61,617 bases of DNA from a virus (lineage: Duplodnaviria; Caudoviricetes), in the IMG/VR virus record IMGVR_UViG_3300037755_000275, positions 1 to 61,617 of that record, one strand, 5' to 3'. The notes under the pieces were generated by a model, which worked only from the letters and a program-made list of their open reading frames with translations, did no database searches and was not told where the DNA came from. The position numbers and the translations under genes were made by a program. How positions within the stretch are numbered: position 1 is the stretch's first letter; each line of letters starts with the position of its first letter. This document shows, piece after piece, positions 1 through 61,617 of the stretch.

Positions 1-127
1 CTGGACACGCCGTCGATGGAGATGGCCGTACCCATACCGATGAACTGTTGGGCCACGGTGTCCGTGTTGACAAACTGGCAGTAGAATCCACGGAACGCCC
101 CTACCTCCACCTGTTGGTCCGCCGCCG
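1..127. repeat. 127-bp direct repeat identical to 61491-61617 (circular contig overlap)
   Basis: ctggacacgc...gtccgccgccg is identical at both ends. An ORF reads through the junction. Confidence 0.97.
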
Positions 128-707
128 TCTTGAGCTGTTTGGGCCGCATGAACCTGGGCCGCGCCTGGACCAGCATGAAATGGTTGAACCCGTTAAATGA
201 GGAACACCCGCCGCCGATGGGGTACTGTGTCCCCTGGTTTGACACAGGGATGAGGATGTCAATACGTTCGCCGGGCAGTACCCAGCGGCCGTCCCCTTCA
301 CCGATCAACACGGTCTGGTAGTAGAGTTGGGTGATCCCCGGTGCGCCGTCCGCGCCCTGGAAACCGCGTTCTCCCTGTGGCCCGGTGATGGACTGGCCAG
401 GCTCCCCAGTTGGTCCTTGGATTCCAGGTATGCCTTGGATACCCTGTTCACCCTGGTAGCCACGTGGTCCCTGTGGCCCAACCGGACCAGTTGGCCCCGG
501 CGGCCCTGGAATCTGGACAATGGCCACGCAATCCCCAACATAGTCCCCATGCGCCAGATGCGCGGCGACAGAGGGGAGGGCCACGGAAATGGTCTGCTGA
601 TTCGGCCCTGGATTGTGACACAGATGGACGTTGGTGGCCTTGGCTTCCGAGACCATGGCCAGCATGAGAATTGGCAGTAGGTATGCCAGCCTGAAGTTAC
701 CAAACAT
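1..707 (-). CDS. Secreted collagen-like protein, 5' part (joins 61340-61490; 285 aa in total)
   Basis: Hand translation from ATG 707 (RBS AAGGAG). Signal peptide [24 protein letters not shown], then CHNPG...[12 protein letters not shown], then about 19 G-X-Y triplets ([21 protein letters not shown]...). No stop before the junction. Confidence 0.85.
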
Positions 708-778
708 TGAATGCTCCTTCTATGGACGGGGGTTTGCCCCATGGGAAATGGTGTACCAGTAGATGTTGAGGTTCGCCC

Positions 779-949
779 TTAGGAACTGACTCCACGAAAT
801 TCAAACCTGGTAGCACCACCAGGCAACTTCTTCAGGGTTTGTGGTACTTGTTCTTCAGCCTCATCCAGACTATCAGCCAAAACCTCAACTGAATGGAAAT
901 CATTCTTTTCCAGGTCAAAGAATGCTAAAAAGTATGTGCTCAATTTCAA
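779..949 (-). CDS. Small hypothetical protein (56 aa)
   Basis: TTG start after GGGGGG. MKLSTYFLAFFDLEKNDFHSVEVLADSLDEAEEQV... fills the intergenic gap. Confidence 0.55.
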   Translation of the reverse strand: MKLSTYFLAFFDLEKNDFHSVEVLADSLDEAEEQVPQTLKKLPGGATRFEFRGVSS

Positions 950-975
950 ATCCCCCCTTTGTTTGATATGTCCTT

Positions 976-1344
976 TTAGTCCACGAACGATGGACCCACG
1001 CCGGGCAGATCCTCACCGCGATACATGGCGTCAGCGATGATCCGGCGCTCTATCTCGGTTAGGTCCACCTCAATGAGATCAGGGTGGATTGACCTGTGAG
1101 TGCCATCCGGGTCCAGGATAAAACCTTCCTTCCGTGCCTGTTCATACTGTTGATTCTTCCAATCCTCTATGCCACGGAAGGAACGCCCGGAACGCTGGAC
1201 TATTTCATCTAGTTCCAGGTAATGTTCGTGCTCCATGGCTTTGGTGGTGGCCAAGTCATGCAACCGGAATGCCTGCCAGTACCGGATAGCCTCAACCAAT
1301 AATGCCATAGTCAGCAGTCCGACGAACAATAACAGGTTAGTCAT
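976..1344 (-). CDS. Hypothetical protein with N-terminal TM helix
   Basis: MTNLLLFVGLLTMALLVEAIRYW, with GGAGG RBS. Confidence 0.65.
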   Translation of the reverse strand: MTNLLLFVGLLTMALLVEAIRYWQAFRLHDLATTKAMEHEHYLELDEIVQRSGRSFRGIEDWKNQQYEQARKEGFILDPDGTHRSIHPDLIEVDLTEIERRIIADAMYRGEDLPGVGPSFVD

Positions 1345-1555
1345 TGGTAGTTCCTCCAATTTGTAGTTCGTCCTTCCGGGCCTTCGCCGTACCTTTGACT
1401 TGCTGAGAAATGGCCCATTGTAGATCCCGCAGCTCACCCAGGAAACCTTCCACAGCCATGTAAGCATCGTGGTCCACGGCTTCGGTAACTTTGGCCTGCT
1501 GCTCCAGTTTTCGGCCTATACGCTTCATCTCTGACCGCAGAAACGTGACTCGCAT
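1337..1555 (-). CDS. Hypothetical protein, probably leaderless
   Basis: The ATG lies about 7 nt downstream of a -10 box and the ORF overlaps the next gene. Confidence 0.55.
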   Translation of the reverse strand: MRVTFLRSEMKRIGRKLEQQAKVTEAVDHDAYMAVEGFLGELRDLQWAISQQVKGTAKARKDELQIGGTTND

Positions 1556-1562
1556 GTCCCCA

Positions 1563-1592
1563 ACTATAATGCAAAATACCACGTAGTGTCAA
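1563..1592 (-). promoter_or_regulatory. Sigma70-type promoter
   Basis: TTGACA-18 nt-TATAGT on the minus strand. Confidence 0.65.
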
Positions 1593-1890
1593 TACCCAAT
1601 TCCATGATTAAAACACCGTAGGCCGTGTCCGTGAGCCATAGGGTGTGGCCGTAGTACCAAGGTTCTAAGGACGTGGCGGTCGATCCGTGGGCTAGTTCAA
1701 CGGATAGGCAAAGTAGGTGGTAATGGTGAAGACGCGACCGACAAGGGACATGGACAAGTAAAACGTGGGCGTGTGCTGGTGCGGCGGTGATGGGATGTAC
1801 CCATAGCGAATGGGGATCAGGCGCGGGATGGCGCGGTCCCAGGCCGTGGGAGCCTGGTCAGGTGTAGGGTTTGGTGTTGGGTCGGCCATG

Positions 1891-2376
1891 TCACTTCCAC
1901 CTGGTCCCGTGGGGCGTGTACTCCGGTATGGTGAGTTTCCGGCCCGGCGACCACTTCTCAAATTCCTGGGTCGCCTTGGTCCATTCGATGGTCCAGTCAT
2001 CGGGGACGGTGCGGAAATTACACCGGGAGCATTCGTCTATACAGGTGCCACAGCCGTAGATGATCTTGCGGGTGTGCTGGAAAGCATAGATGTGGGCTGG
2101 GTGGTGGTTGCTGGCCTGCATGGCCCCGGCCGTCTTGGCCAGGAAGGATTCCATGTGGGGTTGCTCACGGGGGTGGTCCCGGAAATTCTCGTCCCAGAAT
2201 TGGGGGTCTGAGGATTCGTAGTCACGGCCAAAGGTTTCCGTGAACAGGGACCGTAGATGGATCAGGTAGCGGGTAACCTTGTCCGGCAGATCCACCATGT
2301 AATAGGGAGTACGGCGGGTGCGCCGGGTGACGTTGATGCGGCGCGGGCGTCGGACGAAATCACTATGACTAGACAT
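1891..2376 (-). CDS. Hypothetical protein
   Basis: Operon-coupled ORF with a Cys cluster (GCGTCIDECSRC). Confidence 0.6.
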   Translation of the reverse strand: MSSHSDFVRRPRRINVTRRTRRTPYYMVDLPDKVTRYLIHLRSLFTETFGRDYESSDPQFWDENFRDHPREQPHMESFLAKTAGAMQASNHHPAHIYAFQHTRKIIYGCGTCIDECSRCNFRTVPDDWTIEWTKATQEFEKWSPGRKLTIPEYTPHGTRWK

Positions 2377-2560
2377 TAGACCCACCTATTACGGCTTGGG
2401 ATTCGACCAGCGGCCCACGGCGGTAGTTACCTTTACGGGCAATGGTCCTCCACCCTGGGGACAGGCACCGGGGGCAGACTTTGGGGTCATCTACCCGTGG
2501 ACGCCACTTGTGGCCGCAGCGGAGGCAATGGCAGTGGCCGGTATCTGTGGTGCTTGCCAT
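2369..2560 (-). CDS. Small Zn-ribbon protein
   Basis: CLRCGHKW...PKVCPRC (two CxxC pairs). Confidence 0.65.
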   Translation of the reverse strand: MASTTDTGHCHCLRCGHKWRPRVDDPKVCPRCLSPGWRTIARKGNYRRGPLVESQAVIGGSNV

Positions 2561-2624
2561 GGGAGCCAGTATAGCACAGGACCTATTGCTAGTGGTCCTA
2601 TTAACGGGGTACAATACCCATACT

Positions 2625-2879
2625 ATGCCTAGAGGGACCCGTAAGGCCATGGAAGGCCAACCGCTGCGCCTGTGCCAGTTCCCACGATGCAGGAAAGGTG
2701 CTGGGGAACGCCGTTGGTTTGCACCCAAGACCCCGGAGCATGTCTACTGTTCAGAAAGCTGCAAAGTACAGCATTGCTGGGACCGGGCATTGAAGAAGAA
2801 GGAACAGGAAATTGAGAGGCGGGTCCGGCGTGAGGCTGCCAGGCAATTGCTACGGGGTGGGGGCAGCCCCCGTAAGTAG
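2625..2879 (+). CDS. Small Zn-finger protein, divergently transcribed
   Basis: CQFPRC...YCSESC. TTGCTA-18-TACAAT lies upstream at 2586-2615. Confidence 0.55.
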   Translation: MPRGTRKAMEGQPLRLCQFPRCRKGAGERRWFAPKTPEHVYCSESCKVQHCWDRALKKKEQEIERRVRREAARQLLRGGGSPRK

Positions 2880-2907
2880 AGCCACCCCCTGCGTCCACGG
2901 CAAAGGA

Positions 2908-3351
2908 TCAGGCGTCCTTGACCGCAAGCTGACCCAGCACGACGGCCGTAGCCAATTGCTTGGGGTTGCCGGGGTCATCATAGGCAAACCCGGCCTGGGA
3001 CTTGCCGGTGCCCTTGTGGCGGAAGGCCAAGTACTGCGGCTGGCCACGGTCGGACAGTCCCTTGTGGTGCTCCTCAAAGGCCGTGTAGTTGAAATCAGAC
3101 AGTTGGACGTTCTCACGGATACGGAAGCTGCCACGGAAGGAAGGGCCATGGTTGGCAATGTCAATAGCCTTATTCAGCTCATCCTGTTTGGCCACCGGGA
3201 CCGGATAGAGGACAAAGGCGGAATTGGCACCGCCCGCACCGTCCATGTCGGCAAGGTCCGCGATGGTGATATCCGGCTGGTGGGGCTGAGGCGGTTGGGG
3301 TTCCTCGGCCTGTTGGGCCACTGGTTGTGGCATAGTCTTTCTCTTACTCAT
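2908..3351 (-). CDS. Hypothetical protein
   Basis: 147-aa ORF with AAGGAG RBS. Confidence 0.65.
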   Translation of the reverse strand: MSKRKTMPQPVAQQAEEPQPPQPHQPDITIADLADMDGAGGANSAFVLYPVPVAKQDELNKAIDIANHGPSFRGSFRIRENVQLSDFNYTAFEEHHKGLSDRGQPQYLAFRHKGTGKSQAGFAYDDPGNPKQLATAVVLGQLAVKDA

Positions 3352-3452
3352 TCATTTCTCCTTAAGGATTGGTCTGTGGTCTATAGTCCACGGACAGTCA
3401 CGTGACTGGTTCAATTGTAGCCATAGGGTGATGGGTAGCGCAACCCACTTTT

Positions 3453-3674
3453 TCACAGTAACCGGAACGTCTTGCCTTGTTTCTTAATAGGGGCACAGGC
3501 CCAGCAATGACCATCCCTGCCGTGGTGGGAACAATAGTGATCCTGGCACTCACAGCACTGCCCCATTGCGGGAGATCCACACCTCCAACGGTCACAGGTC
3601 AAGACAGTCTCAATCGGAGTCGGAGTACCTAGAATCTGTGCCTCTTCCTCTTGACCGATTTCTGAATATTTCAT
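3453..3674 (-). CDS. Cys/His-rich Zn-binding protein
   Basis: CDRWRC...CCECQDHYCSHH...HCWAC. Confidence 0.55.
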   Translation of the reverse strand: MKYSEIGQEEEAQILGTPTPIETVLTCDRWRCGSPAMGQCCECQDHYCSHHGRDGHCWACAPIKKQGKTFRLL

Positions 3675-3685
3675 TAGTCCCCCAC

Positions 3686-4033
3686 CTACTTTTTCACTCC
3701 AGCAATCAAGTGGATCTTGTCCCGTAGTGCATTGACACAGGCTGCTTTTTCTGGATCGCCGCCACGGTCGGGGTGGTACTTCTTGATGGCCTCACGGAAA
3801 CCGAGTTCCACAATCTCCATGTAGAGCTGGTTTTCTTCCACAGTGAGCGGTTGGACTGGTTGGATGTCCTGAGGTGGGGCGTCCTGTGGTCCGTGCCCAT
3901 GGTGCTTCTGGTGATACTGGCCCTGGTCCTGTGCTGCTTGAAACTGCTCATAGGCACCGTCGAACAGGTCAGCCATGTCAGCAATGATCTCGTCAAACAG
4001 GCTTTTTCGTCGGCGTCTGGATTTTCTAGCCAA
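3686..4033 (-). CDS. J-domain (DnaJ-like) protein
   Basis: C-terminal FREAIKKYHPDRGGDPEKAACVN contains the HPD motif. Confidence 0.75.
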   Translation of the reverse strand: MARKSRRRRKSLFDEIIADMADLFDGAYEQFQAAQDQGQYHQKHHGHGPQDAPPQDIQPVQPLTVEENQLYMEIVELGFREAIKKYHPDRGGDPEKAACVNALRDKIHLIAGVKK

Positions 4034-4298
4034 ACCTTACTCCTTGCTCCACAGCGTATACATAGCATTTCTGCATCTCTTGTACACCATGCAGGAGTGC
4101 CTCTAGCATCTTGGTTTGTGGCTCAGTCAGCATCACACAGGTAATATCCCAATGCCCACCCTTTGGCAAAGGTATGCGCCCGATATTGAACAAGTGGGCC
4201 GCCTTGTCAGAACCACCACCTGATAGTACAGCACGGAGGGCAATTCGTAGATCCGGCTTAGCCCTATCAATCAATTCATCCAATTGTGTGTCTGTCAT
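4026..4298 (-). CDS. Hypothetical protein
   Basis: Coupled ORF within the operon. Confidence 0.55.
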   Translation of the reverse strand: MTDTQLDELIDRAKPDLRIALRAVLSGGGSDKAAHLFNIGRIPLPKGGHWDITCVMLTEPQTKMLEALLHGVQEMQKCYVYAVEQGVRFG

Positions 4299-4669
4299 CT
4301 GTCTATCTCCAATCGTGGGACCACCCGTACCGTGACCCCAGCCCTTCTCATTTGCTTTACCATGTCCGCTGTACCCGGCGTGATAGGCTGACCCGAGTAC
4401 CGGAATGCAAACCCCAGATCCGGTTTACCTTCCTTCAACAACTGACTGTTGCGAATAGGCCCGGCGCTCCTGCCATGTTTCCTCCACCGGGCCACCACAG
4501 GGTATACAGGAATGCCATGGGAGTTGGCCCACTCGCAGGATATGGCGTCCACGCCGTCAGCCACGCCGGATATCAGCACCTTGATCTTTGGCAGCACGAG
4601 GCAGTCCAGCACATCGTAGATGTACTCTTCATCGGTCCAGTCACGGGGGCCACAAACCAAGATTCTCAT
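4295..4669 (-). CDS. YspA-like SLOG family protein (DUF2493-like)
   Basis: MRILVCGPRDW, ISGVADGVD, W..HGRSAGPIRN. Confidence 0.8.
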   Translation of the reverse strand: MRILVCGPRDWTDEEYIYDVLDCLVLPKIKVLISGVADGVDAISCEWANSHGIPVYPVVARWRKHGRSAGPIRNSQLLKEGKPDLGFAFRYSGQPITPGTADMVKQMRRAGVTVRVVPRLEIDR

Positions 4670-5055
4670 TCGTATAGCATCCCACCACAGTTTGAACAAA
4701 CGTCATCATAGCCAGTGCCCCGGCCGGAGAACCCAGAACCACGACACAAGTGGCATATCTCCTTTAATTCCCCCACCAGTTTTACCAACACGTCCCCGTG
4801 ACACGACTTGGGTTTACAGACACAGCCTAGTGTCTTGCCAACCAACTCGTGCAGATCACCCATCAGCTTTTCATTTCTACGAACCCACAGCTCGTAAAGG
4901 AATATGGAATCTGCCCGAGTCTTGACCTGCCACCGCGCCCTGGTTCTGTGTAACGGTAGGTGTGTATATGGGTTGCTCCACTTGGACGGGCGGCAGATAT
5001 CCACGTCATAGGGCTCTTTCTTTTTGTTGACTACCCTGGTTACTGGTTTGGTCAT
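4666..5055 (-). CDS. DUF4326-like protein
   Basis: YDVDICRPSKWSNPY...LVGKTLGCVCKPKSCHGDVL. Confidence 0.8.
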   Translation of the reverse strand: MTKPVTRVVNKKKEPYDVDICRPSKWSNPYTHLPLHRTRARWQVKTRADSIFLYELWVRRNEKLMGDLHELVGKTLGCVCKPKSCHGDVLVKLVGELKEICHLCRGSGFSGRGTGYDDVCSNCGGMLYE

Positions 5056-6497
5056 GCCGCCATGTCCTCCATGCTGCCCCAGCGTTCCCCCATATCTGCG
5101 CTGGCCTTAATGGGCACGTCCAACGGAACCTGTCCTTCCATAATCGGCTTGCACACCCCCAGTGTCCAGTCGGTGGCCACCTGTTCCCCCTTGCATTCAA
5201 ACATCAGCTCATCGTGGATCTGCAACAATGGTCGGACTACTTCCCCGTCTCTATGTGCCACCTCCCGCCTACCACGTGTAACGGCCACGGTCTTTTTATG
5301 ATTAAAACTGGAGCGGCGGTCCTCGATTTCTGCCATGGCCAGTTTGAGAATATCCTGGGCACTACCCTGGACGGGCTGGTTGGCACCTTCGCGGAAACCA
5401 GCACTACGGACCCAGGATAGTGTGGACTTGCCCTGGGGGATGAGGCGGTGGCGGCCAAACATGGTCCAGACACAGCCATGGCGGCGGACGCGAAGGTCTT
5501 GAAGGTTCTGCCAGTCAGCAATGTAGGGGCGGGCGGCGTAGAAGCCCTTGATGAGTTTGCCACAGCGTGAGGTGGACCAGACTTCATAGGTGGGGATGCC
5601 ATCCACGGAATAGATGTCGTCCACGGCGTAGGATTCGATGATGGTGGTTTGGAGGCCATCGGGGCCAATGCGGTAGGCAACACCGAAACCGATGTTTTTG
5701 GATGGCAGACGGTATTTGAGTTTGCCTTCCGGGGTGTTGACTACTTCAGGGGTAAGGCCGAAGACGCTGCACGCGGTCTGGGTGTGCATGTCCCAGCCAG
5801 GGGTGTGGTAGCCGGTGACCATGGATGGTTCACCGGACAGGTGGGCCAGTACACGCATTTCGATCTGGGACAGGTCGATAGCGGACAAGACCCAGCCCTG
5901 TTCGGCTATGAAGGCTTTACGGATCTCACGGCCCAGGGCGGATTTCTTGGGCAAGTTCTGGAGGTTGGGGTCCTCAGAGGCTAGACGGCCCGTGGTGGTC
6001 GTGGTGGCCTTGAACCGGGTATGGATACGCTGGTTGGCGTCCATGACGCGGGGCAGGGTATCGGCGTAGGTGTTTTTGATCTTGGCGTATTCGCGCCACT
6101 TGAGAATGATGGGGACCACGGGATGGGCGGTCCAGTAACGTTGCAGGACTTCGGAGCCAGTGGCTTCCCAGGATTGGGAGTCGGTGAGCTTGACGGGTTT
6201 GTTGCCCTGGATACGGAGTTTGTGGAAAAGCAGGTCAGCAACGTGTTTGGGGGAGGAGATATTGAAGTTGTAGCCAGGGGGGAGCTGGTCGGCTACCTCG
6301 ATTTCCTTTTCGTCCATTAGGATACGGAGCCGGATGGATAGCTTGCGGAGGTGGGCGGTGTCCACGCGGATTCCGTGGGAGTGCATGGCATCAATCATGG
6401 GGAGAGCACCCATGTCGATACGGCGGACGTTTGATGGAGAGGGGCGGTCCACGAGACGGACGCCGTTGTAGAGTCTAGCCATTATTTTCAAGGTCAA
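5052..6497 (-). CDS. polA: Family A DNA polymerase, polymerase domain (split enzyme)
   Basis: TTTGRLASEDPNLQNLP; motif A DLSQIEMR; motif B KNIGFGVAY (Phe762 equivalent retained); NQPVQGSAQD; motif C QIHDEL. Confidence 0.95.
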   Translation of the reverse strand: MTLKIMARLYNGVRLVDRPSPSNVRRIDMGALPMIDAMHSHGIRVDTAHLRKLSIRLRILMDEKEIEVADQLPPGYNFNISSPKHVADLLFHKLRIQGNKPVKLTDSQSWEATGSEVLQRYWTAHPVVPIILKWREYAKIKNTYADTLPRVMDANQRIHTRFKATTTTTGRLASEDPNLQNLPKKSALGREIRKAFIAEQGWVLSAIDLSQIEMRVLAHLSGEPSMVTGYHTPGWDMHTQTACSVFGLTPEVVNTPEGKLKYRLPSKNIGFGVAYRIGPDGLQTTIIESYAVDDIYSVDGIPTYEVWSTSRCGKLIKGFYAARPYIADWQNLQDLRVRRHGCVWTMFGRHRLIPQGKSTLSWVRSAGFREGANQPVQGSAQDILKLAMAEIEDRRSSFNHKKTVAVTRGRREVAHRDGEVVRPLLQIHDELMFECKGEQVATDWTLGVCKPIMEGQVPLDVPIKASADMGERWGSMEDMAA

Positions 6498-6869
6498 TCA
6501 ACTCGTAGCTGATGATATCAATGGCTTCCAGCAGCAGTTGGTTGACTTTGTGTTGGTTGGTTTTCTGGTCATCTATCTGGCTACGTAGCTCAATTTTTAT
6601 ATCCTGTAGGCGCATGAAGTCTTCAAGGCTCATGTTTCTGACTCCCCCTCATATGTATCCGTCCCTGGGTCACCCAACCGTGTACCATCGTCTATCCGGC
6701 TGACGATCTCCTCCAGGAGTTTGAATATTTCCTCAAATAGCTCAGCAGTGATTTCTTCCCGCCGTCGTGCTAGTACTCTGCTGCCCATACGATCTGATTC
6801 CACACGGACCTTTAGGACGCCCAGTTGACCTTCCACGCGGCCGAGCAGGTATGGCAAACTTTCCTTCAT
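6475..6869 (-). CDS. Two small helical hypothetical proteins (6630-6869 and 6475-6633) between the polymerase halves
   Basis: ATGA-coupled ORFs of 79 aa and 52 aa (MSLEDFMRLQDIKIELR...). Confidence 0.55.
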
Positions 6870-8215
6870 GATCGTGTCTCCCTTCTCAATACACCTAACA
6901 CCCTGGATATCACTGGCCTGATCCGTAGCGTGGCGTCAGCGTCCTGGCCCATATACCATACGGCCTGGTCCTTGGGCACGAACCGGATACTACGGTATGG
7001 GAACTTGCCTACGTGGTCCTCAGCAGCCCAGCGGTCCTCGTCTTCCCAGTTCATCCAGCGGTCCTGCGGGTCGGCAGTACCTTTGGCTGTAGATTCCCAA
7101 GCCGCTGCTGCCTTACGGCACAGTTTCCATTGACGCGGCTTCAGATACGGTTGTGGGATGTTGTGCTCCCTGGACAGTTCCAACAGATACCGGAGCTGCG
7201 GCCGCAGCGCGTGGGGCCGTACCACGTCGTCATAGTCGGACATGCGGATGCCCAGTTCGCGGAAGGCCAGTTGTTTGAGTCCCTGTGGCAGCCAGCCGGC
7301 GGTGTGGTAGGCGTCCCCCATGGTGTCACGGACACGAGACCAGTTGAGGTGCAGGTCCATGCGGCGCGTGACGGGCATGTCGTGGAGGCTGTTGTGCAGG
7401 TCAATGATCGGGTCCTTTTCCCGTATCCAGTCACCTAGCATTTGGATCAGGGGTGAGCCGACCATGAGGCTGTAACCTGTGCCCGGTCTGCCGGAGAAGG
7501 ACAGGCCATAGGGTGGGTCGGTGAAAGGCTGGAACGTGGGTCCCTGTACATCGGATTCAGTGTCAATGGAGATTTCCCAAGGGTCCAGGTTCCGTAACAC
7601 GCGGTCCATTTCCGTGCGGGTGGTTACTTCACAGTAGTTGGGGTGGGGGTATTGGTCCTTTACCCAGTGTTCTGTCTGTCCACTGAGCACGTACTTGAGA
7701 TTCGGAAAGTACCGCTGTAGGGTAATCAGCATTTTGCTGTCATGGATACCGGCGGCCGGGTGGTTGGTTGGGAACACTGGGCCTACCCAGTCATAGAGTT
7801 TGCCAATTGTCGGTATACAGTGCTGGGTTTCCAGGTGGATGGGACCGTGGCGCGTTGTAATCAGTGAACAAGCCACGGCACCCATGGGCACAATGATTTC
7901 CGGGTCAAATTCGGCCAGTTCACTGGGGAGGTGGAAGTCGGCACAGATTTTGGCTTCCTCAGGTTTGGGGTTACGGTAGCCACGGTCGGAACATTTGCGG
8001 GCATTGGTCACTCCCACGTCGTCACGGGACAGGCCACAGTGGGGCAGGTAGTAGTTGTCAAACTCCTGACCGGTGGAGCCGACGAATGGGATACCTTCGC
8101 GGTCCTCATTTTTGGCAGGGGCCTCACCTATGAACAGCACACGGCAAGGGCGCGGGCCGGATGGTGGGACAGGCTCACGGCCAGGGATATGAGGACAGTT
8201 TGGGCAACGGCGCAT
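6866..8215 (-). CDS. Family 4 uracil-DNA glycosylase fused to a 3'-5' exonuclease (N-terminal half of the split PolA)
   Basis: CPNC, LFIGEAP...GIPFVG and TNHPAA (UDG); IDTE, HNSLHD and YMGQDA (Exo I-III). Confidence 0.9.
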   Translation of the reverse strand: MRRCPNCPHIPGREPVPPSGPRPCRVLFIGEAPAKNEDREGIPFVGSTGQEFDNYYLPHCGLSRDDVGVTNARKCSDRGYRNPKPEEAKICADFHLPSELAEFDPEIIVPMGAVACSLITTRHGPIHLETQHCIPTIGKLYDWVGPVFPTNHPAAGIHDSKMLITLQRYFPNLKYVLSGQTEHWVKDQYPHPNYCEVTTRTEMDRVLRNLDPWEISIDTESDVQGPTFQPFTDPPYGLSFSGRPGTGYSLMVGSPLIQMLGDWIREKDPIIDLHNSLHDMPVTRRMDLHLNWSRVRDTMGDAYHTAGWLPQGLKQLAFRELGIRMSDYDDVVRPHALRPQLRYLLELSREHNIPQPYLKPRQWKLCRKAAAAWESTAKGTADPQDRWMNWEDEDRWAAEDHVGKFPYRSIRFVPKDQAVWYMGQDADATLRIRPVISRVLGVLRRETRS

Positions 8216-8485
8216 TTACAACTTACCAAATAACCTGTACTCATATAGGCCATTGAGTACGTATCTCCGGCCTATATAGTATTCTCCAAATCTCTTTTTT
8301 CGCAGGTTTCGCAACTGCGCCGATACAGAAGCGTGCGGTTCATGGATGGCATCAGATATTTCAGAAAGTGTATGCCACTTGTGGTCTTCCATGAAATCAC
8401 GGACCTTGTCTAACTGTGTCGTGAGTCTGGCTGCATCACGATCAAATACAAAATCGTCGCCATCAAATCTCTTGAGACGGCCCAT
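8216..8485 (-). CDS. Winged-helix DNA-binding protein
   Basis: WHTLSEISDAIHEPHASVSAQLRNLRK...GLYEYRL. Confidence 0.7.
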   Translation of the reverse strand: MGRLKRFDGDDFVFDRDAARLTTQLDKVRDFMEDHKWHTLSEISDAIHEPHASVSAQLRNLRKKRFGEYYIGRRYVLNGLYEYRLFGKL

Positions 8486-8492
8486 GGGACAG

Positions 8493-9278
8493 TTACACCT
8501 TCCAATGTTCCGGCTCCCAGCTACCGTCTTCCTTTTTGGTGAAGTCCTGGAAGATGGCCGGATACCGTGGGATGGCAATGTCGGCCAGCATCCCAATTAC
8601 TTTGCGGATCTCTTCCTCAGCCCCAGGGTCAGTCCGCAGGGTAATGACATGACGCAACTCCCGCATGTTGCAGGTCCAAATCATATTGGTGGCCAGGCCA
8701 AGGGGGGCCAGTCGGCGCATGGCGGATGTCTTGCGCTTTTTGTAGGCAAAACTTTGGTGTGCTTGTGGTTCCTCCAGACTCCTGTGGTCATCCAAGCCAA
8801 AGTTGATAGCTAGACCACGCTGCACTGCTTCCAGGTGAGTGACTGTGGAGTCAACAACATGTTTTGGAAGCTCGGCTGACTCAGCAAATGGAATGTCTTC
8901 CAGTCGCACGTACCGCAGACTCTCCTGACTGATGGCTGTACCTGCCCTATGCCTACACAGCTCATGCGTAAACACACGGCTCACGTTCAGGAACGCCCAA
9001 GTGGTGTTGACATGCTCCAGCACCGACCCATGTTTCTGGGCTAGGATATTGCCAATGTACCAGTGGTTGCCTTCCCGGACTTTGGTGACATTGGGGTTGA
9101 GTCCAGGTTTCCAGGAGCGGTAGCACATGCGGCCGGCTGCCTCAATCAGGGCCTCACCGTCGCTATGGGAGTTGGTCTGCCATTCGGGTGCCCCAACCTC
9201 CCCCAACAGTTCCGTGATGCCGGCAGCGGACAATCGTGTCTCTGCCAACAGGATCACTTTCGGCTGTACGATTTTCAT
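8493..9278 (-). CDS. thyX: Flavin-dependent thymidylate synthase
   Basis: HGSVLEH and VSRVFTHELCRHR...SQESLRY (ThyX motif). Confidence 0.95.
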   Translation of the reverse strand: MKIVQPKVILLAETRLSAAGITELLGEVGAPEWQTNSHSDGEALIEAAGRMCYRSWKPGLNPNVTKVREGNHWYIGNILAQKHGSVLEHVNTTWAFLNVSRVFTHELCRHRAGTAISQESLRYVRLEDIPFAESAELPKHVVDSTVTHLEAVQRGLAINFGLDDHRSLEEPQAHQSFAYKKRKTSAMRRLAPLGLATNMIWTCNMRELRHVITLRTDPGAEEEIRKVIGMLADIAIPRYPAIFQDFTKKEDGSWEPEHWKV

Positions 9279-9294
9279 GGTCCAATACTCCCCT

Positions 9295-9639
9295 TTAAGT
9301 GTTAATTGTCACTGCCGGTCCAGGTCCATACATCCTCTTGATACCGGCGCGGATGTCAGCATCCGGGTCAGGGGCTAATGGATTTGGTGGAACAATCTTG
9401 ATGACCGATTCCAGTTTTGAAATCTCACGGTCCAGGTACCACCGCGCCTTTTTCAGGTCTTCCAGGATCTTGGCCGTCCTGGGCTCGTCAGACTGCATGA
9501 AATGGTGCATGGACCGGCAGATGTACTTGACGGTGTTGCCGAGGCAGAAACTCAGGCCCCACGCCTCAATCACTTTGATGGCCTCGTAGGTCGTGTCACC
9601 GCCGTAGTGGGCGGGATGGTTTACTTTTTCATCAGCCAT
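9295..9639 (-). CDS. DUF3310 family protein
   Basis: VNHPAHY, EAIKVI, FCLGNTVKY, EDLKKARWYL. Confidence 0.85.
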   Translation of the reverse strand: MADEKVNHPAHYGGDTTYEAIKVIEAWGLSFCLGNTVKYICRSMHHFMQSDEPRTAKILEDLKKARWYLDREISKLESVIKIVPPNPLAPDPDADIRAGIKRMYGPGPAVTINT

Positions 9640-9877
9640 GGCTTTCCTCCAACAGCCTCAGGGCCGTCTCCAAACACTCCTTGAGATCTTTTTTACCCCA
9701 GAAGGTCACGGCGCTGGAGTCGTCATCACCCTCCCTGTGCATGAAGGGTCCACTAACCTGATGGCTATTTGGAAGCGTTACTGGCAAGTAGAGATAGAAT
9801 CTAATCCCGGTAAATCCATCCTTCTCTACCAACTCCACACGGTTGGTCATTTCCTCCGCATAAATGTTAACTCGCAC
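9632..9877 (-). CDS. Hypothetical protein
   Basis: 81-aa coupled ORF with AGGAGG upstream. Confidence 0.6.
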   Translation of the reverse strand: MRVNIYAEEMTNRVELVEKDGFTGIRFYLYLPVTLPNSHQVSGPFMHREGDDDSSAVTFWGKKDLKECLETALRLLEESHG

Positions 9878-9972
9878 TTTGGGAATCCTCCTAACAAACA
9901 GGTGGGGTGGGGCAGTTCGTCGGCTGCCCCTCTACGTGCTACGGTCCATGCCCACGGGCCACGAACCACGGT

Positions 9973-11118
9973 CTACAGAATCGTCACATTGAGCAATCGG
10001 GCCACGTGAGTAGCCTTGCAGGCAATGGTCCGCCCTGGGCTCCCTGCGAACAACAGGCCCACCAGAAAGTTGTCCTCATCCACGATGGCCGACCCCGAAT
10101 CACCGCCCGCGCTAAACTCCCCTTGGTCCGCCTCAATGACCATCTGGTCGGCAAAGTCCGCGTTACCACGACCAGTTCCGTAGTTGACGGTCACGGCGGC
10201 GTTAAGACCTGTCACCGTGCCCTGTGCGTATTCCGTGGTCCGGCCTGATTTCCTGACCAGTTGCCCAGGTTGTGGGTCCCGTATGCCATTCAACCGGCCA
10301 ATTTTGTAGATGTCCAGATCCACGAACGTCTCATCAACACTGGAAATGGCTGCGTCCACCAAGTTAGGAGACGGTTGCTGGACCACGCGCATCCGGTCCA
10401 TGTCACGCAGAGTCAGCCTATTGCCACAGCCCACCAGCTCTGACAGCTTGTTTGCCGGCCACATCCATGCCTTCCACGCGGCAATGGCCGTGTTCTTTTT
10501 CGGCGGCCTCGGCGGCGGTGTACGGAAATTGATCTCCACCCATTCGCGCAGGTTGCCAAAAAAGTTCTGTATCGGCGTGCCACCGTCAATAGGCCCTGGT
10601 TGGTAGATGAAGTCACCGGGGCTGCCTTCGTTGCTGTTGGCCAGCACATGGTTGTTGGACAGGACATGGGGGACGCCGCCGAGGCCAACGTAACAGCCCA
10701 GGGTGCCTGCCGTGATCTGCTTGTGGCCGATGGAGTAGCCACCAGGGCAGGGTCGGAAACGTTCGGTGAGTTCTTGTGTCTGCCCCACCTGTACCCTGAG
10801 TTTGTTGGCTCGTTCCGTTAGGTCACCTAAGGTGGGTGGGACTAGCACACGCGGCCGGAACTCATCACCCACCTCCTGCACATCCGTCCGTACCCCGTCG
10901 ATGTGCTGCGGGATCTCTTCCAGTCGGCTGAGTTCCGCCCCACGTTTCTTCTTCTTCACATAGACCACGGCGCACCATTCTCCGGTACGCTGGCCATCCT
11001 TCTGCCGGAATCCCTCCGCGACCCCAACGATGTTGTCCACGGCCTCAGTGCCACTGGTGGTGACCAACGGCCGCAGCCTCCTGCACACTTGTTTGACTTT
11101 CTGTTGCATGGAATCCAT
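9973..11118 (-). CDS. Trypsin-like (S1) serine protease with N-terminal pro-domain
   Basis: Catalytic triad motifs SNNHVLA, VDAAI, GGDSGS; also GTLGC and KSGRTT. Start MDSMQQK follows GAAAGGA. Confidence 0.9.
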   Translation of the reverse strand: MDSMQQKVKQVCRRLRPLVTTSGTEAVDNIVGVAEGFRQKDGQRTGEWCAVVYVKKKKRGAELSRLEEIPQHIDGVRTDVQEVGDEFRPRVLVPPTLGDLTERANKLRVQVGQTQELTERFRPCPGGYSIGHKQITAGTLGCYVGLGGVPHVLSNNHVLANSNEGSPGDFIYQPGPIDGGTPIQNFFGNLREWVEINFRTPPPRPPKKNTAIAAWKAWMWPANKLSELVGCGNRLTLRDMDRMRVVQQPSPNLVDAAISSVDETFVDLDIYKIGRLNGIRDPQPGQLVRKSGRTTEYAQGTVTGLNAAVTVNYGTGRGNADFADQMVIEADQGEFSAGGDSGSAIVDEDNFLVGLLFAGSPGRTIACKATHVARLLNVTIL

Positions 11119-11140
11119 TGTTATTGTCCTTTCTACAGTC

Positions 11141-11983
11141 CTAGGTAACCTTACCCCTAGCCCTTGTGCGTGCCCGTATCCTGGCCACGATCTCCCTGGC
11201 CCGCTTCGGTGTAATCCCATCAATCATAGCCCAGCGTTCCCAGTCAGCGTTGAACATATCCTGCCCACTAAGGAATATCTCCTCACAGGCTTTGGACCGT
11301 TCCCAGGCCACCCCTGGGATCTCCTTAGCCACACACCTGATAAAACTGGGCTCCACGTTCCCCGGCGGCCTCACATGAGCCGGAAATCTCAAATGAGACT
11401 TGTGCTGATCCCACTTCTTTGATGCAAAGTGATGCCACAGAATAAATATCTCCATGGCCGTCTCCTGCGGCGTCCTGGTCTTGATAATCTGTACCGGGGT
11501 ATGCAGCCGTAACGTGGTCAAGTGACTGTCCAACGCGGCAAAGTGCATGGCCCGTGTACCCCATACCTGTTCCTTCCACCTGGTCCTACCCCCACGTTGC
11601 CCGGCCGGTAGCTCCAGCCTCAATGACTCCGGGTTCGCCCTGTACCACCCTTCTATGATTAAAAAGCTGAAATCGTAGACATGGAGCATGGCGGGGAGTT
11701 GGCCACCCGCGTACCGGCCCGATTCCATCGAACCAAGCATGTCACGGACCCGTTTGCGTTCAATGCCTACGGAGCACAGGCCGTCTGGGCCGTTGGGGGA
11801 CATGAAACAATAGTCACCGGCCTGGATCTTGCGGCTACGGTCTTCGGGGTGTGGGTACTGGAGCCGTTTGGACGTGATGGCCAGTTTGGTTCCTGAGAGT
11901 TGGACTATTTCACGCAGGAGCATGGTCATCTCCACACGGTTGCGGGCGTTGTCCTCGCGGTCGTCTACGTAGATGGTTGGCAT
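11141..11983 (-). CDS. ERCC4/XPF-type structure-specific nuclease with HhH motifs
   Basis: VDDRE, GDY, IERKRVRD, IIEG; C-terminal IPGV and IDGI HhH motifs. Confidence 0.85.
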   Translation of the reverse strand: MPTIYVDDREDNARNRVEMTMLLREIVQLSGTKLAITSKRLQYPHPEDRSRKIQAGDYCFMSPNGPDGLCSVGIERKRVRDMLGSMESGRYAGGQLPAMLHVYDFSFLIIEGWYRANPESLRLELPAGQRGGRTRWKEQVWGTRAMHFAALDSHLTTLRLHTPVQIIKTRTPQETAMEIFILWHHFASKKWDQHKSHLRFPAHVRPPGNVEPSFIRCVAKEIPGVAWERSKACEEIFLSGQDMFNADWERWAMIDGITPKRAREIVARIRARTRARGKVT

Positions 11984-12038
11984 TGGGCACGGGGTGGTCT
12001 ATGGGCTATGGCATGGGACTATGGCACAGGGCTACGGT

Positions 12039-12359
12039 CTAGGACACTTTCCGCAGCCGTTCGTACTTGGTCATGATGTTGGACCAGGCGGTGCGGGCGT
12101 CCAGTAACCCTGGCTGATGGCCCTCAAACCAGAATTTGATATACAGGCCCTCCAACTCGGATACCAGGTCATCGTAGGCAGCCTGTTTCTCAGACCGCAT
12201 GGGGATCTCACTTTTTGGCATTTGCCACCTCTGGCCGCAGGTACAGGTCCCCTCGTAGTAGCGGCCTTTCAGGACTGCTTGGAATGTGGATTGGCAATTG
12301 CGGCAGACGGCAGTGGTTGTTTCCACTGGGTACTGCGTGGTGTCAGTCTTGTCAGTCAT
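12039..12359 (-). CDS. Zn-ribbon hypothetical protein
   Basis: CRNC...CTCG. Confidence 0.55.
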   Translation of the reverse strand: MTDKTDTTQYPVETTTAVCRNCQSTFQAVLKGRYYEGTCTCGQRWQMPKSEIPMRSEKQAAYDDLVSELEGLYIKFWFEGHQPGLLDARTAWSNIMTKYERLRKVS

Positions 12360-13189
12360 GACCAATCATCCTTGGTGCTGTTGGGGAATACTTTGCGCCC
12401 CAGCACGGCGAAGGAGCACAGCGGACCGGCCAGCTCCAGGCCGCGTAGCTCTGGGCGTTGTCTACAGTTCAAGACCCGGATGCCAAATTCATCGTCTTCG
12501 GCATCTTCACCTTCGTCCACAAAGTGTTCAATGTTGACTTGGACAGCAAAGGCCATGTCACCGAACCCGGAACGTTCATAGGATTTGCCGTCCCACTTAT
12601 CGTCCTTGTAGGCTTTCTTGACCTTGTGGGTGACGATGAGGTTGAGATTCTTGCGCTCGTAGGCCATCTGGATAGCACGGCGGTACTCACGGTTGATGCC
12701 ACCGTAGTGGTGTGACTTGACCTGTTCCAGTTTGCCAAATTCCGCCAGGCGGGCCAGTTCCCAGGCTTCCGACCCGGTGTCAATGACTAAGGTACGGATC
12801 AGCGGGGAGGCGACACAGACCCGGATAGCGTTGAGGCAGTCCGACCACTCGTCTTCGTATTCCTGTTGGCGCGGGACCTTGCCCTCAATCTCCTTGCGGG
12901 CAATCATGTTGAACTCCTTGTGGATAATCATGCGGTTGTGGTCCCGCTTGTTGACTACACCCTCCGTGCCAATGTCAAAGTCGATCAAGGCGACGGGGGC
13001 CGGGGGCGTGTGGAGTGCCCAGTGAGTTTTGCCGGTCTTCTCCAACGATGATGAGGCCACGACCAGGCGGCGGTATTCGGAGTCATCGGATTCGATGAAA
13101 CCAGCGTCCACGATATCCAGGATTTCAGATACTGGGACGTTCATGGCGGCCGCCAGCCGTTTTGCTTCTTCTTTGATCTTGTTTGCCAT
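12356..13189 (-). CDS. AAA_24/Sak4-like P-loop ATPase
   Basis: Walker A variant SLEKTGKT, Walker B LVIDT, LIVTH. Lies in the replication module. Confidence 0.75.
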   Translation of the reverse strand: MANKIKEEAKRLAAAMNVPVSEILDIVDAGFIESDDSEYRRLVVASSSLEKTGKTHWALHTPPAPVALIDFDIGTEGVVNKRDHNRMIIHKEFNMIARKEIEGKVPRQQEYEDEWSDCLNAIRVCVASPLIRTLVIDTGSEAWELARLAEFGKLEQVKSHHYGGINREYRRAIQMAYERKNLNLIVTHKVKKAYKDDKWDGKSYERSGFGDMAFAVQVNIEHFVDEGEDAEDDEFGIRVLNCRQRPELRGLELAGPLCSFAVLGRKVFPNSTKDDWS

Positions 13190-13348
13190 CACCCCTCCTT
13201 GATAATTCCTTTTTGAGCCGCTCCACATCGCCTACAAGTCGAGCGATAGGCGTCCACGGCCAGCCAAACGTGGAGCGCTCACCAATCATGCGTAGCCATT
13301 GGGAGCGCTCAGTTGTGGTCGTCGGTTTTGTCGGATCGGTGATTCCCA

Positions 13349-14130
13349 TTATGGGCCACTGATCGGATTGGTCACCTTGCCATCCCGGCCACTGCTGATG
13401 ACGTAGATAGCGATTTCCGCCACGTCCGGGAACTGCCCACGGAAATAGCCCCTGTACTTGTCCCGTAGATACAGGGTCAGGCGATTTTCCATGGCCACCA
13501 GCCGCTCCCAGGACTCGTGCTCCTGGGCCTGTTTCTCAGCCCTGGACTGGTCCTGTGCATCCATGGCCCGTTCCAGCACATCCACGCGCCTGTAGCGTGG
13601 TCTCTGGCCACACTGGTCATTGGTGCAGGAATACTGGGCGTTGCCGGTAGGGTCCACGTGCCAGTCCTCTTTGCGGTCGGAACGTTTCATATGTATCTGA
13701 CACACGGGACAACGCATTCCACCAAGTTGATATGACCCCCCCGGTGCCACGTACAAGAGATGAGTACCTGACCCGATGGACTCAATGGAGACGCGTAGTT
13801 TCTGTGGTTGGAACACAGCCCGTAGTATGTTGGTCAGGTAGGTCATTTCCTGGACCCCTTGGCCTTGGGGGTGTGGACCCGGCTCAGGTCCGCCATGTTG
13901 TGTGGACAGCTCAACAGTCCCAGCGCCGCCGTCAGAAACTCAATCACTTCCGGGTTGCGGATCATCACCACATTGGTCAGGGTCTCACCGTCGAATACGG
14001 GGGAGCCAAATCTGACAGCAATTTCCGGTTTCTTGTCCAGGTTCACTTCCCCACCGTTGGGGGCATGGATCTGGATAATGTCATCCACGTCGATGTAGCC
14101 GAACTTCGGTAGATAGATAAACTGTGCCAT
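13349..14130 (-). CDS. Two hypothetical proteins (13349-13846 with a CPVC...CTNDQC Zn ribbon; 13843-14130)
   Basis: ATGA-coupled ORFs. Confidence 0.55.
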
Positions 14131-14160
14131 TGGGTCATCCTTTCATGGGTTGTAGATCAT

Positions 14161-14280
14161 GGGAAGGAGCCGCGTAAACTCCGGCAAACCGTCTCATAAA
14201 CAGTTGCGCCGGTAGCGGAGGCGTCGGCTCCCTCCCCGTCCCCCATAGGCTAAGGACACCTCCACTAGCCTACGGGGAAA
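14161..14280 (-). other. Structured intergenic region (two long stem-loops)
   Basis: Minus strand: CCCCGTAGGCTA/TAGCCTATGGGG, and GGGAGCCG...CGGCTCCTTCCC enclosing an inner helix. Confidence 0.55.
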
Positions 14281-14317
14281 TCGTCAGTCCGCGTCAGTCA
14301 GACCAACGGATCACGGC

Positions 14318-15205
14318 CTACTCCAACTCGATGGAGTCACCGTCCACGGCCACCCCATCCAGCTTGGCCAGCCACTTCCGATCATTGAGGTACTCATTCA
14401 TGATCGTCTTGCGGGTCTTCTTGTCAAGGTCAGCCGGCAGACCATCCTGGTACACTTCCAGGATCATGTCATCAATGGGCATGGCGTCCCCGGCCTTCAG
14501 CAAGACCTTCTTGATGGCCTTGGCCGCAATGGCCTCGTTGTCGTCACCGTCACCGGAGTCAGAGTCGGCGTCTTGATCCTTTCCAGTAGCCTTGCTGGCC
14601 TTGGTCTTGGACCCAGCGCCAGAGCCCTTGGACGTGGCGGCACCCTTCTTAGCCCCCTTCTTGTCCCACGGGAAGCTGTGAACATCGCTGACGACCACGA
14701 CTTCATTTTCCCGCTTCTCACCGCTGTCCTCGGCCTGACGCCGCCGTGAGCCGCCACCCGTGGATCGCCCCGCCCCGGAGAACCCCTTGTAGGGCACCCG
14801 CATGATGTGGGCCGAAGTCCCATCCAAGTGGTCCGCCGAAGTGCCAAACTCCTCCAGGTGGTCATCGTCCAAGCCGCAGCCCTTGAGTGAGTCCATGAAC
14901 GCCTGGTACTTGGAATTTTTGGCCAGGCTGCTGCGTTCAGAACCCTCGGCCGCCACCAGGTACATGCCATCCTTGGACGGCATGAAATCATCGTCGCCGC
15001 CAACCGACCAGGTTAGTTCATGGGCTTCCTCGTCGCCCTCAACCACGGCATCAAATGCAAACACGGTGATTTTGAGATCACCATTAGGGTACTGCCACCG
15101 CATGAAGCGGCAGTTTTTGAACGTCACGTCCACGTCGTTGAGCAGACCTGCCGACACAAATTCAATGTGTGACACTCTGCGTTCTTCTGTACTTCGCTTT
15201 GCCAT
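14318..15205 (-). CDS. Probable ssDNA-binding/annealing protein
   Basis: Beta-rich acidic N-domain with a Lys/Gly and acidic linker. Sits between the helicase and AAA ATPase; function inferred from context. Confidence 0.45.
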   Translation of the reverse strand: MAKRSTEERRVSHIEFVSAGLLNDVDVTFKNCRFMRWQYPNGDLKITVFAFDAVVEGDEEAHELTWSVGGDDDFMPSKDGMYLVAAEGSERSSLAKNSKYQAFMDSLKGCGLDDDHLEEFGTSADHLDGTSAHIMRVPYKGFSGAGRSTGGGSRRRQAEDSGEKRENEVVVVSDVHSFPWDKKGAKKGAATSKGSGAGSKTKASKATGKDQDADSDSGDGDDNEAIAAKAIKKVLLKAGDAMPIDDMILEVYQDGLPADLDKKTRKTIMNEYLNDRKWLAKLDGVAVDGDSIELE

Positions 15206-15269
15206 CAGTGTTCTATCCTTTCGTCTGTAGTTTTGTGATTGGCCTTTTGGGAGGGCTTTCCCAGTCCGG

Positions 15270-17027
15270 TCAGAACGGGCAATCATCCTCCAGGACTTCA
15301 CGAACTGGTTGGCCAGCCCAGTTCAAACCCTTGGAATCATATTCTTGCTTCAAAGTCGCCATGTGCTCGGTGGTCAAGTCGAATGAGGACTTGGTATCCA
15401 CCCCTAGTTCCTCCAGCTCACCAATACTGGCTGGCGGCCCTGGCAGCGTCTCCTTGAACTTGACCCGGAACCAATCCGGTATCAAATGCCCATACCGCTT
15501 GCTCACCCAGAACCAGTTATCATCCACGATGATCGTCTCGCAACTATCTGACTCCGACCGCATACCCCTGCCTGATTGCTGCACCAACTCCTGGATCATC
15601 AGATATGCCGCATACTGCTTGTCCTCCTTCTGCCTAGCCACCATCACAGCGCTCTGACTCGTGGGAAATGGCAGTTTGGTGATTAAAACAAACTCACATT
15701 GGAGCCCAGGAAAGTCATAGCCCGTGCCGACCGAGGGGGACAGCAGCCAGCATGGCTTACGGGAAGTTTTGAACCGGGCTACGGTCTCGGCCGTGGAGCG
15801 GGAGTCGTGGATTAAGCACAAGGGGGCCAAGTCCGGGTAGTTGGTAGAGATAAAGTTGTAGATTTGCTGTTGGCGCTTGTAGCTGACCGTATGGACGATG
15901 CCTTTGCGGTCGGTGCGGCGCTTGAGTACCTGGGCTATACGGTGTAGCCATAGTTCGATGTTGGCCGGTTTGGTTTTGAATGTGATTGCCGCTGTCTTGA
16001 CATGGTAGACCGGGGCGCGTTTGCGTGGAAATACGTAAGGGAAGCTGTGGAATGAGTACTTGTCTTTGGAGACGCCGAGTAGGGCCAGGGTCTTGGGCGT
16101 CAAGGTAGCAGACATGAGGATGACCTTAGGGACGCCTTTGAATAGCCAGGACTCAGAATGCTGGAAGGGCCATACGGGGTCCAGTTGCCAGCCATCTGAC
16201 ACGGCTTCCACCACCCAGTGACCGTGCATGGTGGCCATCGTATGGACCTTTTGCAGGATCTTTTCAAGGCGGTTTTTTGACTTGAGCATCGCGCCACCCT
16301 CGCGTTCGGCACCAGCATACTGTGATATCCATGCTTCGGTCGTGGCGCGGCTGATAATCTGTTTGGACCATAGGGACCAGCCTTGGGGGATTTCACCGTC
16401 GTCAGGTGGGTTGACCCGGAGAAAGTCCAGGTCATCCGGGGTAATGACTACCTGCATCAGGTTGGATAATTCTGCCGGCGCATCGTGGCCCTCGTCCAGG
16501 ATCAAGATATCCACGTGGCCGAGACCCTGAGCAAATTTGTTGACTAAGACCCAATAGGAATAGTTGGTGATGACCAGCTTGGAATTGATGGCAGCAGCGT
16601 AGGCCATGCGGTAGGGACAGGTGCCGCCCCAATTGATGCAGTCCGTGGGCCGACACTTGGAACTATGGATGTCACACAGTTTGGCGCGACAGGCCCGTGA
16701 GTACTCCTCACAGGTGAATTGCCGGTTGCCAACACACTGGTAGTTGTTGCGGCCTTTGACGAGTTTGAGCCCACATTCGCCAAAGTCGGCCAATAACTGT
16801 TCCTGTAGGGCCTTGGTCGACGTGAGGTACACCACCCGTTTCTTTTCAGCCAGGGCCACGGCGATGCCCACCAGTGACTTCCCCAGCCCCGTGGGCGCAC
16901 TGATGGCCACAAACCTATGGTCTGAGTCCAAGGCTGCGGCAATGGCGTCAGCCTGGCCCGGACGCCAACCGGTGTACTTGGTCGGCAGTCCGAGTTTGGA
17001 CGGCGCTAGTGATGAGATCCAGTGCAT
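15270..17027 (-). CDS. DinG/XPD family SF2 helicase (Fe-S)
   Basis: APTGLGKS, KGRNNYQC...CPY, DEGH, MSATL, QQSGRGMRS. Start codon uncertain. Confidence 0.92.
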   Translation of the reverse strand: MHWISSLAPSKLGLPTKYTGWRPGQADAIAAALDSDHRFVAISAPTGLGKSLVGIAVALAEKKRVVYLTSTKALQEQLLADFGECGLKLVKGRNNYQCVGNRQFTCEEYSRACRAKLCDIHSSKCRPTDCINWGGTCPYRMAYAAAINSKLVITNYSYWVLVNKFAQGLGHVDILILDEGHDAPAELSNLMQVVITPDDLDFLRVNPPDDGEIPQGWSLWSKQIISRATTEAWISQYAGAEREGGAMLKSKNRLEKILQKVHTMATMHGHWVVEAVSDGWQLDPVWPFQHSESWLFKGVPKVILMSATLTPKTLALLGVSKDKYSFHSFPYVFPRKRAPVYHVKTAAITFKTKPANIELWLHRIAQVLKRRTDRKGIVHTVSYKRQQQIYNFISTNYPDLAPLCLIHDSRSTAETVARFKTSRKPCWLLSPSVGTGYDFPGLQCEFVLITKLPFPTSQSAVMVARQKEDKQYAAYLMIQELVQQSGRGMRSESDSCETIIVDDNWFWVSKRYGHLIPDWFRVKFKETLPGPPASIGELEELGVDTKSSFDLTTEHMATLKQEYDSKGLNWAGQPVREVLEDDCPF

Positions 17028-17059
17028 GAGTTTGGCCGGGGGTCCCTCTCCCCTGTGTA

Positions 17060-17746
17060 CTACTTTCCAGTAACCCTCTTGGCTCTGTCGTAGCCCAGCA
17101 CCTTGGCCGTTAGCTCCACGAGCCACTTTTCCATCTCATGGTGGGAGACAAACAGCAGCACTGCCTCATGGCTGTTGATATCCGTAAACCCTACTTGGCG
17201 CTTGTCAGCATGTACCGTGATCGGCTGCCTGAGTACCAATGTTACTGCCACATCGCCCTCCACAAATCGTCCGGGATCTGCCTACGGTATTTTCTCACCA
17301 TGTCCCTGGCACGTTCGGCCGTCTCGTCAGTCAGCCGTGAAGCCATAGCCCATGAGTGCCCATTGAAAGAATCCAATTTGTTGAACCCCTGGCCGTCCAG
17401 AGAGGTGGCCCCGTCGCACAGACCGGCCAAGTGCTTGACCACGGCATGGACGGCGGCGGCGTTGATAAACCGCACGGAGCTGATTCTACGTTCCATGGTC
17501 GGGCCTCGGCCTGTTTTCAACATCTATGATCTGTAGCACCAACCGGCGACGTGGGTAGATACCCTTGGACTTTGTCCAAACCGTGATCTGATCCCCCAAC
17601 TCAAATTTGTGGCCAAGCGCCCTATGGAACGCACTGAGGTTGCCTGACCTTTCCATATCTACCGTGGCGTGGACCACCGCGCCGACTCTCCTGGCATCCA
17701 GACCCCAGTTGGTGTGCTCAGCCACGGCAAGCCCTTCCATTGACAC
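17060..17746 (-). CDS. Three small hypothetical proteins (17060-17263, 17242-17523, 17486-17746)
   Basis: Overlapping coupled ORFs. The middle one has CDGATSLDGQGFNKLD...KYRRQI. Confidence 0.5.
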
Positions 17747-17911
17747 TGTGGACGGTAAACCCAGGATGTGGAAGGGGGCCTACGCAGTATACGTGCACTG
17801 GAAAAGAGAATACCAAAATGGCTTTATCCGTCAACGGGGTACTTAACTCCTTTATCATCTATAGCTTTACTGTTGACGGAACTTTTTCTCTTTCCGTCAA
17901 CAACAGGCGTC

Positions 17912-19357
17912 TTAGTCCTCAAAAACAGTGCTGTTGACCCGCATTTCCTCCGCTACAAAGTCAATGTGGGATACGCGGCGGGGCTTGAACCGGAGCCCGT
18001 GGTGGCCACGTTTGCAGCCACCGGACCGAAGTGTGGAAGGGAAACCCTCTTTTTCAAGCCGCATACCCCACCACCGCTTGGTCTGTGTCTCCTGCAAAAA
18101 GTCTTCGCAGGACTGCTCGTAGGACTCCCACAGGTCGGCATTGGACACCCAGCCGGACTGGTCACGGTCGAAGGTTTCCGCCAGCCAGAACCCCATGTGG
18201 TCGGACTCGGCACGGAAGGCCATCGTTTCCTTTTCCACGCTATTGGGCGGGTCAAACCGCTCACCGTTGGCATAGAAGGCCCTGGAGCCTTCGATTAGCC
18301 AAGCCAGGACGGCTCTGGACGCGCCCATGGGGTCACAGAGATGCGCCTTGAGGGTGTGGTCCTCGCGTTCGGCCACGTGGGGCATCGGGATGCAGATGAT
18401 ACGACGCCACCAGCCGGAATCCGGGGCTGAGTCCAGGGAAGGGAACCTGTTGCACGTGCTGACACAACTCCAGGTCTGGCGCAGTTCTTTGCCGGTACGG
18501 AACAGGGAGCGGGCGCGGAAGTCATCGCCGCCGGAGAGGGCCTTGATGATATTGGCGTCCAGGGTGGAGGAACCTGGCAGCTCTGTAGTGAGCACCAGAC
18601 GTTTCCCATCCCAGGATGCTAAGTCCTCCCGTGGGGTGCCGGCCTTATGCCTTAGAAAGCTGTCATGATTGGTGGTCATGGCATAGGGGGAGATGGCACG
18701 GATAATGGCTTTGGTTAAGGTACCTTTGCCGCTGCCACCACGGCCGCGTATCAGGACAAATTTCTCTTTGCTGTTGGAGCCAGTAAGGGAGTAGCCGAAG
18801 TAAGTCTGGAGGAAGACCTGTAGTTTGTAGTCACCGCCGGTTGCCTCAAGCAGGAACTTTTCCCAGCGGGCGTCCCTGGCATCCGGCTCATACTTGGTAT
18901 CCGTGTGCCAGGTAATGCGGTCGGATCGCTGAGCCTCGGTGAGTTGGCCTGTATGCAGGTTTACCACGCCATTGGAGACGCCGAGTAAGTAGGGGTCGGT
19001 GTTGAACGTGGAATTGGGTACGGATACGAAATCCTCAGTTTTGACCAGGTCCAACATATCGTAGATCGTGCGGCGTCTGCCCAGTGTAATCTCCAGGTCA
19101 ACGCCCACGCTGCGGTCAAATTCATCACAACAAGTGGCCAGAAAGTCTTTGGCAAGGCGGGTAGCTGCCCCATGCCCAGGGCCATCCATGTCAGTGCGGT
19201 CCACCAGCCAACGGGACATCTCATCATTCCAGACTACCCAGTGTTTGTGGGAAGGAACCCAATGGATAGAGCCTCGGTATTGCCTGGCAAACAGGTGGGC
19301 GCGGCCGGCGTCTGATTGGACAAGTAATGCCGCTTCCTTGGTACGCATTCCAGACAT
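17912..19357 (-). CDS. D5/P4-type SF3 helicase (D5_N + ATPase; no primase domain visible)
   Basis: NGVVNLHTG; Walker A GRGGSGKGT; IKALSGGD..ARSLF; WWRRI. Confidence 0.9.
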   Translation of the reverse strand: MSGMRTKEAALLVQSDAGRAHLFARQYRGSIHWVPSHKHWVVWNDEMSRWLVDRTDMDGPGHGAATRLAKDFLATCCDEFDRSVGVDLEITLGRRRTIYDMLDLVKTEDFVSVPNSTFNTDPYLLGVSNGVVNLHTGQLTEAQRSDRITWHTDTKYEPDARDARWEKFLLEATGGDYKLQVFLQTYFGYSLTGSNSKEKFVLIRGRGGSGKGTLTKAIIRAISPYAMTTNHDSFLRHKAGTPREDLASWDGKRLVLTTELPGSSTLDANIIKALSGGDDFRARSLFRTGKELRQTWSCVSTCNRFPSLDSAPDSGWWRRIICIPMPHVAEREDHTLKAHLCDPMGASRAVLAWLIEGSRAFYANGERFDPPNSVEKETMAFRAESDHMGFWLAETFDRDQSGWVSNADLWESYEQSCEDFLQETQTKRWWGMRLEKEGFPSTLRSGGCKRGHHGLRFKPRRVSHIDFVAEEMRVNSTVFED

Positions 19358-19720
19358 TCAGTTGGTCCTCGGTACGCGGTGGGCTGTGACGATACCGGAC
19401 TCGGCGGCACGGGCCTGTTCAATAACCGGGAGCAGAGCGGCGGCCTCATTCTGAAGGCCAGTCACCTTCGTGGCTTCCAAGTCAGTCAACCCCTGGAGTA
19501 TTTTTCCAAAGCCGCCAACAAGGATGTCCACGTTATCACTGATAGGTCCCGGTAATTCCGGCAGCGATTCACTGAGTCCGTTGATGGCGTCAACGATATC
19601 GGCCAGACCTGCAATTACTTGCTCGTGGTAACTGGCTCTTGCCAGCAGACCTTCACGGTAGGCTTCTATCTGTCTGGACTGTGGGACAGGTTGGGACGAT
19701 CCCGGCAGTGGGGATGACAT
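19358..19720 (-). CDS. Helical hypothetical protein
   Basis: 120-aa ORF with GAGGT RBS, first gene of the replication operon. Confidence 0.6.
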   Translation of the reverse strand: MSSPLPGSSQPVPQSRQIEAYREGLLARASYHEQVIAGLADIVDAINGLSESLPELPGPISDNVDILVGGFGKILQGLTDLEATKVTGLQNEAAALLPVIEQARAAESGIVTAHRVPRTN

Positions 19721-19783
19721 ACAGCTACACCTCGTAGTTGGTGGGTAACAGGGCGTAGGACCCTGTTCCGCAGCGACTTATCC

Positions 19784-19812
19784 ACCTTAGCACTGTGTAT
19801 CCTGGGAGTCAA
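19784..19812 (-). promoter_or_regulatory. Sigma70-type promoter of the replication operon
   Basis: TTGACT-17-TAAGGT with TGn extension and an AT-rich upstream tract. A tandem GGAGTTACCA x2 lies at 19859-19878. Confidence 0.65.
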
Positions 19813-19890
19813 CACTTTTTTATTGCTATTTGCAGTATTTTTGTGGCAATATCTAAGAGGAGTTACCAGGAGTTACCAGACACCCATCTT

Positions 19891-20097
19891 ATGGTTAAAA
19901 GGCACCAAAAAGGAGACGCTTGTGAAGTAGTCCAATTTGGAAAAGTGGCCCGGCGGGCGGGAGTGTCCCGCACTGTCGCCTACCGGGTCCTCAAATACCG
20001 CAACCGCCGCCCCAGTTGGGAGATGGCTTGTAAGCTGGCGGATTCAATGGGCTGGAGCCTTGACCAGTTACGGCATTACCTGGAGCAAGCTGCATGA
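19891..20097 (+). CDS. XRE/Cro-type HTH regulator, divergent from the replication operon
   Basis: KVARRAGVSRTVAYRVL...RRPSWEMACKLADSMG. Confidence 0.8.
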   Translation: MVKRHQKGDACEVVQFGKVARRAGVSRTVAYRVLKYRNRRPSWEMACKLADSMGWSLDQLRHYLEQAA

Positions 20098-20357
20098 CTT
20101 TGACCGAGGCCCAGCGCCAGTCCACAACCATAGCAATTGGCTACGAATGGGAATACCTTCGGGCTACTCCAGAACACCAGTACATGGAACGCCAGCAGAC
20201 GAGGAACGTGATTAGATTTCTGGTCTGCTTGCTACATGGCGCTGACTTCGGCAACCACCATGAGACCAACGCAGTGCCGCCGGAGATCATAGACCAGATC
20301 CACGCCCGGTCCACTATCCTGTCAGTCGCATCACCGTTGATTTCCGATTCCCGCTGA
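20094..20357 (+). CDS. Hypothetical protein
   Basis: ATGA-coupled to the HTH gene. Confidence 0.5.
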   Translation: MTLTEAQRQSTTIAIGYEWEYLRATPEHQYMERQQTRNVIRFLVCLLHGADFGNHHETNAVPPEIIDQIHARSTILSVASPLISDSR

Positions 20358-21675
20358 CTATTTCCCTTACCACACGTAGGTCATGTTTTTTGCACCAGTC
20401 CACTACCACAGACGCTTCATAGGGCCTGTGGGTATCATCCAGGATCACATAGCCGCCGTCCACGAGCATGTGGAAGTACCTGGATGCCTGCCCACGGGAC
20501 TGGTGCTGGCCGCTGGGGCCGTCTACTAGGATCAGGTCTAGCATTATACCCTTGCTGGGCCAGTCTGAATAGAATCCATCCTCATCAAGTTCTGCATGGT
20601 AAATTGTGACACAGCGATCTAACGCTGAATTCTTTCTCAGCAATGCCAAGATCCTGTCACTCTGCTTTTTGTCCTCTTCTACAGAGAACAGTAAACCTCC
20701 ATTCACAGCCTGTGCCATTTCAGCTAGAACAAAGGTGGAAATACCAGCCCCTAACTCCAGCACGAATGGGTTATCCATACCACGGACCAGTTGCCTCAGA
20801 TACTCTGCCAGCTCCAACGATATCGAATAGTCATTAGGCATCGGGTGCGGTCCCTTGATCCCATAATCCGGGAACGTTAGCGACGGCACCAACCCCGTCA
20901 TCTGTGTCAGGTCCACCGTGTGGTAATGCCCCATGATGCAGGCCGGGGCCATATAGGACTGGTAGCCAAGTTCCTGGGCGCGGCGGCCGAACAGCATATC
21001 CTCACCACAGTCTGTCTCGCCGCGTGGGTTGCGGTTACGGGTGATGGCAACCTTTGGCCCTCCATAGAACCTCTGGCCGGTTGACATAACTGAGTTTGTG
21101 GAGCCCTGGCCTACCCTGTGTCCAGCATCAACAAAGTCAATCCCTGACTCCCGCACCGCCTCCAGCACATCCCTCCGTATGCAGACACAGCCGAACCCCG
21201 CTGAATCCACCATCACTGCCGGTCCCCATTCTGTCTCCAACGGCTCCACCGGGCGCTGCAACTCCTCCAGCGACATGGCCCGCCAGCCATCCTCATAGTC
21301 CCGGATGTACCCGTTGATGAACCAATTGAGCCCCTTCATCACCGCCGTGGGTGCCGCCACGATTGGCAGTCCCATGGCTGGCAGATGCATCACGTTGGCC
21401 AGCTCGTGGGTCACTGGGTGAATCGGCTTCATGTCGTTGTCAATCATGATGAGGTAGTCGCAGTCACTGTGGTCCAGGAACAGGTCACAGATATGGTTAC
21501 GGGCTGCTTGGGACGTGGTGAACCCAATGGCCGGCACATACTCATACTTGTACCTGTCAGGGTCTGGTCCCGTAACCCGTGGGTCCATGGACCAGGCCAG
21601 TATCCCTTGCATCAGCTCGGGGTTGGGCCAGAAATTTCGTTCAAACCCCATCAGGGGTGATATTTGGACTTTCAA
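20314..21675 (-). CDS. GT-A glycosyltransferase fused to a class I SAM methyltransferase
   Basis: YLIMIDNDM, AGFGCVCIRRDV, GEDMLF; then VLELGAGIST, LILVDGP, GGYVILDD. Confidence 0.85.
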   Translation of the reverse strand: MKVQISPLMGFERNFWPNPELMQGILAWSMDPRVTGPDPDRYKYEYVPAIGFTTSQAARNHICDLFLDHSDCDYLIMIDNDMKPIHPVTHELANVMHLPAMGLPIVAAPTAVMKGLNWFINGYIRDYEDGWRAMSLEELQRPVEPLETEWGPAVMVDSAGFGCVCIRRDVLEAVRESGIDFVDAGHRVGQGSTNSVMSTGQRFYGGPKVAITRNRNPRGETDCGEDMLFGRRAQELGYQSYMAPACIMGHYHTVDLTQMTGLVPSLTFPDYGIKGPHPMPNDYSISLELAEYLRQLVRGMDNPFVLELGAGISTFVLAEMAQAVNGGLLFSVEEDKKQSDRILALLRKNSALDRCVTIYHAELDEDGFYSDWPSKGIMLDLILVDGPSGQHQSRGQASRYFHMLVDGGYVILDDTHRPYEASVVVDWCKKHDLRVVREIVSGNRKSTVMRLTG

Positions 21676-21825
21676 CTGTGTCTCCTTGATGATACTTACC
21701 CATACATTGACTGCGGTCGTGCTCTATAGTCTCACAGCATGCGCCACACTGGCACGTTGATTCAACTGCTCAGCCGAACCACGTCACGCCACATCGCCAG
21801 CAGTGCCATTCCTTGTCAGGCCAAC

Positions 21826-22533
21826 TCATTTCACCTCATACCCAAACAGTTCACCAACCTCGGCCACCCGCCCCTGAAACCTCTCCGGTAGATCCGCCAG
21901 ACACTTCGGCATCCGCTCCGGGTCATACTCCCTATCCCCACCACTGTTGATCCCTTTAGGCGGTGGCAACGTCGGGATATAGGCTATCTGGGCCGCATTC
22001 AGCACACTGGCCACATCCGACGATGCCAACGTTTCCACCCGCCACACGGCCATGGCCCGTTTGCTGATTAAAATAGCCATGTTCCATTCGCACCAGTAGT
22101 GGCAGGCGCGGTCCAGGGGGTCATGGTAGGTGGCAAAGAAACTGGAGTCGCCGCCCAGGTGGGTGTTGGCAAATTCACCATAGGCGTTGCCGGGGATGAG
22201 GAACCCGCGCCGGTAGATGGAGGCAATGGAGGAGATGGGGTCGCGGACTAGGTGGACTATGATTGGTGGCCCATCATCGTGGGCTAGATCAGTAGCTCCA
22301 AGGAAAGGCACACTGAGCCAGGACACTTCTATTTGGTGATTCACCCAGGATGGAACCATGGGCCAGTCTAGTTTGCTTGGGATGATCTCCAGGCCACGTG
22401 GTGTGAGCCGATGGAGCCCAAACACGTCCTCATGGCCCACGAAATCACGGCCACGGCCAGTGAACAGGCGGAAGTAGGCGGCGGCGTAGGCGGTGCCTGA
22501 GCGGGCGGATGCTGTGACCAGGATACGTTTCAT
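21826..22533 (-). CDS. Sulfotransferase-like protein
   Basis: ILVTASARSGTAY (5'-PSB loop) and HLVRDP..S (3'-PB). Confidence 0.75.
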   Translation of the reverse strand: MKRILVTASARSGTAYAAAYFRLFTGRGRDFVGHEDVFGLHRLTPRGLEIIPSKLDWPMVPSWVNHQIEVSWLSVPFLGATDLAHDDGPPIIVHLVRDPISSIASIYRRGFLIPGNAYGEFANTHLGGDSSFFATYHDPLDRACHYWCEWNMAILISKRAMAVWRVETLASSDVASVLNAAQIAYIPTLPPPKGINSGGDREYDPERMPKCLADLPERFQGRVAEVGELFGYEVK

Positions 22534-22727
22534 CGGACTGGCTTCTCACCAAATAGAACTTTGTTCATCATACGGGTTGTAGTGTCGTGGTCTTTCTCTC
22601 CACAGGCAAAACAGATGCGTTCTCCATTGGGTCCATAGGGCCTCAGTTCCTTAAATGCGCCACACAGTTCGCACTCATCCGGTTCCTCAGCGTAGGTCAC
22701 GGGGATACCACCAATGTTTTTGCTCAT
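22530..22727 (-). CDS. Small Zn-finger protein
   Basis: CELCG..ELRPYGPNGERICFAC. Confidence 0.65.
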   Translation of the reverse strand: MSKNIGGIPVTYAEEPDECELCGAFKELRPYGPNGERICFACGEKDHDTTTRMMNKVLFGEKPVR

Positions 22728-23056
22728 CAAATCACTCCCAGCCCTAGGCAAAGGGAGTACACACCAAGCCCACAGCAAACCAGAAAAGCAATCCAGTTCA
22801 ACCAACGATAAGGCGACTCGCTCCTCATGGATGGGAGTTGGGTAATCCCCAGAACAAATTGGAATGCCGATATCAGAATCCATATTCCTGGTTTCATCGA
22901 ATCACCACCTGTCCAGTTCTATGTGCCAGCGGAAAGTAATCAATCTCCACAGTTCACGCAAGCGTATCTTCCACGCTGGGTCACGGTCATGTTTCCATGG
23001 TTTGCGTGCCAGGCATGTATTACACCAGGACAGTTCCTCATTCTTGGGTATGGGTG

Positions 23057-23692
23057 TCATCGAATCACCACCGTCTTGCTGTCCTGACGCCGGTACGTAC
23101 CTGGCACACTGGGTTCCGGTACATCAGCCCCAGGATCTTTCTCCAGTTTCTTGGCCCGTACCTGATCCATCATTTTGTATTCCTCCATGATGGAGCGTTT
23201 GTCAGGCACCGGGTCACGGGGCACCATGTGACGGCCGGGGACCAGTTTCTCATCCACAATGTCAATGGCGTCCGGGGTCTTGCGTAGGGACAGGGTGTAG
23301 TGTTCGCCTTCCAGCTTGGTGACACCCTGGATTTCCATGACGGCGGCCACGTAGCCCTTGAGGCGTTCCCGCGCCTTGCTGAATCGCTGGGCGCGTGATT
23401 GAAGGCGTTGGACTTCAACGCGGGCCACGTCTTCCTGGGTCTTGAGATGGAGCATGAATTGGGCAACGCGGTCCCGTTTCTGCACAGCGGATTCCAGGTA
23501 GCCAAATACTATGGACCGCAGGATCTCCAAATCCCCAGCGGCCTCAGGTCCGCCCTCCCCAGGGTTGTCCGTGACAAACTGGTCTGCCTCCAGCCACCGT
23601 TCCATGGCTTCGGTCAGCTCGGATTCCAGTTCATACAAGGATAGGCTGCGGGGTTGGGTATGGTCAGGTTTGTTGGTCATGGTCTTGGCCAT
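23057..23692 (-). CDS. Siphovirus Gp157-like protein
   Basis: LSLYEL, coiled coil EVQRLQSR..RLKGY, LSLRKTP, PDKRSI, VPG. Confidence 0.75.
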   Translation of the reverse strand: MAKTMTNKPDHTQPRSLSLYELESELTEAMERWLEADQFVTDNPGEGGPEAAGDLEILRSIVFGYLESAVQKRDRVAQFMLHLKTQEDVARVEVQRLQSRAQRFSKARERLKGYVAAVMEIQGVTKLEGEHYTLSLRKTPDAIDIVDEKLVPGRHMVPRDPVPDKRSIMEEYKMMDQVRAKKLEKDPGADVPEPSVPGTYRRQDSKTVVIR

Positions 23693-23854
23693 CGTTAAAC
23701 TTCCCCTCAAACGTCAGGTAGGCGGCAACACCAGCATCCACGGCTTTGGTTGCTTCTATGGAGTCAAAATCCACACCGACTGACATGCCACGTGCAATGA
23801 TTGCCGCCAGCACAAAGTACCTGGCGTCCTCATACTCGGCAATTTTCAGTTGTC

Positions 23855-24478
23855 TCACTCGGTAACTCCCTTTTCTATTTCCTTCAACCGGTTGATGATC
23901 GTGCTGCGGCTGACGTTAAAGAACCTGGCCAGCGCCACGCGGCTGTACTTATCCTTGACCATCTCTGCTAGTAACTTTTCGTCCAGGTCACGGCGCTTGT
24001 TGCCGACATGTTGGCCGGCAGCCCGTTTGCGTTCTATGGCGGCCTTGGACCTTTCGCTACGGCGTTCGGTTTCCAACTTGGCAATTGCGGCAATCAGGGC
24101 GATGACTACCTCACGGAACGGTCCCAGTAGCGTGGAGTCAAGGAACTCCTCCTGGCAGCTTACCCAATCGACCCCTACGTCAGACAGCTTGCGGAGATCA
24201 AACAAGGTCTGGGTGACGCCCTCACGGCTGAATCGGTCCAAGGACCAGAAGGCCACCACGTCAAATTCATGGTCCTCAGCCCGGCGCAACATCTGGACAA
24301 ACTGTTTACGGGTCTTGGCCCCGGCAGCGGACTCGTGCTCAATGATTTCATCTACGATTTTCCAGCCACGGGTACGGGCCATGGTCCGCAGTGGGATGAG
24401 CTGGTTGGTGGGGTCCTGGCCCTTGTCCTTTGTACTGACTCTGGCGTACAGGACAGCGCGTGGTTTGGGGTCAGCCAT
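23855..24478 (-). CDS. Small serine recombinase (resolvase/invertase) with C-terminal HTH
   Basis: YARVST, SLDRFSR, E...RSERSK; HTH ALARFFNVSRSTI; 207 aa. Confidence 0.92.
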   Translation of the reverse strand: MADPKPRAVLYARVSTKDKGQDPTNQLIPLRTMARTRGWKIVDEIIEHESAAGAKTRKQFVQMLRRAEDHEFDVVAFWSLDRFSREGVTQTLFDLRKLSDVGVDWVSCQEEFLDSTLLGPFREVVIALIAAIAKLETERRSERSKAAIERKRAAGQHVGNKRRDLDEKLLAEMVKDKYSRVALARFFNVSRSTIINRLKEIEKGVTE

Positions 24479-24622
24479 CAGTCTTTCTCTGTGCTGTTGT
24501 CTTTGGACCTGTCACGCGGTCTCAGTCGCTTGGCATCGTAGAGACGTTCCAGGTTACGGAGAGCCACCGGCAGTGGTGGTTCCGGCAACGGCGGCCCAGG
24601 GACAGGTTTGGGTTCCTCATGG

Positions 24623-24856
24623 TCAGGCATCAGTTGATCCACCTTTGAACAAGCCTAGGAAACGCTGAATGACATGACGCGCCGGGTTTCCCTTGATTGG
24701 AATTTGCTGGATGTTAGGGGCATGACGACCGGCGGCGTGTACGTGTTCCTCAGCAATGGCTACCTGATCGTCACTTGCCAAGCGAAATGTCTTGACACCC
24801 TTTATGTAGACAGCAGCCCACCAGATGCCATCCTTGTCCCGGGTAAGTTCCGTCAT
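24623..24856 (-). CDS. Hypothetical protein
   Basis: ATGA-coupled ORF. Confidence 0.5.
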   Translation of the reverse strand: MTELTRDKDGIWWAAVYIKGVKTFRLASDDQVAIAEEHVHAAGRHAPNIQQIPIKGNPARHVIQRFLGLFKGGSTDA

Positions 24857-25206
24857 GTCTTCCTCCGTTTAAACACCCCAAGTTCCGCGTTGTAGTACCA
24901 ATCCCCTGCCTCCAGCACGGCCATCTTTCTCTCGGCCGCCATGGTCAGCTCATCACCTGTTACCACGGCCCCAGCCGCCGCAAGTACTGTCACACAGACA
25001 TCAATGGCTTCCTCGGCTATGGCGGACTTGTTGAAAATGGGCCGCAATACTGAGCGTGTCCCAACCATCTCAGCCTTGAACTCAGCCAGTTCTTCATCTG
25101 CCTTGCGGAGGAAGATATCCACCACCCGCTGGCCTTCAGGTGCAATGGGCAGAAGAGACTTGATGATCCAGCGGGAGACGCGGGTGTGGAATTGGGCAAT
25201 GGTCAT
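24853..25206 (-). CDS. MazG-like nucleotide pyrophosphohydrolase
   Basis: KADEELAEF...IAEEAIDV. Confidence 0.65.
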   Translation of the reverse strand: MTIAQFHTRVSRWIIKSLLPIAPEGQRVVDIFLRKADEELAEFKAEMVGTRSVLRPIFNKSAIAEEAIDVCVTVLAAAGAVVTGDELTMAAERKMAVLEAGDWYYNAELGVFKRRKT

Positions 25207-25221
25207 AAGTTGGGGCTACCG

Positions 25222-25291
25222 GTCAACACCCATGCAACTGAGGTTTCTTAGATACATGGGTGTTGACATTTCGTGGTGCGTGGTCTATTGT
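25222..25291. promoter_or_regulatory. 13-bp inverted repeat overlapping a rightward sigma70 promoter
   Basis: GTCAACACCCATG (25222-25234) / CATGGGTGTTGAC (25255-25267); TTGACA-17-TATTGT at 25263-25291. Confidence 0.75.
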
Positions 25292-25309
25292 ATATGGGTT
25301 GGGACACGG

Positions 25310-26084
25310 ATGCAAGGGGTTTTAGTGAGAATCTTGGGCAGTGGTCAAATGACACCCCCTAGGAGGGCTGGGAAGGGGCCTGGGAGCCACGATCAGGGCT
25401 CAGGGGGCCTTGACCCTAACCCGAAGCTGCCCAGGGCCTCAGGTTACGTTAGAGAGGCACCCAGACGGACTACCAGGTCAGGACGCCGGAAGTGGAGCCA
25501 CAAGTACCCCTACCGGATCAAGGTGACCTACCGTGGCCTGCGCCCCGACCGTGAGAAGCTGCTGTTTAGCGGCCGGATATTCTCAGCCGCCTACTGTGAG
25601 GCTACCCAGCGCCGTGACCTGATCCTGGGTTGCCTGGACAGACTGGATACCCTCAATATGGCCTATGATGCCATCCGTCACCTGCGGGACTGCAAAGTAG
25701 AATTTTTAGTGCCAGGAAAAGAGGAGCCGAGGAATGCGTAAACTCTCAGCCGTGATGGATGAGGAGAACTTCAGTTGGCCACGAATCCCCCCGGACCAGG
25801 ACAAGGGCACCAAAGGCAACTACATGCCGCTGTTGGAGGCACTGTGCCGGCATACGGGATTGCCGCCTACGCATCTGCCTCAGGAGATTCCACAGGTGAT
25901 GGACTATGCCAACGTGCAGGGGCAGCCGTTCAACTATCCGGGGCTGTCCAACGCACAACTGAATCAGTGGACGGCGCACAACAGGCTGGCTCTGCGGGTC
26001 ACCGAGGTGTGTGATTTTTACTATGCACAGCTTGGGTGGCCCAAGAGCAATGTGGCGCAGTTGTTGAGGAACGCGGGGCTATGA
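25310..26084 (+). CDS. Two plus-strand hypothetical proteins (about 25310-25741 and 25734-26084)
   Basis: Downstream of the promoter. The second ORF has a GAGGAG RBS. Confidence 0.55.
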
Positions 26085-26340
26085 GCGGCTTTTATGCATC
26101 ACCGGGATTCTGCTGCTTCTGTATGACTGCGAAGGACCGATGCATCTGCGGAGAAGTTGACAGGAGCCAGAAAGGCAGCCTGTTTACAAAGCCTCAGACA
26201 ACACCAGCGCCCCCAACAGACCCAGCACCAGATACAGCGCCGTGTTCGGACTCTCAGCCGTCACGTCCGTCCGAAACATAGCCCCTGGTTCCGTCCCCTG
26301 TGCCCCCCAGGTAAGTACCGGCAGCGTAGGCCAGTCCACG

Positions 26341-26739
26341 TTACCCGGAGGGCTGGTCAAGAGGGGGCGACGTGCCTCCCTGTTGGTAGCTGGCCAGCTT
26401 GACTGTAGGATCTATGCCGATCCAGCCCGCCACGGTCTGTGCATAGTGAACCGGCTTGTTGTTGTCGGTAGCAGGGGCGTAGCCGGCATACACGAGACCC
26501 TTGCCGGCAAAGAACTCGTACAGGTTGAGCCCACGGTCAATATTCAGCTGGATCTGGCGGTGGAGGGCAGCCCAGCCGGCCTCAACGGTTGGAAACTTGG
26601 CATACCCTTCGCTGATCGGGTTTGAGCCCCACGAGCGCAGGTTTCCTGGGTTGTTGTTTCTTTTGGCCAGCGTGTTCTCGGAATTGTAGAATCCCTCAAA
26701 CCGTGCGATGGCCTGTGCCAGGTCGCTTACCAGGTTCAT
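26341..26739 (-). CDS. Lysozyme-like peptidoglycan hydrolase (NNPGN family)
   Basis: AIARFEG, RNNNPGNLR, YAKFPTVEAG, YAPATDNN...YA. Confidence 0.8.
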   Translation of the reverse strand: MNLVSDLAQAIARFEGFYNSENTLAKRNNNPGNLRSWGSNPISEGYAKFPTVEAGWAALHRQIQLNIDRGLNLYEFFAGKGLVYAGYAPATDNNKPVHYAQTVAGWIGIDPTVKLASYQQGGTSPPLDQPSG

Positions 26740-26775
26740 GGTGCCCTCCCTTCCCTCTACCCTGACACCTTCTAC

Positions 26776-26934
26776 CTACTCAGTCGGCCGTTTGGCAAAC
26801 AACGCATACAGTGCCAGTGCCAGCGTGGATGTCTCCTGGGCATACGGAATGGCTGGGGCCAACTCCTGCGCTTGGCTGGCACCGATTGCCGCCGCGCTCA
26901 CCGCAACGATTTTGAGTATCTTGGCAAACTTCAT
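26776..26934 (-). CDS. Small membrane protein, holin-like (52 aa)
   Basis: MKFAKILKIVAVSAAAIGASQAQ...STLALALYALFAKRPTE. GAGGGGAG RBS; next to the lysin. Confidence 0.55.
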   Translation of the reverse strand: MKFAKILKIVAVSAAAIGASQAQELAPAIPYAQETSTLALALYALFAKRPTE

Positions 26935-26949
26935 TTTGTGTTCTCCCTC

Positions 26950-27165
26950 TTAGCCTCTGAATTTCTGGTCCAGTTTGGTGACACTGGAATTGAGCTTGGA
27001 CATCTCGGACGCCATAGCCCGTACTGCTGCTGTGAACTCTACGATGGAAGTGGAAAGGGTCCGGTCCCGCTCTGATAGATGCTGCAAAAACTGTCTCATG
27101 GCATAGACGAGGATGACCGCCACTGGAATTTGTTGAATGAGGCCGGAGCCCAATAGGTCCTGCAC
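26950..27165 (-). CDS. TM + coiled-coil protein (BhlA/XhlA-like lysis protein)
   Basis: GTG start overlaps the upstream TAG. QQIPVAVILVYAMRQF is followed by a heptad coil. Confidence 0.55.
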   Translation of the reverse strand: MQDLLGSGLIQQIPVAVILVYAMRQFLQHLSERDRTLSTSIVEFTAAVRAMASEMSKLNSSVTKLDQKFRG

Positions 27166-27461
27166 TACTTGCCACCTCCACCGAATCTGGAAAGAGCCGC
27201 TGTGATGACCTTGACCCCGTCGCCTCCGAATGCGTAGACGATCATGACTAAGGCCATGCCACCGATGATGTAGCCTTCCTGTTGCACTTCCCAGGTCTTG
27301 GATGTAATGGACAGAAACCCCGTCACTGATCCAACGACCACCGCCACATGGATCGTCTTCCATATCGGGTGAACGCTGTTCTCCTTGGATGTCACCGTAG
27401 ACGCCACTGTGGACTTGACCCGGCTCAGTACCGTATCCGGCCTATCGTTGTCAGAATGCAT
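27165..27461 (-). CDS. Two-TM membrane protein, holin candidate
   Basis: IHVAVVVGSVTGFLSI and YIIGGMALVMIVYAF. Confidence 0.6.
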   Translation of the reverse strand: MHSDNDRPDTVLSRVKSTVASTVTSKENSVHPIWKTIHVAVVVGSVTGFLSITSKTWEVQQEGYIIGGMALVMIVYAFGGDGVKVITAALSRFGGGGK

Positions 27462-28956
27462 AAGCGTCAACCCCTCCTCCCCCTGGCCGTTGTGGAGCCC
27501 CCGATGTAAGCGTACTGACTGGGGCTGGTGGAGTCAACAATGGAAAGGACGCGCCGGGCACTACCAGGTCCGATTTCAATTCCGCATTCAGTGGGAAGTA
27601 GTCCAGCATAGCCTCGTCCTGAAACATGGGGTCCACTGCCAACCCGGTGTCAATATCGGTGGCCGCGCCAACCGGGGTAGTACCAATATTGGTGTACCGT
27701 GCCGTGGGACAGACATTGGCCGCATTGCCCTGCCAGACTGTGTGAGGTTCACCACTTCCACCAAACAGGTTGGAGGCTCCCGCCCCGCCAACCCAGCACG
27801 CTGCGCCCAACGTAGACGCCTCGTTGATGACATTGCCTGAGACGATGGTAAGAAAATTTGCTCCAACCAGGACTCCGGCATTGCCACCATCCAGCAGCGT
27901 GTTGTACATCAGTATGCCGCCGAATCCGTTGTTGAGTGACCCGCTGATGATAGGCTGATTGACCCCGGCCTGGTTGATGATATTGAACAGTAGCGCGGGT
28001 GGACCCGTGCTTGAGAACGCCGCGCCTGACCCGGAGCAACCGTCAAAGTAGTTGCCGATCACAACATCCGCTTCACCACTGGAACCACAGCTAGTGGTGA
28101 ATGGCCCTGTGAACTGACTGCTGATGACCAGCGCAGGGTTGGCCTGCAATGCCCCGTAAGCAGTAGCCCACGATCCTTGGCTGTTGCTTGTCAATACATT
28201 CTTGACTGCTGAGACACCTGACACAGTGAGAGCGCCGGATGTACCGGCAGCCGTGTCCTTTATCAGGTGGAGGTTTTCTATTTTTGCTGACGACGCAGCA
28301 GACTGGGCGAAGTAGCCACCATTTGTCTGGTACAAAATTGGTGTAGGGTTATCAGGATCGTCACCACGAATCACGATCCGGCCATTCCCTACTTGGGTCA
28401 GGTTGGTTGCAGCAAATACACATCCGGCAGCTTCAACTCCAACTTCTATGTCCGTGTAGGTTGTCCCAGTGTTTTCCAGGATGACTGTCCAGCCTGACTT
28501 GAGATCATTGCACAAGCGAGTAACGTTGGCAAGGACACCGGCTATCTCGCCACCCACGACACAAGCCACAGCCACACCAATGTTGAACGAATCCTGGACA
28601 ACAAACGTATCCGCATTCGGGACGCTGGAAATCCTGGACCACCTCCGCCCAGTTGCCGTCTCCATCCACACTGCGGCTGACCCGTCTGTAGGCACCGCGC
28701 CAAGTCCGTGTCCTAAAGACTGGATCGTTGTACTGGCCCCAGTCGTGGCACATAGGCTGGGTGGGACAACAGGTCCGAACGTAGACGGCGCTCCACTCGC
28801 GGCCGGCGGGTTGGCCCCCGTCACGTTGTTGATGACAATGGTGGGGTTGATGGTCTGGCCGTTTGCGTCTGGAACCCCCGCCATGCACAGCACCATGGCC
28901 ATGGCACACAGCGCCCGCAGCGGACCCGGCGGCGTCACATTCATGCACTGGATCAT
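27451..28956 (-). CDS. Putative spike/receptor-binding beta-helix protein 2 (signal-peptide-like N-terminus)
   Basis: Asn/Gly/Val-rich repeats (IGNYF, FNII, YNTL, GNVI); paralog of 28970-30490. Confidence 0.65.
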   Translation of the reverse strand: MIQCMNVTPPGPLRALCAMAMVLCMAGVPDANGQTINPTIVINNVTGANPPAASGAPSTFGPVVPPSLCATTGASTTIQSLGHGLGAVPTDGSAAVWMETATGRRWSRISSVPNADTFVVQDSFNIGVAVACVVGGEIAGVLANVTRLCNDLKSGWTVILENTGTTYTDIEVGVEAAGCVFAATNLTQVGNGRIVIRGDDPDNPTPILYQTNGGYFAQSAASSAKIENLHLIKDTAAGTSGALTVSGVSAVKNVLTSNSQGSWATAYGALQANPALVISSQFTGPFTTSCGSSGEADVVIGNYFDGCSGSGAAFSSTGPPALLFNIINQAGVNQPIISGSLNNGFGGILMYNTLLDGGNAGVLVGANFLTIVSGNVINEASTLGAACWVGGAGASNLFGGSGEPHTVWQGNAANVCPTARYTNIGTTPVGAATDIDTGLAVDPMFQDEAMLDYFPLNAELKSDLVVPGASFPLLTPPAPVSTLTSGAPQRPGGGGVDAYAF

Positions 28957-28969
28957 GGCCGCCACGCAG

Positions 28970-30490
28970 TCAGATGCCAACATTGTTGAACCCCCCGACC
29001 CCACCGCCCGGCTGAATCGCACCGCACGCCACTTGGCTTGCCGTCAACGTCCCAGGAAAGAACTGGCTCAGCCCTGGAGGCCATGACTGTATCGTGAAAT
29101 TGGTTACCCTAGGCGTGAAGTCCCCAGTAACCTCATCCACATACAGCGGGTTGATGTTGATGACATTAGGCCCAAGGATGAAACCGCTGACGTTGGCCAG
29201 ATTCGCCGCTCCACCTAACCCATAGCAGTTGAAGTCCACCATAGCTGACTCCCGCTCTATGTTCACCGCTCCACCTGTGTAGCTCACCCCCGTAGTGTTG
29301 TTCGTCAACAGATTTGATGCAAACAGCAGATTGGCAATTGATGCCTCATTCGTAATACTCACCCCGGCTACATTGTCATCAAATGTGTTGAACAACAGTG
29401 CCCTGTAGCCAGTGAACTCATCGTAGGCCAGCGTGACTCCAGCCGTTGTCTGTCCCCAGAACACATTGCCCAACAGCCGGAGGGATACAGTCTGACTTCC
29501 GGTGGCCGGCCCGCTGAATCCAACCCCATTGTCCTGGAACACGCTGGCGATGACCGTATAGATGGCCGTGGATATCCCTGTGGCTACAATCCCGGTCGTG
29601 TTGTTGCGAATCAGACTGCCCAGGATAATCCGATCATTGTTGATCCAACTGATCCCGGTCTCAAACGCGGATGCCACTGCGGGTCCGCCTATGATCGTGT
29701 CCCGGATGATCTGCTGTCCGGTCAGATCCAGTGTCAGACCAATCGTCCCGGCCTTGTTGGCATTGCTGTTGTTGAACTCAATACCCACGATGTCCGCCCC
29801 TCCCAGCCTCAGACATGTGGCCCCGGTAAAATTGCACTCGATAACCGGCCTTGTTCCCCCCAGCGCCACGCCATAGAACCCGGACCCGCTTGTACTGGCC
29901 ACCTGGGCTCTTGTAGCAGTCCAGACGTAATTAGGTCCCTGGTTGACCACAAATATCTGCCAGCCACCCGCCGCCGCGCCATGGGTCCCTGAATTGTGAT
30001 CCCCCAACATGTCAGCGGCCAATTGTACTTCCACATTCAGCAACCGTCCACCAACTGCACAGTCCACCGCCGACACTGCCGCGATGTTGAATGAGTTCTC
30101 TACAGTCAGAGTGTTGTTGTCGGGCACAGCCAGTATTTCGGTGAACTGCCTTCCTGCTGCCGTGCCCAGGAACAAGATTCCACAATTCTCCGCCCCTGAC
30201 GTGGTACACGCATTCCCGGCCGGGAGCACAATCCCATGTGCTGGCCATTGAATTGTTGTACTCGCAGCACCATTGGTGTGACACGTAGCCAGCGCCGTCA
30301 CTGGGCTCATTGCTTCCGGGCTCCCGCTGGCATTCGGCGTAGGCGCACCATTCACGTTGTCCACAAAGATTGATGCCTGACTGCCCTGTGCCGTCTGGAC
30401 AAGCAATCCGAGTCCCACCAGCCACAGTAGAGCAAACAACCAATCCAGCACCCGGATCAGCCTGGAGGGAGATTTGAACAAATCAGACAT
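28970..30490 (-). CDS. Putative spike/receptor-binding beta-helix protein 1 (signal peptide)
   Basis: WLFALLWLVGLGLLVQTAQG; pectin-lyase-like repeats NNTTGI, DNGVGF, FNTFDDNVAGV; NPLYVD..GDF. Confidence 0.7.
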   Translation of the reverse strand: MSDLFKSPSRLIRVLDWLFALLWLVGLGLLVQTAQGSQASIFVDNVNGAPTPNASGSPEAMSPVTALATCHTNGAASTTIQWPAHGIVLPAGNACTTSGAENCGILFLGTAAGRQFTEILAVPDNNTLTVENSFNIAAVSAVDCAVGGRLLNVEVQLAADMLGDHNSGTHGAAAGGWQIFVVNQGPNYVWTATRAQVASTSGSGFYGVALGGTRPVIECNFTGATCLRLGGADIVGIEFNNSNANKAGTIGLTLDLTGQQIIRDTIIGGPAVASAFETGISWINNDRIILGSLIRNNTTGIVATGISTAIYTVIASVFQDNGVGFSGPATGSQTVSLRLLGNVFWGQTTAGVTLAYDEFTGYRALLFNTFDDNVAGVSITNEASIANLLFASNLLTNNTTGVSYTGGAVNIERESAMVDFNCYGLGGAANLANVSGFILGPNVININPLYVDEVTGDFTPRVTNFTIQSWPPGLSQFFPGTLTASQVACGAIQPGGGVGGFNNVGI

Positions 30491-30647
30491 TCTCTACTCC
30501 CTCTCCTTTTTCATCTTTGACTGCCGGTACCTATTGAGCGTCTCCCGGTTGTCCTCCCACAACTGGACCAACTGCTCGTAGCTCAGCCCTTCCAGTTCCC
30601 TGTCCAGTTCCCTGACTTTCTTTTCCCGTTTCATCACCCTCTCCCTT

Positions 30648-31856
30648 TTACTGATATGTACACACCACCGTGACATCCTGCCCCGCCACGCCGCTCCCCA
30701 CCTGTGTTATGTCAATCGTATAAAAATCATCTAACGTGGCACTGGGCGTTGCAAACGTCTGGACATTCGCCGCCACATTCTGACCAGCCGCAATCCTTAG
30801 ATTCCCACCCGGCACAAAAATACTGGTCACCCCATTGTGCAGCACGTCAAACACCAGGTCCGCCCCGGTCGGCGCTGTCTTCGCCTGTGCCAGACACATG
30901 GCCAGACTGATTGGCCCAGTCACAATCACCCTGTTGGTGATATTCGTATCCACCGTACATGGACTGCCCAAGCAAATAGCAAACGTGGCCCTGGCTGCCT
31001 GACCACTCCCCCCAAACGGCGGCAACAATTCACAGAACCCGGTCGGACCCAACGTACAGATAATCTCCCCAATTGGAAACGGCATCCCGGTGTAGTCCAC
31101 CCGCATGGGCGCATTCAACGGCGTCACGGCCAGACTATTCACGCGGAACGCCCGCCAGCTCCCATTGGCCCGCACCATGTTGAAACGGCCAACCCCTGCC
31201 GGTGTCTCCACGTTGGCAATCACCACATCCGCTGAAATAGGCCGCCAATCACCCCCGGCACAAAACGGAGGATCGGGGCACGTATCGCTTGCCTCAATTC
31301 TCACTTGGATCGGGTCCACGTCCGCCACGGCCAGCGGAAACTCCACCGATATCAGACTCCCACCTTGCGACTGATTCGGCATCACTACGCTGGGTATGTC
31401 GTCTGAAATGGTGTCACTCACCCCTGTGCCGCCTGACACGTAGGCCCCATTGCCCACCGTACCAGTCAGGCTGAATGTTGTAGGCGTAATTACCGTGATG
31501 GCATTGTTGGGAACGTTGCAGGCAGTATTCCCCACTACCCCCGTAATCGTAACCAGCGACCCCGCATCCAGTGGCATGAACTGCATGTTCCTAAACGGCA
31601 GCTCGTTGTCCTCGTTGAACGTCGATGGGTCTCTCACTGTCACCACAATGGGCGTGGCGTTACTACAGTTTGTCACCACAAAATTACGTTGATATGCTGA
31701 CTGAAACACCACCTCAGGACTTTGTCCCTTGAGCATCACTGCCCCAAGCACCAGACACAGCACGGTCCATGCGCCAAAGATCAGCCAATGGCCATACTTC
31801 CGCCGCCAGTCCTGTTCCATCTGCTCAAATTCGTTCAACTCATCACCCTTTTTCAC
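30648..31856 (-). CDS. Multi-domain putative virion protein with N-terminal signal/TM
   Basis: WLIFGAWTVLCLVLGAVMLKGQ; SNATPIVVT...GAYVSGG module; C-terminal KTAPTGADLVFDV..IDITQVGS beta domain. Confidence 0.65.
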   Translation of the reverse strand: MKKGDELNEFEQMEQDWRRKYGHWLIFGAWTVLCLVLGAVMLKGQSPEVVFQSAYQRNFVVTNCSNATPIVVTVRDPSTFNEDNELPFRNMQFMPLDAGSLVTITGVVGNTACNVPNNAITVITPTTFSLTGTVGNGAYVSGGTGVSDTISDDIPSVVMPNQSQGGSLISVEFPLAVADVDPIQVRIEASDTCPDPPFCAGGDWRPISADVVIANVETPAGVGRFNMVRANGSWRAFRVNSLAVTPLNAPMRVDYTGMPFPIGEIICTLGPTGFCELLPPFGGSGQAARATFAICLGSPCTVDTNITNRVIVTGPISLAMCLAQAKTAPTGADLVFDVLHNGVTSIFVPGGNLRIAAGQNVAANVQTFATPSATLDDFYTIDITQVGSGVAGQDVTVVCTYQ

Positions 31857-32206
31857 GCCCTTTTCCTCCCCATCTCCATCGCCCACCGTCCCGCCATGAA
31901 CGCCACAGTATCCCCCACATGATTCCGCATACTGACATCCCGGTGCTGTGATGGAAACACCTGCCCCTCCACTACCTCATACGCAGTATGTAGAAGTAGA
32001 GCCTGCCACCACGTACCCACCAACCCGGCGCTGACCATCCCCCATGCAAAATGGCTCCAGGTCCATTCATTGAACAACCTGGCCTGTGCCGTCTCGTGGT
32101 ACCACGGGACATCAGGAGCGGGGGGTATCACATGGGGATAGGGATAAGCCGCAGTGGGCGGAATCACTTCCGCTACCGGCGCGTAGACTGTTTCGGTGCC
32201 ATTCAT
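31853..32206 (-). CDS. Small membrane protein with conserved H/E/N/D residues
   Basis: WTWSHFAWG...HTAYEVVE...NHVGD. Confidence 0.6.
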   Translation of the reverse strand: MNGTETVYAPVAEVIPPTAAYPYPHVIPPAPDVPWYHETAQARLFNEWTWSHFAWGMVSAGLVGTWWQALLLHTAYEVVEGQVFPSQHRDVSMRNHVGDTVAFMAGRWAMEMGRKRA

Positions 32207-32237
32207 TTTTATGATTAAAACACCGTAGCCCGTGGCA

Positions 32238-32684
32238 TCACTTACGGTTCAAGAGCCACAGGGCGATTCCGGCTCCTATGATCCATGGGAGGTAGCTGGC
32301 CACGTCCATGCCCTGTAAGTTGTCCAGGATGCCGCCTACCCGGTCCGTGGGACATGGGGCAAACTCACAATTAGGTCCAGTACGTCCAACCACAGAGCCG
32401 TCTGGGCAGGATTTGGCGTCCATGGGACACATAACGTTAGTCAGTATTGGGGGAGTCGGCAGTGGCACTGCTTGCCCTGTAGTCCGTAGCAGTTCTAATT
32501 GCTGCTGTGCTTTCTGTTGGGCCAACACACTGGGCTTCCAGGTAGATTCATCCAGAAAGATCCCAGTTGGTGGGCCAGGGGGAGGCGGTGGGGTAAACCA
32601 CCAATCCATGCTGGGGTCGGACAATGGTTCACTACCCGGCGGCGGTGGAGGCTGCCCAACACCCTGGAGATAGACCATGGCCAT
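32238..32684 (-). CDS. C-terminally anchored membrane protein with a Cys-rich CPDGS module
   Basis: LQGVGQ; CPMDAKSCPDGSVVGRTGPNCEFAPCP; WIIGAGIALWLLNRK. Confidence 0.7.
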   Translation of the reverse strand: MAMVYLQGVGQPPPPPGSEPLSDPSMDWWFTPPPPPGPPTGIFLDESTWKPSVLAQQKAQQQLELLRTTGQAVPLPTPPILTNVMCPMDAKSCPDGSVVGRTGPNCEFAPCPTDRVGGILDNLQGMDVASYLPWIIGAGIALWLLNRK

Positions 32685-33178
32685 TAGAACACCCACCTGT
32701 TGTCGCGTAACGTGACGAAGGGCACTACCGGGACGATGGCTCCCGTGTACCGTGCTGTCAGTTCCTCACCACCGGGAGTATCTATGGTCATGTTGGCACG
32801 CATTGACCGGAACACCCCGTAGTAGGTTTCGTAGGCATAGACATCGGTCACTCCAGGGATGCCATTGTCCAGTACAGGTACATCCGTCACACTCGGTCCC
32901 ATGGGTTTCCAGCCATCGCCCAGGGGCTCACAGTCGTAGCTACACCATTCAAGGCGGATGCTGATACCGGCTACGGCTATGATTTCGCCGGGGAATGTCA
33001 CCTGCAACGTGTGCATGGCTTGGCCGACGTTTCGGAAAGGGGCTGATACCTGTGCCGTAGTGATCCCGGCGAATACGTTTTCAAATACGACCTGTTGGAT
33101 CACGTTCTGAGCGCCGAGGTAGGTGAACCCAGACGCCAGTAGCAGGACCAGGGCCGCGATCTGTGGATAGCCTTTCAT
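32684..33178 (-). CDS. Secreted beta-rich protein, paralog of the 30648-31856 core domain
   Basis: Signal peptide ...GFTYLGA|Q; shared N..Q...V.FP....I..R.E...W.P pattern. Confidence 0.65.
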   Translation of the reverse strand: MKGYPQIAALVLLLASGFTYLGAQNVIQQVVFENVFAGITTAQVSAPFRNVGQAMHTLQVTFPGEIIAVAGISIRLEWCSYDCEPLGDGWKPMGPSVTDVPVLDNGIPGVTDVYAYETYYGVFRSMRANMTIDTPGGEELTARYTGAIVPVVPFVTLRDNRWVF

Positions 33179-33208
33179 GGTGTCACCACTGCGTTGCAGG
33201 ACAGAGGA

Positions 33209-33565
33209 CTACGGTGGGTCCAGAGTCAGTGTCAAGTTCTGGGGACTGTTGGGTGTCACTACCACCTCGGCGCAGTTTGACGGTGTGCTCTCCACCGGAG
33301 ATCCATCCACCGTGACCTGGGCCGTCACCTGATAGCTCAGCCGACCAAATGGCACATCCGAATCCGTGTGTGTCTTGACTGTCAGGTCCGCCGGATTGAT
33401 CTTGGCAAACGACCCTGGCCCGGTACACGCCCCAGCCTTACGGTAAGCATTCCAACTCATGCCGGTCTGCTCGTCTGGTTGGCTCCAATTGAGGATGACG
33501 TTACGGGCGCAGGCCACCGCCGACATGGACAACAGCAGTGATAGGATGATGAGTAGTCTTTTCAT
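33209..33565 (-). CDS. Secreted FN3-like protein
   Basis: MKRLLIILSLLLSMSAVACA; VILNW...YR...YQVTA...ESTPSN...PQNL. Confidence 0.7.
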   Translation of the reverse strand: MKRLLIILSLLLSMSAVACARNVILNWSQPDEQTGMSWNAYRKAGACTGPGSFAKINPADLTVKTHTDSDVPFGRLSYQVTAQVTVDGSPVESTPSNCAEVVVTPNSPQNLTLTLDPP

Positions 33566-33625
33566 GTATTCCCTTTCACCTATTCCCTTTTTTCACCTAC
33601 CAATCGAAGTACTGTAGGCTATGTC

Positions 33626-34633
33626 CTACCAGTCAAAAGACACCAGCACGTTGGCCAGTGTTTCTCCAGCCGTGCCCAGGATCACCACGGTCAGGATGTC
33701 ACCACCGGAGATGTTCAACCGTGTTGAGGTGTTGGAACAGGTAAGGCCGGTCCCAATAGTGCAACTCAGTCCAGTAGCCACGCCATTGCGTAGTAATGTG
33801 ACCACGCCGGACGCCGCCGTCACCCCGCCCGTGACTGCTACGGCACGTAGATTGGTGGCTTGACTAGTACCTGCCACCAACAGTTGGTTATTCAACCCGG
33901 AGCTGGTGTCGTTGCAGGCTGTGCCAACCGGCTGATAGGGCATGAAAATCTGGCCGGATGACACGGTGCCAGTGCATAGACTTGACACTGTACTCCCACG
34001 GGTCACTGCTGTGGTACGCCCACTGGTCACGAATGCCGTGGCAAAGCCGTTACTGACATCAATGGACGGTGCCAGGGTCAACTGGGTGCTGTCCACGGGG
34101 CCGACTACTGTCAAATACGGATAGGCCCTGGACTGGTTGTCCATGCCAATGGTGGCATTGACCAGGGGTACCGCCGTCCCCAGTGTATATGCCTGTAACG
34201 CGGCCCCAGTGTCGGTCACGGCCCTGGTGGTCGTGGCCAGAGTCAGGCGGCATGTACATGGCACCGTCAAACCAGTCGTGTTGACCAGCTTGAGCAGATC
34301 GTAGGTCGTGGCACCTGGCACTGCGCTCCAGGTCACAATCACGGTATTGGACGCGCTGATAGCACCAGCCCCGCGCAACGTGGCAGGCTGACTCAGCACG
34401 ATGCCACGGGCCGTGGTTGCCACCACAAAGTAGGTGATGTCATTCGGACCATTTGGCCCAGAGTAGCTGATGTTGATGTTGGCCGGGGTCGGCGGGTCCT
34501 GAGTCATCGGAATCTGTTGGGCCGGCGACGGGATGAAGTTCCCCTGGCCATAGGCGGACCACGGAAGAACCAGCACAGACAGCAGTGCCAACGCGGCAAA
34601 TGTTTTTCTGATCGTATTCATTGTCATCTCCAT
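33626..34633 (-). CDS. Secreted beta-rich putative virion protein
   Basis: Signal peptide ...LVLPWSAYG|Q; VTWSAVPGATTY; C-terminal LLRNGVATGLSCTI. Confidence 0.65.
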   Translation of the reverse strand: MEMTMNTIRKTFAALALLSVLVLPWSAYGQGNFIPSPAQQIPMTQDPPTPANINISYSGPNGPNDITYFVVATTARGIVLSQPATLRGAGAISASNTVIVTWSAVPGATTYDLLKLVNTTGLTVPCTCRLTLATTTRAVTDTGAALQAYTLGTAVPLVNATIGMDNQSRAYPYLTVVGPVDSTQLTLAPSIDVSNGFATAFVTSGRTTAVTRGSTVSSLCTGTVSSGQIFMPYQPVGTACNDTSSGLNNQLLVAGTSQATNLRAVAVTGGVTAASGVVTLLRNGVATGLSCTIGTGLTCSNTSTRLNISGGDILTVVILGTAGETLANVLVSFDW

Positions 34634-34684
34634 TTCCCTTTTGTTACTGGTTTACGTCCATGGTCTACGGACTACGGACCACAG

Positions 34685-35266
34685 CTACGTGTACCTCATC
34701 GGTGATCCACCACGCGGCCAATAGAACCCAGCCACGTTACAGATAATCCTGGTCCCGGCTGGCACAATCGGGCTCCCAATCGCATGGGTCACCGTATACT
34801 GCAACGTCTGGTCGCTCTCAACCAGAATGCCTCCGAACACCGTCCGTGGCTGCTGCAACGACCCCAGCGTGTTGCGGATATCGGAATAGTTCCGTACCGG
34901 CGTCCCCTGCAACGCGGCCGCACCAATGCGGATACGCCAGATCAGGTTGCCAGACCCTTCCACGAACCCTGGTCCGGTGAACAGATTCGTGACCGCCAGG
35001 ATGATTCCGTCATAGCCAAACGGAATCTGGTACGTGAGCACCAGTGTTTCCGTACCATTCGCCGCAGGAGTCACGATGGACCGGAACTCATCAAAGGGCA
35101 GCCCGCCGGGAGGCATCTCGATCCATGGGTAGGGCCAATAACCCTGTTCCCTGGTTTCCTGCGGCTCACACACGCCCTGGAGATTCCCATACCGTGCCCG
35201 TAGCGCCGCCAGCCCCTTCTGGGCCGTGTACGTCTGCCATGCATCGTTGATTGAATACGGGGTCAT
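34685..35266 (-). CDS. Putative single-jelly-roll minor capsid/penton protein
   Basis: Alternating beta strands (VLTYQIPFGYDGII, LIWRIRI, LQYTVT, ICNVAGFYWP). Fold inferred. Confidence 0.5.
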   Translation of the reverse strand: MTPYSINDAWQTYTAQKGLAALRARYGNLQGVCEPQETREQGYWPYPWIEMPPGGLPFDEFRSIVTPAANGTETLVLTYQIPFGYDGIILAVTNLFTGPGFVEGSGNLIWRIRIGAAALQGTPVRNYSDIRNTLGSLQQPRTVFGGILVESDQTLQYTVTHAIGSPIVPAGTRIICNVAGFYWPRGGSPMRYT

Positions 35267-35296
35267 TCCATTGTCTCCGTTTCACTGACCACGGGC

Positions 35297-35971
35297 CTAG
35301 CGCCTGCCTCCGGCCCCACCATTCTGACCACCGCCCGGTATCGGTAGATCCGTGGGCAGCGTCTTGGCCCAGTCCCCTGCCCGGCCGCACGGCTCAGCAC
35401 ACCTGATACACAATTGGCACCGCTGGGCCGCAACATTGTTGTTCGTGATGTACACATCGATCATGCCCACCAACCGTTTGGGTGGCGGCAGCACCACGTA
35501 GGGCTCAATCAGCACAGGGAACAACAGATCCGGCGGCGTGTTCAATGGCCTCAACGCGGTGGCCCTGGTGCCTTCCGCGTCAAAAAAGTCATATCCCGCG
35601 CAGGTATCCCTGACCTTGACCGTGAAATCATTCTCTGTACCATCAATGGCCGCGAACTGCCAGCCGTAGATCACCGTTCCCGGCCTCATGGGCTGCTGGT
35701 ACCGCAGGGTCCCAAATGCCTCAATGGCAATGTTCAAGTCATGTGGCACCACGTAGGTCTTGCCCCGGTACTGCTCCCGGCACGACCGCAGCTCATCCAA
35801 TTGCCCCAGGTACAGTGCAAATGACTTGTAGGGCAAATACCTCAGCGCCGCGTTCATCGAAAACCCGTCCGCGATAGTCACTGCCGGTGCCCAGGTCATG
35901 TCCTGGTCCATCAAGCCAGCCATCTGATTCCGTGGCTGTGGCCGTCGTTGGTTTTTAATCATAAAAATCAC
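35297..35971 (-). CDS. Putative single-jelly-roll capsid paralog
   Basis: FTVKVRD, LIEPYVV, IDVYITN, QLCIRCAEP; strand pattern like its neighbours. Confidence 0.5.
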   Translation of the reverse strand: MIFMIKNQRRPQPRNQMAGLMDQDMTWAPAVTIADGFSMNAALRYLPYKSFALYLGQLDELRSCREQYRGKTYVVPHDLNIAIEAFGTLRYQQPMRPGTVIYGWQFAAIDGTENDFTVKVRDTCAGYDFFDAEGTRATALRPLNTPPDLLFPVLIEPYVVLPPPKRLVGMIDVYITNNNVAAQRCQLCIRCAEPCGRAGDWAKTLPTDLPIPGGGQNGGAGGRR

Positions 35972-36022
35972 ACCCCTCTGTCCATCACCTGTGTAGTGTC
36001 ACCTGGATATGTCACCTGTCAC

Positions 36023-36913
36023 CTAACACGGAACACGGCGTACTCCCTGGAATGAAAACTGGTAAGACTGGTTGCCACCGGCCGCGTTCAACAGGCTGGT
36101 CAATTCAAACTCAATATTGGACCCGAATGGGTACACGTAGGTCGGGACCGGGAACACGGATTGGAAATTCAACGTGTTCTCAAAGTAGTTGACCCAGCGG
36201 GCTGGGTGTGGCTGTGAGGCCAGGGCGCGGTAGCCAGTCGGGTCGAACAGGAGAAACAGGAACGGGTCAAGGCCCAATGACTGGGGTAGACCACCATTGC
36301 CGTTGCCGCCATCTTCCTCAACCACTGGGATGGCATGGACGCAGATTTTCTGCAACTCAAAGTCGTATTCAGTGATTGGGATACTGAATCGGCGCGGGGC
36401 AGCTCCAGCGTCAAAGAAAAAGTTGATGGTCACGTCCAGTTCATACGAGTATGGGTGTTCGTAGTACACGTAATCGGATTGGTAGATACCCCAGTCCCAT
36501 TGGCCTTTGGGAACACGCTTGATACCCTGCCAGCCGATGAATGAGATTTCGTTGCCGTCTTCGTTGACGGCCTTGACCACATTCTGGAGATCGAACCGGA
36601 TCATGGACTGGACAGGGAAGAACTTTTCCGGGACCACTGTCCAGCGGTTGTTGGCGTTGACCAGTAAGGGAGTGCCGCCAGCGCCATGCTCTACACCCAA
36701 CCCCATGGCTTGGGACTCAGATGGGTTATAGTAGAGCCAGCGTGAGGCCACCGTGGCCATGCCGACCACGGAGCGGAGATAGAAGTCTGCATCAGTGATG
36801 TTGATGATGTTGCCGGATGGGCTGGTACCATTGGTCAAGGACCGTCCGTCGAATACCCAGAAGTAGGGAATATCGACCATGCCCTCTGGCGTCTTGTAGT
36901 GTTGTTCACGCAT
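36023..36913 (-). CDS. Tandem two-domain capsid-like protein (duplicated jelly-roll unit)
   Basis: Both halves match the 142-aa neighbour: ITDADFYLR / ITEYDFELQ, and WQGIKRVP / FQGVRRVP. Confidence 0.6.
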   Translation of the reverse strand: MREQHYKTPEGMVDIPYFWVFDGRSLTNGTSPSGNIINITDADFYLRSVVGMATVASRWLYYNPSESQAMGLGVEHGAGGTPLLVNANNRWTVVPEKFFPVQSMIRFDLQNVVKAVNEDGNEISFIGWQGIKRVPKGQWDWGIYQSDYVYYEHPYSYELDVTINFFFDAGAAPRRFSIPITEYDFELQKICVHAIPVVEEDGGNGNGGLPQSLGLDPFLFLLFDPTGYRALASQPHPARWVNYFENTLNFQSVFPVPTYVYPFGSNIEFELTSLLNAAGGNQSYQFSFQGVRRVPC

Positions 36914-37283
36914 CCTGGTTCACCTTGCCATCCCAGAACTTCTTGCTACGTTCCCTGGCGTCCAAGTCAGCACATAGCCCAAAGTCGCCGTGATTCTTGC
37001 CACAGAATAGGCAACTGAGGCCGTCCGGCATCCGGCCTACGTCAGCCCATTGCTCCGTAGTCACCGGACGGTGCAAGTGCTCAGCAAAACAGTCATCAAT
37101 GTCAGTGCCGCGTCCTGGCCGGTTCATGATCTGGTTATTGACTGGACACCAGTATGCCTCAAACTTGGGTCTGGGCATGAGCCGTGTCAGCAGCCCCAGG
37201 CCCAGTAGCATCCATGGGTTCCAGTCACCTGAGTTACTGTTCTTTCGTCGTTTCCTGTTAGCCATCACCTTTCTCCTTTTCAC
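36906..37283 (-). CDS. Basic N-terminus + TM hypothetical protein
   Basis: RKRRKNSN, WMLLGLGLL, CLFC. Confidence 0.5.
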   Translation of the reverse strand: MKRRKVMANRKRRKNSNSGDWNPWMLLGLGLLTRLMPRPKFEAYWCPVNNQIMNRPGRGTDIDDCFAEHLHRPVTTEQWADVGRMPDGLSCLFCGKNHGDFGLCADLDARERSKKFWDGKVNQDA

Positions 37284-37712
37284 CTACGCAATAGCAAATC
37301 GCTTGACCCCCCGGAACAAAATCTGGATCGTGTTCTCAGCAACGGACAAGTCAGCGATGTCAATGCCAATCTTGCCACCGGCTGGAATAATAACTTCCGG
37401 GAACTCCGGGTAGGGACTGGACGGATTGCCCTGGATGTTCGTATTGATGATCCGGCCGCTGGATAGCCAGTAGTCATCGGAGTCGCTGAATCGTACCGAG
37501 AACGCCCCGGTAAACAGGTTGATGACCGTTGCACGCCAGGGGAAGTCAGCATCGTTTTCGACGGACAACTGTGTCTGGAGGACCTGTGACGCGGTCAACG
37601 TCACGTTGAACACGTAATCAAATGACTGGTCCTTGTAACCGCCCGGTACGTCCAGTTGGCCAATGCCGTTGTAGGCCGGCGGCGCATAGGGATTGATTCC
37701 TGCACGGAACAT
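37284..37712 (-). CDS. Putative small single-jelly-roll capsid protein
   Basis: FDYVFNVTL, ENDADF, FSVRFSD, PEVIIPAGGKIGIDIADLS, IQILFRGVKRF. Strong RBS AAGGAGA. Confidence 0.6.
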   Translation of the reverse strand: MFRAGINPYAPPAYNGIGQLDVPGGYKDQSFDYVFNVTLTASQVLQTQLSVENDADFPWRATVINLFTGAFSVRFSDSDDYWLSSGRIINTNIQGNPSSPYPEFPEVIIPAGGKIGIDIADLSVAENTIQILFRGVKRFAIA

Positions 37713-37754
37713 GTTCTATCTCCTTATCTGTGTGTCGTCATCCGGCCTCAATAA

Positions 37755-37790
37755 ATGGACGGGGAGCCGACGAAAACCCCCCGTCCAGGG
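37755..37790 (-). terminator. Hairpin/attenuator downstream of the candidate major capsid gene
   Basis: TGGACGGGG...CCCCGTCCA followed by TTTATT on the minus strand. Confidence 0.5.
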
Positions 37791-37940
37791 TGATGGGCCG
37801 ACTCAGTTAGGGACCCCCGGCCAAGAGAGCACCTATCATGTCGGCAGGAGCAGGAACCGGACCTAGGAGGCGCATCCGGTTCCCACACTCAATGGTGGGT
37901 CAGTAACCCAGCCTCTTAGTCGTTAGACCAAGGACTATGG

Positions 37941-38552
37941 CTACTGGACACCACGGGCGTGCAGGCCGTCCAGCAGCAACTGGAGCAATGCCCCGGTGCC
38001 GCCGACCGCGCCCGCCGCCAAAGTCAGGTTGTTCCCGATCAGAGCCGCCGAGAAATTCATCTTGTTCTCAATGACAATCGGGATGGCCAGCTTGTGCATG
38101 GCCTCACGCGACGGGTTACCGTTGTTGTAGGTGGCCTCGTCGGTGATCGAGCTGAAACCGTGGATGCCGCCCCCGGCATTGTAGAACCAAGGCGGTCCCT
38201 GGTTATACGGTTTGTCACCCAGGACAAACGAGATGGCAAAACCGTTGACGATGCCCAACAGGTCCGAGCGGAGAATGTTTTCCGCATACCGGAACCGCAT
38301 TCCCAGGATAGAGAATGCCTGAGGGGCGGCCAACTCGTTAGCCGTCCTCATGTTGGTTTGCGCCAAAGTCTTACCGGACGCCGGACCCACAGACGTGTAG
38401 AACGCGCTGTTGGTCGTGGTGATCGTGGCGGCGGCGTTGTAGGTCACGGTGTCCCACAGAGGCTCATGCTGCACGTCCATGCGATTCTGGACATACGTTT
38501 CGCTCTGAAAGGACTCAAAAATCATCTGTTGCTGCGGAGTCATCGGATTCAT
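37941..38552 (-). CDS. Candidate major capsid protein (vertical single jelly roll)
   Basis: EPLWDT...GKTLAQTNM...PQAFSILGMRF...IPIVI..NFSAAL..LLLDG. Own RBS, flanked by structured intergenic regions, directly after the Arg-rich core gene. Confidence 0.6.
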   Translation of the reverse strand: MNPMTPQQQMIFESFQSETYVQNRMDVQHEPLWDTVTYNAAATITTTNSAFYTSVGPASGKTLAQTNMRTANELAAPQAFSILGMRFRYAENILRSDLLGIVNGFAISFVLGDKPYNQGPPWFYNAGGGIHGFSSITDEATYNNGNPSREAMHKLAIPIVIENKMNFSAALIGNNLTLAAGAVGGTGALLQLLLDGLHARGVQ

Positions 38553-38682
38553 TTGTTTTTCCTTTTCCTCACTTGACAGAACAACGCGGGGGAGATCGGG
38601 GGGCCGTTCATGCCCCCCTCCCGCCGACCGTGGGCTATGGACTTGAGACCACAGCTACAGTCGCTTTAGATCCAGCTTGGAC

Positions 38683-39492
38683 CTAGAAAGCCCTCCCAAA
38701 GGCTCTGGACACACCGTTCATGGTGACCGGCGCACCGGCTCCATAGGTGCCATTGGCGGCCACGGGAATCGGACGCCCGTAAGCCGGATAGTTCGCCTGG
38801 TTCGGGTTCAACGGGTTCTGAGGCACCGGGTAGGCACCGGGAACCAGATCACCGAGACCACGCATACCCTGAAGGGCAAGCTGCGAACCAATGGCCGGGA
38901 TGAAGGCATTGAGCAGAACCGAACCGGCCTGCATCAAGCCGCCAAACCGGACAGCAGCCCCAAACTGACGATTCCACAGACCACCCAGCCAACCGGCCGC
39001 GAATGCCGCCCCAATGGATGACAAAGAGGCCATGATTGGCGTGGACTTGAGATTGGCCGGCAGTGCGTTGGAAATGAACTTGGTGGCGGTCACACCGACC
39101 AGACCACCGAAGATTTCCTGCACCTGCCCAGCCATTGCCCCACCGAGCTGGTTACGGCGGCGGCGGTTGCTCCTGCGGACCACGATACGGGTAGCGTTGC
39201 GTCGTCGGCGGCGCGGGGCAGCCGAGATACGCCGTCGCGTGCGTCGTCGGGGTCGCGCCGTGTAGGAGGCATTCCGGCGGCGCGTCCGACGTGCGGTAGT
39301 GCGCTTTCTGCGTTTCTTCACTTTCGCTCTCCTTGGATTGAGTGCCCCGAGCGTAATGACCCGGAGCGGGTTTTTCGACCGGCTACGGTGGCGGGCACGT
39401 GTGGCCCGTTTCCGTCTCGTGGCCGAAGACTTTGACTTTCGACGGCGGCTCACCGGGTTGGCAATCCGCCTGACTCGAATGATGCGTTGCAT
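38683..39492 (-). CDS. Arg-rich DNA-condensing core protein with C-terminal membrane domain
   Basis: About 115-aa protamine-like N-terminus with NP/RRRN motifs; hydrophobic helices; MRGLGD. Confidence 0.7.
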   Translation of the reverse strand: MQRIIRVRRIANPVSRRRKSKSSATRRKRATRARHRSRSKNPLRVITLGALNPRRAKVKKRRKRTTARRTRRRNASYTARPRRRTRRRISAAPRRRRRNATRIVVRRSNRRRRNQLGGAMAGQVQEIFGGLVGVTATKFISNALPANLKSTPIMASLSSIGAAFAAGWLGGLWNRQFGAAVRFGGLMQAGSVLLNAFIPAIGSQLALQGMRGLGDLVPGAYPVPQNPLNPNQANYPAYGRPIPVAANGTYGAGAPVTMNGVSRAFGRAF

Positions 39493-39588
39493 GTTTGTCT
39501 GTTACTCCTTTCAGTCAGGCTCCATTACCGGGAGCCACGGAAAGAAATTCGATTACGTGACTTGTGCCACGTGTCACTTGTTCCGTAC

Positions 39589-39915
39589 CTAGCGCCCGAT
39601 GGAATGTGGACGCTGTACGTGGACCCGCACCTGCGGCGTGGCGCTCTGGGTCGCTGACGTGGTGGTCCGGCCCAGCACAACATTGGTGGTGTTGATACTG
39701 GTAAGGAACCAACCCGACGTGTTACCCACAGCGGTCAGATCCGTCAGGGTCACGATCAGCGGGGCCAGACCGGCAATACCGGCTCCGGCGGCAGCCTTGA
39801 TCGCCCCAAGTCCATGGGCAATCGTGATGGCCACGTTGGAAGCCGCATTGGCAATCACATCAGTACGGAAAAGGTCCGTCCCCTGAAACGTGTTGGAAGT
39901 ACTGGCAACAGCCAT
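39589..39915 (-). CDS. Small beta-rich virion protein
   Basis: ITIAHGLG...P..V; AGGAGA RBS. Confidence 0.55.
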   Translation of the reverse strand: MAVASTSNTFQGTDLFRTDVIANAASNVAITIAHGLGAIKAAAGAGIAGLAPLIVTLTDLTAVGNTSGWFLTSINTTNVVLGRTTTSATQSATPQVRVHVQRPHSIGR

Positions 39916-40039
39916 TGTGTTTCTCCTTTCTAAAGTGTCAATGTGGGGCCGGACGAGCCGCTTATGGCCTTAGCCGTCCCCGGCTCATTCAAGTGTGAAA
40001 GTCTAGTCTCCAATCCATCACCGTAAATGCCTCCTACAG

Positions 40040-40081
40040 CCGTGGTCCGTAGTCCGCAGTTCATAGTCCACGGTCCATGTC
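40040..40081. repeat. Heptamer array of CYRYRG-like units (others near 1614-1692, 9932-9979, 11999-12041, 34658-34690, 38628-38660)
   Basis: ccgtggt ccgtagt ccgcagt tcatagt ccacggt ccatgtc. Confidence 0.75.
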
Positions 40082-40082
40082 G

Positions 40083-42302
40083 TCAGTTCACAATCCCCTC
40101 AGGACGTACTTCGTACTGGCCGCCGGACACGGATAACAGGTGGTTGATCGTGTCATAGTTCAATACGGGCTTTTGTCCTGTCACTTCCCCCAGCTTGTGG
40201 AAGTAGTCAATCAGCTCAAACTTGTCAAAACCCTTCTCTGTCCTGTAGGTCACCACCTGGAGTACGCCCAGGGCCATGTGATCGCGTACCCAGTCCCGGC
40301 CTGACATGCCCAGTTGACTTAGGTCCACGTACTGTGAGCCGCCCTCAAAGTACAGTTGGCGTCCATCAGGGGATGAACACAGCATGATGACGTTGCGGCC
40401 GGATTTGGGGAACTGGAGCCGCACCTTTTCATCCGTCATCAGGTGTACGTCCAGTTCAGCCAGTTCGCCAAGTTCGGCCAGGTTGTCACGCGATGAGATC
40501 ACGGTACGGACTTCGGTGGTTTGCTTAGGACCACGGCCATGGAACTGTTGATAGAGCTGGTCGGCGTCCTGCATGGTGGCAGGGTTAGGATTACGTCGCC
40601 TTCCCCTACCACGCCTTGGACTTTCATCCACAAACCAGTTGCTAAGCAGTCCGTCCAGGTCCTTGTATGCTGCCGTGCTGCTGATCTCTGGGTGTGCCTT
40701 GGAGAACTCTTTTGACGCCCACAGCATTTGCTCATACCGCCCACTTTTCCCAGTCCCACTCAGTGGCACACGAGCCAAATGGTAGAGATTCACCAATTCA
40801 CCAGCGTCCTTAGGGTCGATGAATCGGGGTACATAACGGTCAGGGTTGTTTCCACCCCGTGTCACTTCTCCAGGGTTCCCATTCCCATTCCGTTTGAATT
40901 TCCTTAACGCCTTCCTCGTCGCCGTAATCCCAATACCCCTAGCCCGGCCATTGACCTTCCTCGGCACGCCACTCAGCCTCAAATCCCCCTCATAGGCCAT
41001 CAGCCACCTATCAGCCTTCTGGTAAGTGTCAAACACCTTGATAGGCTTCAGGCTTTCCCCATATACCCCACTCTCATCAAACGGCATCACAGCCCACTTG
41101 CCAGGACTGCGGAACTTGATGACCTTCTCGGCTCTGGCGTTCCAGTTGTTCCACTTGATGGTGCCGGCGCTGGGGTCCACGTCACCAACACCAATATCCT
41201 TGCCGTGCGTGCGGCTGATGGTGAAGCGGAGATATTGAGGGTCCTTCTCCACCTTAGACTTGATTGCCTTCAACAATTCCGCCGTGGTGTCACCGTGGAT
41301 GTAGCCGTAGCCGCCTGAGGTATAGCGATCAGGCCACTGGGCAATCAGTTTCTTCCCGGTGATGGAGTTACGGCGTCGGCGCTTGATCCTACTCCTGTCC
41401 TTATGGGTCCACGCATCATAGAATCCGCGCATAAACTCAGTGCGTTTCTTTCCATATGATCGTGTAGGCTCCCCGGCCCGTCCCCACATAAACTCAAACT
41501 GCTGACCCATCGTAATGTCAGGGTCTATAGCGATCCCGGTATCAGCACCACGGCGCTCCTGTTCCCCATGGGAGTAGCCAGCGTCATACCAGTTGACTGC
41601 TGTGGGGTTACGGCGTCCGGGCTCAGGCCACAGCCGGTTGAACTCACGGGCGGCCAAGTCGTAATCATCCTCATTCCACTTGGTACGGCCTGCTTCCCTC
41701 ATCTGACGATTGGCAGCATCCGTAGCCGCCGCACGGGCCAATTGCTGAGTCATGGCAGGCCGTGGATTCAACTCTTTACCAGTCGCCCTCCAGAAATGTG
41801 CCGCCTCCCTCAAATATTCTGCCTCCCTCACCTGTTGGCTGTCCGTGACCCCGCTCTCCTGGTCATAGGACCGGCGCTTCAGCATTTCCGCTGCCCACTC
41901 AATACCCTTTTGCCGATTGCCAAACATCTTGGTCCCTTCAGCAATAAGGTGTGAATGCTTCTGCACTATGTGCTTGGTACGTCCCCGGTAATGTGGCTCA
42001 TCCATCAGGTCAGTAATAGATGGGTTCCGCCGTGTGCCTTCCACATGCTCCTGATGTCCTGGAGACTCCCAAACCGTTTGTCTTCTGTTGGGATCAAATA
42101 CCTCAACCGGATGCCCAGTCCGCTTGTACTCCTTCTTTCCAGCAGCAACCGCCTTAGCCTTGCTGTCAAATGTCATCCGCACTGGTAACTGGTTAGGGTC
42201 ATCCAAGTCATAGCGCGTGACCTGATAGGAATAACCACGATGCTTGCGGGTCGTGGGTTCCCCGTAAGCATTCCGCCTCCGTCTCTGTACCCTACGCGCC
42301 AT
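40083..42302 (-). CDS. RRNP-punctuated modular basic protein (739 aa)
   Basis: Modules separated by RRRRNA, RRNP, LNP, RRNP, RRRRNS, NNP, RRRNPNP. C-terminal domain YQQFHG...YFHKLGE..P...GGQY..GIVN. Confidence 0.75.
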   Translation of the reverse strand: MARRVQRRRRNAYGEPTTRKHRGYSYQVTRYDLDDPNQLPVRMTFDSKAKAVAAGKKEYKRTGHPVEVFDPNRRQTVWESPGHQEHVEGTRRNPSITDLMDEPHYRGRTKHIVQKHSHLIAEGTKMFGNRQKGIEWAAEMLKRRSYDQESGVTDSQQVREAEYLREAAHFWRATGKELNPRPAMTQQLARAAATDAANRQMREAGRTKWNEDDYDLAAREFNRLWPEPGRRNPTAVNWYDAGYSHGEQERRGADTGIAIDPDITMGQQFEFMWGRAGEPTRSYGKKRTEFMRGFYDAWTHKDRSRIKRRRRNSITGKKLIAQWPDRYTSGGYGYIHGDTTAELLKAIKSKVEKDPQYLRFTISRTHGKDIGVGDVDPSAGTIKWNNWNARAEKVIKFRSPGKWAVMPFDESGVYGESLKPIKVFDTYQKADRWLMAYEGDLRLSGVPRKVNGRARGIGITATRKALRKFKRNGNGNPGEVTRGGNNPDRYVPRFIDPKDAGELVNLYHLARVPLSGTGKSGRYEQMLWASKEFSKAHPEISSTAAYKDLDGLLSNWFVDESPRRGRGRRRNPNPATMQDADQLYQQFHGRGPKQTTEVRTVISSRDNLAELGELAELDVHLMTDEKVRLQFPKSGRNVIMLCSSPDGRQLYFEGGSQYVDLSQLGMSGRDWVRDHMALGVLQVVTYRTEKGFDKFELIDYFHKLGEVTGQKPVLNYDTINHLLSVSGGQYEVRPEGIVN

Positions 42303-42342
42303 TTTTATGATTAAAACTCCTGCCCCGTGTCCCGTATACCGG

Positions 42343-45008
42343 CTACCGTTTCCACAGCCCCAGGACTATGGCCCCCAACGCCCCACCAATGACCAAGGTC
42401 TGTAGGTCAAGGCCCTGGACAAATTCACCCACGCCGGCACCCAGGACAGGGGCACCGTTCACGTAGCCCGTAGCCGTGTCACTGGCCGCAGCACCGTTGG
42501 TCCCTTGGCCGCTCGTATCCCCGCTGCCACCATCCCCGCCACAGCAACAGCCGGACATGCCAGCCCGCAGAGCCCGGATCAACGGGTTACTGGGCACTGC
42601 CAACCTGGACGGCATCAGGTCCCCGAACTTGGGCACGTAGCCGATGTCCCCGGCGAAACCATATGGCATCAGCGCACGGGACTTGTTATCCACGATGGGA
42701 TTCTGTGGCACGACAAAGAAGCCTGGGATGAGATCCCCGAATCCTGGTGCCGGATGGTGGTTGATCCACATAGTTTGTTTCTCCCTTACCTTCGTCCCTT
42801 ACCTTTTGGCCAAGACCACTACGCCGAAAATCGCCGCCCCGATCAGAAACATGGTCGTATAGTTGATTACTGGTTTCGTACCTGGCTCTGGCGGCTTGCC
42901 AGTGACCAGAGCCCATGTGCTATAGGCAGAACACATTTCCGGGTTGGCTCTGCAATAAGCCGCTACTGACTTGTCACCAGCCTCAATCGCCCGCTGACGC
43001 ATCTCAGGAGTCATCGCTGGCCCAAAATCAGCCGCCTGACACTTGGATGGGTCAATTGGCAAACACTCGGCTACCATGGCACCTGCTTGGCCAAGGTAGT
43101 CACACCAGGCCGGTGATGGAGCACAGGGGTTCGTCTCCCTCTCACTGGGCCACAGCGGGATGTACTGATACCACGGTGTCTGACCCATGCCACGGTTGGC
43201 TGTCCACCTGTGCATGGCGTCATGGTCCAATCGCTCGAATTTTGAAATCAATGGCATTCGTTACTTTTTCGTCAAAGTGCTCAAGGCCAGTAGGCCGACC
43301 AAAGATCCCGCAATCAGCAACCAGTTGTCATTCACCCAGGCCAGGGCCGTGTCCGGCGGTCGTGGCGCTAATGGTGGCTGCCCACCTGTCACCGTAGGCG
43401 GCGGTGAAAACAGAGACGGCAGCATTCCCCACCACTGGTCCTCAGCGCGGGTGACAGGTGTACCGGCTTGGATCAACGGAACGTTGGCCATCCAGTCCAC
43501 GTTGCCCATCGCAGTACGTGGATCAAATACACGCCCCATGCCGTCCATGTCCATCACCGGGATCTGGTCGCAGTCTTTGGCACCCGGTGGCACTTGCAGA
43601 CTGGGCACGATTCCTGGCCTGTTGATCGGGATGCGTGACTCCACAATACGGACCACTTCCTCCGGCTCAAAGTAGTGAGCCAACAGCGTGTAGTTCGGAT
43701 TGTTTTTCACATGCGGAGGTATTTGCATCGTCTGTTACCACTTGACCTGTAGTGCCTCTATTTGCTCTACTTCCTGTTTGCATTCTTCATCTGTCATCCC
43801 AGGGTCAGCTTGAACGGCCCAGCCATCGTACAGACCATCTTTGGTGAAGTAATGGACGATGGGCTGTTTACCGGGGGCGCGGCACACGATGCTATCAAGT
43901 TCCTCCCCGTCTTCCACGTAGGAACCGTCCGGTATGTACAGCACACGGTTCAGGTCCTTGTTTCCACCGTCACCAATAACCTTGAGGTTCATCACTTGCC
44001 CTTTCGCAACAGCACCCAGGCCAGCACGCCGCCGATGGCAAATGGTGCCAGCCCTTCTGTCATGGATATCCCAGGACAGTCCTCCAGGTACACATCCGGG
44101 GATGGTGCCCAGTCCCCAAAAGTCCGCGTACCGATGTCGGCGGCCAACGGCCCGTAGTCGGCCGGTCCCGGAGGAGGCACCAGTTGTGCCGGGCATCTTC
44201 GCCAGTCAAATATCACCATTTAGTTGCCCCCTTCGTAGAGACTTGCCTGTTGGCCCCACCAGTTGACTCCGGCCATGCCGTTGCCATTGACCCGGCCAAG
44301 TCCCATGGGACCCTTGACCATGGCCCACCACTGGTCAATCGTCAGTGGTGTGTTCTGCACGTCGTCTACGCCCAGTGGCTTTCTTCCCAATTTCGTGGCC
44401 TGCCACAGTGACTCCGGCACAGCAAACGGGTCCACGGCGGGCAGATTCGCTGGCAGATAAAAGTTCCATTGCCAAAAGTGCAGCTCCCCACCATTGGCAG
44501 TGGCCTCACCCTTCGCTGCCTGCCACACCTGGTCCTTGACGTTGCCGCCGCCGGACTGTCCGCCGCCCACGGTATTGCTGCCAACCTGTTGCCCAGCATC
44601 ATTTTGTTGGCCCGGCGTCTGGCCAGTGGTATTGGTAATCGGGACCTGTCCACCATTCGATATGGGGGCAACGTCGCTGGCCAGTCCCACGTAATCTGGG
44701 ATCATGCCCTCGCCTACTGCCCACCTGTAACCGAAGTAGATGGCCGCACCGATGGCCGCGTACTTGACCACCCCGCCCATGTCGCCCATGCCGCTTGTTT
44801 TGGCCATTCACTTCCCTTTCTTTTTGCTGCCTGTTGCCACAAACAGGGCTGCCCCTGCCAACAAAGCCAACAATGCACCTGCACCAATAGCCCCACCACT
44901 ACAGGAACCACAGGCCGTGGCAACCGATTGCACAGCAGCCATGCTGGGAACTCCCAGCATTCCGTAGCGCAATCCCTGACGTACTATGTTTGGCAACTGG
45001 GCTGTCAT
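42343..45008 (-). CDS. Cluster of seven small proteins, mostly membrane-anchored (42343-42771, 42799-43257, 43261-43728, 43735-43992, 43992-44219, 44220-44807, 44808-45008)
   Basis: Tightly coupled ORFs. Five end in a TM helix plus K/R tail, one has an N-terminal TM, and 43735-43992 is soluble and acidic. Confidence 0.7.
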
Positions 45009-46138
45009 TTCTTACTCATCACCATGTAGCCGCCGACTGCTGCACCGGCCCATACCCACCAGGGAAGGTCACCCAAGGCACCAAACAGTCCACCATCCCC
45101 ATCCCCAGCCGGAGCGCCAACACCCGTGCCAAAGTATCCATAGTCCGTAACTGCCGTCACTGTCTGGCCATCTCCTGACACCACACCCTCACCGACAAAG
45201 AATCCCGGCGGCACCTTCAGCGCTTCCTGCACCATCTCCAGACTGGAATTGGCGTTGTAGGCAATGGCCGCCCGCCAGCTTACCCGTCCATCGGACCGCT
45301 CAATATCCAACCCCTTGACCAAGGACTGCATCAACTGTTGGCGTAACTGTGCCCCCTGCTGAGCTACCGCCGCAGCATCTTGTTGAACAGTCACAGATCC
45401 ACCAGCCGCAGCATTGACAGCCGCCGTGATTGCAGCCTGGGATTCAGGAGTCCCAATAGCCGAGGTGGGTACTCCCTGCTGGATTGCCGCCGCCGTGGCC
45501 TGTGTCCTGGCCGCCGAGGTAATTGCCGTCCCCGGATTCAGGTTGATGGCATAGGCCCCATGCTCATAGGGTCCGCCGTCAATCGAACACATCATGGTCG
45601 GGTAGTTCAAACCACCCGGCACATTAGACGGATACACCAACTTGCAATTGACCGTGTGCCTGGTCTGCTGAAAATACTGCTTGGCATAGTCACTGAGCGG
45701 CTGTGCCATCTGCTGCTCAACCGACATGGAGGCATAGTCGGAGGCGGATGCGCTGGACTGTTGCACCACTGACTGTGGCGACTGGCAATAGCCGTTGTGC
45801 CAGACACGGCCTGGGCTGCACCGGCAACCGTCAGGACCCTCCGGCCCGGTATAGGCAGCAGTACGCCCGCTTCCCTCAGGGCAGTTGGCCCCAAGACTAC
45901 CAATGCCGTTGTACCGAGTCGGCAGAGCACCGGGCCAGTCCAGGTAGCTCAGCCAGTTCCACATGGGCACGCGGTCCATCTGGGCACGAACCTGGGCAAA
46001 CTCATCCGGCAGCACACAGGCTTTCCGCACCCGGTCCCACACGTAGGGATACGGACACAGCGCACGGGACTGTTGCCCCACCGCGCCGTTGTTGAACGCG
46101 CCCGCCTGTTGCGCCTCGTTGACCTTTACGTGTGCCAT
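45005..46138 (-). CDS. C-terminally anchored membrane protein with Cys-rich modules
   Basis: CPYPYVW..AC, CPEG...CRCSPG..YC; WWVWAGAAVGGYMVMSKK. Confidence 0.7.
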   Translation of the reverse strand: MAHVKVNEAQQAGAFNNGAVGQQSRALCPYPYVWDRVRKACVLPDEFAQVRAQMDRVPMWNWLSYLDWPGALPTRYNGIGSLGANCPEGSGRTAAYTGPEGPDGCRCSPGRVWHNGYCQSPQSVVQQSSASASDYASMSVEQQMAQPLSDYAKQYFQQTRHTVNCKLVYPSNVPGGLNYPTMMCSIDGGPYEHGAYAINLNPGTAITSAARTQATAAAIQQGVPTSAIGTPESQAAITAAVNAAAGGSVTVQQDAAAVAQQGAQLRQQLMQSLVKGLDIERSDGRVSWRAAIAYNANSSLEMVQEALKVPPGFFVGEGVVSGDGQTVTAVTDYGYFGTGVGAPAGDGDGGLFGALGDLPWWVWAGAAVGGYMVMSKK

Positions 46139-46178
46139 GATCTGTGGTCTCAGTTCGTTTTAATCACTAAACTCCAGG

Positions 46179-47381
46179 TCACATCTGCAATGCCACGAAA
46201 GCCAGCACTCCGGCAATCAGCAGTGGGGTGAGATTGCCCATGTCACCAGTGCCCTGGGTCCGGTACACCGTTTGACCTGTCACAGGGTCCACTTCGGCTA
46301 CCAGGCCGGGATCAGGGACCACATCCGGGTCATTGGCGATTGGGTCCCTGTAGCGTGCAAACCAGTCCCACTGGCCACCGGGTTTGCGGTCGTCAATGCA
46401 CCATTTACCGGGCGTGCCCATGTCAGGGATGCCGCAGGACTTGACCACGTAGTCCCAGCCGGCGTCAAAGTTTTGTAACGCCTGGTATTGGGATGAGACC
46501 GTGTGGGGGCCGGACATGTAACCAGCCAGGTTTTGCTGCATCATGGGCTCTACGCTGTCCACAATTTCAGTGGTGGCGCGTTTCTGGCCCGGCTTCTTGC
46601 GGCTGAATAGGGCCATGAGTCCAATGGTCACGCCTGCTACGGCCAGACCAATGGGACCACCGGCGGCGGCAAGCCATACGGAGCTGGATGCCAGGGAGCT
46701 ACCTGATGCAATGGCGGCGGATGTTACTGCCAGACCTGTGCCCACAGCAGCCTGGGTTGTGGAACCACCAGACGGTAGACGGAATCCGCCCTGGGTTGTC
46801 TGTCCCTGTGTGAAGTACTCGGAAAGATCCTGACCAAGCCCACCTAGTCCGTTCTGTGTCTGGTGGAACGGCTTGGGGTCAACGTAGATGAACTTGTCAT
46901 AGCCGACCACGCCACGGTGTTCCATGGGACGGGATAGGGCCTTGGCCGCTTTGTCAATCCGTGCCTGACGTTCCAGCTCCTCAAGCTGCGGGTCCGTGTT
47001 CATGGCCCGGAGCGCCCATTCCGTACCCATGCCGATGATGACGCCTTGGGTGATGGGATCAAGGAAGCCTAGGGAACCAAGGGAGCCATCACTGCGGCGG
47101 TAGACGCCACGGGCTGCGGCCGGCGCTGGTTGGCCCACGTGACTGAGTAGCCAAGCCGTGTCCTGCACACGGGAATTGATACCAGAGAATGCGCCAGGGT
47201 GACCATGGCGGCGGCGCTCACGGACACGGCGGGATGGCGTGGCGTCAGCACTGGCGGGCTGGGCTACGTGGGACAGCAGCCAGGCTGTGTCCTGCACACG
47301 GGAGTTGATGCCACGCACACCACGGCCGGGGGGACGTGAGACGTGTCCACCAAGAGCCGATCTGTAGGAGGTTTGTTGCAT
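46179..47381 (-). CDS. Membrane protein with an internal repeat and Gly/Ala-rich hydrophobic segment (entry protein candidate)
   Basis: GINSRVQDTAWLLSHVxQPA twice; AAAGGPIGLAVAGVTIGL; C-terminal TM. Confidence 0.65.
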   Translation of the reverse strand: MQQTSYRSALGGHVSRPPGRGVRGINSRVQDTAWLLSHVAQPASADATPSRRVRERRRHGHPGAFSGINSRVQDTAWLLSHVGQPAPAAARGVYRRSDGSLGSLGFLDPITQGVIIGMGTEWALRAMNTDPQLEELERQARIDKAAKALSRPMEHRGVVGYDKFIYVDPKPFHQTQNGLGGLGQDLSEYFTQGQTTQGGFRLPSGGSTTQAAVGTGLAVTSAAIASGSSLASSSVWLAAAGGPIGLAVAGVTIGLMALFSRKKPGQKRATTEIVDSVEPMMQQNLAGYMSGPHTVSSQYQALQNFDAGWDYVVKSCGIPDMGTPGKWCIDDRKPGGQWDWFARYRDPIANDPDVVPDPGLVAEVDPVTGQTVYRTQGTGDMGNLTPLLIAGVLAFVALQM

Positions 47382-49684
47382 TACCTGTAAGCCGCCCGCC
47401 AACCATTTTTGATGCTCTTTTCCAACCGCGCCTTATGGGCACTGGCGCTGGAGTATCCACGTTTCTTGAGTCGTGATACAGCCTTCCTTGCAGAGGCTAC
47501 GGTGTTGCCAACCCACGCGATGTTGTTGAACCCCGTGGTTGCATAAACTACGTAGCCTTCCCGGTAATCCAGTACTCCGGGATTAGACCGTCGCCTCCCC
47601 TTCCGTGCCATCCCCGCCATTCTCTTAGCCCCATACTTGCGTCTGCCGATTGATGTACACAGACCACCAGGACTACGCACCCCACGGCGCTTCATGGTGG
47701 ATACACATTTGCGGAACCTGGAACCGGTGCCCAGCTTGCCTTTACCAAATGACGGGTTGGCTTTATACCCACGTTCAATTTGCTTGTATCCCACAAAGCG
47801 ATTACCATCCCACCGATGGATAGAGGCTTCCCCTTGTTTTTGTGCTACTGCTTCCGCCTTACTCAAGGCAGCACGTAGCGTGGCATGGTAGGAATGCTCT
47901 CCGCGCCCACGCCCGTTGAACACCATGTACTTTTTTATTGGATTGGATGACCGTGACGGGTTACTCACCCTGCGAAACTGTTTCCGCCACCCACGCTTGA
48001 ACCCGGCCGGTAGCTTGGCCTCAAACCCCTTGACTGCCTTGTGACCAGCAGCCAACAGCTTTTTCATGGCCTTCTGGGCTTCAGTGGCAAGACGACCAAC
48101 CCAGGCCACGGAGTTGCCGACCTGGACCACGTAGCCTTTGCGTGGGTTGTTGACACGGGTATGGGGGTTGGTCCGCCGACGCAGCACGGACGCGGCATTG
48201 CGGCGTCGTGAATTTGGCCTGGCAACCTTGGACCCATATTTGTATGCACTGCCACCAATCTCAGCCAACCCATCTGCTGCACCTACCCGCCAGTTGGCCA
48301 AGTAACTCCGTTGCAGCTCAGTACGCATACTTGGAATCAGATTCCTGTAGGAACCAAACTCCCTTTTAATGGCCGTCTCAATTTGTGACTGGGATGGTGC
48401 CTGTCTCTTGCCACCACGTTTGCCTACCTTGAACCCAGCACGATAGGCTACGGTGCTGAGGGCTTCATAGGAGGGATTGCGTAACCTCCCACCCTTGGCC
48501 ACACTCCTGGTCCCAATCCCTGCATCCCGTCCCCGGCCACGTGGATTCTTGGCACCAGTTGGGTTTATCCACGACTTGGCTTGTCTGAGCGTGTCTGTCT
48601 GCCACACCAACTTTGACTGGTAATACACGTCATAGGAGGTTCGGACACGGCCATCGCCACTACGTCCCCTCTTTTTGACAATCACAAATCCCATGTAGGG
48701 GATACGAGTTGGATTCATCACCCGTGCCCCTACCGACCGTCCAATACGGCCGGCCACGGCCCTGGCGCTGGGTCCGGCTACAGTGCGGCGTGGACGTACA
48801 CCCGGATTGCGTTTCCTGGGACTTGACCCAGTACCGATTACTACCCGCACCCTGTCATCACCGGAACGCCCTTCTTGCCTGTTGATGATGTTGGCCGTTT
48901 CTTCTGCTTCCTTCCTGGACGTGTACCGATACATTGAGCCATGCTTCCGATAACCAATCGGCTCAGGTCCGGGAGTACGCATCTTGCCTTCAGCGACCCA
49001 GTAGTAGGTTGGCCCCTTGCCGGGATTCCTACCCCGAATAATCCTGGGCCTGTCCTTCTTCGGCGGCGTCGGCGGCTTTTTGGTCCTGGGCGGAATCCAC
49101 GCCCGTCTTGCAGCAAGTACCCCGCCGGCTTTTGGCAACCCATACCCGTACCCTGGACCCGTGGCCGTGGCCGTACCGACCGTGAATATCGGGTTCTGTC
49201 TCCCACGCCCTGTAACCCGACTTGCCTTCTTGAACTGTTCCCGCCACCCGACAACCGGCACCTTGCCGCTGACCGGGTTAGGCCCAACCTTTTTAATCAT
49301 GCAAATGCCGAACCCGGCGCGTTTGAGTTTGGTCTTGGCCTTGGTCGTGTCAGGTTTGGAGGCAGAGACGTAGGCCAGGGTGCCTTTGCAGTAGACACCC
49401 CATTTGTGACCGGCGCGGGACTTGGATCGTGGGTTGGTGCGTCGTGTCATGGTGCGCCTACCTCGTGGGTTTCTTTTCTTGGGCAACTTACCACCAAGTT
49501 CGATCACGGTTTGTTCAATGGCTGACTTCCACGCCGGGTGGATCGTAGTACGCAATTGTCCAATCGTTGGTGACCCCGGATAGCTTGCTGAAATTCTGAT
49601 TGAGTCGTTGTACCCACGGCGCTCTGCCAACTTTATTAGTTGGTTCTGAATCTTCCGAAGGTATGTGCGTTCGGCGTCCGTCAC
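47381..49684 (-). CDS. NP-punctuated, highly basic polyprotein-like protein (767 aa)
   Basis: GTG start overlaps the upstream TGA at 49681-49684. 16 Asn-Pro dipeptides, mostly after K/R runs. Confidence 0.75.
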   Translation of the reverse strand: MTDAERTYLRKIQNQLIKLAERRGYNDSIRISASYPGSPTIGQLRTTIHPAWKSAIEQTVIELGGKLPKKRNPRGRRTMTRRTNPRSKSRAGHKWGVYCKGTLAYVSASKPDTTKAKTKLKRAGFGICMIKKVGPNPVSGKVPVVGWREQFKKASRVTGRGRQNPIFTVGTATATGPGYGYGLPKAGGVLAARRAWIPPRTKKPPTPPKKDRPRIIRGRNPGKGPTYYWVAEGKMRTPGPEPIGYRKHGSMYRYTSRKEAEETANIINRQEGRSGDDRVRVVIGTGSSPRKRNPGVRPRRTVAGPSARAVAGRIGRSVGARVMNPTRIPYMGFVIVKKRGRSGDGRVRTSYDVYYQSKLVWQTDTLRQAKSWINPTGAKNPRGRGRDAGIGTRSVAKGGRLRNPSYEALSTVAYRAGFKVGKRGGKRQAPSQSQIETAIKREFGSYRNLIPSMRTELQRSYLANWRVGAADGLAEIGGSAYKYGSKVARPNSRRRNAASVLRRRTNPHTRVNNPRKGYVVQVGNSVAWVGRLATEAQKAMKKLLAAGHKAVKGFEAKLPAGFKRGWRKQFRRVSNPSRSSNPIKKYMVFNGRGRGEHSYHATLRAALSKAEAVAQKQGEASIHRWDGNRFVGYKQIERGYKANPSFGKGKLGTGSRFRKCVSTMKRRGVRSPGGLCTSIGRRKYGAKRMAGMARKGRRRSNPGVLDYREGYVVYATTGFNNIAWVGNTVASARKAVSRLKKRGYSSASAHKARLEKSIKNGWRAAYR

Positions 49685-50331
49685 CGTTTCCCCCGATAGG
49701 TCCCACCACCGACGCCACCACTGAACGCAATCGCCAGCAGGATCATCCCCGCTGCCAGTACCGCAAACTGTCCACCTGCGCTGGAAGGCAACATGCTTTT
49801 CAACTGTTCCGGCAGATACTCCTCCAGTCCGGCCATGGACACGGGAGCACCACCGGGAGCACTGGGCCTCGATACTTGCGCCAGGTACATGGACTACTTC
49901 CTCCGGGACATGGCCATGAATACCAGCACGCCAACCCCGACCAGGGCCACGGTCCCAACTGAGAACCCGGTGGCAAAACCTTCCGGCGTGGCTACCCCAT
50001 ACTGCTGCGACGACAATGAACCCGGAATGATGGGCAACGACGGCTGCGTACCTTCCGGCTGCTGGTAGTAGATGGTCCCCTGCGGCGTTGTCTGCACCAC
50101 GGTCCCAGGTCCATACTTGAACCGCGTGCTGACTGTCTCCACGCCAGTCTTGATGAGATCCTGCCACCAGGTCTGGCCCATGCCACGGGATGCCAGGTAG
50201 CCACGTAGGCCGCCGGATGGTTCATGTCCGCCGGGGACACTCATCGTGCCCTCTAGCGACTGTGCCGAGAATGCACGCCGGATGCGCTGAGCCTGATTGC
50301 CTACCGTGTAGCGGCCAACGACAGCGGCCAT
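49681..50331 (-). CDS. Two C-terminally anchored membrane proteins (49681-49890 and 49894-50331)
   Basis: FAVLAAGMILLAIAF; RGMGQ...VALVGVGVLVFMAMSRRK. Confidence 0.7.
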
Positions 50332-50333
50332 GG

Positions 50334-51029
50334 TCAGATCCCCCCTCTTGCCCACAGGTACATCAGCAGCACGACGCCGACTACGGTCCCAACTCCCATG
50401 CCACCAATTGGCCACTCCTGTATCCGGGTATAGGGCGCGTGTTCCCACCCTGGATGTGGGCCATGACTCGTGTCCACCGCGATCCGTTCCCCCTCATTGG
50501 TGTAGGCGGCAACGTAGACGTGGGAGAACTTACCCACCTCAACCCTGTCCGCCGCGATGGTCACGAACGCGGTACGGATACCCAGCGCCGTCAACAGTGC
50601 TGCCGTATACATGGAGAAGTCGTCGCAGTCGCCCAACCGGCTGCATTGGCGGCCATCACCGCACATGGCGGCCATTTGTTTTGGCCGAACCAGCACTTCA
50701 ATGATGGGGACACTGCCGGGAGTTTCCATCCACGAGGACAGCCGCTCGTCGCCCACGAATGACAGCCGGCGCTTCACGTAGCGGAATACGCGGTCCACGA
50801 TCTCACGCTGTGGGATGTGGCCGTAGTCGATAGTACCTACAGCCTCGTGGGCATCCCTGCGGATCTCAAGTGACTGGGCATCCTCCACCACGTACTGCCG
50901 CATTAAATCTATGGTGGCGGCAACCTGGCCGTCCGCGTCATCCGGGACGTAGCTCTCCTGCGTAGGTAGGACTCGACCGAAGGCTGGATGGTAGAGGGCC
51001 TGCATCCTGCGGGCTAGGCCCCCTCCCAT
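50334..51029 (-). CDS. Transglutaminase-like cysteine protease with C-terminal TM
   Basis: Catalytic Cys-His-Asp motifs GDCDDFS, FSHVY, AVDTS. First gene of the virion operon. Confidence 0.85.
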   Translation of the reverse strand: MGGGLARRMQALYHPAFGRVLPTQESYVPDDADGQVAATIDLMRQYVVEDAQSLEIRRDAHEAVGTIDYGHIPQREIVDRVFRYVKRRLSFVGDERLSSWMETPGSVPIIEVLVRPKQMAAMCGDGRQCSRLGDCDDFSMYTAALLTALGIRTAFVTIAADRVEVGKFSHVYVAAYTNEGERIAVDTSHGPHPGWEHAPYTRIQEWPIGGMGVGTVVGVVLLMYLWARGGI

Positions 51030-51248
51030 GGGTCAAGGCCAGATCCCTCCAGGGGAAACGCGCCTGGTACGCGGCCCCCCGCCGGCCTCAACCCACTACC
51101 TGGAACACACTGATGGACCATTCGACCCTGACACTGACAGAGGCCAAAGGTTGCAGTCAATATCTACTAGTGTTATATATATGTCCATACGTGCCTGTTG
51201 AACAACGTAGCCTGTACGGTCTGTTGCATACCATATGAAAGGACCACA

Positions 51249-53237
51249 ATGGCTGCAAAAAAGACCCCCACAGCTCGTGGCAAAGTCAAAAAAACCAAGC
51301 TGACAGGGCCACCTCGGAAGCCTGCAAAGTACCTGCGGACGGTTCGGGCGGGCGGAAACGCCCCAGACGATGATTCTGAGGGCCTGGAGCTGGAACTAGG
51401 CCCAGAGTTGGTGTCCGACGACCCGGTTGACGATCCTGGGGCCGGACCAAGCGATGATTTTGAGGATCTGCCGCAGGAACCGCGCCGCCGGATGCCCCCT
51501 GCCCCACCCCGTGGCAGACGACTACCGACCATCTTCCCCAACCCAGGCGGATTCAAACTCTCCTGGGACAAATTCCACCGCTACTGGGAGCAGTGCCACC
51601 AGAACCCAGAGCTACGGCCCCGCCTCAAGGTCTACGGTTACCGCACCTTCCCCGTGATGCTGGAAGACAACCGCCGGGTATTCATCGGTGTCCACGATCC
51701 GTCCGAAGACCCGGCCGCCGGGGAGATCCCCAACAAGCCGCTGACCATAGACGACGTGGCCCGCATGTTTGGGTCCGGCGACTACCATTTCAAGATCAAC
51801 GACCGTGGGGCCAACAACCAACCTATCTGCAACTGCAATCTGCTGGGACGCGGCCCGCTTGCCGATTTCAACACCTATCCGCCTATTCTGGACATCGGGG
51901 TAATCGACCCGGCCCACCCGTCCAACGCGACTTACATCAAACAGATGAAGGCCAAGAAAAACTGGGGTTCTGAGGAGGAGGAAAAAAAGACCATGGAACA
52001 GGTAGACAAGCTGCTGGACCGGCTGGACAGGGCCAACGAGCGCCTGTACAAGTCACGGGAGCATGACCGCTCCTCCAGTGATGAGGGACGGGCGGCCGAG
52101 GTGGTAGCCCATGGGGCCAAACGTGCGCTGGACCTGGTAGCCGACGCCGCCAGCCGCACCTCCGGGGGCGGTGATAGTGGTATCCAGACCTTTGTAGGCG
52201 TGGCTACGGCGTTGGCCGAACTGCTCAAGTCCACCAAGGGTGAACCTGGACAACTAGAAACAATCATGGCCGTGTATCAAAAGGCGTCGGACGCCGAACG
52301 CCAAGTGCTCACGGCACAATTGGATATGATGCGTGAGGAGCTGCGGGCGTCACGGGAGGAGCGGAAACAGGACCAGGTGAACCGTAACCCGGCCGTCACT
52401 GGTGAGCCTGATGACCCATTCAAGAACCTGCGTCAGTTGGCGGAACTCCGGGAAATCTTCCAGGACACTTTCCAACCGGGATCACAGCGTTCGTCCAAGT
52501 TCAACTGGTTTGAGGCACTAGCCCCGATGGCTATGCAGGTCATCAGTCCGCTGGCCCAGGCAGCTACTTACTATTTCCAAGCCCAAGCAGCACGGTCCAG
52601 CGGGCAGGCTCCCCCGCCACCGCCGGACATATCCCAACAGCCTGGGATGAACCCGGCCCAACTCCCACAGCCTCAAGGTCAGACTCCCAACCCCCAGGGC
52701 CAGCAGGACTTCCAGCAGTTCATGGCGGAACTGACCCCACGTATCCTGCGCTTCATCAATGACCCAGAACGCAGCGGAGCCGACTTCGCTGACTTCTTCC
52801 TGGACTGGCAGGGTGATGCCACCTATGACCAATTGACCCAGATTGCACCAACGCCGCAGGAATCGGTGGAAGCCGTCCTGATGCAGTTGCGGACCTATGA
52901 GCCCCTGTGGCGGAACTTGGCATCACGGGAGCAGTACGTACGTCAATTCCTGTATGAGTTCCTGACTGCGTTTGACGAAGCCACGGACCAGGAGCCGGCC
53001 CCTGGACCACAAGCCATGCCCAATGGCCACGACCCCATGGCCGGTACAGTGGCCCCCGAATCACAAGTAACTATGGGGTCCAGTGGATCTGTACCAGGCA
53101 CTACGGGACCACCTCCCGGCTGGCAACCCAACCATGAAAGCACCTTTGGGCCGGACGCCACCCCAGCCCCCAGGGCCAGGACCAAGGGGGGCCGTAAAAA
53201 AACTTCCGCCACCCCTTCCAAATCCCGTGGCACATAG
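51249..53237 (+). CDS. Large hypothetical protein (662 aa; coiled coil, Pro/Gln-rich)
   Basis: Start MAAKKTP follows GAAAGGA; divergent from the virion operon. Confidence 0.8.
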   Translation: MAAKKTPTARGKVKKTKLTGPPRKPAKYLRTVRAGGNAPDDDSEGLELELGPELVSDDPVDDPGAGPSDDFEDLPQEPRRRMPPAPPRGRRLPTIFPNPGGFKLSWDKFHRYWEQCHQNPELRPRLKVYGYRTFPVMLEDNRRVFIGVHDPSEDPAAGEIPNKPLTIDDVARMFGSGDYHFKINDRGANNQPICNCNLLGRGPLADFNTYPPILDIGVIDPAHPSNATYIKQMKAKKNWGSEEEEKKTMEQVDKLLDRLDRANERLYKSREHDRSSSDEGRAAEVVAHGAKRALDLVADAASRTSGGGDSGIQTFVGVATALAELLKSTKGEPGQLETIMAVYQKASDAERQVLTAQLDMMREELRASREERKQDQVNRNPAVTGEPDDPFKNLRQLAELREIFQDTFQPGSQRSSKFNWFEALAPMAMQVISPLAQAATYYFQAQAARSSGQAPPPPPDISQQPGMNPAQLPQPQGQTPNPQGQQDFQQFMAELTPRILRFINDPERSGADFADFFLDWQGDATYDQLTQIAPTPQESVEAVLMQLRTYEPLWRNLASREQYVRQFLYEFLTAFDEATDQEPAPGPQAMPNGHDPMAGTVAPESQVTMGSSGSVPGTTGPPPGWQPNHESTFGPDATPAPRARTKGGRKKTSATPSKSRGT

Positions 53238-53301
53238 GCTATACTGTAGGAACTAACCAACCGAACGTACAGCGATTGCACCTCAGCGACACGTAGGGAC
53301 A

Positions 53302-53338
53302 GCGCCCCATGGTAACCACCGTGGGGCGTTCGTCTTTT
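53302..53338 (+). terminator. Rho-independent terminator between convergent genes
   Basis: GCGCCCCATGGT-AACC-ACCGTGGGGCGT followed by TCGTCTTTT. Confidence 0.7.
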
Positions 53339-53343
53339 GGGGA

Positions 53344-53628
53344 TTAAAACTCTGTGGCCGTAGATGTTGGTAGCAGTGGCAGGTTAAACTCGTTACTGTA
53401 CTCACTGTGGAGGCACAGGTCGTGATCGTGGTGGGATATGAGGAAATCGAGACAGCGGCCAATCTGACGGTTGCCTGTCAGGTTAAGGTCAAAGTGTGCT
53501 GCATTGGATAGTGGGACTATGTGATCCCGGAGCAGCCACAGCTCATTCAGCATTTCCTCCCCGTGGTTGGCCTCATGATCGGATACCTCGTCACAGGTCC
53601 TACAACGATAACCCCAGTAGCAACTCAT
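53344..53628 (-). CDS. Hypothetical protein
   Basis: MSCYWGYRCRTC...FLISHHDHDL; GAAAGG RBS. Confidence 0.55.
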   Translation of the reverse strand: MSCYWGYRCRTCDEVSDHEANHGEEMLNELWLLRDHIVPLSNAAHFDLNLTGNRQIGRCLDFLISHHDHDLCLHSEYSNEFNLPLLPTSTATEF

Positions 53629-53713
53629 ATTGAACCTTTCCTGTGGGCTGTTGGACCGTGGCGGGTATGGTCTATTGAACACACCCGGCCACGAATCACT
53701 GCAAGATGGCACT

Positions 53714-54373
53714 CTAGGGATTGGTAATTTCCTCATGCGCCACAGTCATGATGGACGCCGCGCCGGAGCCGGTCCCCCGTAGACCATAACCAAAATGGGT
53801 AGCGGTCAGGAAGTCCGTGGTGAGCTGCGCGTCGACCGTAAGCCATACCTCATTGTCCTGGGAGATGGCAAAGGTACGAACGCCGTTGCCCAGGTCCCGG
53901 ATGCGAAGAAACTTGGGCAGCAGTCCACCCGTCACCAGGGGCTTGTTGTAGGTGAAGTAGGCCCCGGCGTAGGAGGTGGGACTGTTCATTTTCCAACTGG
54001 CAATGGAGGTGTTTCCGGTATCTGACATGCCAATAGAGTAAACAATCAACTTGCCGGATGCGCTGTCATGGAGCACGAAGCCAAGGGATTGGGCATTGTT
54101 CATGAGATGGCCGGTAAGGGCCGTGATGATGGAATAGGGTGCTGTGGGGATGGCCTTGACTACTAGCCCCCAGTTGAAGCCGACGCCGGCCGCGCCGGGA
54201 TGGAACATGGTGAGGGAGCCACTGGCATTCTGGTTGGCGCTATGGGTTCCCTGGTTGACCCAGGAGAAGTCCGTCAAGGTGGGGGGAGTGAGCCCCAGGC
54301 GTGAGTCCGTGGGGAGGACTTGGCCAATGAGGCACGAGGTGATGAGCAGTGACAGTACAATCAGCTTTTTCAT
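53714..54373 (-). CDS. Secreted beta-sandwich (lectin-like) protein
   Basis: MKKLIVLSLLITSCLIG|Q; FLRIRD...FAISQD..W. Confidence 0.65.
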   Translation of the reverse strand: MKKLIVLSLLITSCLIGQVLPTDSRLGLTPPTLTDFSWVNQGTHSANQNASGSLTMFHPGAAGVGFNWGLVVKAIPTAPYSIITALTGHLMNNAQSLGFVLHDSASGKLIVYSIGMSDTGNTSIASWKMNSPTSYAGAYFTYNKPLVTGGLLPKFLRIRDLGNGVRTFAISQDNEVWLTVDAQLTTDFLTATHFGYGLRGTGSGAASIMTVAHEEITNP

Positions 54374-54961
54374 TTTGAGTTGTCCTTTTCTGTTGGTTGG
54401 GTTTGGGGAATGTGGTTTTGATATGGCGGGTAGGCCATGTATAGAGGGGCGCTCAACCTGAAGGTGGAATTGGTCAAGCGCCCCGTGGGGGGAAACTCAA
54501 CGGACCATGAGCCTGGTAGTCTCCATGAACTCAAGCATCTGGCGCAGCAGCTTGTTGGTCTTCCGTAACTCATCCACTATCTCCATGTTGCTGCTGGATA
54601 TCATGACGCCGCCGGCCAAGGAGGCAACGGCCCGCGCCATATCGGGTGACAGCGGATGGGGAGTGCCAGGACCAGCATCAGGAGCATCGACTCCGCTGGC
54701 AGATTCCCCTATCCTCACGTCCGGTCCTGTGTACGCCGGATTCTTTCTACGTTTGGCCATTGTCAATCCCTCCCTTCAATTACCGCGCCACGCCACACCG
54801 ACCTGACGGATGATCTCCAACCAGTCAATGGTGGAGAGCATGACCGCGCCGCCGACGACACAAACAACGATAAGCGTAATTGCCGACACCACCACGAGCG
54901 CCGCATGTAGAAAGACACGGCGCTTGTAATCCTTGCGTATCTCCTGGGGCAGTCTCATAGA

Positions 54962-56023
54962 TTACTCCACCAACGCCCCGTACTTCATCAGCCGCCGGCA
55001 CATGGTCTTGTTCGTACCCTTGCCGCCCAACCAGGCCAGGAATTGCTTGCCCAGCTCCACGGTCTGGCCTTCCTTGTCCTGTTCGGCCATCGTGGGGTTG
55101 GTCTCAACCAAGTTGGCCAACTGGGTAAAGAACACCTGGACTTCCTTGCGGCTCCGGCCCCGTTCCTCAGACGGCGTGCGGCCCTTTTTGGGTTTGGCAG
55201 TCTTCCCCTTACCACCTTTGGCCTTACCAGCCTTGGGGGCCTTTTCCGCCGCTTCCCGCCGTGCCTCTGACACTGCCTCCCTGGTCACACGGCCACCTTT
55301 GGCCTTGGCAGCCTTGACCACTTCCTCCCGCGTCTCCTCATCGGCGCTGGCCAGCTCATAGGCAGCAGCCACCCCGATCTCCCCGCTGTGAATCTTCTTC
55401 TGGATATCCGCCGGCAGAGTCAGCAGCTTCAACGTCTGTGAGATCCAGGACGCCGACCGGGGCTTGCCGCCCTTGCCATAGAGTTTGCCTACTTCCTCAC
55501 GGGACTTGCCAAACTCCGTGGTGAGCCGGTCAATGTTGTAGGCGTCATCAATGGGGGTGGTCGATTGGCGCTGGATGTTCTCCAACACGTTCTTGGTGTA
55601 GGCGGCGTCATCGTCGCCCTTGACCAGGATACAGTCAATCAGGAAGGACTCACCACTTTTGGCCAAGCCCATTTCCTCGATCTCCAGGGCCGCCGCATGT
55701 CGCCGGAACCCATAGGCCACGGCCACGCCGTCCTTGGTCTGCCGTACCCCGATGGGCTGAAGCTGTCCCACGTCCGGGTTGAGGAAATCCCGGATCAGGT
55801 CCTTGGTGTCAGTAGATCCATACTTGCGCCCGTTCATTTCCTTGGGTACTAAAATGGCGCTTGGGGGTAGCCGGTAGACATTCCCCTTGGATACGGCGGC
55901 GCTGGTGATCGTCAGCACCTTGGGGCTGTCCGGCGGCTTGGGTCCGCGTCTGGACTTCAGGGCCTTGGGTGGTGCCACGGATTCCGTGGCGGGGGTCGTG
56001 GATTCGGTTTCAGGCATCGTCAT
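54962..56023 (-). CDS. ParB/Spo0J-like protein with HTH
   Basis: GQLQPIGVR, AYGFRRHAA, ENIQRQ..TPID, SASWISQTLKLLTLP. Confidence 0.88.
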   Translation of the reverse strand: MTMPETESTTPATESVAPPKALKSRRGPKPPDSPKVLTITSAAVSKGNVYRLPPSAILVPKEMNGRKYGSTDTKDLIRDFLNPDVGQLQPIGVRQTKDGVAVAYGFRRHAAALEIEEMGLAKSGESFLIDCILVKGDDDAAYTKNVLENIQRQSTTPIDDAYNIDRLTTEFGKSREEVGKLYGKGGKPRSASWISQTLKLLTLPADIQKKIHSGEIGVAAAYELASADEETREEVVKAAKAKGGRVTREAVSEARREAAEKAPKAGKAKGGKGKTAKPKKGRTPSEERGRSRKEVQVFFTQLANLVETNPTMAEQDKEGQTVELGKQFLAWLGGKGTNKTMCRRLMKYGALVE

Positions 56024-56240
56024 TTTTCCTTTTCTATGGTTAAAATGGTTCATGTGGTCAGGGGTTGGTTAGGCTGCCCCTTCCAACAGGTCATAGAGGC
56101 CACGCTGGCCATGGGGCAGGGAATGGTCAAAGAAACAGGCACGGCAGCGCCCGTCAATGTCGGATAGGCGGCGGGTGCCACCTAGAGGTTGGCCACAGTC
56201 GATACAGGTTACGTGATCCGTGGCATGGTCCGTGGGGCAG

Positions 56241-56594
56241 TCAGTCCTCGTCGGGGTCGTCGGAGTCGCTGTCAGAGTCATCCCCAGCGTCGTCATCGTC
56301 TGAGTCGGCCGCACTGCCGGACAGGGTACCTTCGTCGGGTCCATCACCTTCCTCCATCTCGTCTGCTACTTCGTCGTATTCGTCAAAGCCGCATTTGACC
56401 ATGCGGCCCTTGAAAACCCAGTCGTCGCCCAGGAGAGATATGCGGTCCCCGGCATCGGTTTCCTCAACCAGGGCAATGTAGGTATTGCCGCCGGATTCGA
56501 TGATAACCGGATCGCCATATTCGGCTGGGTCGGATTCGTCGGAACCGTTGGCCAGGGTGTATTCGTCAACGCCAAAGGATAGGGTTAGTGCCAT
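56241..56594 (-). CDS. Highly acidic protein
   Basis: Asp/Glu-rich, with a DSDDDD tail; possible DNA mimic (inference). Confidence 0.55.
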   Translation of the reverse strand: MALTLSFGVDEYTLANGSDESDPAEYGDPVIIESGGNTYIALVEETDAGDRISLLGDDWVFKGRMVKCGFDEYDEVADEMEEGDGPDEGTLSGSAADSDDDDAGDDSDSDSDDPDED

Positions 56595-56665
56595 GGGGTT
56601 TTGGGTCCTCTCTAGCTGTGTCAAGAATAGCCCGGATCAAGGGATGGGCGCAAGGGGTTTGGGTG

Positions 56666-57583
56666 CTATTTTTTCACCAACTTCACTACCTTGGCCCACT
56701 GCCGGTGAACCTCCCCTAAAGTCTCACGCTGTACTGCCTCTGCACGGCAAGCGCCGTCCCAAATGTCAGGGTCCCGTAAGTCGTTGATTTTGTCACGGAT
56801 AAGCCCCACCAGCACTGATGGTTCTAAGGCATCCAGCTCCCAGGACTCATCCCCGTACTTGTCAATGTAGGGGCCGGAGCGGGAGTCGGTCACCTTGGCC
56901 GGATTGGGCGGCGGGTTGTACTCCTGGACCTGATCCATGTTTAGGGCAATACGGTGGACAGTGATGTGCCAGGAGGCAGAATGCCCAGCGCAGAACAGCC
57001 GTAATCTGTCCCGGATATCCCTGGTCATGTCAATACCGGACGGATCGTGGTCCCCAAGGTGGATGATATGGCACTTACGTCCTTCTCTCTGGCAGTTGAC
57101 CAACCGCATAGCCGCCGACCACATTTCCGACTGTGACGTGTAGCCACGGCACGAAAAGTACGGTACGTCTTCAGCGCCACATACGCCTTGGATCACGCCG
57201 ACCAGGGCGTCTTTCTCAATCCACACTTCCACGTAGTTGGGTTGCTCGGCCCATTTGTTGATCTGGTAGGCACGGGCACAGGACTCAATGATGGACTGAG
57301 GAGACGACCAATGGCCGTTCTGACGCATGTTACGGGTCCGGTCCACGATGTAGTCCCAGTCGATCAGGCCGGCCAACCGTGCATCGGAGACAACGCCGCC
57401 CAACTTCTTGTATTCCGCGTCCTTGTTGGGGATGAACCCGCGTGCCACAAATTGGTAGTACAGTTGGCGTAGGGTGAGATCAAATCCCTGGGCCGCGTAC
57501 TCCTCCAGGATCTCGTTGGCGGTAGTGATTGTGGCCAACCCGGCGGGGCTGAAGTTCTTATAGGTGTAGCAGATTTTGGGCAT
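56666..57583 (-). CDS. wHTH + TOPRIM protein (topoisomerase VI-A/Spo11-like)
   Basis: TLRQLYY, VEVWIEKDAL, RGY, GDHDPSG, WELDAL. Confidence 0.85.
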   Translation of the reverse strand: MPKICYTYKNFSPAGLATITTANEILEEYAAQGFDLTLRQLYYQFVARGFIPNKDAEYKKLGGVVSDARLAGLIDWDYIVDRTRNMRQNGHWSSPQSIIESCARAYQINKWAEQPNYVEVWIEKDALVGVIQGVCGAEDVPYFSCRGYTSQSEMWSAAMRLVNCQREGRKCHIIHLGDHDPSGIDMTRDIRDRLRLFCAGHSASWHITVHRIALNMDQVQEYNPPPNPAKVTDSRSGPYIDKYGDESWELDALEPSVLVGLIRDKINDLRDPDIWDGACRAEAVQRETLGEVHRQWAKVVKLVKK

Positions 57584-57587
57584 TGAC

Positions 57588-60500
57588 TTACCACCTGTAC
57601 AGGTTTGGGAATTGGTCCTTGATCCTCTCCCACTGCCGACGCCGGAACCGCAATAGGGATACGTAATCCAGCCACAGCAAAGCCCGTCTCAACAGGGTGG
57701 GCCTCGATTCACCGGGCAGGGGTTCCGGCTCAGGCCATTGAGCTGGGGTTGTCATTTGACCACCACTTTCCAGTCGGCAGTCGGGAAGTGAACCTGTCCC
57801 TGGTGCTGTAGTTCCACCAGCCACGGCCATGCAACCCAGAACACATACACGGCCAGGCACCCGAACACAGCGGCTATCCCCAGCCGCCACAGGATCAGCA
57901 GTAGGCGTCCGATGTAGATGGAGGCCCGCCAGCCAAGGTACATCCCGGCAATGGCCAGGACCAGGATGATGAGAGAGAAAATGTCGAATGTCATCTCAGA
58001 TTTTCCTTTCCACATAAACATCTACTTCACGTCGTATCAGCAGTGCCTCTGACCCTTCATCCCAACGTAATATGAGTCTTGTGCCATGTGGCCAAGGGAC
58101 CATTTCTGGTGGAACGGTTATGAGATTAGTGCGCCTAATAGACCGAAAGGTGGTGGTGGCTATAAGCCTCTTCTCACGATGTTTACGCTGTCCTTTTTTC
58201 ATGCCGCCCTACCCACCGTCCCCCCATGAACCTTGTACATTTTCTCGGCTGTCCCCACAGGGTCCTTGGCATCAGCATTGTAGGCAACCGAAAGGCAAGT
58301 CTGCCACAGCTTTTGGTCATCCGGGTCTGTGTGGAGCCAGATCCAGGCTGTACAATCTTCCGGTTTCCCATCGCAGGATGCTGACCGCATAGCACGCTTG
58401 GAGGCTTCAGCCGTCGGCACACCCGATGCTGCAATCCTGTCCATGCGCTCCTTGTGGGCCTTCAGCGCCTTGCGGGTCACCCGGTCAGTGGTCTGGTAGT
58501 CGCGATTGTTGCCTAGACTCATGCCGCCATCCTGTTACTGATCGCCCACCTTAGAGCTGAATCAAAGTCCCTACCCCGTACCGCCTGCTTGGCCAACCCT
58601 CTGGCGTCACCCTGGCTCATTCCAAGGTTGACGAGGGTGGACTGGACTTCGGTCCGAAGTCTTTCTGGTACTTGTCTACGAGATCCTTGGCGCAGTGCAG
58701 GACTGTTGCTGGATTCTTTGCTGTAGCTGCTTTCAGGGCTGCTTGCAGAACCTCGTGCCTTAATCTCCTCAATAGCCCCAGGCACTTGGGACACGTTACT
58801 CTGTCCTGGTCCGTAGTGCCTATCTTGAATGGGTTTCGGGTGGGAAGTTCGCCGCACAACACAACTAGAACATAGCCCCACTTTCCTGGAGCCCTCATCC
58901 GCTTTCTTGTGGTCAGGTAATGCATACATCCCCCTGGATTTGGAGGCAGGCGGCCGGCGTGTGCCATGGACCGACGTTTGGGACGTGTGCCGTCCGGTTA
59001 GCCGCCTACGCCGGCCGCCCACCATGGAACGGCTCACGTATCGGGTGAGCCTGACCGCCCAGCCGGGGTGGATGAGGGCCAGCACAAGGCCCAGGACCCC
59101 GGCCAGGACTATGCACAGGATGGATAGGAATGTGGAGAGACGACCAGGGTGGGTCACTTGGACGCCCCCTTATTGACTTCCTCAGTGATTGCTCGTAGGC
59201 ATGGTGAAGTCGAACCACGATGCTCGTGCAGGCGACCAGTCAGCAAATAAAACACAGCGTTGTGAAGCGTAGTCACAGCATCACTGTTGACAGGTCTCTG
59301 GCTGGCTGCCTGGTAAGCACAGCGTTGAAGGATGCGGATGGCATCCTGTCGATCTTTCCATGTGTTCTTCATGTCCCCAGTATGCCCTCTCCCCATCCCC
59401 TGCTCCATCCATATCTCACCCTATTTGCGCGGCGCAAGATCACCTAGAAAGAGTAGTCGTGGTACTTCTCCCGCGTCCCGATCAGCAACCCATTTCCGGC
59501 CCGGTTCCGGTATCCCTTCTTGGTCGTCTGAAATACATGGACCTTGCCCTGGGGGTCAGCCTCATAGGCATAGTCCTGGTTCTCACTCATGCCATTGCTG
59601 TCGGTACGGGTAGCGTTGTCTTCCTGGACATGGACCTGGGTCCTGGTAACCCTGATGATTGTCCCAGCATGACGATCTGTCCAGCAGAGGATCGTAGCTC
59701 CCATGCCGACTTCCGGCGTAGTGCCAACTACCCGGCTGTAGATATGATTGATGACGCTTCCGGTTTCCGTGCCTGCTTTGAGCATTTGGTGTGCCCTCCT
59801 GTATCTAATTATGCCTTTCCAGTTCCACCAAACCAATAGGACTTTGGTCTCAATTTCTATGATTAAAACTACCTAGGGACTAGCCTAGGGTGCAGCCTTT
59901 TTGCGCCAGCGCCGTGGCATGTCCTGATCCCCTACCTTAGCCTCATGTTTCAGTTCCGCCAACGCCTTGGACACCATCTGGATAGCACACCCACGGCCAC
60001 AGGCAGCGTCGGCGTTGGGGTCGGCTGACAGGTCCTTGTAGTTCTCAGTGACATGGACCGGGCGCACTGTGATGGACTTGGGGGACGTGAACACGATATA
60101 CCAACCGTTGGCCTCAGCCTTGTCCGCGTCACAGTTGCCGCAGGATAGGACGGGTTTGGTTTCAATAGGCATCAGGATTTCCCCTTGTCAAAGTAGACCA
60201 ACAGTTTCTCCCTCGCGTCATCCCAAGCCTTTTGGGCCTTCTCGTGCTCCTTCCACAGTTTGGTAGGTACTTCCCTGACTGTGAAACTGGAGTCAGTAGC
60301 TTCGCTGAAGAAGTGTGTGTACCATTCATCGTGGTCTATACAGACACGGACAGTGCGGGATTTAATGGGCATGGCGGCCCTCCCATTCCGGTTTGGCTAC
60401 AGCTACATGGCCCTCCAAGGACATTACACAGCGCCAACGTGACCACACCCAGCGCCGACTCATGACACGGATAGGGTCACGGTGGGCACGCCGGAACAGC

Positions 60501-61282
60501 TTATCACTCAGCAGCATGTCCACGTAATAGGGGGATACAAAGTAGGCTATGGGCGTCCATATAGTCGGACCAACATCCACCCGATATTGCATCTTCCATT
60601 CTAGTAGTGCCCGGATGGTCATAGGGAGCCGGGACTTGAGCCGTACTGTCATCCCACGTCCCTCCATACTCCCAGCAGCTCGTAGGTCCTTTTGACGCGG
60701 CCCTTGAGATTGGGAATCCAGCGCTCCGGCCGGACAACTTTCTGGACCCGTTCATGCATGGACTTGGCCCCACGGGGCGTCCGCCTCCTGGTGCCCTTCC
60801 CTGTGATGCCAGGCCATTGGACACCCTGAGCCCGGCAGATCCGGCGTAGGTACTTTCTCATTGTTTCCTCCTTGGGGTTTGGGTCATTATCATGGCTCTA
60901 CCCGTGGCCAAGTTCTGGACACCTGAATGTGGCGATCATCTTTGGCTTTCTTCAAAGTCTCAGCGGGGCCAATGGTTAGCCAACAATGGGCCAGTTGTTT
61001 GGCGGCACCAAATTGAGCGCCAGACAGGCCACCCAGAGATTTGTTAGTGCGCTCTAGCGTGTCCTCCCCAAACTTTCCCCACCATTCCTGTCGTACCTCT
61101 TCCGGCTCACTGTCCAGTGGAATCGTGACACCGAGGTTGTCCCGCGTAATCTCCACGGCCATGACCTGTAAGGCTTGCTCATAGCCAGGACCTAGTCCGC
61201 CCATCTCAACAGACCAGATCACGTCCCCAGCATCCCAGTTGGCAATATGTTCCGCTGCCGTTTGTGCTGGCATCATGCTCAA
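57588..61282 (-). CDS. Run of small early-type hypothetical genes (e.g. 57752-58021, 58199-58522, 58519-59157, 59154-59408, 59444-59836, 59885-60172, 60172-60372, 60890-61282)
   Basis: Co-oriented ORFs, many coupled by overlapping stop/start codons. No family recognised except a RuvA-CTD-like tail in 58519-59157. Confidence 0.5.
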
Positions 61283-61339
61283 TACTCCTTCTTTATGGGG
61301 TTTGGGGCTGTCGTACTGACCAGCCCCCTGTCGTCAAAC

Positions 61340-61490
61340 TCAGTTGCCGTCCACGAACCGGGGACCCTGGGCACCCGTGGGCCGGTTGGAGTCCTCCGGG
61401 TACAGCTCATTCGACGGGACATGTTGATTCCCCACCCCAGCCGGAATAAACGGAGCCTGTGGCAGGTACTCCGTGCTCATCTCATTGTGG
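61340..61490 (-). CDS. Secreted collagen-like protein, 3' part (continues from 1-707)
   Basis: The ORF-track 86-aa ORF at 61340-61600 is in frame with the 1-707 ORF across the overlap. Confidence 0.85.
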
Positions 61491-61617
61491 CTGGACACGC
61501 CGTCGATGGAGATGGCCGTACCCATACCGATGAACTGTTGGGCCACGGTGTCCGTGTTGACAAACTGGCAGTAGAATCCACGGAACGCCCCTACCTCCAC
61601 CTGTTGGTCCGCCGCCG
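61491..61617. repeat. 127-bp direct repeat identical to 1-127
   Basis: Exact copy of the window start. Confidence 0.97.

What the first reader, a model, noticed from the sequence alone, without database searches (positions are those of the whole stretch)
1604..59868. A dispersed pseudo-palindrome marks repeated GC-skew inversions: multiple origins or genome-organising sites?
Seen: ATGATTAAAA occurs exactly 8 times, plus about 6 near matches (consensus TTTYTATGATTAAAAC, near-dyad TTTTwATnATwAAAA). In a GC-rich 61-kb genome far less than one copy is expected by chance. Copies are mostly 3-4 kb apart, with two ~6.3-kb gaps and one ~10-kb gap. They occur in both orientations, inside genes and right before start codons (32206, 42302). 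At most copies the plus strand switches from C-rich to G-rich, even within one ORF. Hand counts on selected 60-nt lines left vs right: 49291 C27/G10 to C9/G25; 22064 C28/G10 to C11/G26; 15679 C23/G10 to C13/G26; 11655 C26/G15 to C12/G25; 5298 C23/G11 to C12/G25. The flip is unclear at 42307, 56036 and 59859. Known: a C-to-G skew switch is the signature of a bidirectional replication origin. Inference: the virus may start replication or load a helicase at a dozen sites. Alternatively, a dimeric protein (ParB-like, XRE HTH or D5 helicase) may bind them as parS-like or packaging signals that organise the genome into loops.
Basis: partly seen in the sequence, partly recalled or inferred. Interest (0 to 1): 0.92.

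Follow-up and report, generated by a model that had tools for sequence, protein, structure and literature searches.

The report
Phage motif marks strand-skew switches
A short DNA motif scattered 14 times around this 61-kb phage genome sits where the G-versus-C balance of the two strands flips, and related phages show the same with their own motifs, so these sites probably mark places where DNA copying starts.

Summary
ATGATTAAAA occurs 8 times (0.01 expected); a weight matrix separates 14 sites (TTtnnrTGATTAAAAc) from everything else. The window is a circular or terminally redundant phage genome with nearly all genes on the minus strand.

At the sites the plus strand jumps from C-rich to G-rich, within about 25 nt. 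The jump persists at four-fold degenerate codon positions (G/C 426/586 left, 702/384 right, p=3e-25; A/T unchanged). It occurs inside genes such as DNA polymerase A, and does not depend on motif orientation. Amino-acid composition and gene orientation therefore do not explain it. It is individually clear at 8 to 10 of 14 sites.

Three related phage genomes show the same coupling with different 13-nt motifs (p=1e-19 to 1e-59). Between neighbouring sites the skew falls almost linearly from +0.32 to -0.34, a kilobase-scale copy of the "N-domain" sawtooth linked to replication origins.

The motifs are built like the KorB operator (TTTT-N7-AAAA), and each genome encodes a ParB/KorB-family protein.

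Best reading (about 0.4): the sites are protein-bound start points of outward DNA synthesis. This is not proven; no read-level data were available.

The parts
1600..1614 (+). Motif site 1 (ATTCCATGATTAAAAC). It lies in non-coding DNA 134 nt upstream of minus-strand ORF 976..1467. A skew jump is present.
   Evidence: All-site jump +0.56 at W=200. Four-fold skew -0.05 to +0.34, p=0.037.
5293..5308 (+). Motif site 2 (a perfect 16-mer), inside the DNA polymerase A gene 5052..6497(-). It encodes FNHKK at the start of a 17-aa insertion. Strong skew jump.
   Evidence: Pfam DNA_pol_A E=3e-87. Insertion shared only with the 96% and 79% identical relatives. Four-fold skew -0.20 to +0.74, p=4e-8.
11650..11665 (+). 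Motif site 3, inside the ERCC4-nuclease gene 11141..11983(-). G003 has a site about 10 aa away in its homologue. Skew jump present.
   Evidence: Four-fold skew -0.22 to +0.38, p=1.5e-4.
15674..15689 (+). Motif site 4 (GTGATTAAAA variant), inside the Rad3/DinG-type helicase gene 15270..17126(-). G003 has a site about 6 aa away. Skew jump present.
   Evidence: Four-fold skew -0.16 to +0.46, p=7.5e-5.
19886..19901 (+). Motif site 5 (ATGGTTAAAA variant), in the roughly 590-nt non-coding stretch 19721..20313. No skew jump.
   Evidence: Four-fold p=0.36.
22059..22074 (+). Motif site 6 (CTGATTAAAA variant), inside ORF 21826..22533(-). Strong skew jump.
   Evidence: Four-fold skew -0.41 to +0.46, p=1e-7.
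32206..32221 (+). Motif site 7 (a perfect 16-mer), 2 nt upstream of the ATG of ORF 31853..32206(-). It marks the end of a 3-kb strongly C-rich stretch.
   Evidence: Four-fold skew -0.44 to +0.10, p=6e-4.
35952..35967 (-). Motif site 8, in reverse orientation. Its ATG may be the start codon of ORF 35297..35971(-) (MIKN...). The skew jump has the same sign as at plus-oriented sites.
   Evidence: Four-fold skew -0.35 to +0.29, p=4.5e-5.
42302..42317 (+). Motif site 9 (a perfect 16-mer), 2 nt upstream of the ATG of the 739-aa ORF 40083..42302(-). No skew jump. G004 has a site 7 nt upstream of the start of its homologue, and G003 has one near the start of its homologue.
   Evidence: Four-fold p=1.
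46157..46172 (-). Motif site 10 (GTGATTAAAA variant, reverse orientation), 20 nt upstream of the ATG of ORF 45005..46138(-). Moderate skew jump.
   Evidence: Four-fold skew -0.14 to +0.33, p=0.0017.
49290..49305 (-). Motif site 11 (reverse orientation), inside the long Arg-rich ORF 47381..50167(-). There is an all-site jump but no significant four-fold jump.
   Evidence: D=+0.43 at W=200. Four-fold p=0.66.
53335..53350 (+). Motif site 12 (GGGGATTAAAAC variant), in the gap after the end of the plus-strand ORF 51198..53237. Skew jump present.
   Evidence: Four-fold skew -0.21 to +0.32, p=0.003.
56031..56046 (+). Motif site 13 (ATGGTTAAAA variant), at the 5' end of the ParB-family gene 54962..56053(-). 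Weak skew jump.
   Evidence: Four-fold skew 0.10 to 0.45, p=0.051.
59854..59869 (+). Motif site 14, in non-coding DNA 71 nt upstream of ORF 59444..59785(-). No skew jump.
   Evidence: Four-fold p=1.
54962..56053 (-). ParB/Noc/KorB-family protein (N-terminal domain with GFRRHAA, plus the ParB HTH). It is the leading candidate for the motif-binding protein.
   Evidence: Pfam HTH_ParB E=5e-10 and KorB E=0.003. TIGR00180 63 bits, above its cut-off. PDB matches Spo0J 1e-11, ParB, Noc and KorB 5e-4.
56666..57583 (-). Mini-A (a stand-alone homologue of topoisomerase VI subunit A, Spo11-like). It is a possible DNA-cleaving partner but is absent from G004.
   Evidence: phrog_6247 E=4e-112. RQLYY, DHDPSG and SWELDAL in the translation match the family motifs quoted in PMC7671362. 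Present in G002 and G003, absent from G004 and G005.

Best explanation
The 14 motif copies are specific protein-binding sites kept at fixed places in the genome. They are most likely bound by the phage's own ParB/KorB-family protein. They are the points from which a strand-asymmetric process runs outward on both sides for 1-2 kb.

The most likely process is DNA synthesis that starts at the sites and proceeds in both directions. This could be many small origins, or site-specific priming or nicking used by forks moving either way. In any of these cases, the strand running 5'->3' away from a site spends more time single-stranded or is copied differently. Over evolutionary time it becomes G-rich and C-poor.

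Shown here: the motif set, the sharp skew switch at synonymous sites, its independence of motif and gene orientation, the sawtooth between sites, and its recurrence in relatives with other motifs. Inferred, not shown: that the process is replication, and that ParB is the binder.
For: 1. Motif and skew jump coincide far beyond chance in the window.

2. The jump is at synonymous sites. Four-fold G/C is 426/586 left against 702/384 right (p=3e-25), and all eight four-fold codon families shift alike. It occurs inside polA, ERCC4, the helicase gene and ORF 21826..22533.

3. The sign is the same for both motif orientations. The three minus-oriented sites in the window show four-fold skews of -0.35 to +0.29, -0.14 to +0.33 and -0.09 to -0.02. 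In G003 the mean jump is 0.22 for 8 plus-oriented sites and 0.21 for 15 minus-oriented sites (my means of the values). The sign also holds next to the few plus-strand genes.

4. The step is complete within about 25 nt of the motif, pooled over 61 sites in four genomes.

5. Between neighbouring sites the four-fold skew runs +0.32, 0.26, 0.17, 0.16, 0.11, -0.04, -0.01, -0.09, -0.19, -0.34. This is the N-shaped profile that the model for human N-domains places between two fixed origins (passages of PMC2764438).

6. Independent replication. G003 (TTCGGCAGGAGAA), G004 (TTTACGSCGTAAA) and G002 (TTCTCCSGGAGAA) show the same coupling at every mismatch threshold. Exact-match sites have a positive jump in 11 of 11, 8 of 8 and 5 of 6, with Fisher p between 7e-20 and 6e-59. 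These three motifs first surfaced as the most frequent 10-mers of their loci, not by their skew.

7. Sites are spaced more evenly than random (P=0.0016, 0.011 and 0.0056). Some lie at nearly the same place in homologous genes of G000 and G003 although the motifs differ.

8. No primase (Prim-Pol, DnaG zinc ribbon) and no T7-type RNA polymerase was detected in 5 of 5 genomes searched. This leaves room for an unconventional way of starting strands.

9. For the binder: a ParB-family gene is in all four coupled genomes. The motifs share the TTTT-N7-AAAA or TTY-N7-RAA build of the KorB operator, TTTTAGCGGCTAAAA (methods text of PMC11790492).
Against: There is no physical evidence. The public runs that hold this phage are kept only as low-depth contigs, so strand starts, nicks and copy-number peaks could not be read.

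A and T do not change at four-fold sites (p=0.75 in the window; flat in all deciles). Simple cytosine deamination of an exposed strand should also raise T over A.

Each site is a single motif copy without an AT-rich unwinding region in the relatives, unlike classical origins.

Four of 14 sites in the window show no jump, including two of the three perfect 16-mers that lie directly before start codons. About half of the large jumps have no motif.

In the 10-kb gap the skew is flat near zero in the middle rather than declining linearly. This suggests lobes of 0.5-3 kb rather than forks that always run until they meet.

Sites are enriched in non-coding DNA just upstream of genes: 7 of 14 against 16% non-coding. 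That also fits a role in gene regulation.

Two relatives (G005, G007) have dispersed motifs of the same general kind with no skew coupling. Two family members (G006, G009) have neither.
Confidence: 0.4

Rival explanations
1. The sites are operator or centromere sites of the phage's ParB/KorB-type CTP-dependent clamp. They serve global gene silencing or partition, as KorB does on plasmid RK2. The skew is produced by some other site-anchored process that is not replication, for example an effect of clamp-covered DNA on repair or transcription.
For: A ParB-family protein with the GxRR box and ParB HTH is encoded in G000, G002, G003 and G004.

The motifs share the build of the KorB operator. Site 13 lies at the 5' end of the ParB gene itself.

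Sites are enriched upstream of genes. G007, which has an HTH_ParB match, carries 12 dispersed motifs of the same build without skew coupling. G005, which has a weaker ParB-like tblastn match, carries 28 dispersed palindromes, also uncoupled. So such sites can exist without the skew.

The lobes reach 1-2 kb on both sides. From recall, a sliding clamp could cover that range.
Against: No known ParB, KorB or Noc function distinguishes the two DNA strands, so the skew is left unexplained. My searches found no paper linking such sites to skew.

The motifs in G000 and G003 are asymmetric in all copies, which is unusual for a homodimeric ParB site.

Binding was not tested, and I did not search for a ParA partner.
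Confidence: 0.25
2. The sites are symmetric promoter-like elements that fire in both directions. Transcription-linked mutation, or selection for G-rich R-loop-forming RNA, makes the RNA-like strand G-rich on each side. Such transcripts could also prime DNA synthesis.
For: Outward transcription gives the same sign as outward replication. Half of the sites lie just upstream of genes.

On the minus strand the window motif contains TTTAAT 7 nt before the ATG at 32206 and 42302, which reads like a -10 element for a leaderless transcript (direct reading).

The lobes have a finite range of 1-2 kb.
Against: Nearly all genes point one way. The model therefore needs antisense transcription over about 1 kb of upstream genes that is as strong as sense transcription.

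The relatives' motifs do not resemble promoters and differ between lineages. No T7-type RNA polymerase was found.

A sigma-70 pattern scan of 28000..47000, which holds four of the 14 sites, found no promoter at any of them.

The jump does not track motif orientation. The region of ORF 37941..38552, which has a clear terminator just after it and may be the capsid gene, shows no coding-strand G excess.
Confidence: 0.12
3. Selection on RNA composition. RNA approaching a site from either direction is kept C-rich and G-poor so that Rho can load. This would make a protein roadblock at the site terminate transcription, as a stoperator-like insulator.
For: By symmetry, any RNA running toward a site is C-rich and any RNA leaving it is G-rich. 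From recall, dispersed repressor-bound stop sites are known in cluster A mycobacteriophages.
Against: The bias extends 1-2 kb and affects all four-fold codon families equally. That is far more than a Rho loading site needs (about 100 nt, recalled).

Sense RNA is being translated, which blocks Rho. Selection on each synonymous site would be very weak.
Confidence: 0.07
4. Chance, amino-acid composition, gene orientation or an assembly artefact.
For: Some jumps without a motif lie near changes of gene strand, at about 25100 and 51900.
Against: The flip holds at four-fold sites at p=3e-25, and occurs within single genes. Circular-shift tests and a peak-first k-mer test both support the coupling. 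It is replicated in three other independently assembled genomes.

A control phage (Phobos) and most of the 71 PolA-related loci of 8 kb or more that I profiled have much flatter skew (sd 0.08-0.12 against 0.18-0.2).
Confidence: 0.01

Closest known systems
Replication origins marked by a GC-skew switch (bacterial oriC; multi-origin archaea), and the skew 'N-domains' of mammalian genomes
   Same: There is an upward skew jump at a fixed site, and an N-shaped (sawtooth) profile between two neighbouring sites (passages of PMC2764438).
   Different: Here there are 10-23 sites per roughly 60 kb, domains of 2-10 kb rather than megabases, and a defined lineage-specific 13-16-nt consensus in single copy. 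There is no DnaA or Orc boxes and no unwinding element. G/C changes without A/T.
KorB operators (OB) of plasmid RK2, and dispersed ParB/Noc/SopB sites (e.g. the sopC sites of prophage N15)
   Same: A ParB-family protein is encoded. The sites are dispersed, 13-15 nt long, and built TTTT-N7-AAAA like OB, TTTTAGCGGCTAAAA (PMC11790492 methods text). They lie both near promoters and inside genes. The number of OB sites on RK2 (12) and the dispersed N15 sites are recalled; for N15 I saw only search listings.
   Different: No link between such sites and strand composition is described in what I searched. The motifs of G000 and G003 are asymmetric. I did not look for a ParA or KorA partner.
Baculovirus homologous regions (hrs)
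   Same: They are dispersed, lineage-specific palindromic repeats in a viral genome that act as origins in assays and as enhancers bound by a dimeric viral protein (recalled; no paper read).
   Different: hrs are clusters of about 30-bp palindromes in a 130-kb insect-virus genome. I know of no skew coupling there.
Localized single-strand interruptions of phages T5, tf and LUZ24
   Same: About a dozen sequence-specific sites are spread over a phage genome (abstract of PMC3517423 seen; the consensus sequences are recalled).
   Different: Those are nicks in one strand at asymmetric consensus sequences, and no skew coupling is reported. Nicks could not be tested here.
Phage-specific promoter sets (T7 group) and mycobacteriophage stoperators or start-associated sequences
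   Same: They are lineage-specific dispersed motifs at syntenic positions in genomes with co-oriented genes, some inside upstream genes (recalled).
   Different: Those motifs have one orientation relative to transcription. Here the orientations are 11:3 (window) and 8:15 (G003), and the jump ignores orientation. No T7-type RNA polymerase was found.

Membership tests
Replication origin (skew-switch type) | The plus strand switches from C-rich to G-rich at the site. | tested here: met
   Clear at 8-10 of 14 sites in the window. Replicated in G002, G003 and G004.
Replication origin (skew-switch type) | A cluster of initiator-binding repeats next to an AT-rich unwinding element. | tested here: not met
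   There is a single motif copy per site. The pooled profile shows no AT-rich flank beyond the motif itself, and the relatives' motifs are GC-containing.
Replication origin (skew-switch type) | Nascent strands start at the site, or copy number peaks there. | not testable with these tools
   All 14 runs found are kept as contigs. Depth is 0-7 and no molecule ends are listed.
Skew N-domain | An N-shaped skew profile between two successive fixed sites. | tested here: met
   The decile profile runs from +0.32 to -0.34, pooled over four genomes. The 10-kb gap of the window instead plateaus near zero.
ParB/KorB binding site (parS / OB type) | The same replicon encodes a ParB-family protein. | tested here: met
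   G000. G003 and G004 have HTH_ParB at E=8e-11 and 1e-8. G002 has a tblastn match at 33% over 226 aa.
ParB/KorB binding site (parS / OB type) | A 13-16-bp inverted repeat. | tested here: inconclusive
   G002 and G004 motifs are palindromes. The G000 and G003 motifs share only the outer TTT/AAA or TTC/GAA arms and are asymmetric in all copies.
ParB/KorB binding site (parS / OB type) | The protein binds the site and loads on it with CTP. | not testable with these tools
   No protein-DNA tool was available.
ParB/KorB binding site (parS / OB type) | A partner ATPase (ParA) or co-repressor (KorA). | not tested
   I did not search for one.
Phage RNA-polymerase promoter set (T7 type) | The phage encodes a single-subunit RNA polymerase. 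| tested here: not met
   PF00940 has no match in 5 of 5 genomes. The control genomes did not ring either, so the test is weak. No ORF of suitable size has any such hit.
Phage RNA-polymerase promoter set (T7 type) | All copies are oriented with transcription. | tested here: not met
   Orientations are 11 plus and 3 minus in the window, and 8 plus and 15 minus in G003, with nearly all genes on one strand.
Localized nick sites (T5 / tf type) | Physical single-strand breaks at the consensus sequence. | not testable with these tools
   Only contigs were available.
Mini-A (type IIB topoisomerase A-like), for ORF 56666..57583 | About 300 aa with RxxY/FY at the catalytic tyrosine, E plus DxDxxG in the Toprim domain, and a C-terminal xWELDAL box. 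| tested here: met
   RQLYY, IEKD...DHDPSG and SWELDAL are in the 305-aa translation. The motifs are as quoted in PMC7671362. phrog_6247 E=4e-112.

The most novel reading that the evidence does not exclude
A family of uncultured phages starts DNA synthesis at 10-23 sequence-defined sites per 60-kb genome. Each lineage uses its own 13-16-nt KorB-operator-like motif, possibly read by a ParB-family clamp. This writes a kilobase-scale N-domain sawtooth into synonymous sites. It would be the first virus or prokaryotic replicon in which many origin-like start sites are defined by a simple consensus, and in which the link between initiation sites and strand skew can be read directly from sequence.
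Probability: 0.35. Interest if true: 0.92.

Novelty: new variant of a known kind. Interest (0 to 1): 0.82.

Why it matters
If the sites are start points of DNA synthesis, these phages replicate in a way not described for any phage: many evenly spaced, sequence-defined initiation or priming sites instead of one or a few origins.

They would then be a small, tractable model for a long-standing question, namely how initiation sites shape strand composition. The N-domain problem of mammalian genomes would be reduced to 60 kb and a 13-nt motif.

If the sites are instead ParB/KorB sites, then a ParB-type clamp is tied to a strand-asymmetric process, which is not part of current ParB biology.

Either way there is a practical result. 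In this clade, sharp skew jumps predict functional DNA sites, and the motif changes between lineages while its positions are partly kept. That gives a natural co-evolution series for a DNA-binding protein and its sites.

Tried and rejected
Close relatives.
- A megablast of 20 kb against GenBank phages found nothing.
- tblastn of the 739-aa and 203-aa structural proteins found nothing.
- An exact scan for the 16-mer in IMG/VR gave 107 stretches, each with a single match. The only loci above 54% GC were the window's own. The next three, L042 at 53%, L086 at 51% and L051 at 49% GC, each held a single copy and were not followed up.
- The search for related loci with polA alone, and with the 739-aa alignment, found no relative in viral or metagenome contigs.
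- The closest relatives (polA proteins at 96%, 78% and 60% identity; two relatives of the 739-aa protein) are known only as proteins from ENA or Logan assemblies, and their DNA could not be fetched. I therefore could not see whether the motif is kept in near-identical strains.

Read-level evidence. All 14 runs are contigs. Laying four of them on 1001-20000 gave short, low-depth pieces, no ends and too few variants for a substitution spectrum. The absence of listed molecule ends there says nothing either way.

Promoters and terminators. A sigma-70 and intrinsic-terminator scan of 28000-47000 found none at the four motif sites in that stretch. Counts were at shuffle level.

Mini-A as the driver. 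Rejected as necessary, because G004 lacks it. Rejected as sufficient, because phage Phobos carries it but has flat skew and no motif.

D5 helicase as the driver. Rejected as general, because no relative has it.

Break-and-resection models. A double-strand break or nick followed by 5'-3' resection would expose the opposite strand and give the opposite sign under a deamination model. I rejected these by reasoning, not by a test.

Fixed priming sites used by forks moving one way only. Disfavoured because the sawtooth is antisymmetric and the jump ignores motif orientation. Priming sites used by forks in both directions remain inside the best explanation.

Peak-first exact k-mer searches. They were underpowered in the relatives and found nothing in G006-G010. 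In L113 a motif (ATTCACCCGCAA...) was picked by its skew score, so it is only a lead.

Site sets in earlier calls. In some searches I used 14 of the 20 G002 hits with up to 2 mismatches. I had dropped six of them (3300, 14097, 14809, 16530, 39136, 39489) after seeing their jump values. In one search I also dropped sites closer than about 200 nt to a neighbour and used only intervals of 1.5-8 kb. One search repeats the tests with fixed thresholds of 0, 1 and 2 mismatches and no dropping, and the results hold.

Literature. Searches on GC skew with phage, multiple origins, palindromes, sawtooth and localized nicks returned nothing describing motif-coupled skew jumps in a phage. Supplementary files were not opened.

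Full report
**What the window is.** The window is a complete IMG/VR virus record of 61617 nt. Its first and last 127 nt are identical, so the map is circular or terminally redundant, with a unit length of 61490 nt. It holds no tRNA genes.

A self-trained codon-usage caller puts nearly all genes on the minus strand. The exceptions are 51198..53237 and 25523..26084.

Recognisable genes form a replication and recombination set:
- DNA polymerase A, with a separate UDG-plus-exonuclease ORF
- a Rad3/DinG-type helicase and a D5-type SF3 helicase
- an ERCC4 nuclease, an AAA_24 protein and a Gp157 homologue
- a small serine recombinase
- a ParB-family protein and a 'DNA topoisomerase' PHROG

The structural proteins match nothing in Pfam, PHROGs or GenBank phages. 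The phage occurs at low depth in sediment and soil metagenomes.

**The motif.** ATGATTAAAA occurs 8 times against 0.01 expected. With one mismatch allowed there are 13 sites. A weight matrix built from 14 sites separates them cleanly, at 21.9 bits or more against 11.9 for the next hit.

The consensus is TTtnnrTGATTAAAAc. Eleven copies point one way and three the other.

Seven of 14 lie in the 16% of the genome that I call non-coding. Three sit 2-20 nt before a start codon (32206, 42302, 46157). At 35952 the ATG within the motif may itself be the start codon. One lies at the 5' end of the ParB gene. At least four are well inside genes (polA, ERCC4, the helicase gene, ORF 21826..22533).

The polA copy encodes FNHKK at the start of a 17-aa insertion. 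Only the 96% and 79% identical relatives share this insertion. Spacing is more even than random (CV 0.44, P=0.0016).

**The skew.** A 400-nt profile shows a sawtooth. The plus strand turns from C-rich to G-rich at most sites and drifts back before the next one.
- The mean jump at the 14 sites is 0.23-0.24, positive at 13 of 14. Only 3e-5 to 4e-4 of all circular shifts of the site set reach it.
- Of the 12 largest upward jumps (W=500), five lie within 26 nt of a site and a sixth lies 121 nt away.
- Starting from the 16 largest jumps, the most enriched 8-mer is TGATTAAA (p=2e-6 among 5806 tested).

The effect is strongest at third codon positions. At four-fold degenerate sites within 750 nt, G/C is 426/586 on the left and 702/384 on the right (p=3e-25), while A/T is unchanged (p=0.75).

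All eight four-fold codon families shift by a similar amount. Two-fold codons shift the same way: C/(C+T) goes from 0.50 to 0.64, and G/(G+A) from 0.68 to 0.53.

Amino-acid composition is therefore not the cause. Because the flip happens inside single genes, gene orientation is not the cause either. Individually the flip is clear at 8 sites, marginal at 2 and absent at 4 (19891, 42307, 49291, 59859).

**Relatives.** No close relative could be fetched. An alignment of polA homologues brought in 80 loci from IMG/VR.

In several of the nearest loci the most frequent 10-mer was itself a dispersed motif sitting at upward skew jumps. I fetched nine whole records. By shared structural genes, G003, G004, G006, G007 and G009 belong to the same family as the window.

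| Genome | Motif | Sites | Skew coupling |
|---|---|---|---|
| G003 | TTCGGCAGGAGAA | 23 | yes |
| G004 | TTTACGSCGTAAA | 10 | yes |
| G002 (partial record) | TTCTCCSGGAGAA | 14-20 | yes |
| G005 | 21-nt palindrome | 28 | no |
| G007 | TTTCCCTGTGAAA | 12 | no |
| G006, G009 | none found | - | no |

In G002, G003 and G004 the exact-match sites have a positive jump in 5 of 6, 11 of 11 and 8 of 8. The four-fold G/C contrast has p between 7e-20 and 6e-59 at every mismatch threshold, and A/T again does not change.

Most other PolA-related loci, and the control phage Phobos, have far flatter skew. In G003 the jump is the same for both orientations of its asymmetric motif: 0.22 for n=8 and 0.21 for n=15 (my means of the values).

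Sites in the ERCC4 and helicase genes of G000 and G003 lie within 10 and 6 aligned residues of each other, although the proteins are only about 35% identical and the motifs differ. Sites also precede the homologues of the 739-aa gene in G000, G003 and G004. The sites are thus old, kept in place, and have changed sequence together within each lineage.

**Shape.** Pooled over 61 sites in four genomes, the step from -0.2 to +0.1 is complete within about 25 nt of the motif.

Between neighbouring sites the four-fold skew falls almost linearly and antisymmetrically, from +0.32 to -0.34 by deciles, with A/T flat. This is the N-shaped profile that the mammalian replication-domain model places between two fixed origins (passages of PMC2764438).

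In the 10-kb gap of the window the middle is flat near zero. The effect may therefore have a finite reach of 0.5-3 kb.

**Who binds.** The motifs share one build: TTTT-N7-AAAA or TTY-N7-RAA. The KorB operator of RK2, TTTTAGCGGCTAAAA, has the same build (methods text of PMC11790492).

All four coupled genomes encode a ParB-family protein. The window's protein aligns with Spo0J, ParB, Noc and KorB across the N-terminal domain, where GFRRHAA lines up with GERRYRA, and across the HTH.

I therefore think the ParB-like protein is the most likely binder, but this is an inference.

The neighbouring 305-aa ORF is a Mini-A, a topoisomerase VI-A/Spo11-like protein. It carries all three family motifs. It is absent from G004 and present in the uncoupled phage Phobos, so it is neither necessary nor sufficient. 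The D5 helicase is unique to the window. G003 and G004 carry a UvrD-like helicase instead. No primase or T7-type RNA polymerase family was detected in five genomes.

**Mechanism.** On both sides of a site, the strand that runs 5'->3' away from it is G-rich. Any process that starts at the site and proceeds outward in both directions, exposing or copying that strand differently, gives this sign. Candidates are:
- bidirectional origins
- priming sites used by forks travelling either way
- nick-primed strand displacement
- break-induced synthesis

Models that resect 5' ends from a break give the opposite sign. Sense transcription cannot explain the pattern, because the sign ignores gene direction and flips inside genes. 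Divergent transcription from a symmetric element would fit the sign, but it requires strong antisense transcription.

I put outward DNA synthesis first (about 0.4). A ParB/KorB operator role with an unknown skew-making process comes second (about 0.25).

Several points remain unexplained:
- The skew is in G/C only. A bypass of UDG-made abasic sites that yields C-to-G changes would fit, but that is pure speculation.
- Four sites in the window show no jump.
- About half of the large jumps have no motif.
- Some family members lack the coupling altogether.

**Novelty.** My literature searches found no description of motif-coupled skew jumps in a phage. The components are known: skew switches at origins, N-domains, and dispersed ParB/KorB sites. 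Their combination at this density, with a lineage-specific consensus, is to my knowledge not known.

Noticed in passing
window 56666-57583 (-): This is a Mini-A protein, a stand-alone homologue of topoisomerase VI subunit A (Spo11-like). It carries RQLYY, DHDPSG and the family-specific SWELDAL box, and lies two genes from the ParB-like gene. tblastn found homologues at 45-49% identity in 83 GenBank phage records (Pseudomonas, Xylella, Brevundimonas, Roseobacter and others). Its function is unknown.
   Followed up: partly
window 33600-53300 (structural region): No terminase, portal or capsid family is recognisable in any large ORF with Pfam or PHROGs, and GenBank phages have no match. Several ORFs are extremely Arg-rich with recurring R-R-N-P motifs (38683..39492, 40083..42302, 47381..50167). 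The virion type of this family is unknown.
   Followed up: partly
window 5250-5300 (polA codons after FNHKK): A 17-aa insertion in a variable loop of DNA polymerase A begins exactly at the motif. Only the two closest relatives share it (FNHKK and FNQKR). The site may have entered the gene together with the insertion.
   Followed up: partly
window 1614-1650, 12002-12043, 15762-15790, 32221-32260, 34655-34688, 38625-38658: A second family of short repeats (GGGCTACGG / CCGTAGCC-like units, often doubled) occurs in or near intergenic regions. Several copies lie directly beside motif copies.
   Followed up: no
window 19721-20313: This is the largest non-coding stretch, about 590 nt. It lies upstream of the D5-type helicase operon, holds site 19891 and a direct repeat (GAGTTACCAG twice), and shows no skew jump.
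   Followed up: no
window about 7100 and about 25100: Two strong upward skew jumps have no recognisable motif. Both fall inside the unusually long gaps between motif sites, so they may be cryptic or diverged sites.
   Followed up: partly
G005 (L205-L208) and G007 (L216-L219): These related phages carry 28 copies of AAAGTGTAATSATTACACTTT and 12 copies of TTTCCCTGTGAAA respectively, dispersed like the window's motif but with no skew coupling.
   Followed up: partly
window 3-707 (-) and 47125-47313: The ORF at the window's start has collagen-like Gly-X-Y repeats. ORF 46179..47402 contains a tandem duplicated 60-nt segment that encodes GINSRVQDTAWLLSHV twice.
   Followed up: no
window 1-127 and 61491-61617: An identical 127-nt direct repeat lies at both ends. 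It is probably an assembly overlap of a circular or circularly permuted genome rather than a biological terminal repeat.
   Followed up: no

What the first reader, a model, noticed from the sequence alone, without database searches (positions are those of the whole stretch)
26341..51029. Complete 61.5-kb genome of an apparently tailless, membrane-containing bacterial virus
Seen: the genome is closed and has a full phage replication module, yet its 25-kb structural region has no terminase, portal, HK97 capsid, tape measure, sheath or baseplate motifs. It has small beta-rich capsid-like paralogs, many small membrane proteins, Arg-rich core proteins and a transglutaminase-like gene. Known: cultured prokaryotic jelly-roll viruses (tectiviruses, corticoviruses, sphaerolipoviruses) typically have genomes of about 10-35 kb. 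Inference: this is a large, probably unclassified Varidnaviria-like lineage with a replication kit like that of tailed phages.
Basis: partly seen in the sequence, partly recalled or inferred. Interest (0 to 1): 0.85.

Follow-up and report, generated by a model that had tools for sequence, protein, structure and literature searches.

The report
Large tailless jelly-roll bacterial virus genome
This looks like the complete 61.5-kb genome of an uncultured bacterial virus that builds its shell from jelly-roll proteins around a membrane and a protein-coated DNA core rather than with the head-and-tail machinery of ordinary phages, a design known so far only from much smaller viruses.

Summary
The window is a closed 61,490-nt genome (127-nt terminal overlap) with a phage-type replication module. 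Its 25-kb late region gives no terminase, portal, HK97 capsid or tail match, and four related 58-61-kb records give none either.

A syntenic core of about ten late genes recurs in all 17 related loci I fetched. AlphaFold2 models of two core proteins are confident. The 203-aa protein is one eight-stranded jelly roll. The 296-aa protein is two jelly rolls in tandem.

In an exhaustive structural search the best matches of both are single-jelly-roll capsid proteins of membrane-containing icosahedral viruses: SPV1 (Z 8.0 and 7.8), HHIV-2, HCIV-1 and P23-77. Foldseek's best matches for the 296-aa model are all double-jelly-roll capsid proteins (PRD1 P3, PM2 P2, iridovirus), but only one domain superposes at a time.

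The 142-aa protein is homologous to each half of the 296-aa protein. No FtsK/A32-type packaging ATPase was found. Instead there are three very basic proteins carrying a repeated, conserved RRRNP-like motif, about nine tail-anchored membrane proteins, and a conserved membrane-anchored transglutaminase-like Cys-His-Asp protein.

Best reading: an uncultured, tailless, membrane-containing jelly-roll virus lineage with a nucleoprotein core. The virion itself is inferred, not seen.

The parts
1..127 (.). Terminal direct repeat, identical to 61491-61617. It marks a closed (circular or terminally redundant) genome of 61,490 nt.
   Evidence: IMG/VR class 'direct terminal repeats'
50334..51029 (-). 231-aa transglutaminase-like Cys-His-Asp protein with a C-terminal membrane anchor. 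Candidate maturation protease. Core gene.
   Evidence: Pfam Transglut_core E 0.0036, below the cut-off. C135, H170 and D186 are invariant in 6 of 6 homologues. TM 208-226. Present in 3 of 3 complete relatives.
49894..50448 (-). 184-aa tail-anchored membrane protein.
   Evidence: TM 162-180 of 184
47381..50167 (-). Arg/Lys-rich protein, up to 928 aa. The true start is probably downstream of 49894, because the ORF overlaps the preceding gene. Net charge +136, with 11 RRRNP-like motifs. Candidate DNA-condensing core (poly)protein.
46179..47402 (-). 407-aa conserved membrane protein with two hydrophobic segments. Core gene.
   Evidence: (11 of 12 loci)
42343..46138 (-). Run of seven smaller genes. 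Tail-anchored proteins are 42343-42771, 42799-43257, 43261-43728, 44808-45008 and 45005-46138. The 42343 gene is conserved.
   Evidence: 42343-42771 conserved in 10 of 12 loci
40083..42302 (-). 739-aa basic protein (net +31, 5 RRRNP-like motifs). Only its C-terminal ~180 residues are conserved in relatives. Core gene. Candidate link between the core and the shell or membrane.
   Evidence: (12 of 12 loci, C-terminal part)
38683..39492 (-). 269-aa protein with a protamine-like N-terminal half (net +58) and a Gly/Ala-rich hydrophobic C-terminal half. Core gene. Candidate nucleocapsid or DNA-membrane bridging protein.
   Evidence: 10 of 12 loci; 2-7 RRRNP-like motifs per homologue
37941..38552 (-). 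203-aa single jelly-roll protein, the most conserved gene of the module. Favoured as the major capsid protein.
   Evidence: AF2 pLDDT 90, pTM 0.81, eight strands. VIA Z 8.0 to SPV1, 6.7 HHIV-2, 6.6 P23-77 VP17, 6.6 HCIV-1. 320 homologues at 90% clustering. 925 representatives at E<=1e-3.
37284..37712 (-). 142-aa protein homologous to each half of the 296-aa protein. A single jelly roll by inference. Candidate penton.
   Evidence: hhalign probability 98.6% (E 7e-16) to the N half and 97.1% (E 6e-11) to the C half; 12 of 12 loci
36906..37283 (-). 125-aa basic, Cys-containing small protein between the two jelly-roll genes. Not conserved in the fetched loci.
36023..36913 (-). 296-aa tandem double jelly-roll protein. 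Its two halves are still recognisably similar in sequence. Second capsid protein (capsomer or vertex).
   Evidence: AF2 pLDDT 84.9, pTM 0.85. Halves: hhalign probability 97.9%, E 3e-13. Foldseek: 71 PDB matches at E<=1e-3, and all 21 rows shown are capsid or turret proteins of jelly-roll viruses, 20 of them double-jelly-roll capsid proteins. VIA Z 7.8-8.2 to SPV1 for the C domain only.
34685..35971 (-). Two conserved beta-rich core genes (224 aa at 35297-35971, 193 aa at 34685-35266). Fold unknown. Candidate minor capsid or sub-capsomer proteins.
   Evidence: 11 of 12 and 12 of 12 loci. No significant profile link to the jelly-roll families. Crude propensity profile is beta-rich.
27451..34633 (-). 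Variable block of nine genes with no homologues in the 12 IMG/VR loci. It includes two paralogous large acidic proteins (523 and 506 aa; the 506-aa one has an N-terminal anchor), a 412-aa N-anchored protein, and signal-peptide-like proteins of 335, 164 and 118 aa. Candidate spikes or host-recognition proteins (inference).
   Evidence: 0 of 12 loci; paralogy 36% over 149 aa; anchors. The 335-aa protein has weak homologues in two MAG loci.
26341..26739 (-). 132-aa muralytic-domain protein (candidate lysin or entry enzyme).
   Evidence: phrog_2276 E 1.7e-15 and phrog_873 'endolysin' E 4.3e-10, domain-level matches
5052..19357 (-). Replication and recombination module: family A polymerase in two ORFs (5052-6497, 6866-8215), thymidylate synthase, trypsin-like protease, ERCC4 nuclease, AAA_24/Sak4-like ATPase, helicase, primase-helicase.
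   Evidence: Polymerase, ERCC4, AAA_24 and helicase are shared with 3 of 3 complete relatives.

Best explanation
The window is the complete genome of an uncultured, tailless, icosahedral bacterial virus with an internal membrane. Its shell is built from vertical jelly-roll proteins.

Shown:
- The genome is closed.
- The replication genes are phage-like.
- The late module lacks every hallmark of tailed phages.
- Two core late proteins fold as jelly rolls, and their nearest solved neighbours are capsid proteins of membrane-containing viruses.
- The 142-aa protein, the N half and the C half of the 296-aa protein are homologous.
- The module is conserved in order in every related locus fetched.

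Inferred mechanism:
1. The late operon (minus strand, 51029 down to 26341) makes about nine tail-anchored and several N-anchored membrane proteins. These mark a patch of host membrane that becomes the inner vesicle.
2. The circular DNA is not pumped in by a motor. It is condensed by three very basic proteins (928, 739 and 269 aa) into a nucleoprotein core, as in SPV1.
3. The 203-aa jelly-roll protein forms the bulk capsomers. The 142-aa protein forms pentons. The 296-aa tandem protein forms a second capsomer or vertex class. Which of the 203-aa and 296-aa proteins is the main shell protein remains open.
4. The membrane-anchored transglutaminase-like Cys-His-Asp protein may cut the basic proteins at their repeated RRRN-P motifs during maturation. 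This step is speculative.
5. The variable N-anchored large proteins serve as spikes, and the muralytic protein serves entry or exit.
For: Closure.

No tailed-phage hallmarks. Also 0 of 5 records for TerL (two families), HK97 capsid and portal, with positive controls.

Jelly-roll folds:
- 203-aa model: pLDDT 90, pTM 0.81, eight strands.
- 296-aa model: pLDDT 84.9, pTM 0.85, two beta domains.

Structural neighbours among 48,161 representative chains:
- 203-aa: SPV1 capsid Z 8.0 (rmsd 3.4, 135 aligned), HHIV-2 6.7, P23-77 VP17 6.6, HCIV-1 6.6. These are 4 of the top 5.
- 296-aa C domain: SPV1 7.8, HHIV-2 7.1, HCIV-1 7.0, STIV A223 6.8.
- Foldseek on the 296-aa model: 71 PDB matches at E<=1e-3. 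The best are SGIV capsid 4.8e-6, PR772/PRD1 P3 1e-5, PM2 P2 1.3e-4, PBCV-1 and phiCjT23.

Paralogy of the 142-aa protein and the two halves.

Conserved synteny: 12 of 12 IMG/VR loci and 5 of 5 MAG loci carry the 203-aa gene next to the 142-aa gene. The 296-aa gene follows in 16 of 17; the exception is a 3.6-kb contig that ends first.

The 203-aa protein is the most conserved (41-56% identity in the loci, against 25-34% for the 296-aa protein). It heads a very large family.

Membrane anchors and charges. RRRNP-like motif: 11, 5 and 3 copies here, 2-7 per homologue of the 269-aa family, against 0.7 per 1000 aa background. Invariant Cys-His-Asp.

No packaging ATPase: no Walker A motif in the late region, and FtsK_SpoIIIE and Pox_A32 found in 0 of 5 records.

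SPV1 has single-jelly-roll VP4 and VP10 capsomers, an inner lipid layer, a nucleoprotein core and a circular genome. None of its nine functionally assigned ORFs is an ATPase (PMC8459092, whole text read).
Against: - No virion, lipid or proteome data exist. Everything about the particle is inferred.
- Z scores of 6.4-8.2 lie in the range the tool calls 'middling'. Jelly rolls also occur in tail fibres, cement proteins, lectins and enzymes, and these are interleaved in the same lists: phage 7-7-1 tail fibre Z 6.5, PHM 6.7, nucleoplasmin.
- Foldseek found no PDB match at E<=1e-3 for the 203-aa model. In BFVD it found only one, an uncharacterised iridovirus protein with TM 0.30.
- The two domains of the 296-aa model never superpose together on a double-jelly-roll capsid protein: TM 0.2-0.26 and rmsd about 20, and at most 134 residues aligned.
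- There is no sequence link to PM2 P2/P1 or P23-77 VP16/VP17/VP11 (all probabilities under 5%).
- Automatic taxon labels of related Atlas clusters say Uroviricota.
- The protease-site idea rests on motif repetition alone.
Confidence: 0.6

Rival explanations
1. Same kind of virus but with canonical PRD1/PM2-type architecture. [quoted passage not shown] The 203-aa protein is then a conserved minor, cementing or membrane-facing protein.
For: All of Foldseek's best PDB matches for the 296-aa model are double-jelly-roll capsid proteins, with probability 0.92-0.99. A single-domain paralogue lies next to a tandem-domain one, which is the pattern expected for penton plus hexon. The Atlas's nearest named clusters are PM2 P2_N/P2_C, at a weak score of 0.78.
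Against: Rigid-body alignment matches only one domain at a time, with at most 134 residues and Z at most 6.5 to PRD1 P3. TM is 0.2-0.26. The 296-aa protein is much less conserved than the 203-aa one. No FtsK/A32 ATPase was found.
Confidence: 0.25
2. A very divergent tailed phage. Its terminase, portal and HK97-fold capsid are beyond profile detection, and the jelly-roll proteins are accessory (decoration, cement or fibre tips).
For: The replication module is typical of tailed phages. Atlas clusters are labelled Uroviricota. Jelly-roll domains of tail fibres and cement proteins appear among the structural matches: phage 7-7-1 fibre, KHP40 cement and Pam1. There is a collagen-like protein at 3-707.
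Against: No TerL, portal or HK97 capsid match in 5 of 5 genomes, with working controls. No Walker A motif in any late ORF. The large late ORFs are basic low-complexity proteins or anchored proteins. Accessory proteins are not usually the most conserved genes of a virus, yet the 203-aa protein is.
Confidence: 0.1
3. A virus of another architecture, enveloped or pleomorphic, or with a helical nucleoprotein. The basic proteins coat the DNA, the anchored proteins sit in an outer envelope, and the jelly-roll proteins act as matrix or spike domains rather than an icosahedral shell.
For: There are many membrane proteins. Large proteins with N-terminal signal-anchor-like segments suit an outer envelope. 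Basic proteins are abundant, and there is no packaging motor.
Against: The best structural neighbours of both folded proteins are shell proteins of icosahedral viruses. The single-plus-tandem jelly-roll paralogues fit capsomer geometry.
Confidence: 0.12
4. Not a virus. Instead a plasmid-like or conjugative element whose 'late' genes encode surface or secretion proteins.
For: ParB, a serine recombinase and a topoisomerase are present. No classical virion hallmark is found by sequence.
Against: Genome length is conserved at 58-61 kb, with terminal repeats in 3 of 5 records. There is a muralytic gene. The jelly-roll proteins have capsid neighbours, and no conjugation genes turned up in the scans.
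Confidence: 0.03

Closest known systems
Portogloboviridae (Sulfolobus polyhedral virus 1, SPV1)
   Same: SPV1 capsid chains are the top structural match of both folded proteins: Z 8.0 for the 203-aa protein and Z 7.8-8.2 for the C domain of the 296-aa protein. SPV1 has a shell of single-jelly-roll proteins (VP4 hexameric, VP10 pentameric), an inner lipid layer with sub-capsomer proteins, a circular dsDNA condensed into a nucleoprotein core, and glycosyltransferase and methyltransferase genes. None of its nine functionally assigned ORFs is an ATPase (PMC8459092, whole text). This genome likewise has no packaging ATPase, has strongly basic candidate core proteins, and has a 453-aa ORF (20314-21675) with a Methyltransf_24 domain.
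   Different: SPV1 infects hyperthermophilic archaea, has about 20 kb, and encodes no polymerase (PMC8459092). This genome is three times larger, has a full replication kit and appears bacterial. I ran no sequence comparison with SPV1 proteins. The Z scores are middling. The tandem jelly-roll protein and the RRRNP-motif proteins have no described SPV1 counterpart that I know of.
Helvetiavirae: P23-77 (Matshushitaviridae), HCIV-1, HHIV-2 and SH1 (sphaerolipovirus-like)
   Same: These have vertical single-jelly-roll capsid proteins encoded by adjacent genes, and an internal membrane. Structural matches: Z 6.6-6.7 for the 203-aa model and 6.4-7.1 for the C domain of the 296-aa model.
   Different: The genome of P23-77 is 17 kb. 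It is annotated with a putative packaging ATPase, and none was found here. No profile-level sequence similarity to VP16, VP17, VP11 or that ATPase (all under 5%).
Prokaryotic Bamfordvirae: PRD1/PR772 (Tectiviridae), PM2 (Corticoviridae)
   Same: Two jelly rolls in one chain. Foldseek's best PDB matches of the 296-aa model include P3 of PRD1/PR772 (E 1e-5) and P2 of PM2 (E 1.3e-4). A single-domain paralogue could play the penton role. Many small membrane proteins.
   Different: The inter-domain geometry is not reproduced. No FtsK/HerA-type ATPase. The prokaryotic double-jelly-roll viruses surveyed by Yutin et al. have 7-18 kb genomes (PMC5894146, passage read). Here the two halves still resemble each other in sequence. 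To my recollection this is not the case in known double-jelly-roll capsid proteins.
Adenovirus and asfarvirus-type cores (recalled, not tested)
   Same: Arg-rich core proteins or polyproteins that condense DNA and are trimmed by a virion cysteine protease. This is an analogy for the basic proteins plus the Cys-His-Asp protein here.
   Different: Those are eukaryotic viruses, and their proteases belong to other clans. Cleavage at RRRN-P is my conjecture. Nothing here tests it.

Membership tests
Caudoviricetes (tailed phages, HK97 lineage) | Large terminase subunit | tested here: not met
   No PHROG or Pfam terminase match in any scanned ORF. PF03237 and PF03354 six-frame: 0 of 5 records, controls positive. 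No Walker A in late ORFs. This is at sequence-profile level only.
Caudoviricetes (tailed phages, HK97 lineage) | Portal protein | tested here: not met
   No PHROG or Pfam match. PF04860: 0 of 5 records. Only one of several portal families was searched six-frame.
Caudoviricetes (tailed phages, HK97 lineage) | HK97-fold major capsid protein | tested here: inconclusive
   No profile match, and PF05065 found in 0 of 5 records. But only 2 late proteins were folded, and both are jelly rolls. The folds of the others are unknown.
Bamfordvirae (double jelly-roll viruses) | Major capsid protein with two vertical jelly rolls in one chain, packed to give a pseudo-hexameric trimer | tested here: inconclusive
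   Two jelly-roll domains in one chain, and Foldseek's best matches are double-jelly-roll capsid proteins. But both domains never superpose together: TM 0.2-0.26 and at most 134 residues aligned.
Bamfordvirae and Helvetiavirae (Varidnaviria) | FtsK/HerA-superfamily (A32-like) genome packaging ATPase | tested here: not met
   No Walker A motif in the late region. PF01580 and PF04665: 0 of 5 records. No similarity to the P23-77 ATPase or PM2 P9. The only P-loop proteins are the helicase, the primase-helicase and an AAA_24/Sak4-like protein in the replication module.
Helvetiavirae (single jelly-roll, two capsid proteins) | Vertical single-jelly-roll capsid proteins related to VP16/VP17 or VP4/VP7 | tested here: inconclusive
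   The fold is shared: Z 6.6 to VP17, 5.3 to VP16, 6.6-6.7 to HCIV-1 and HHIV-2. The Z values are middling and there is no sequence link.
Portogloboviridae | Single-jelly-roll capsid proteins of the SPV1 VP4/VP10 type | tested here: inconclusive
   Top structural match for both models: Z 8.0, rmsd 3.4, 135 aligned; Z 7.8-8.2, rmsd 3.1, 121 aligned. It stands only about 1 Z unit above unrelated jelly rolls.
Portogloboviridae | Internal membrane and nucleoprotein core. The ICTV profile assigns no ATPase among SPV1's nine functionally assigned ORFs. | not testable with these tools
   Gene content is compatible. Particle composition needs experiment. The SPV1 features are taken from PMC8459092.
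Transglutaminase-like cysteine proteases (Pfam Transglut_core) | Cys-His-Asp triad in the conserved core | tested here: inconclusive
   Pfam E 0.0036, 18 bits, below the 23-bit cut-off. Cys135, His170 and Asp186 are invariant in 6 of 6 homologues. Their assignment as the triad is by my reading of the motif order.

The most novel reading that the evidence does not exclude
This is a bacterial counterpart of the archaeal portoglobovirus design, scaled up to about 60 kb. In this design a jelly-roll shell and a membrane assemble around DNA that has already been condensed by protamine-like (poly)proteins, with no packaging motor at all. The genome also preserves a living intermediate of the transition from single to double jelly-roll capsid proteins: a single-domain gene lies next to its own tandem fusion, and the two halves of the fusion are still alike in sequence (E 3e-13). 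If so, the family would bridge Helvetiavirae/SPV1-like and Bamfordvirae capsids. It would deserve at least a new family, and probably a higher taxon.
Probability: 0.25. Interest if true: 0.92.

Novelty: new variant of a known kind. Interest (0 to 1): 0.8.

Why it matters
Known jelly-roll viruses of bacteria and archaea are small. Yutin et al. give 7-18 kb for their double-jelly-roll survey (PMC5894146), SPV1 has about 20 kb (PMC8459092) and P23-77 has 17 kb. They mostly rely on host replication or on protein-primed or rolling-circle systems.

A widespread uncultured lineage carries a jelly-roll, membrane-type morphogenesis module on a 58-61-kb genome with its own polymerase, primase and helicase. 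The lineage comprises 925 representative sequences of the 203-aa family at 50% clustering.

- It breaks the size ceiling assumed for this architecture.
- It shows that replication modules move between virus realms.
- It explains why such genomes are auto-labelled as tailed phages and given low completeness (CheckV 44 for a closed genome).
- It offers a testable case of motor-free genome encapsidation in bacteria.
- It offers a sequence-level snapshot of how double jelly-roll proteins may arise from single ones.

The 203-aa family would make a new marker for finding tailless phages in metagenomes. It is absent from PHROGs, Pfam, PDB sequences and 50,697 GenBank phage records.

Tried and rejected
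- Complex prediction on three copies of the 296-aa protein returned 'no answer' (score 0.00, controls not run). It says nothing either way about trimer formation.
- Sequence routes to a name all failed:
  - PDB sequence searches with the 203-aa protein and with profiles A2, A3 and A7, and with the 506-aa and 739-aa proteins.
  - Pfam on all 54 members of A1 and all 27 members of A6.
  - PHROGs on 78 diverse members of A7, 0 families.
  - tblastn of the 203-, 296- and 142-aa proteins against 50,697 phage records, no match.
  - hhalign of seven profiles against PM2 P2, P1 and P9 and P23-77 VP16, VP17, VP11 and ATPase, all under 5%.
- The 193-aa and 224-aa families showed no significant profile link to the jelly-roll families. 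I do not call them paralogues.
- ESM Atlas gave only weak leads: PM2 P2_N/P2_C and PRD1 P3_C clusters at 0.76-0.78, below the tool's 0.9 bar.
- Foldseek on the 203-aa model gave no PDB match at E<=1e-3. In BFVD it gave one uninformative match.
- A single-protein scan of IMG/VR found nothing. The alignment-based scan did work. A scan with the broad alignment A7 was not possible.
- I looked for a host through the primase homologue in the Bryobacteraceae MAG. It lies on another contig and is probably an unrelated element.
- I considered the AAA_24/Sak4-like ATPase as the packaging enzyme. It is conserved in 3 of 3 relatives. But it sits between the ERCC4 nuclease and the helicase and matches recombination families, so I leave it as a recombination protein.
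- Literature: four full-text searches turned up no description of a ~60-kb bacterial jelly-roll virus group. I read only listings and abstracts, passages of PMC5894146 and PMC6356626, and the whole of PMC8459092. Supplements were not available, so a mention in a supplementary table cannot be excluded.

Full report
**The sequence and its closure.** Bases 1-127 are identical to bases 61491-61617. The record is an IMG/VR virus record classed as having direct terminal repeats. The unique genome is therefore 61,490 nt, either circular or terminally redundant. G+C is even at 54-60% and there are no tRNA genes. By my reading of the ORF lists, almost all plausible genes lie on the minus strand. The clear exception is a 679-aa ORF on the plus strand at 51198-53237.

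**Replication half.** PHROGs identified the following:
- a family A DNA polymerase in two ORFs (5052-6497, E 4e-78; 6866-8215, E 1e-10)
- thymidylate synthase
- a helicase (E 5e-74)
- a primase-helicase (E 3e-79)
- a Sak4-like ATPase
- Gam
- a serine recombinase
- ParB
- a topoisomerase (E 4e-112)
- a 'protease'

Pfam added ERCC4, AAA_24, Methyltransf_24 and trypsin-like domains.

**Absence of tailed-phage hallmarks.**
- I scanned thirty late-region ORFs against PHROGs and thirty against Pfam. No terminase, portal, capsid, sheath, baseplate or genuine tape-measure match appeared.
- The only solid match is a muralytic-type domain in 26341-26739, which also occurs inside tape-measure and endolysin families.
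- Twenty ORFs outside the region held only replication functions and one collagen-like protein.
- A Walker A scan of all ORFs of 60 aa or more found the motif only in the helicase, in two spurious basic stretches and, in relaxed form, in the primase. No late ORF has a convincing one.
- Six-frame searches of this genome and four relatives (58.4, 58.9, 60.6 and 60.2 kb) found 0 of 5 for Terminase_6N, TerL_ATPase, Phage_capsid and Phage_portal. The control genomes rang. Three of the five records have terminal repeats and three are rated 100% complete.

**A conserved late module.**
- The 203-aa product of 37941-38552 has 320 homologues at E<=1e-3 in the 90%-clustered collection. The 120 listed are 179-272 aa long (most about 200), none is named, and some sit on contigs of 54-76 kb.
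- A profile search of the 50%-clustered library found 925 representatives at E<=1e-3, 282 at E<=1e-10 and 34 at E<=1e-30.
- An alignment-based scan of IMG/VR gave 12 loci on contigs of 25-61 kb. A scan of species-representative genomes gave 5 loci in MAG bins of unrelated phyla.
- BLAST of the window's late ORFs against the 12 loci showed one syntenic core. In transcription order it is: 407-aa membrane protein (11 of 12), 142-aa tail-anchored protein (10 of 12), the C-terminal part of the 739-aa protein (12 of 12), 269-aa basic protein (10 of 12), 203-aa (12 of 12), 142-aa (12 of 12), 296-aa (12 of 12), 224-aa (11 of 12), 193-aa (12 of 12).
- The nine genes between 27165 and 34633 had no counterpart (0 of 12), as expected of host-recognition proteins.
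- The MAG loci show the same order.
- Comparison with three relatives, two fetched whole and one lacking its last 646 bases, adds the 231-aa transglutaminase-like protein. From the replication half it adds the polymerase, the ERCC4 nuclease, the AAA_24 ATPase and the helicase as shared genes.

**Paralogy.**
- The 142-aa family aligns to the N-terminal half of the 296-aa family with hhalign probability 98.6% (E 7e-16). It aligns to the C-terminal half with 97.1% (E 6e-11).
- The two halves align to each other with 97.9% (E 3e-13). The 296-aa protein is therefore a tandem duplication of the domain that the 142-aa protein carries once.
- The 203-aa family is unrelated to them by sequence (probability 0.1%).
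- The 193-aa and 224-aa families show no significant link.

- The 203-aa model was built on 78 diverse sequences. It has mean pLDDT 90.0 and pTM 0.81, with eight strands and one internal helix.
- The 296-aa model was built on 27 sequences. It has pLDDT 84.9 and pTM 0.85, with two beta domains.

**Structural search of the 203-aa model.** The exhaustive VIA-align search covered 48,161 representative PDB chains.
- Best matches: an SPV1 capsid chain (Z 8.0, rmsd 3.4, 135 aligned), HHIV-2 (6.7), peptidylglycine hydroxylating monooxygenase (6.7), P23-77 VP17 (6.6) and HCIV-1 (6.6). VP16 scored 5.3.
- Many other viral and non-viral jelly rolls follow below.
- Foldseek gave no PDB match at E<=1e-3, though its weak rows are again jelly rolls including SPV1, SH1 and PRD1 P5.
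- BFVD gave nothing useful.

**Structural search of the 296-aa model.**
- The C domain matches SPV1 (Z 7.8), HHIV-2 (7.1), HCIV-1 (7.0) and STIV A223 (6.8). The N domain matches the HFTV1 turret (6.7) and nucleoplasmin-type sandwiches.
- Foldseek found 71 PDB matches at E<=1e-3. All 21 rows shown are capsid or turret proteins of jelly-roll viruses, and 20 of them are double-jelly-roll capsid proteins: SGIV 4.8e-6, PR772/PRD1 P3 about 1e-5, PM2 P2 1.3e-4, PBCV-1 and phiCjT23. However, TM is only 0.2-0.26 and rmsd about 20.
- A VIA second look at Foldseek's top 985 chains aligned only one domain at a time. At most 134 residues aligned, with PRD1 P3 at Z 6.4-6.5.
- I conclude that both proteins are jelly rolls of the kind used as capsid proteins by membrane-containing icosahedral viruses. 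I also conclude that the tandem protein is not shown to have the inter-domain geometry of a classical double-jelly-roll hexon.
- The tool itself warns that Z below 8 can reflect a common arrangement only. The fold is secure. Kinship with any one family is not.

**Membrane and core components.**
- A hydropathy scan finds C-terminal anchors within the last 25 residues of six late proteins: 42343, 42799, 43261, 46179, 49894 and 50334. By eye, three more (32238, 44808, 45005) end in hydrophobic tails.
- It finds N-terminal anchors or signal-like segments in 28970, 30648, 33209 and 33626.
- Three proteins are extremely basic, with net charges of +136 (928-aa ORF), +58 (269 aa) and +31 (739 aa).
- They carry a repeated basic-basic-x-Asn-[Pro/Ala/Ser] motif 11, 5 and 3 times respectively. 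In homologues of the 269-aa protein from other viruses the motif recurs 2-7 times per protein, against 0.7 per 1000 aa in the other ORFs of those loci.
- The 231-aa protein scores below Pfam's threshold for Transglut_core (E 0.0036). It keeps Cys135, His170 and Asp186 in 6 of 6 homologues and ends in a membrane anchor.
- No FtsK_SpoIIIE or Pox_A32 ATPase is found in any of the five genomes.

[quoted passage not shown] None of SPV1's nine functionally assigned ORFs is an ATPase (PMC8459092, whole text). On that basis I propose the following.
- The anchored proteins define the inner membrane.
- The basic proteins condense the DNA.
- The 203-aa protein forms the main capsomers.
- The 142-aa protein forms pentons, and the 296-aa protein forms a second capsomer or vertex class.
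- The Cys-His-Asp protein may trim the basic proteins at the repeated motif.
- The variable anchored proteins act as spikes.

Only the folds, the homologies, the absences and the sequence features are shown. The assembly pathway is inference, and the cleavage idea is conjecture.

**Host.** One relative's late module occupies the first ~26 kb of a 358-kb contig of a Bryobacteraceae MAG, and ordinary bacterial genes follow from about 40 kb. This may be a prophage at a contig end or a chimeric assembly. The window encodes a serine recombinase. The other MAG labels are scattered over phyla, which looks like binning noise. A bacterial host is likely and an acidobacterial one is possible.

**Novelty.**
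- The three jelly-roll proteins have no match in 50,697 GenBank phage records.
- The 203-aa family has none in PHROGs. The 203-aa and 296-aa families have none in Pfam.
- No PDB sequence match was found for the 203-, 142- or 296-aa families.
- Four full-text literature searches surfaced no description of such a group. The large survey of prokaryotic double-jelly-roll viruses reports genomes of roughly 7-18 kb (PMC5894146, passage).
- I therefore rate this a new variant of a known kind: a jelly-roll, membrane-type virus with a three- to six-fold larger genome, its own replisome, no recognisable packaging motor and unusual basic core proteins.
- Supplementary tables of the papers could not be opened, so an unremarked listing of these contigs elsewhere cannot be excluded.

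Noticed in passing
window 1604, 5298, 11655, 15679, 32211, 42307, 59859 (+); 35952, 46157, 49290 (-): The 11-mer ATGATTAAAAC (GTTTTAATCAT on the coding strand) occurs 10 times with at most 1 mismatch, against 0.38 expected. At 32211 and 42307 it ends 4 nt upstream of the ATG of genes 31853-32206 and 40083-42302. A 31-nt extended version occurs three times. It is absent from three relatives. Candidate promoter or leaderless-start signal specific to this virus.
   Followed up: partly
window 38683-39492, 40083-42302, 47381-50167 (-) and homologues in L001-L011: A repeated basic-basic-x-Asn-Pro/Ala/Ser ('RRRNP') motif is conserved as a repeat across viruses. It may mark cleavage sites, DNA-binding turns or something else.
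   Followed up: partly
G001:C13:1-26500 (loci L015, L023, L024): A relative's late module lies at the end of a 358-kb Bryobacteraceae MAG contig, followed by bacterial housekeeping genes. This is a possible prophage and host hint, or a chimeric contig.
   Followed up: partly
window 5052-6497 and 6866-8215 (-): The family A DNA polymerase is encoded as two separate ORFs with a small gene (6630-6869) between them. The same two-part arrangement is seen in three relatives.
   Followed up: no
L013:13329-14030 (+): One relative carries a second, diverged copy of the 203-aa jelly-roll gene (31% identity over 106 aa) about 9 kb downstream of the first.
   Followed up: no
window 20314-21675 and 21826-22533 (-): A 453-aa ORF has a C-terminal Methyltransf_24 domain. 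By eye, its N-terminal part looks glycosyltransferase-like, and the neighbouring 235-aa ORF looks sulfotransferase-like. These could modify the virion or the cell surface. SPV1 also encodes a glycosyltransferase and a methyltransferase (PMC8459092).
   Followed up: no
whole record: CheckV-type completeness is given as 44 for a genome that is closed by terminal repeats, and related Atlas clusters are auto-labelled Uroviricota. Standard pipelines appear to misjudge this lineage.
   Followed up: no
window 9973-11223 (-): A 416-aa trypsin-like serine protease with weak NAL1-like N- and C-terminal matches sits in the replication half. It is an alternative candidate for processing the Arg-rich proteins. 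It was not found in the three complete relatives by BLAST.
   Followed up: no
window 51198-53237 (+): This is the only long plus-strand ORF (679 aa, low complexity, Pro/Gln-rich). It is divergently transcribed from the late operon and conserved in 2 of 3 complete relatives and in the Bryobacteraceae locus. It has no family match.
   Followed up: no

Follow-up and report, generated by a model that had tools for sequence, protein, structure and literature searches.

A short N-terminal glycine motif in structural proteins of an uncultivated virus, and a membrane-anchored transglutaminase-fold enzyme as its candidate protease

Maturation proteases, such as those of T4, phiKZ, adenovirus, poxvirus and ASFV, typically act on short sites of small residues that lie close to the N-terminus in many unrelated proteins of the virion. 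Cysteine proteases of the adenain type trim virion precursors at short glycine-containing sites, which for adenain read (M/I/L)XGX-G or (M/I/L)XGG-X, and the cores of the particles hold Arg-rich proteins; adenain, ASFV pS273R and poxvirus I7 share the clan CE fold, with the catalytic residues in the order His...Asp/Glu...Cys. PeiW and PeiP of methanogen viruses share a transglutaminase fold and a catalytic Cys; they act in lysis as soluble enzymes, in which cell-wall-binding repeats precede the catalytic domain. PRD1 P7 and phi6 P5 are virion-borne cell-wall hydrolases used at entry. LapG, a periplasmic enzyme, is described as a calcium-dependent protease with a transglutaminase-like fold (PMC4359373); its target is a di-alanine motif (PAAG, AAAG), at which it cleaves N-terminal adhesin fragments (PMC6890996). 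SSIP-1 is presented in a review as a membrane-containing phage (PMC6356626).

The window considered here, i.e. the whole stretch of DNA that was analysed, is the complete 61.6-kb genome (61,617 nt) of an uncultivated phage, which is probably membrane-containing; a tailless type with jelly-roll capsid proteins is the best explanation. The gene content includes a T7-like replication module and, on the minus strand, a structural operon at 27451-51029 (table 1; proteins are named in the following by the first coordinate of their genes). Terminase, portal and HK97 proteins gave no match with Pfam and PHROGs among 31 structural and 30+20 other ORFs, very divergent forms lying beyond sequence search; the Walker A motif is absent from the structural operon, and no recognisable packaging ATPase is found in the window. 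The 11 tail-anchored proteins of the operon, together with a link to SSIP-1, suggest an internal membrane with about ten small tail-anchored proteins. The particle may also contain a core of very basic proteins: the product of 47381, the start of which was set at the GTG overlapping the stop codon of the upstream gene, is probably a genome-condensing core protein. In 40083 the C-terminal domain is kept in 12/12 loci.

The likely major capsid protein is the 203-aa product of 37941, with >320 homologs and 55-79% identity among the 120 listed. Its model (pLDDT 77.6) has an eight-stranded jelly-roll fold, the SPV1 capsid protein 6oj0 being the top match in Foldseek (probability 1.0, E 2e-3) and SPV1 also in VIA, at a Z of 8.2 (149 residues, rmsd 3.7), which barely exceeds the best score that unmatched models typically reach; HCIV-1, P23-77 VP17 and HHIV-2 come next, among the top five, at Z 6.8-6.9. 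The likeness to SPV1, HCIV-1/HHIV-2 and P23-77 consists in this jelly-roll match, and several jelly-roll-type genes adjoin in the window; however, there is no sequence similarity between their proteins and the 203-aa protein, and the window genome has three times their length and a bacterial gene content. Both halves of the 296-aa protein 36023 show homology to the 142-aa protein 37284, and the two proteins cluster together. In the Atlas model of 36023, residues 1-139 and 143-296 align separately to proteins of about 155 aa, and its product is a possible double-barrel capsid protein.

The link to SSIP-1 is provided by gp34, an annotated structural protein of this isolated phage, which has a C-terminal TM helix and is homologous to the enzyme with which the operon begins (tblastn E 8e-4; hhalign probability 98.2, E 3e-14, with both the Cys and the His motifs covered). 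Small proteins with C-terminal hydrophobic ends come after gp34 in SSIP-1, and glycine motifs of the kind discussed here occur in gp36 (QGMGD at residue 17) and gp53 (PGMGS at residue 31). By tblastn, no SSIP-1 protein other than gp34 matches the window, and the profile of the 203-aa jelly-roll protein finds no match in gp45 or gp46; SSIP-1 also differs in its length of 43.8 kb, its annotated structural ATPase (gp40) and its integrase.

Between 32238 and 51029, a hydrophobic helix is found at the C-terminus of 11 minus-strand proteins, as many as a first, sequence-only reading had estimated when it described about 11 proteins with a terminal TM helix and mostly a K/R tail. Nine of them (50334, 49894, 49681, 46179, 44808, 43992, 43261, 42799 and 42343) lie above the threshold, set at a Kyte-Doolittle value of 1.7 in a 17-residue window, and two, 45005 (...WWVWAGAAVGGYMVMSKK) and 32238 (...YLPWIIGAGIALWLLNRK), just under it; K/R ends are present in 9/11, the exceptions being the enzyme (ARGGI) and 46179 (LQM), the C-terminal half of which is kept in 11/12 loci.

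Table 1. Genes of the structural operon referred to in the text, in order of transcription
Coordinates	Strand	Length (aa)	Features
50334..51029	-	231	transglutaminase-fold enzyme; predicted catalytic Cys135, His170, Asp186; TM helix at residues 211-227
49894..50331	-	145	tail-anchored, ends SRRK; RGMGQT at residue 50
49681..49890	-	69	tail-anchored, ends YRGKR; without motif
47381..49684	-	767	very basic; 16 Asn-Pro dipeptides, mostly with R/K before them
46179..47402	-	407	two hydrophobic helices, one C-terminal; GGLGQ at residue 188
45005..46138	-	377	tail-anchored, ends SKK; NGIGS at residue 78
44808..45008	-	66	tail-anchored, ends SKKKGK
44220..44807	-	195	SGMGD at residue 6, hydrophobic stretch directly after
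43992..44219	-	75	tail-anchored, ends RKGK
43261..43728	-	155	tail-anchored, ends TKK; GMGR at residue 63, outside the [QDS] class
42799..43257	-	152	tail-anchored, ends AKR; RGMGQT at residue 23
42343..42771	-	142	tail-anchored, ends WKR; N-terminus is the conserved element HPAPGFGDLIPGFFVVPQNP
40083..42302	-	739	N-terminal two-thirds basic; 7 Asn-Pro, several RRNP
38683..39492	-	269	Arg-rich N-terminus, hydrophobic Gly-rich middle, then RGLGDLVPGAYPVPQNP
37941..38552	-	203	single jelly-roll protein; most conserved structural protein
37284..37712	-	142	capsid-module protein; NGIGQ at residue 16
36023..36913	-	296	tandem pair of domains, both resembling 37284
32238..32696	-	152	tail-anchored, ends NRK; QGVGQ at residue 12, then Pro-rich linker

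The same reading had listed nine sites of the form G-[LMVIF]-G-[QD/S], all of which are present in the genes named, and a tenth, IGVGD, is found at residue 371 of 40083, within the non-conserved part of the protein. In whole structural proteins (31 proteins, 7552 aa), these 10 occurrences compare with 3.65 +/- 1.86 expected from 2000 within-protein shuffles, 10 being reached in 0.3% of them, and the non-structural proteins (42 proteins, 9172 aa) hold one against 2.3 expected; the proposed comparison of structural with non-structural ORFs thus shows enrichment in the former. The motif G-[LMVIF]-G-[QDS] was defined after the data were seen, and in whole proteins of relatives the excess is replicated weakly (45 vs 27.7 expected in 12 loci, with p <= 0.05 in 3/12). 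All of the excess sits in the first 25 residues, where the motif is found five times in the window against 0.38 expected and 17 times in the relatives against 3.73 expected (421 ORFs, 17 related loci), or 12 times against 3.27 without three conserved families; the remainder of the proteins shows no excess in the window (5 vs 3.1) or in the relatives (37 vs 32). As to conservation of the motif in homologs, the other check proposed, the N-terminal excess is replicated in relatives and that of whole proteins weakly so. When residues 2-30 only are shuffled, 22 occurrences are counted against 3.65 +/- 1.88 expected (452 proteins), spread over 17 of 203 sequence families that are mutually unrelated, and glycine is not raised at the N-termini (0.095 vs 0.099). 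In four complete genomes the N-terminal excess is specific to structural ORFs, which contain 5, 2, 0 and 2 such motifs (about 0.3 expected each), the non-structural ORFs containing 0, 1, 1 and 0 (about 0.5 expected each). The motif A-h-A-[QDS] (h, hydrophobic), of the signal-peptidase type, is also picked up by the local shuffle (12 vs 3.5 expected), so that the test is able to reveal a real N-terminal processing motif.

Mis-called start codons were considered as a source of the motif and rejected, a start-like codon being found at its middle residue in 6/27 cases against 7.2 expected. It is extremely improbable that the motif arises by chance or from the composition of structural proteins rich in glycine. 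Such an origin could draw on the glycine content of structural proteins (11%, vs 7.8% in others), on the absence of any excess away from the N-termini, on the internal motif exceeding the shuffles in non-structural ORFs too (19 vs 8.8 in three relatives) and on the definition of the motif after the fact; however, the N-terminal excess is replicated in genomes outside the motif definition, survives local shuffling across its 17 families and includes a family, that of 42343, in which the motif keeps a fixed position in 104/119 homologs. The motif is, on these data, a real feature of the N-termini of structural proteins that are unrelated to one another, and it is replicated in relatives.

This feature, in the following the tag, has the consensus [A/L]-[R/P/S/T]-G-[L>M,I,F,V]-G-[Q>D>E>S] and is carried by four or five proteins in the window genome and by two to five in most relatives. 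The carriers are mostly tail-anchored membrane proteins, besides one small capsid-module protein, and the tag is also found near the end of an Arg-rich protein. Indeed, a C-terminal TM helix is present in 15/27 tagged proteins vs 99/425 others (odds ratio 4.1, p 8e-4) or, counted by family, in 13/20 vs 56/183. Within the window, the motif lies at most 25 residues from the called start in only 3/11 tail-anchored proteins; in a fourth, 49894, it would move to residue 21 if an internal ATG were the true start. The site in 46179 is not clearly kept in orthologs. The called leaders before the motif are as short as three residues (MQI-GIGQ, MMT-GIGD), and the complete relative G003 keeps the enzyme, yet its structural block lacks any N-terminal tag.

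The tag is part of a longer element in two families. In 42343, in which the motif is kept in 10/10 loci aligned over that site, the N-terminal element is followed by a degenerate second copy, FGDLMPSRLAVPSNP, and then by a Cys/Gly-rich stretch. Among 120 homologs, HPAx is found in 119, at residues 5-8 in 117 of those 119, and is followed by G-h-G-[QDSE] in 104/119, the residue after G-h-G being D or E in 101 of these 104; two G-h-G-[QDSE] are present in 66 homologs and three in 18, and two P-x-N-P in 97. The invariant element, repeated two to three times per protein, extends over about 22 residues and reads HPAPG-h-G-[DE]-h-h-P-G-[WF]-[FY]-V-V-P-[QN]-N-P. The stretch RGLGDLVPGAYPVPQNP of 38683, where G-h-G is kept in 9/10 loci, is the same element. 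Conservation to either side of G-h-G, over 20 residues in all, suggests a binding module, a cleavage site requiring less, and from its sequence the element of the 42343 family looks more like the former, i.e. a docking module. The tag at large may be an uncleaved docking or sorting signal, which we regard as possible but rather doubtful: a small hook at the N-terminus, borne on a flexible linker, would bind a candidate partner, either an assembly factor or the inside of the jelly-roll shell, and would thereby recruit the membrane proteins of the virus to the particle and link membrane and capsid, the long element of the 42343 and 38683 families would be a multivalent hook, and the enzyme would do something else. 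Consistent with this are the fixed N-terminal position of the element, its multiple copies and its presence in two unrelated proteins, one membrane-anchored and the other with an Arg-rich DNA-binding end, as well as its alternating aromatic/valine pattern (F-x-V-P), which could add a strand to a beta-sheet; the very short called leaders also fit, as does the association with tail anchors, since the N-terminal domains of such proteins would be turned towards the shell. However, in most singleton proteins only about six residues are shared, which is short for specific docking, the tag is also carried by the soluble capsid-module protein 37284, and this reading offers no reason for a Cys-His-Asp enzyme to be the one most widely conserved among the membrane proteins of the module.

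This enzyme is encoded by the gene that opens the structural operon, downstream of a 170-bp spacer with one promoter-like site; its position as first gene, its triad and its C-terminal TM helix are in line with the claim that the operon starts with a membrane-anchored Cys-His-Asp enzyme. Homologs number 1048 at E <= 1e-3, and the enzyme is found in 8/8 group genomes examined. In 46 aligned sequences, which share 31-55% identity, D134, C135, D136, H170, D186, S188 and H189 are invariant, and the layout of enzyme domain plus C-terminal anchor is kept in nearly all. The Pfam Transglut_core model is matched at E 0.0036 and 18 bits, under the gathering score of 23, by the window enzyme, which has no Pfam domain beyond transglutaminase-type matches, and at E <= 0.05 by 34/46 family members (best E 3.3e-8); as a divergent branch of the Transglut_core clan, the family is not represented by a separate Pfam model. 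In the tail of the enzyme itself the motif is not enriched (7 vs 7.4 expected in 148 homologs), which counts against the enzyme as the protease of the tag.

The model of the enzyme (pLDDT 90.6) has a transglutaminase fold, matching 3isr (E 2e-5) and 3kd4 (E 1e-4) in Foldseek and 24 chains at Z >= 8 in VIA: 3kd4 is best (Z 13.9), and the others include factor XIII (11.5), TG3 (10.6), PNGase (10.5), TG2 (10.2), PeiP (9.3), PeiW (8.9) and LapG (8.8). The match to LapG, a proven protease, agrees with the earlier statement that the transglutaminase fold includes proteases; the fold alone, however, is shared by proteases, cross-linking enzymes and cell-wall isopeptidases and does not tell which of these the enzyme is. 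That true transglutaminases and PNGase outscore LapG, and that PeiP and PeiW score about as LapG does, counts against a protease. With factor XIII, TG3 and TG2 among the best structural matches, the enzyme could be a true transglutaminase, cross-linking the glutamine of G-h-G-Q to lysines of the capsid or core and thereby fastening membrane and shell together. Transglutaminases usually find their substrate glutamines in flexible ends, and the position after the motif is most often Gln (12/26 non-redundant sites); several sites read Q-x-P; nevertheless, this is very unlikely, since D, E or S replaces Q in the other 14 sites and the acidic residues that prevail in the 42343 family cannot act as acyl donors.

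The matches to the pseudomurein endoisopeptidases PeiP and PeiW, the presence of the phage psiM2 enzyme in the viral fold library, the annotation of the SSIP-1 homolog as a structural protein and the widely kept C-terminal anchor would also suit a virion-borne cell-wall hydrolase for entry, with its C-terminal helix in the viral membrane and unrelated to the motif, a role compatible with an uncleaved docking tag. We consider it fairly unlikely. PeiW and PeiP resemble the window enzyme in being virus-encoded and in their fold and catalytic Cys, but the latter is membrane-anchored and Pfam shows no cell-wall-binding repeats in it; indeed, none of 29 longer homologs carries a cell-wall-binding or any other added Pfam domain. 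Furthermore, another gene of the genome, at 26341-26739, is itself peptidoglycan-hydrolase-like (matches to phrog_2276 at E 1.7e-15 and to phrog_873 'endolysin' at E 4e-10), as SSIP-1 has gp31, an annotated endolysin. The neighbouring membrane proteins, mostly without a tblastn match in relatives, are also much less conserved than the enzyme, a difference that would fit a virus-internal substrate.

The reading that we tentatively prefer, though it is less likely than not, takes the tag as a putative cleavage site read by the first-gene enzyme. The tag would be the recognition site of the transglutaminase-fold Cys135-His170-Asp186 enzyme which, anchored in the same membrane and in the same orientation as the tagged proteins, would cut after the second glycine during particle assembly; we infer both the interaction and cleavage as its outcome. 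The only other protease of the window (9973-11223) has no match in 5/5 relatives, which counts for the first-gene enzyme as the protease of the tag. On the other side, this reading is weakened by the small number of tagged tail-anchored proteins, by the three-residue leaders and by the tag-less G003, and the second glycine is kept in only 6/12 loci of the 37284 family (G-h alone in five, G alone in one), which also counts against cleavage.

The adenovirus-like maturation system first proposed is partly supported: transglutaminase fold, triad, anchor and N-terminal motif are borne out, the reference to adenain is not. The logic shared with adenain, ASFV pS273R and poxvirus I7, one cysteine protease acting on many precursors, would be an analogy only, and the order Cys-His-Asp on a transglutaminase fold, as opposed to His...Asp/Glu...Cys, speaks against an adenain-like enzyme. 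Transglutaminase-fold chains fill the fold matches listed and no adenain or Ulp1-like chain is among these, an absence that excludes no family. LQGVG, LGGLG and MRGLG had been said to match the adenain site, and these three of the 10 window sites do have M/I/L at P4, while seven do not; over the non-redundant N-terminal sites the count is 10/26.

For a protease at the tag, the model would rather be LapG, a same-fold enzyme cutting a small-residue motif near the N-terminus of its substrate. The likeness of the window enzyme to LapG and the BTLCP family lies in the transglutaminase-like fold and the Cys-His-Asp triad; acidic residues, D134 and D136, flank the catalytic Cys. The Peptidase_C93 model gives 15.2 bits for the window enzyme vs a cut-off of 27, and is matched at E <= 0.05 by 6/46 family members (best E 2.2e-5). 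Unlike LapG, the window enzyme has a C-terminal anchor instead of an N-terminal signal peptide or hydrophobic segment, and the motif is G-h-G rather than A-A. Papain-like enzymes favour a hydrophobic P2 residue, a preference that would fit a cut after the second G of G-h-G. Finally, linkers rich in Thr/Ser/Pro/Gly come after many tags, and the site would thus be accessible.

The exact 127-base repeat at both ends of the 61,617-base record shows that the genome is complete. Its replication genes are of phage type (DNA polymerase of family A, UDG-domain protein, ThyX, ERCC4 nuclease, helicases, D5-type primase, ParB and Gp157); a structural operon of 31 ORFs runs on the minus strand from 51029 to about 27451. 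Almost all of these ORFs are dark: Pfam yields no more than a weak E1_FCCH match and, in the first gene, a transglutaminase core below threshold, and a PHROGs search of the same ORFs gave nothing useful. With Pfam and PHROGs no terminase, portal or HK97-type protein is matched anywhere in the window; an FtsK/HerA-type packaging ATPase was likewise not found in it, and a Walker A scan of the structural operon for a packaging ATPase gave none.

The type of particle is indicated by a 203-aa protein (table), for which more than 320 homologs, none of them named, were found; those listed, 120 in number, are at least 55% identical and lie on contigs of up to about 75 kb. A single-sequence search of viral contigs with this protein returns no relatives, and an alignment-based scan 12 loci. 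Among solved structures, the model of the 203-aa protein (pLDDT 77.6) best matches the Sulfolobus polyhedral virus 1 capsid protein (SPV1; Foldseek probability 1.0; VIA Z 8.2 over 149 residues), on which two independent structure searches agree, followed in VIA by the capsid proteins of HCIV-1, P23-77 and HHIV-2 (Z 6.8-6.9), all of these viruses having an internal membrane. Beside its gene lie those of the mutually related 142-aa and 296-aa proteins. On the basis of the jelly-roll capsid matches and of these tandem-related neighbours, the operon is read as coding for the virion of a tailless, membrane-containing jelly-roll phage, whose particle would enclose an internal membrane. The 142-aa and 296-aa proteins share the C-terminal sequence F-[RQ]-G-V-[KR]-R; structural labels beyond the 203-aa fold and the enzyme are weak leads, such as those from these two proteins to the PM2 P2 capsid protein (score 0.78) and from a 193-aa protein to the P23-77 VP17 barrel (score 0.75).

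SPV1 has a particle with a protein-condensed genome and, by analogy, the present particle may be built around such a genome instead of being filled by a motor. Three very basic proteins are encoded in the structural operon. The virus group is large and without annotation, with hundreds of relatives in metagenomes on contigs that reach about 75 kb (of the longest or complete ones, several measure 55-68 kb), and automatic tools appear to call its members tailed phages, despite tailed-phage genes not being detectable. Relatives also lie on five MAG contigs labelled as five different bacterial groups (bins of Lysinibacter, Desulfatibacillum, Bryobacteraceae, Saccharibacteria and Methylophilaceae), labels that are uninformative as to the host and may reflect contamination; on the 358-kb Bryobacteraceae contig, the element with the relative of the jelly-roll gene sits at the extreme end.

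Features of the genome discussed in the text, with positions in the window
Feature	Position	Strand	Remarks
Family A polymerase domain	5052-6497	minus	separate ORF
79-aa ORF	6630-6869		between polymerase-domain and UDG-domain ORFs
UDG-domain protein, 449 aa	6866-8215	minus	separate ORF; N-terminal UDG
Trypsin-like serine protease	9973-11223	minus	phrog_20754 'protease', E 2e-52; weak Pfam Trypsin and Nal1 matches
Peptidoglycan-hydrolase-like protein, 132 aa	26341-26739	minus	phrog_2276, E 1.7e-15; phrog_873, E 4e-10
Structural protein	32684-33178	minus	fits ordinary signal peptide (A-h-A-[QDS])
Structural protein	33209-33565	minus	fits ordinary signal peptide (A-h-A-[QDS])
Structural protein	33626-34633	minus	fits ordinary signal peptide (A-h-A-[QDS])
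193-aa protein	34685-35266	minus	
296-aa protein	36023-36913	minus	tandem duplication of the 142-aa domain; in Atlas structure rows residues 1-139 and 143-296 align separately
142-aa protein	37284-37712	minus	capsid module; domain unit
203-aa protein	37941-38552	minus	most conserved structural protein; jelly roll
NP-rich basic protein, 269 aa	38683-39492	minus	Arg-rich; same family in the related loci
NP-rich basic protein	40083-42302	minus	same family in the related loci
NP-rich basic protein, 767 aa	47381-49684	minus	same family in the related loci
ParB-like protein and neighbour matching phrog_6247 'DNA topoisomerase'	54962-57583	minus	E 4e-112 for the topoisomerase match; the two proteins adjoin

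The operon opens, downstream of a 170-bp spacer with a promoter-like site, with the gene of a 231-aa enzyme that has 1048 homologs at E <= 1e-3 and is present in all eight examined genomes of the group. D134, C135, D136, H170, D186, S188 and H189 are invariant in 46 aligned homologs, nearly all of which have a transmembrane (TM) helix at the C-terminus. The model is confident (pLDDT 90.6) and clearly has a transglutaminase fold, on which Foldseek concurs with VIA; the top VIA match is 3kd4, a 'putative protease' (Z 13.9), followed by factor XIII (11.5), TG3 (10.6), PNGase (10.5), TG2 (10.2), PeiP (9.3), PeiW (8.9), LapG (8.8) and arylamine N-acetyltransferases (about 8.5). LapG provides a protease precedent for this fold (PMC4359373, PMC6890996). 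Within the transglutaminase-like clan the enzyme forms a divergent branch and falls short of the Pfam threshold of every named family (matches among the 46 family members are to Transglut_core in 34, DUF553 in 16 and the BTLCP protease family in six); a PDB sequence search with its profile gives no significant match (best E 0.26), and the 29 longer homologs have no recognisable added domain. The fold, which spans proteases, transglutaminases and isopeptidases, fixes the chemistry, attack of a Cys nucleophile on an amide or acyl group, but leaves the reaction undefined.

As to the substrates, the sequence-only reading had named nine sites of a G-[LMVIF]-G-[QDS] motif (G-h-G, with h a hydrophobic residue) and about 11 tail-anchored proteins. 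All nine sites are present, with a tenth, and 11 operon proteins do end in a hydrophobic helix, nine of them with a Lys/Arg end, as called by a coarse hydropathy window, which picks up one beta-strand of the capsid protein as well. The enrichment in structural over non-structural proteins that this reading set as a check is clear only at the N-termini. Over whole proteins the excess is moderate in the window (structural, 10 vs 3.65 +/- 1.86 expected; non-structural, 1 vs 2.3) and weak in the relatives (45 vs 27.7 in 12 related loci) and, with a motif definition that postdates sight of the data, these counts alone are at face value a weak finding. Within the first 25 residues the excess is strong, both in the window (5 vs 0.38) and in the 421 ORFs of 17 related loci, spanning about 10 kb each side of the jelly-roll gene (17 vs 3.73); past residue 25 there is none (5 vs 3.1 and 37 vs 32, respectively), the excess being wholly N-terminal. 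It persists after dropping three families that inherit the motif (12 vs 3.27) and when shuffling is confined to residues 2-30, which controls for N-terminal composition (22 vs 3.65 +/- 1.88, 452 proteins). The N-terminal sites are spread over 17 of 203 sequence families, the safer number because three of the related loci are near-duplicates. In four complete genomes the structural block holds 5, 2, 0 and 2 N-terminal sites (about 0.3 expected in each) and the remainder 0, 1, 1 and 0 (about 0.5 each), one of the two outside sites being on the operon strand at the edge of the block. That the N-terminal signal arose by chance is nearly excluded.

The start codons are uncurated longest-ORF calls, so that the true distance of the motif from the N-terminus is often shorter than listed. 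The sites are not mis-called internal starts, since ATG, GTG or TTG codons are not preferred at the middle residue (6 of 27 vs 7.2 expected). A signal-peptidase site was also rejected, by inspection, the tagged N-termini being without a hydrophobic core; A-[LMVIF]-A-[QDS], an excess of which is expected of signal peptides, serves as the positive control in the same test (12 vs 3.5 in the window operon and the 17 related loci) and is in keeping with ordinary signal peptides in a few of the structural proteins (table). Over 26 non-redundant sites the consensus reads [A/L]-[R/P/S/T]-G-[L>M,I,F,V]-G-[Q>D>E>S]-[T/L/S], and a linker rich in Thr, Ser, Pro and Gly often comes next. A C-terminal TM helix is about four times as likely in tagged proteins as in others (15 of 27 vs 99 of 425, p 8e-4; by family, 13 of 20 vs 56 of 183). 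Ahead of the C-terminal TM helices of the window's proteins no common motif was seen that would suggest a sorting signal of the sortase or exosortase type.

Conservation is clearest in the family of gene 42343, in which the motif lies inside HPAPG-h-G-[DE]-h-h-P-G-[WF]-[FY]-V-V-P-[QN]-N-P. Among the 120 listed of the 209 homologs found, HPAx occurs in 119 (at residues 5-8 in 117) and is followed by G-h-G-[QDSE] in 104 of these 119, and in most of the 120, G-h-G is present two or three times and P-x-N-P twice. The Arg-rich 269-aa protein has this element too, as its closing part, with G-h-G in nine of 10 loci. In the 142-aa family the first Gly is kept in 12 of 12 loci, the hydrophobic residue in 11 and the second Gly in six; the conservation of the site in gene 46179 is not clear, and that in gene 40083 lies in a non-conserved region.

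The enzyme also links the group to a cultivable phage, whose host is Salisaeta sp. SP9-1. Its sole match among 50,697 GenBank phage records is gp34 of Salisaeta icosahedral phage 1, which is also the closest relative to have been characterised (SSIP-1; profile comparison with probability 98.2 and E 3e-14, Cys and His motifs aligned), annotated in its record as a structural protein and also bearing a C-terminal TM helix. Small proteins with hydrophobic C-terminal ends lie downstream of gp34, and QGMGD is found at residue 17 of gp36 and PGMGS at residue 31 of gp53. Both the tag and the conserved Cys-His-Asp enzyme occur in SSIP-1. By tblastn, only gp34 among 24 SSIP-1 proteins matches the window, and a link between the capsids was rejected (hhalign of the jelly-roll profile against gp45, probability 0.2%, and gp46, 3.8%). 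In BFVD the enzyme model is matched by three viral proteins (536, 304 and 400 aa; E 3e-9 to 2e-7), of which the 304-aa one is as long as gp34.

Two further hydrolases are encoded in the window. The trypsin-like protease sits within the replication module and was rejected as a conserved maturation protease, being without a match in five of five related complete or near-complete records, an empty answer that is itself weak evidence. The gene of the 132-aa protein closely follows the structural operon on its downstream side; the protein matches an 'endolysin' family and a domain that occurs within tape-measure proteins, and is likely a peptidoglycan hydrolase. The presence of this separate lysin-like gene speaks against the idea that the membrane-anchored enzyme is itself an entry lysin, which the PeiW and PeiP matches allow and which seems rather unlikely.

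The occurrence of one tag on unrelated tail-anchored proteins, on a capsid-module protein and on an Arg-rich protein calls for a function common to all three, which would be read from six residues at or near an exposed end. The co-anchored and co-oriented Cys-His-Asp enzyme would recognise the tag and cut after its second Gly, a reading that we prefer while holding it tentatively. Sites of small residues common to virion proteins are generally protease sites; this rule, the LapG precedent, a hydrophobic residue where P2 would lie, the lack of another conserved protease and the separate lysin-like gene are the reasons for the preference. Several findings speak against cleavage and favour its main rival, an uncleaved docking or sorting hook that ties the membrane proteins to the shell: the long, invariant and repeated element of the best-conserved family, the very short called leaders, the partial tagging of the tail-anchored set, a relative that has the enzyme but no N-terminal tag, and the lack of a self-processing site in the enzyme (7 motifs vs 7.4 expected in its own linker, 148 homologs). 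Such a hook, with which an entry lysin would be compatible, is conceivable and still doubtful. Complex prediction with enzyme residues 1-208 and the N-terminal 75 residues of the 42343 family is neutral on binding (score 0.02 vs a mark of 0.32). Cross-linking by the enzyme via the tag Gln is very improbable, since Asp, Glu or Ser takes the place of Gln in over half of the sites and in almost every one of the conserved family.

Extending the cleavage reading, the transglutaminase-fold Cys enzyme, anchored in the viral membrane, might serve for particle maturation, as a protease, in a large and uncultivated lineage of jelly-roll phages that contain a membrane (having the enzyme in common with SSIP-1), trimming the G-h-G tag off the N-termini of tail-anchored membrane proteins and of capsid- or core-associated ones; this fuller proposal is possible, if on the unlikely side. 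If true, prokaryotic non-tailed dsDNA viruses would have their first maturation protease, which would be independent of adenain-type enzymes in origin and would work in a particle seemingly built around a protein-condensed genome without a packaging ATPase. We know of no maturation protease in prokaryotic jelly-roll viruses, and a literature search covering the main text of openly accessible papers returned none, nor any transglutaminase-fold virion enzyme in membrane-containing phages, nor any paper on this virus group. The adenovirus-like system proposed from sequence does not hold as a relationship: the enzyme is not a member of the adenain family, because the catalytic order differs, the fold appears to differ and most sites misfit the adenain consensus, and the likeness would be in working alike. 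Membrane-protein selection and particle maturation in membrane-containing phages are poorly understood, and a six-residue N-terminal tag on unrelated tail-anchored proteins, together with one conserved Cys-His-Asp enzyme, offers a sequence signature for them. If cut, the tag would define a new class of maturation protease converging on adenovirus logic; if uncut, it would be a candidate sorting or docking signal explaining how viral membrane proteins are recruited under the capsid.

Outside the structural operon, the polymerase and UDG domains are on separate ORFs with a 79-aa ORF in between (table), and the polymerase gene of this region (5052-8215) could be split or interrupted. The adjoining ParB-like protein and topoisomerase match hint at plasmid-like or otherwise unusual genome maintenance.

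Finally, Asn-Pro, usually after basic residues (RRNP, KRNP, RRTNP), is strongly over-represented in the basic structural proteins (table), and statistically it stands out as a motif far more than G-h-G does, with 46 occurrences in the window vs 22.0 +/- 4.3 expected (16 of them in the 767-aa protein) and 516 vs 244.6 +/- 15.4 in the relatives. [RK][RK]NP is found 69 times in the relatives vs 2.7 +/- 1.6. In some capsid proteins Asn-Pro bonds undergo self-cleavage, and the motif could be a processing site, a DNA-binding hook or a linker between repeated small domains. The conserved G-h-G element of the 42343 family also ends in P-Q-N-P.
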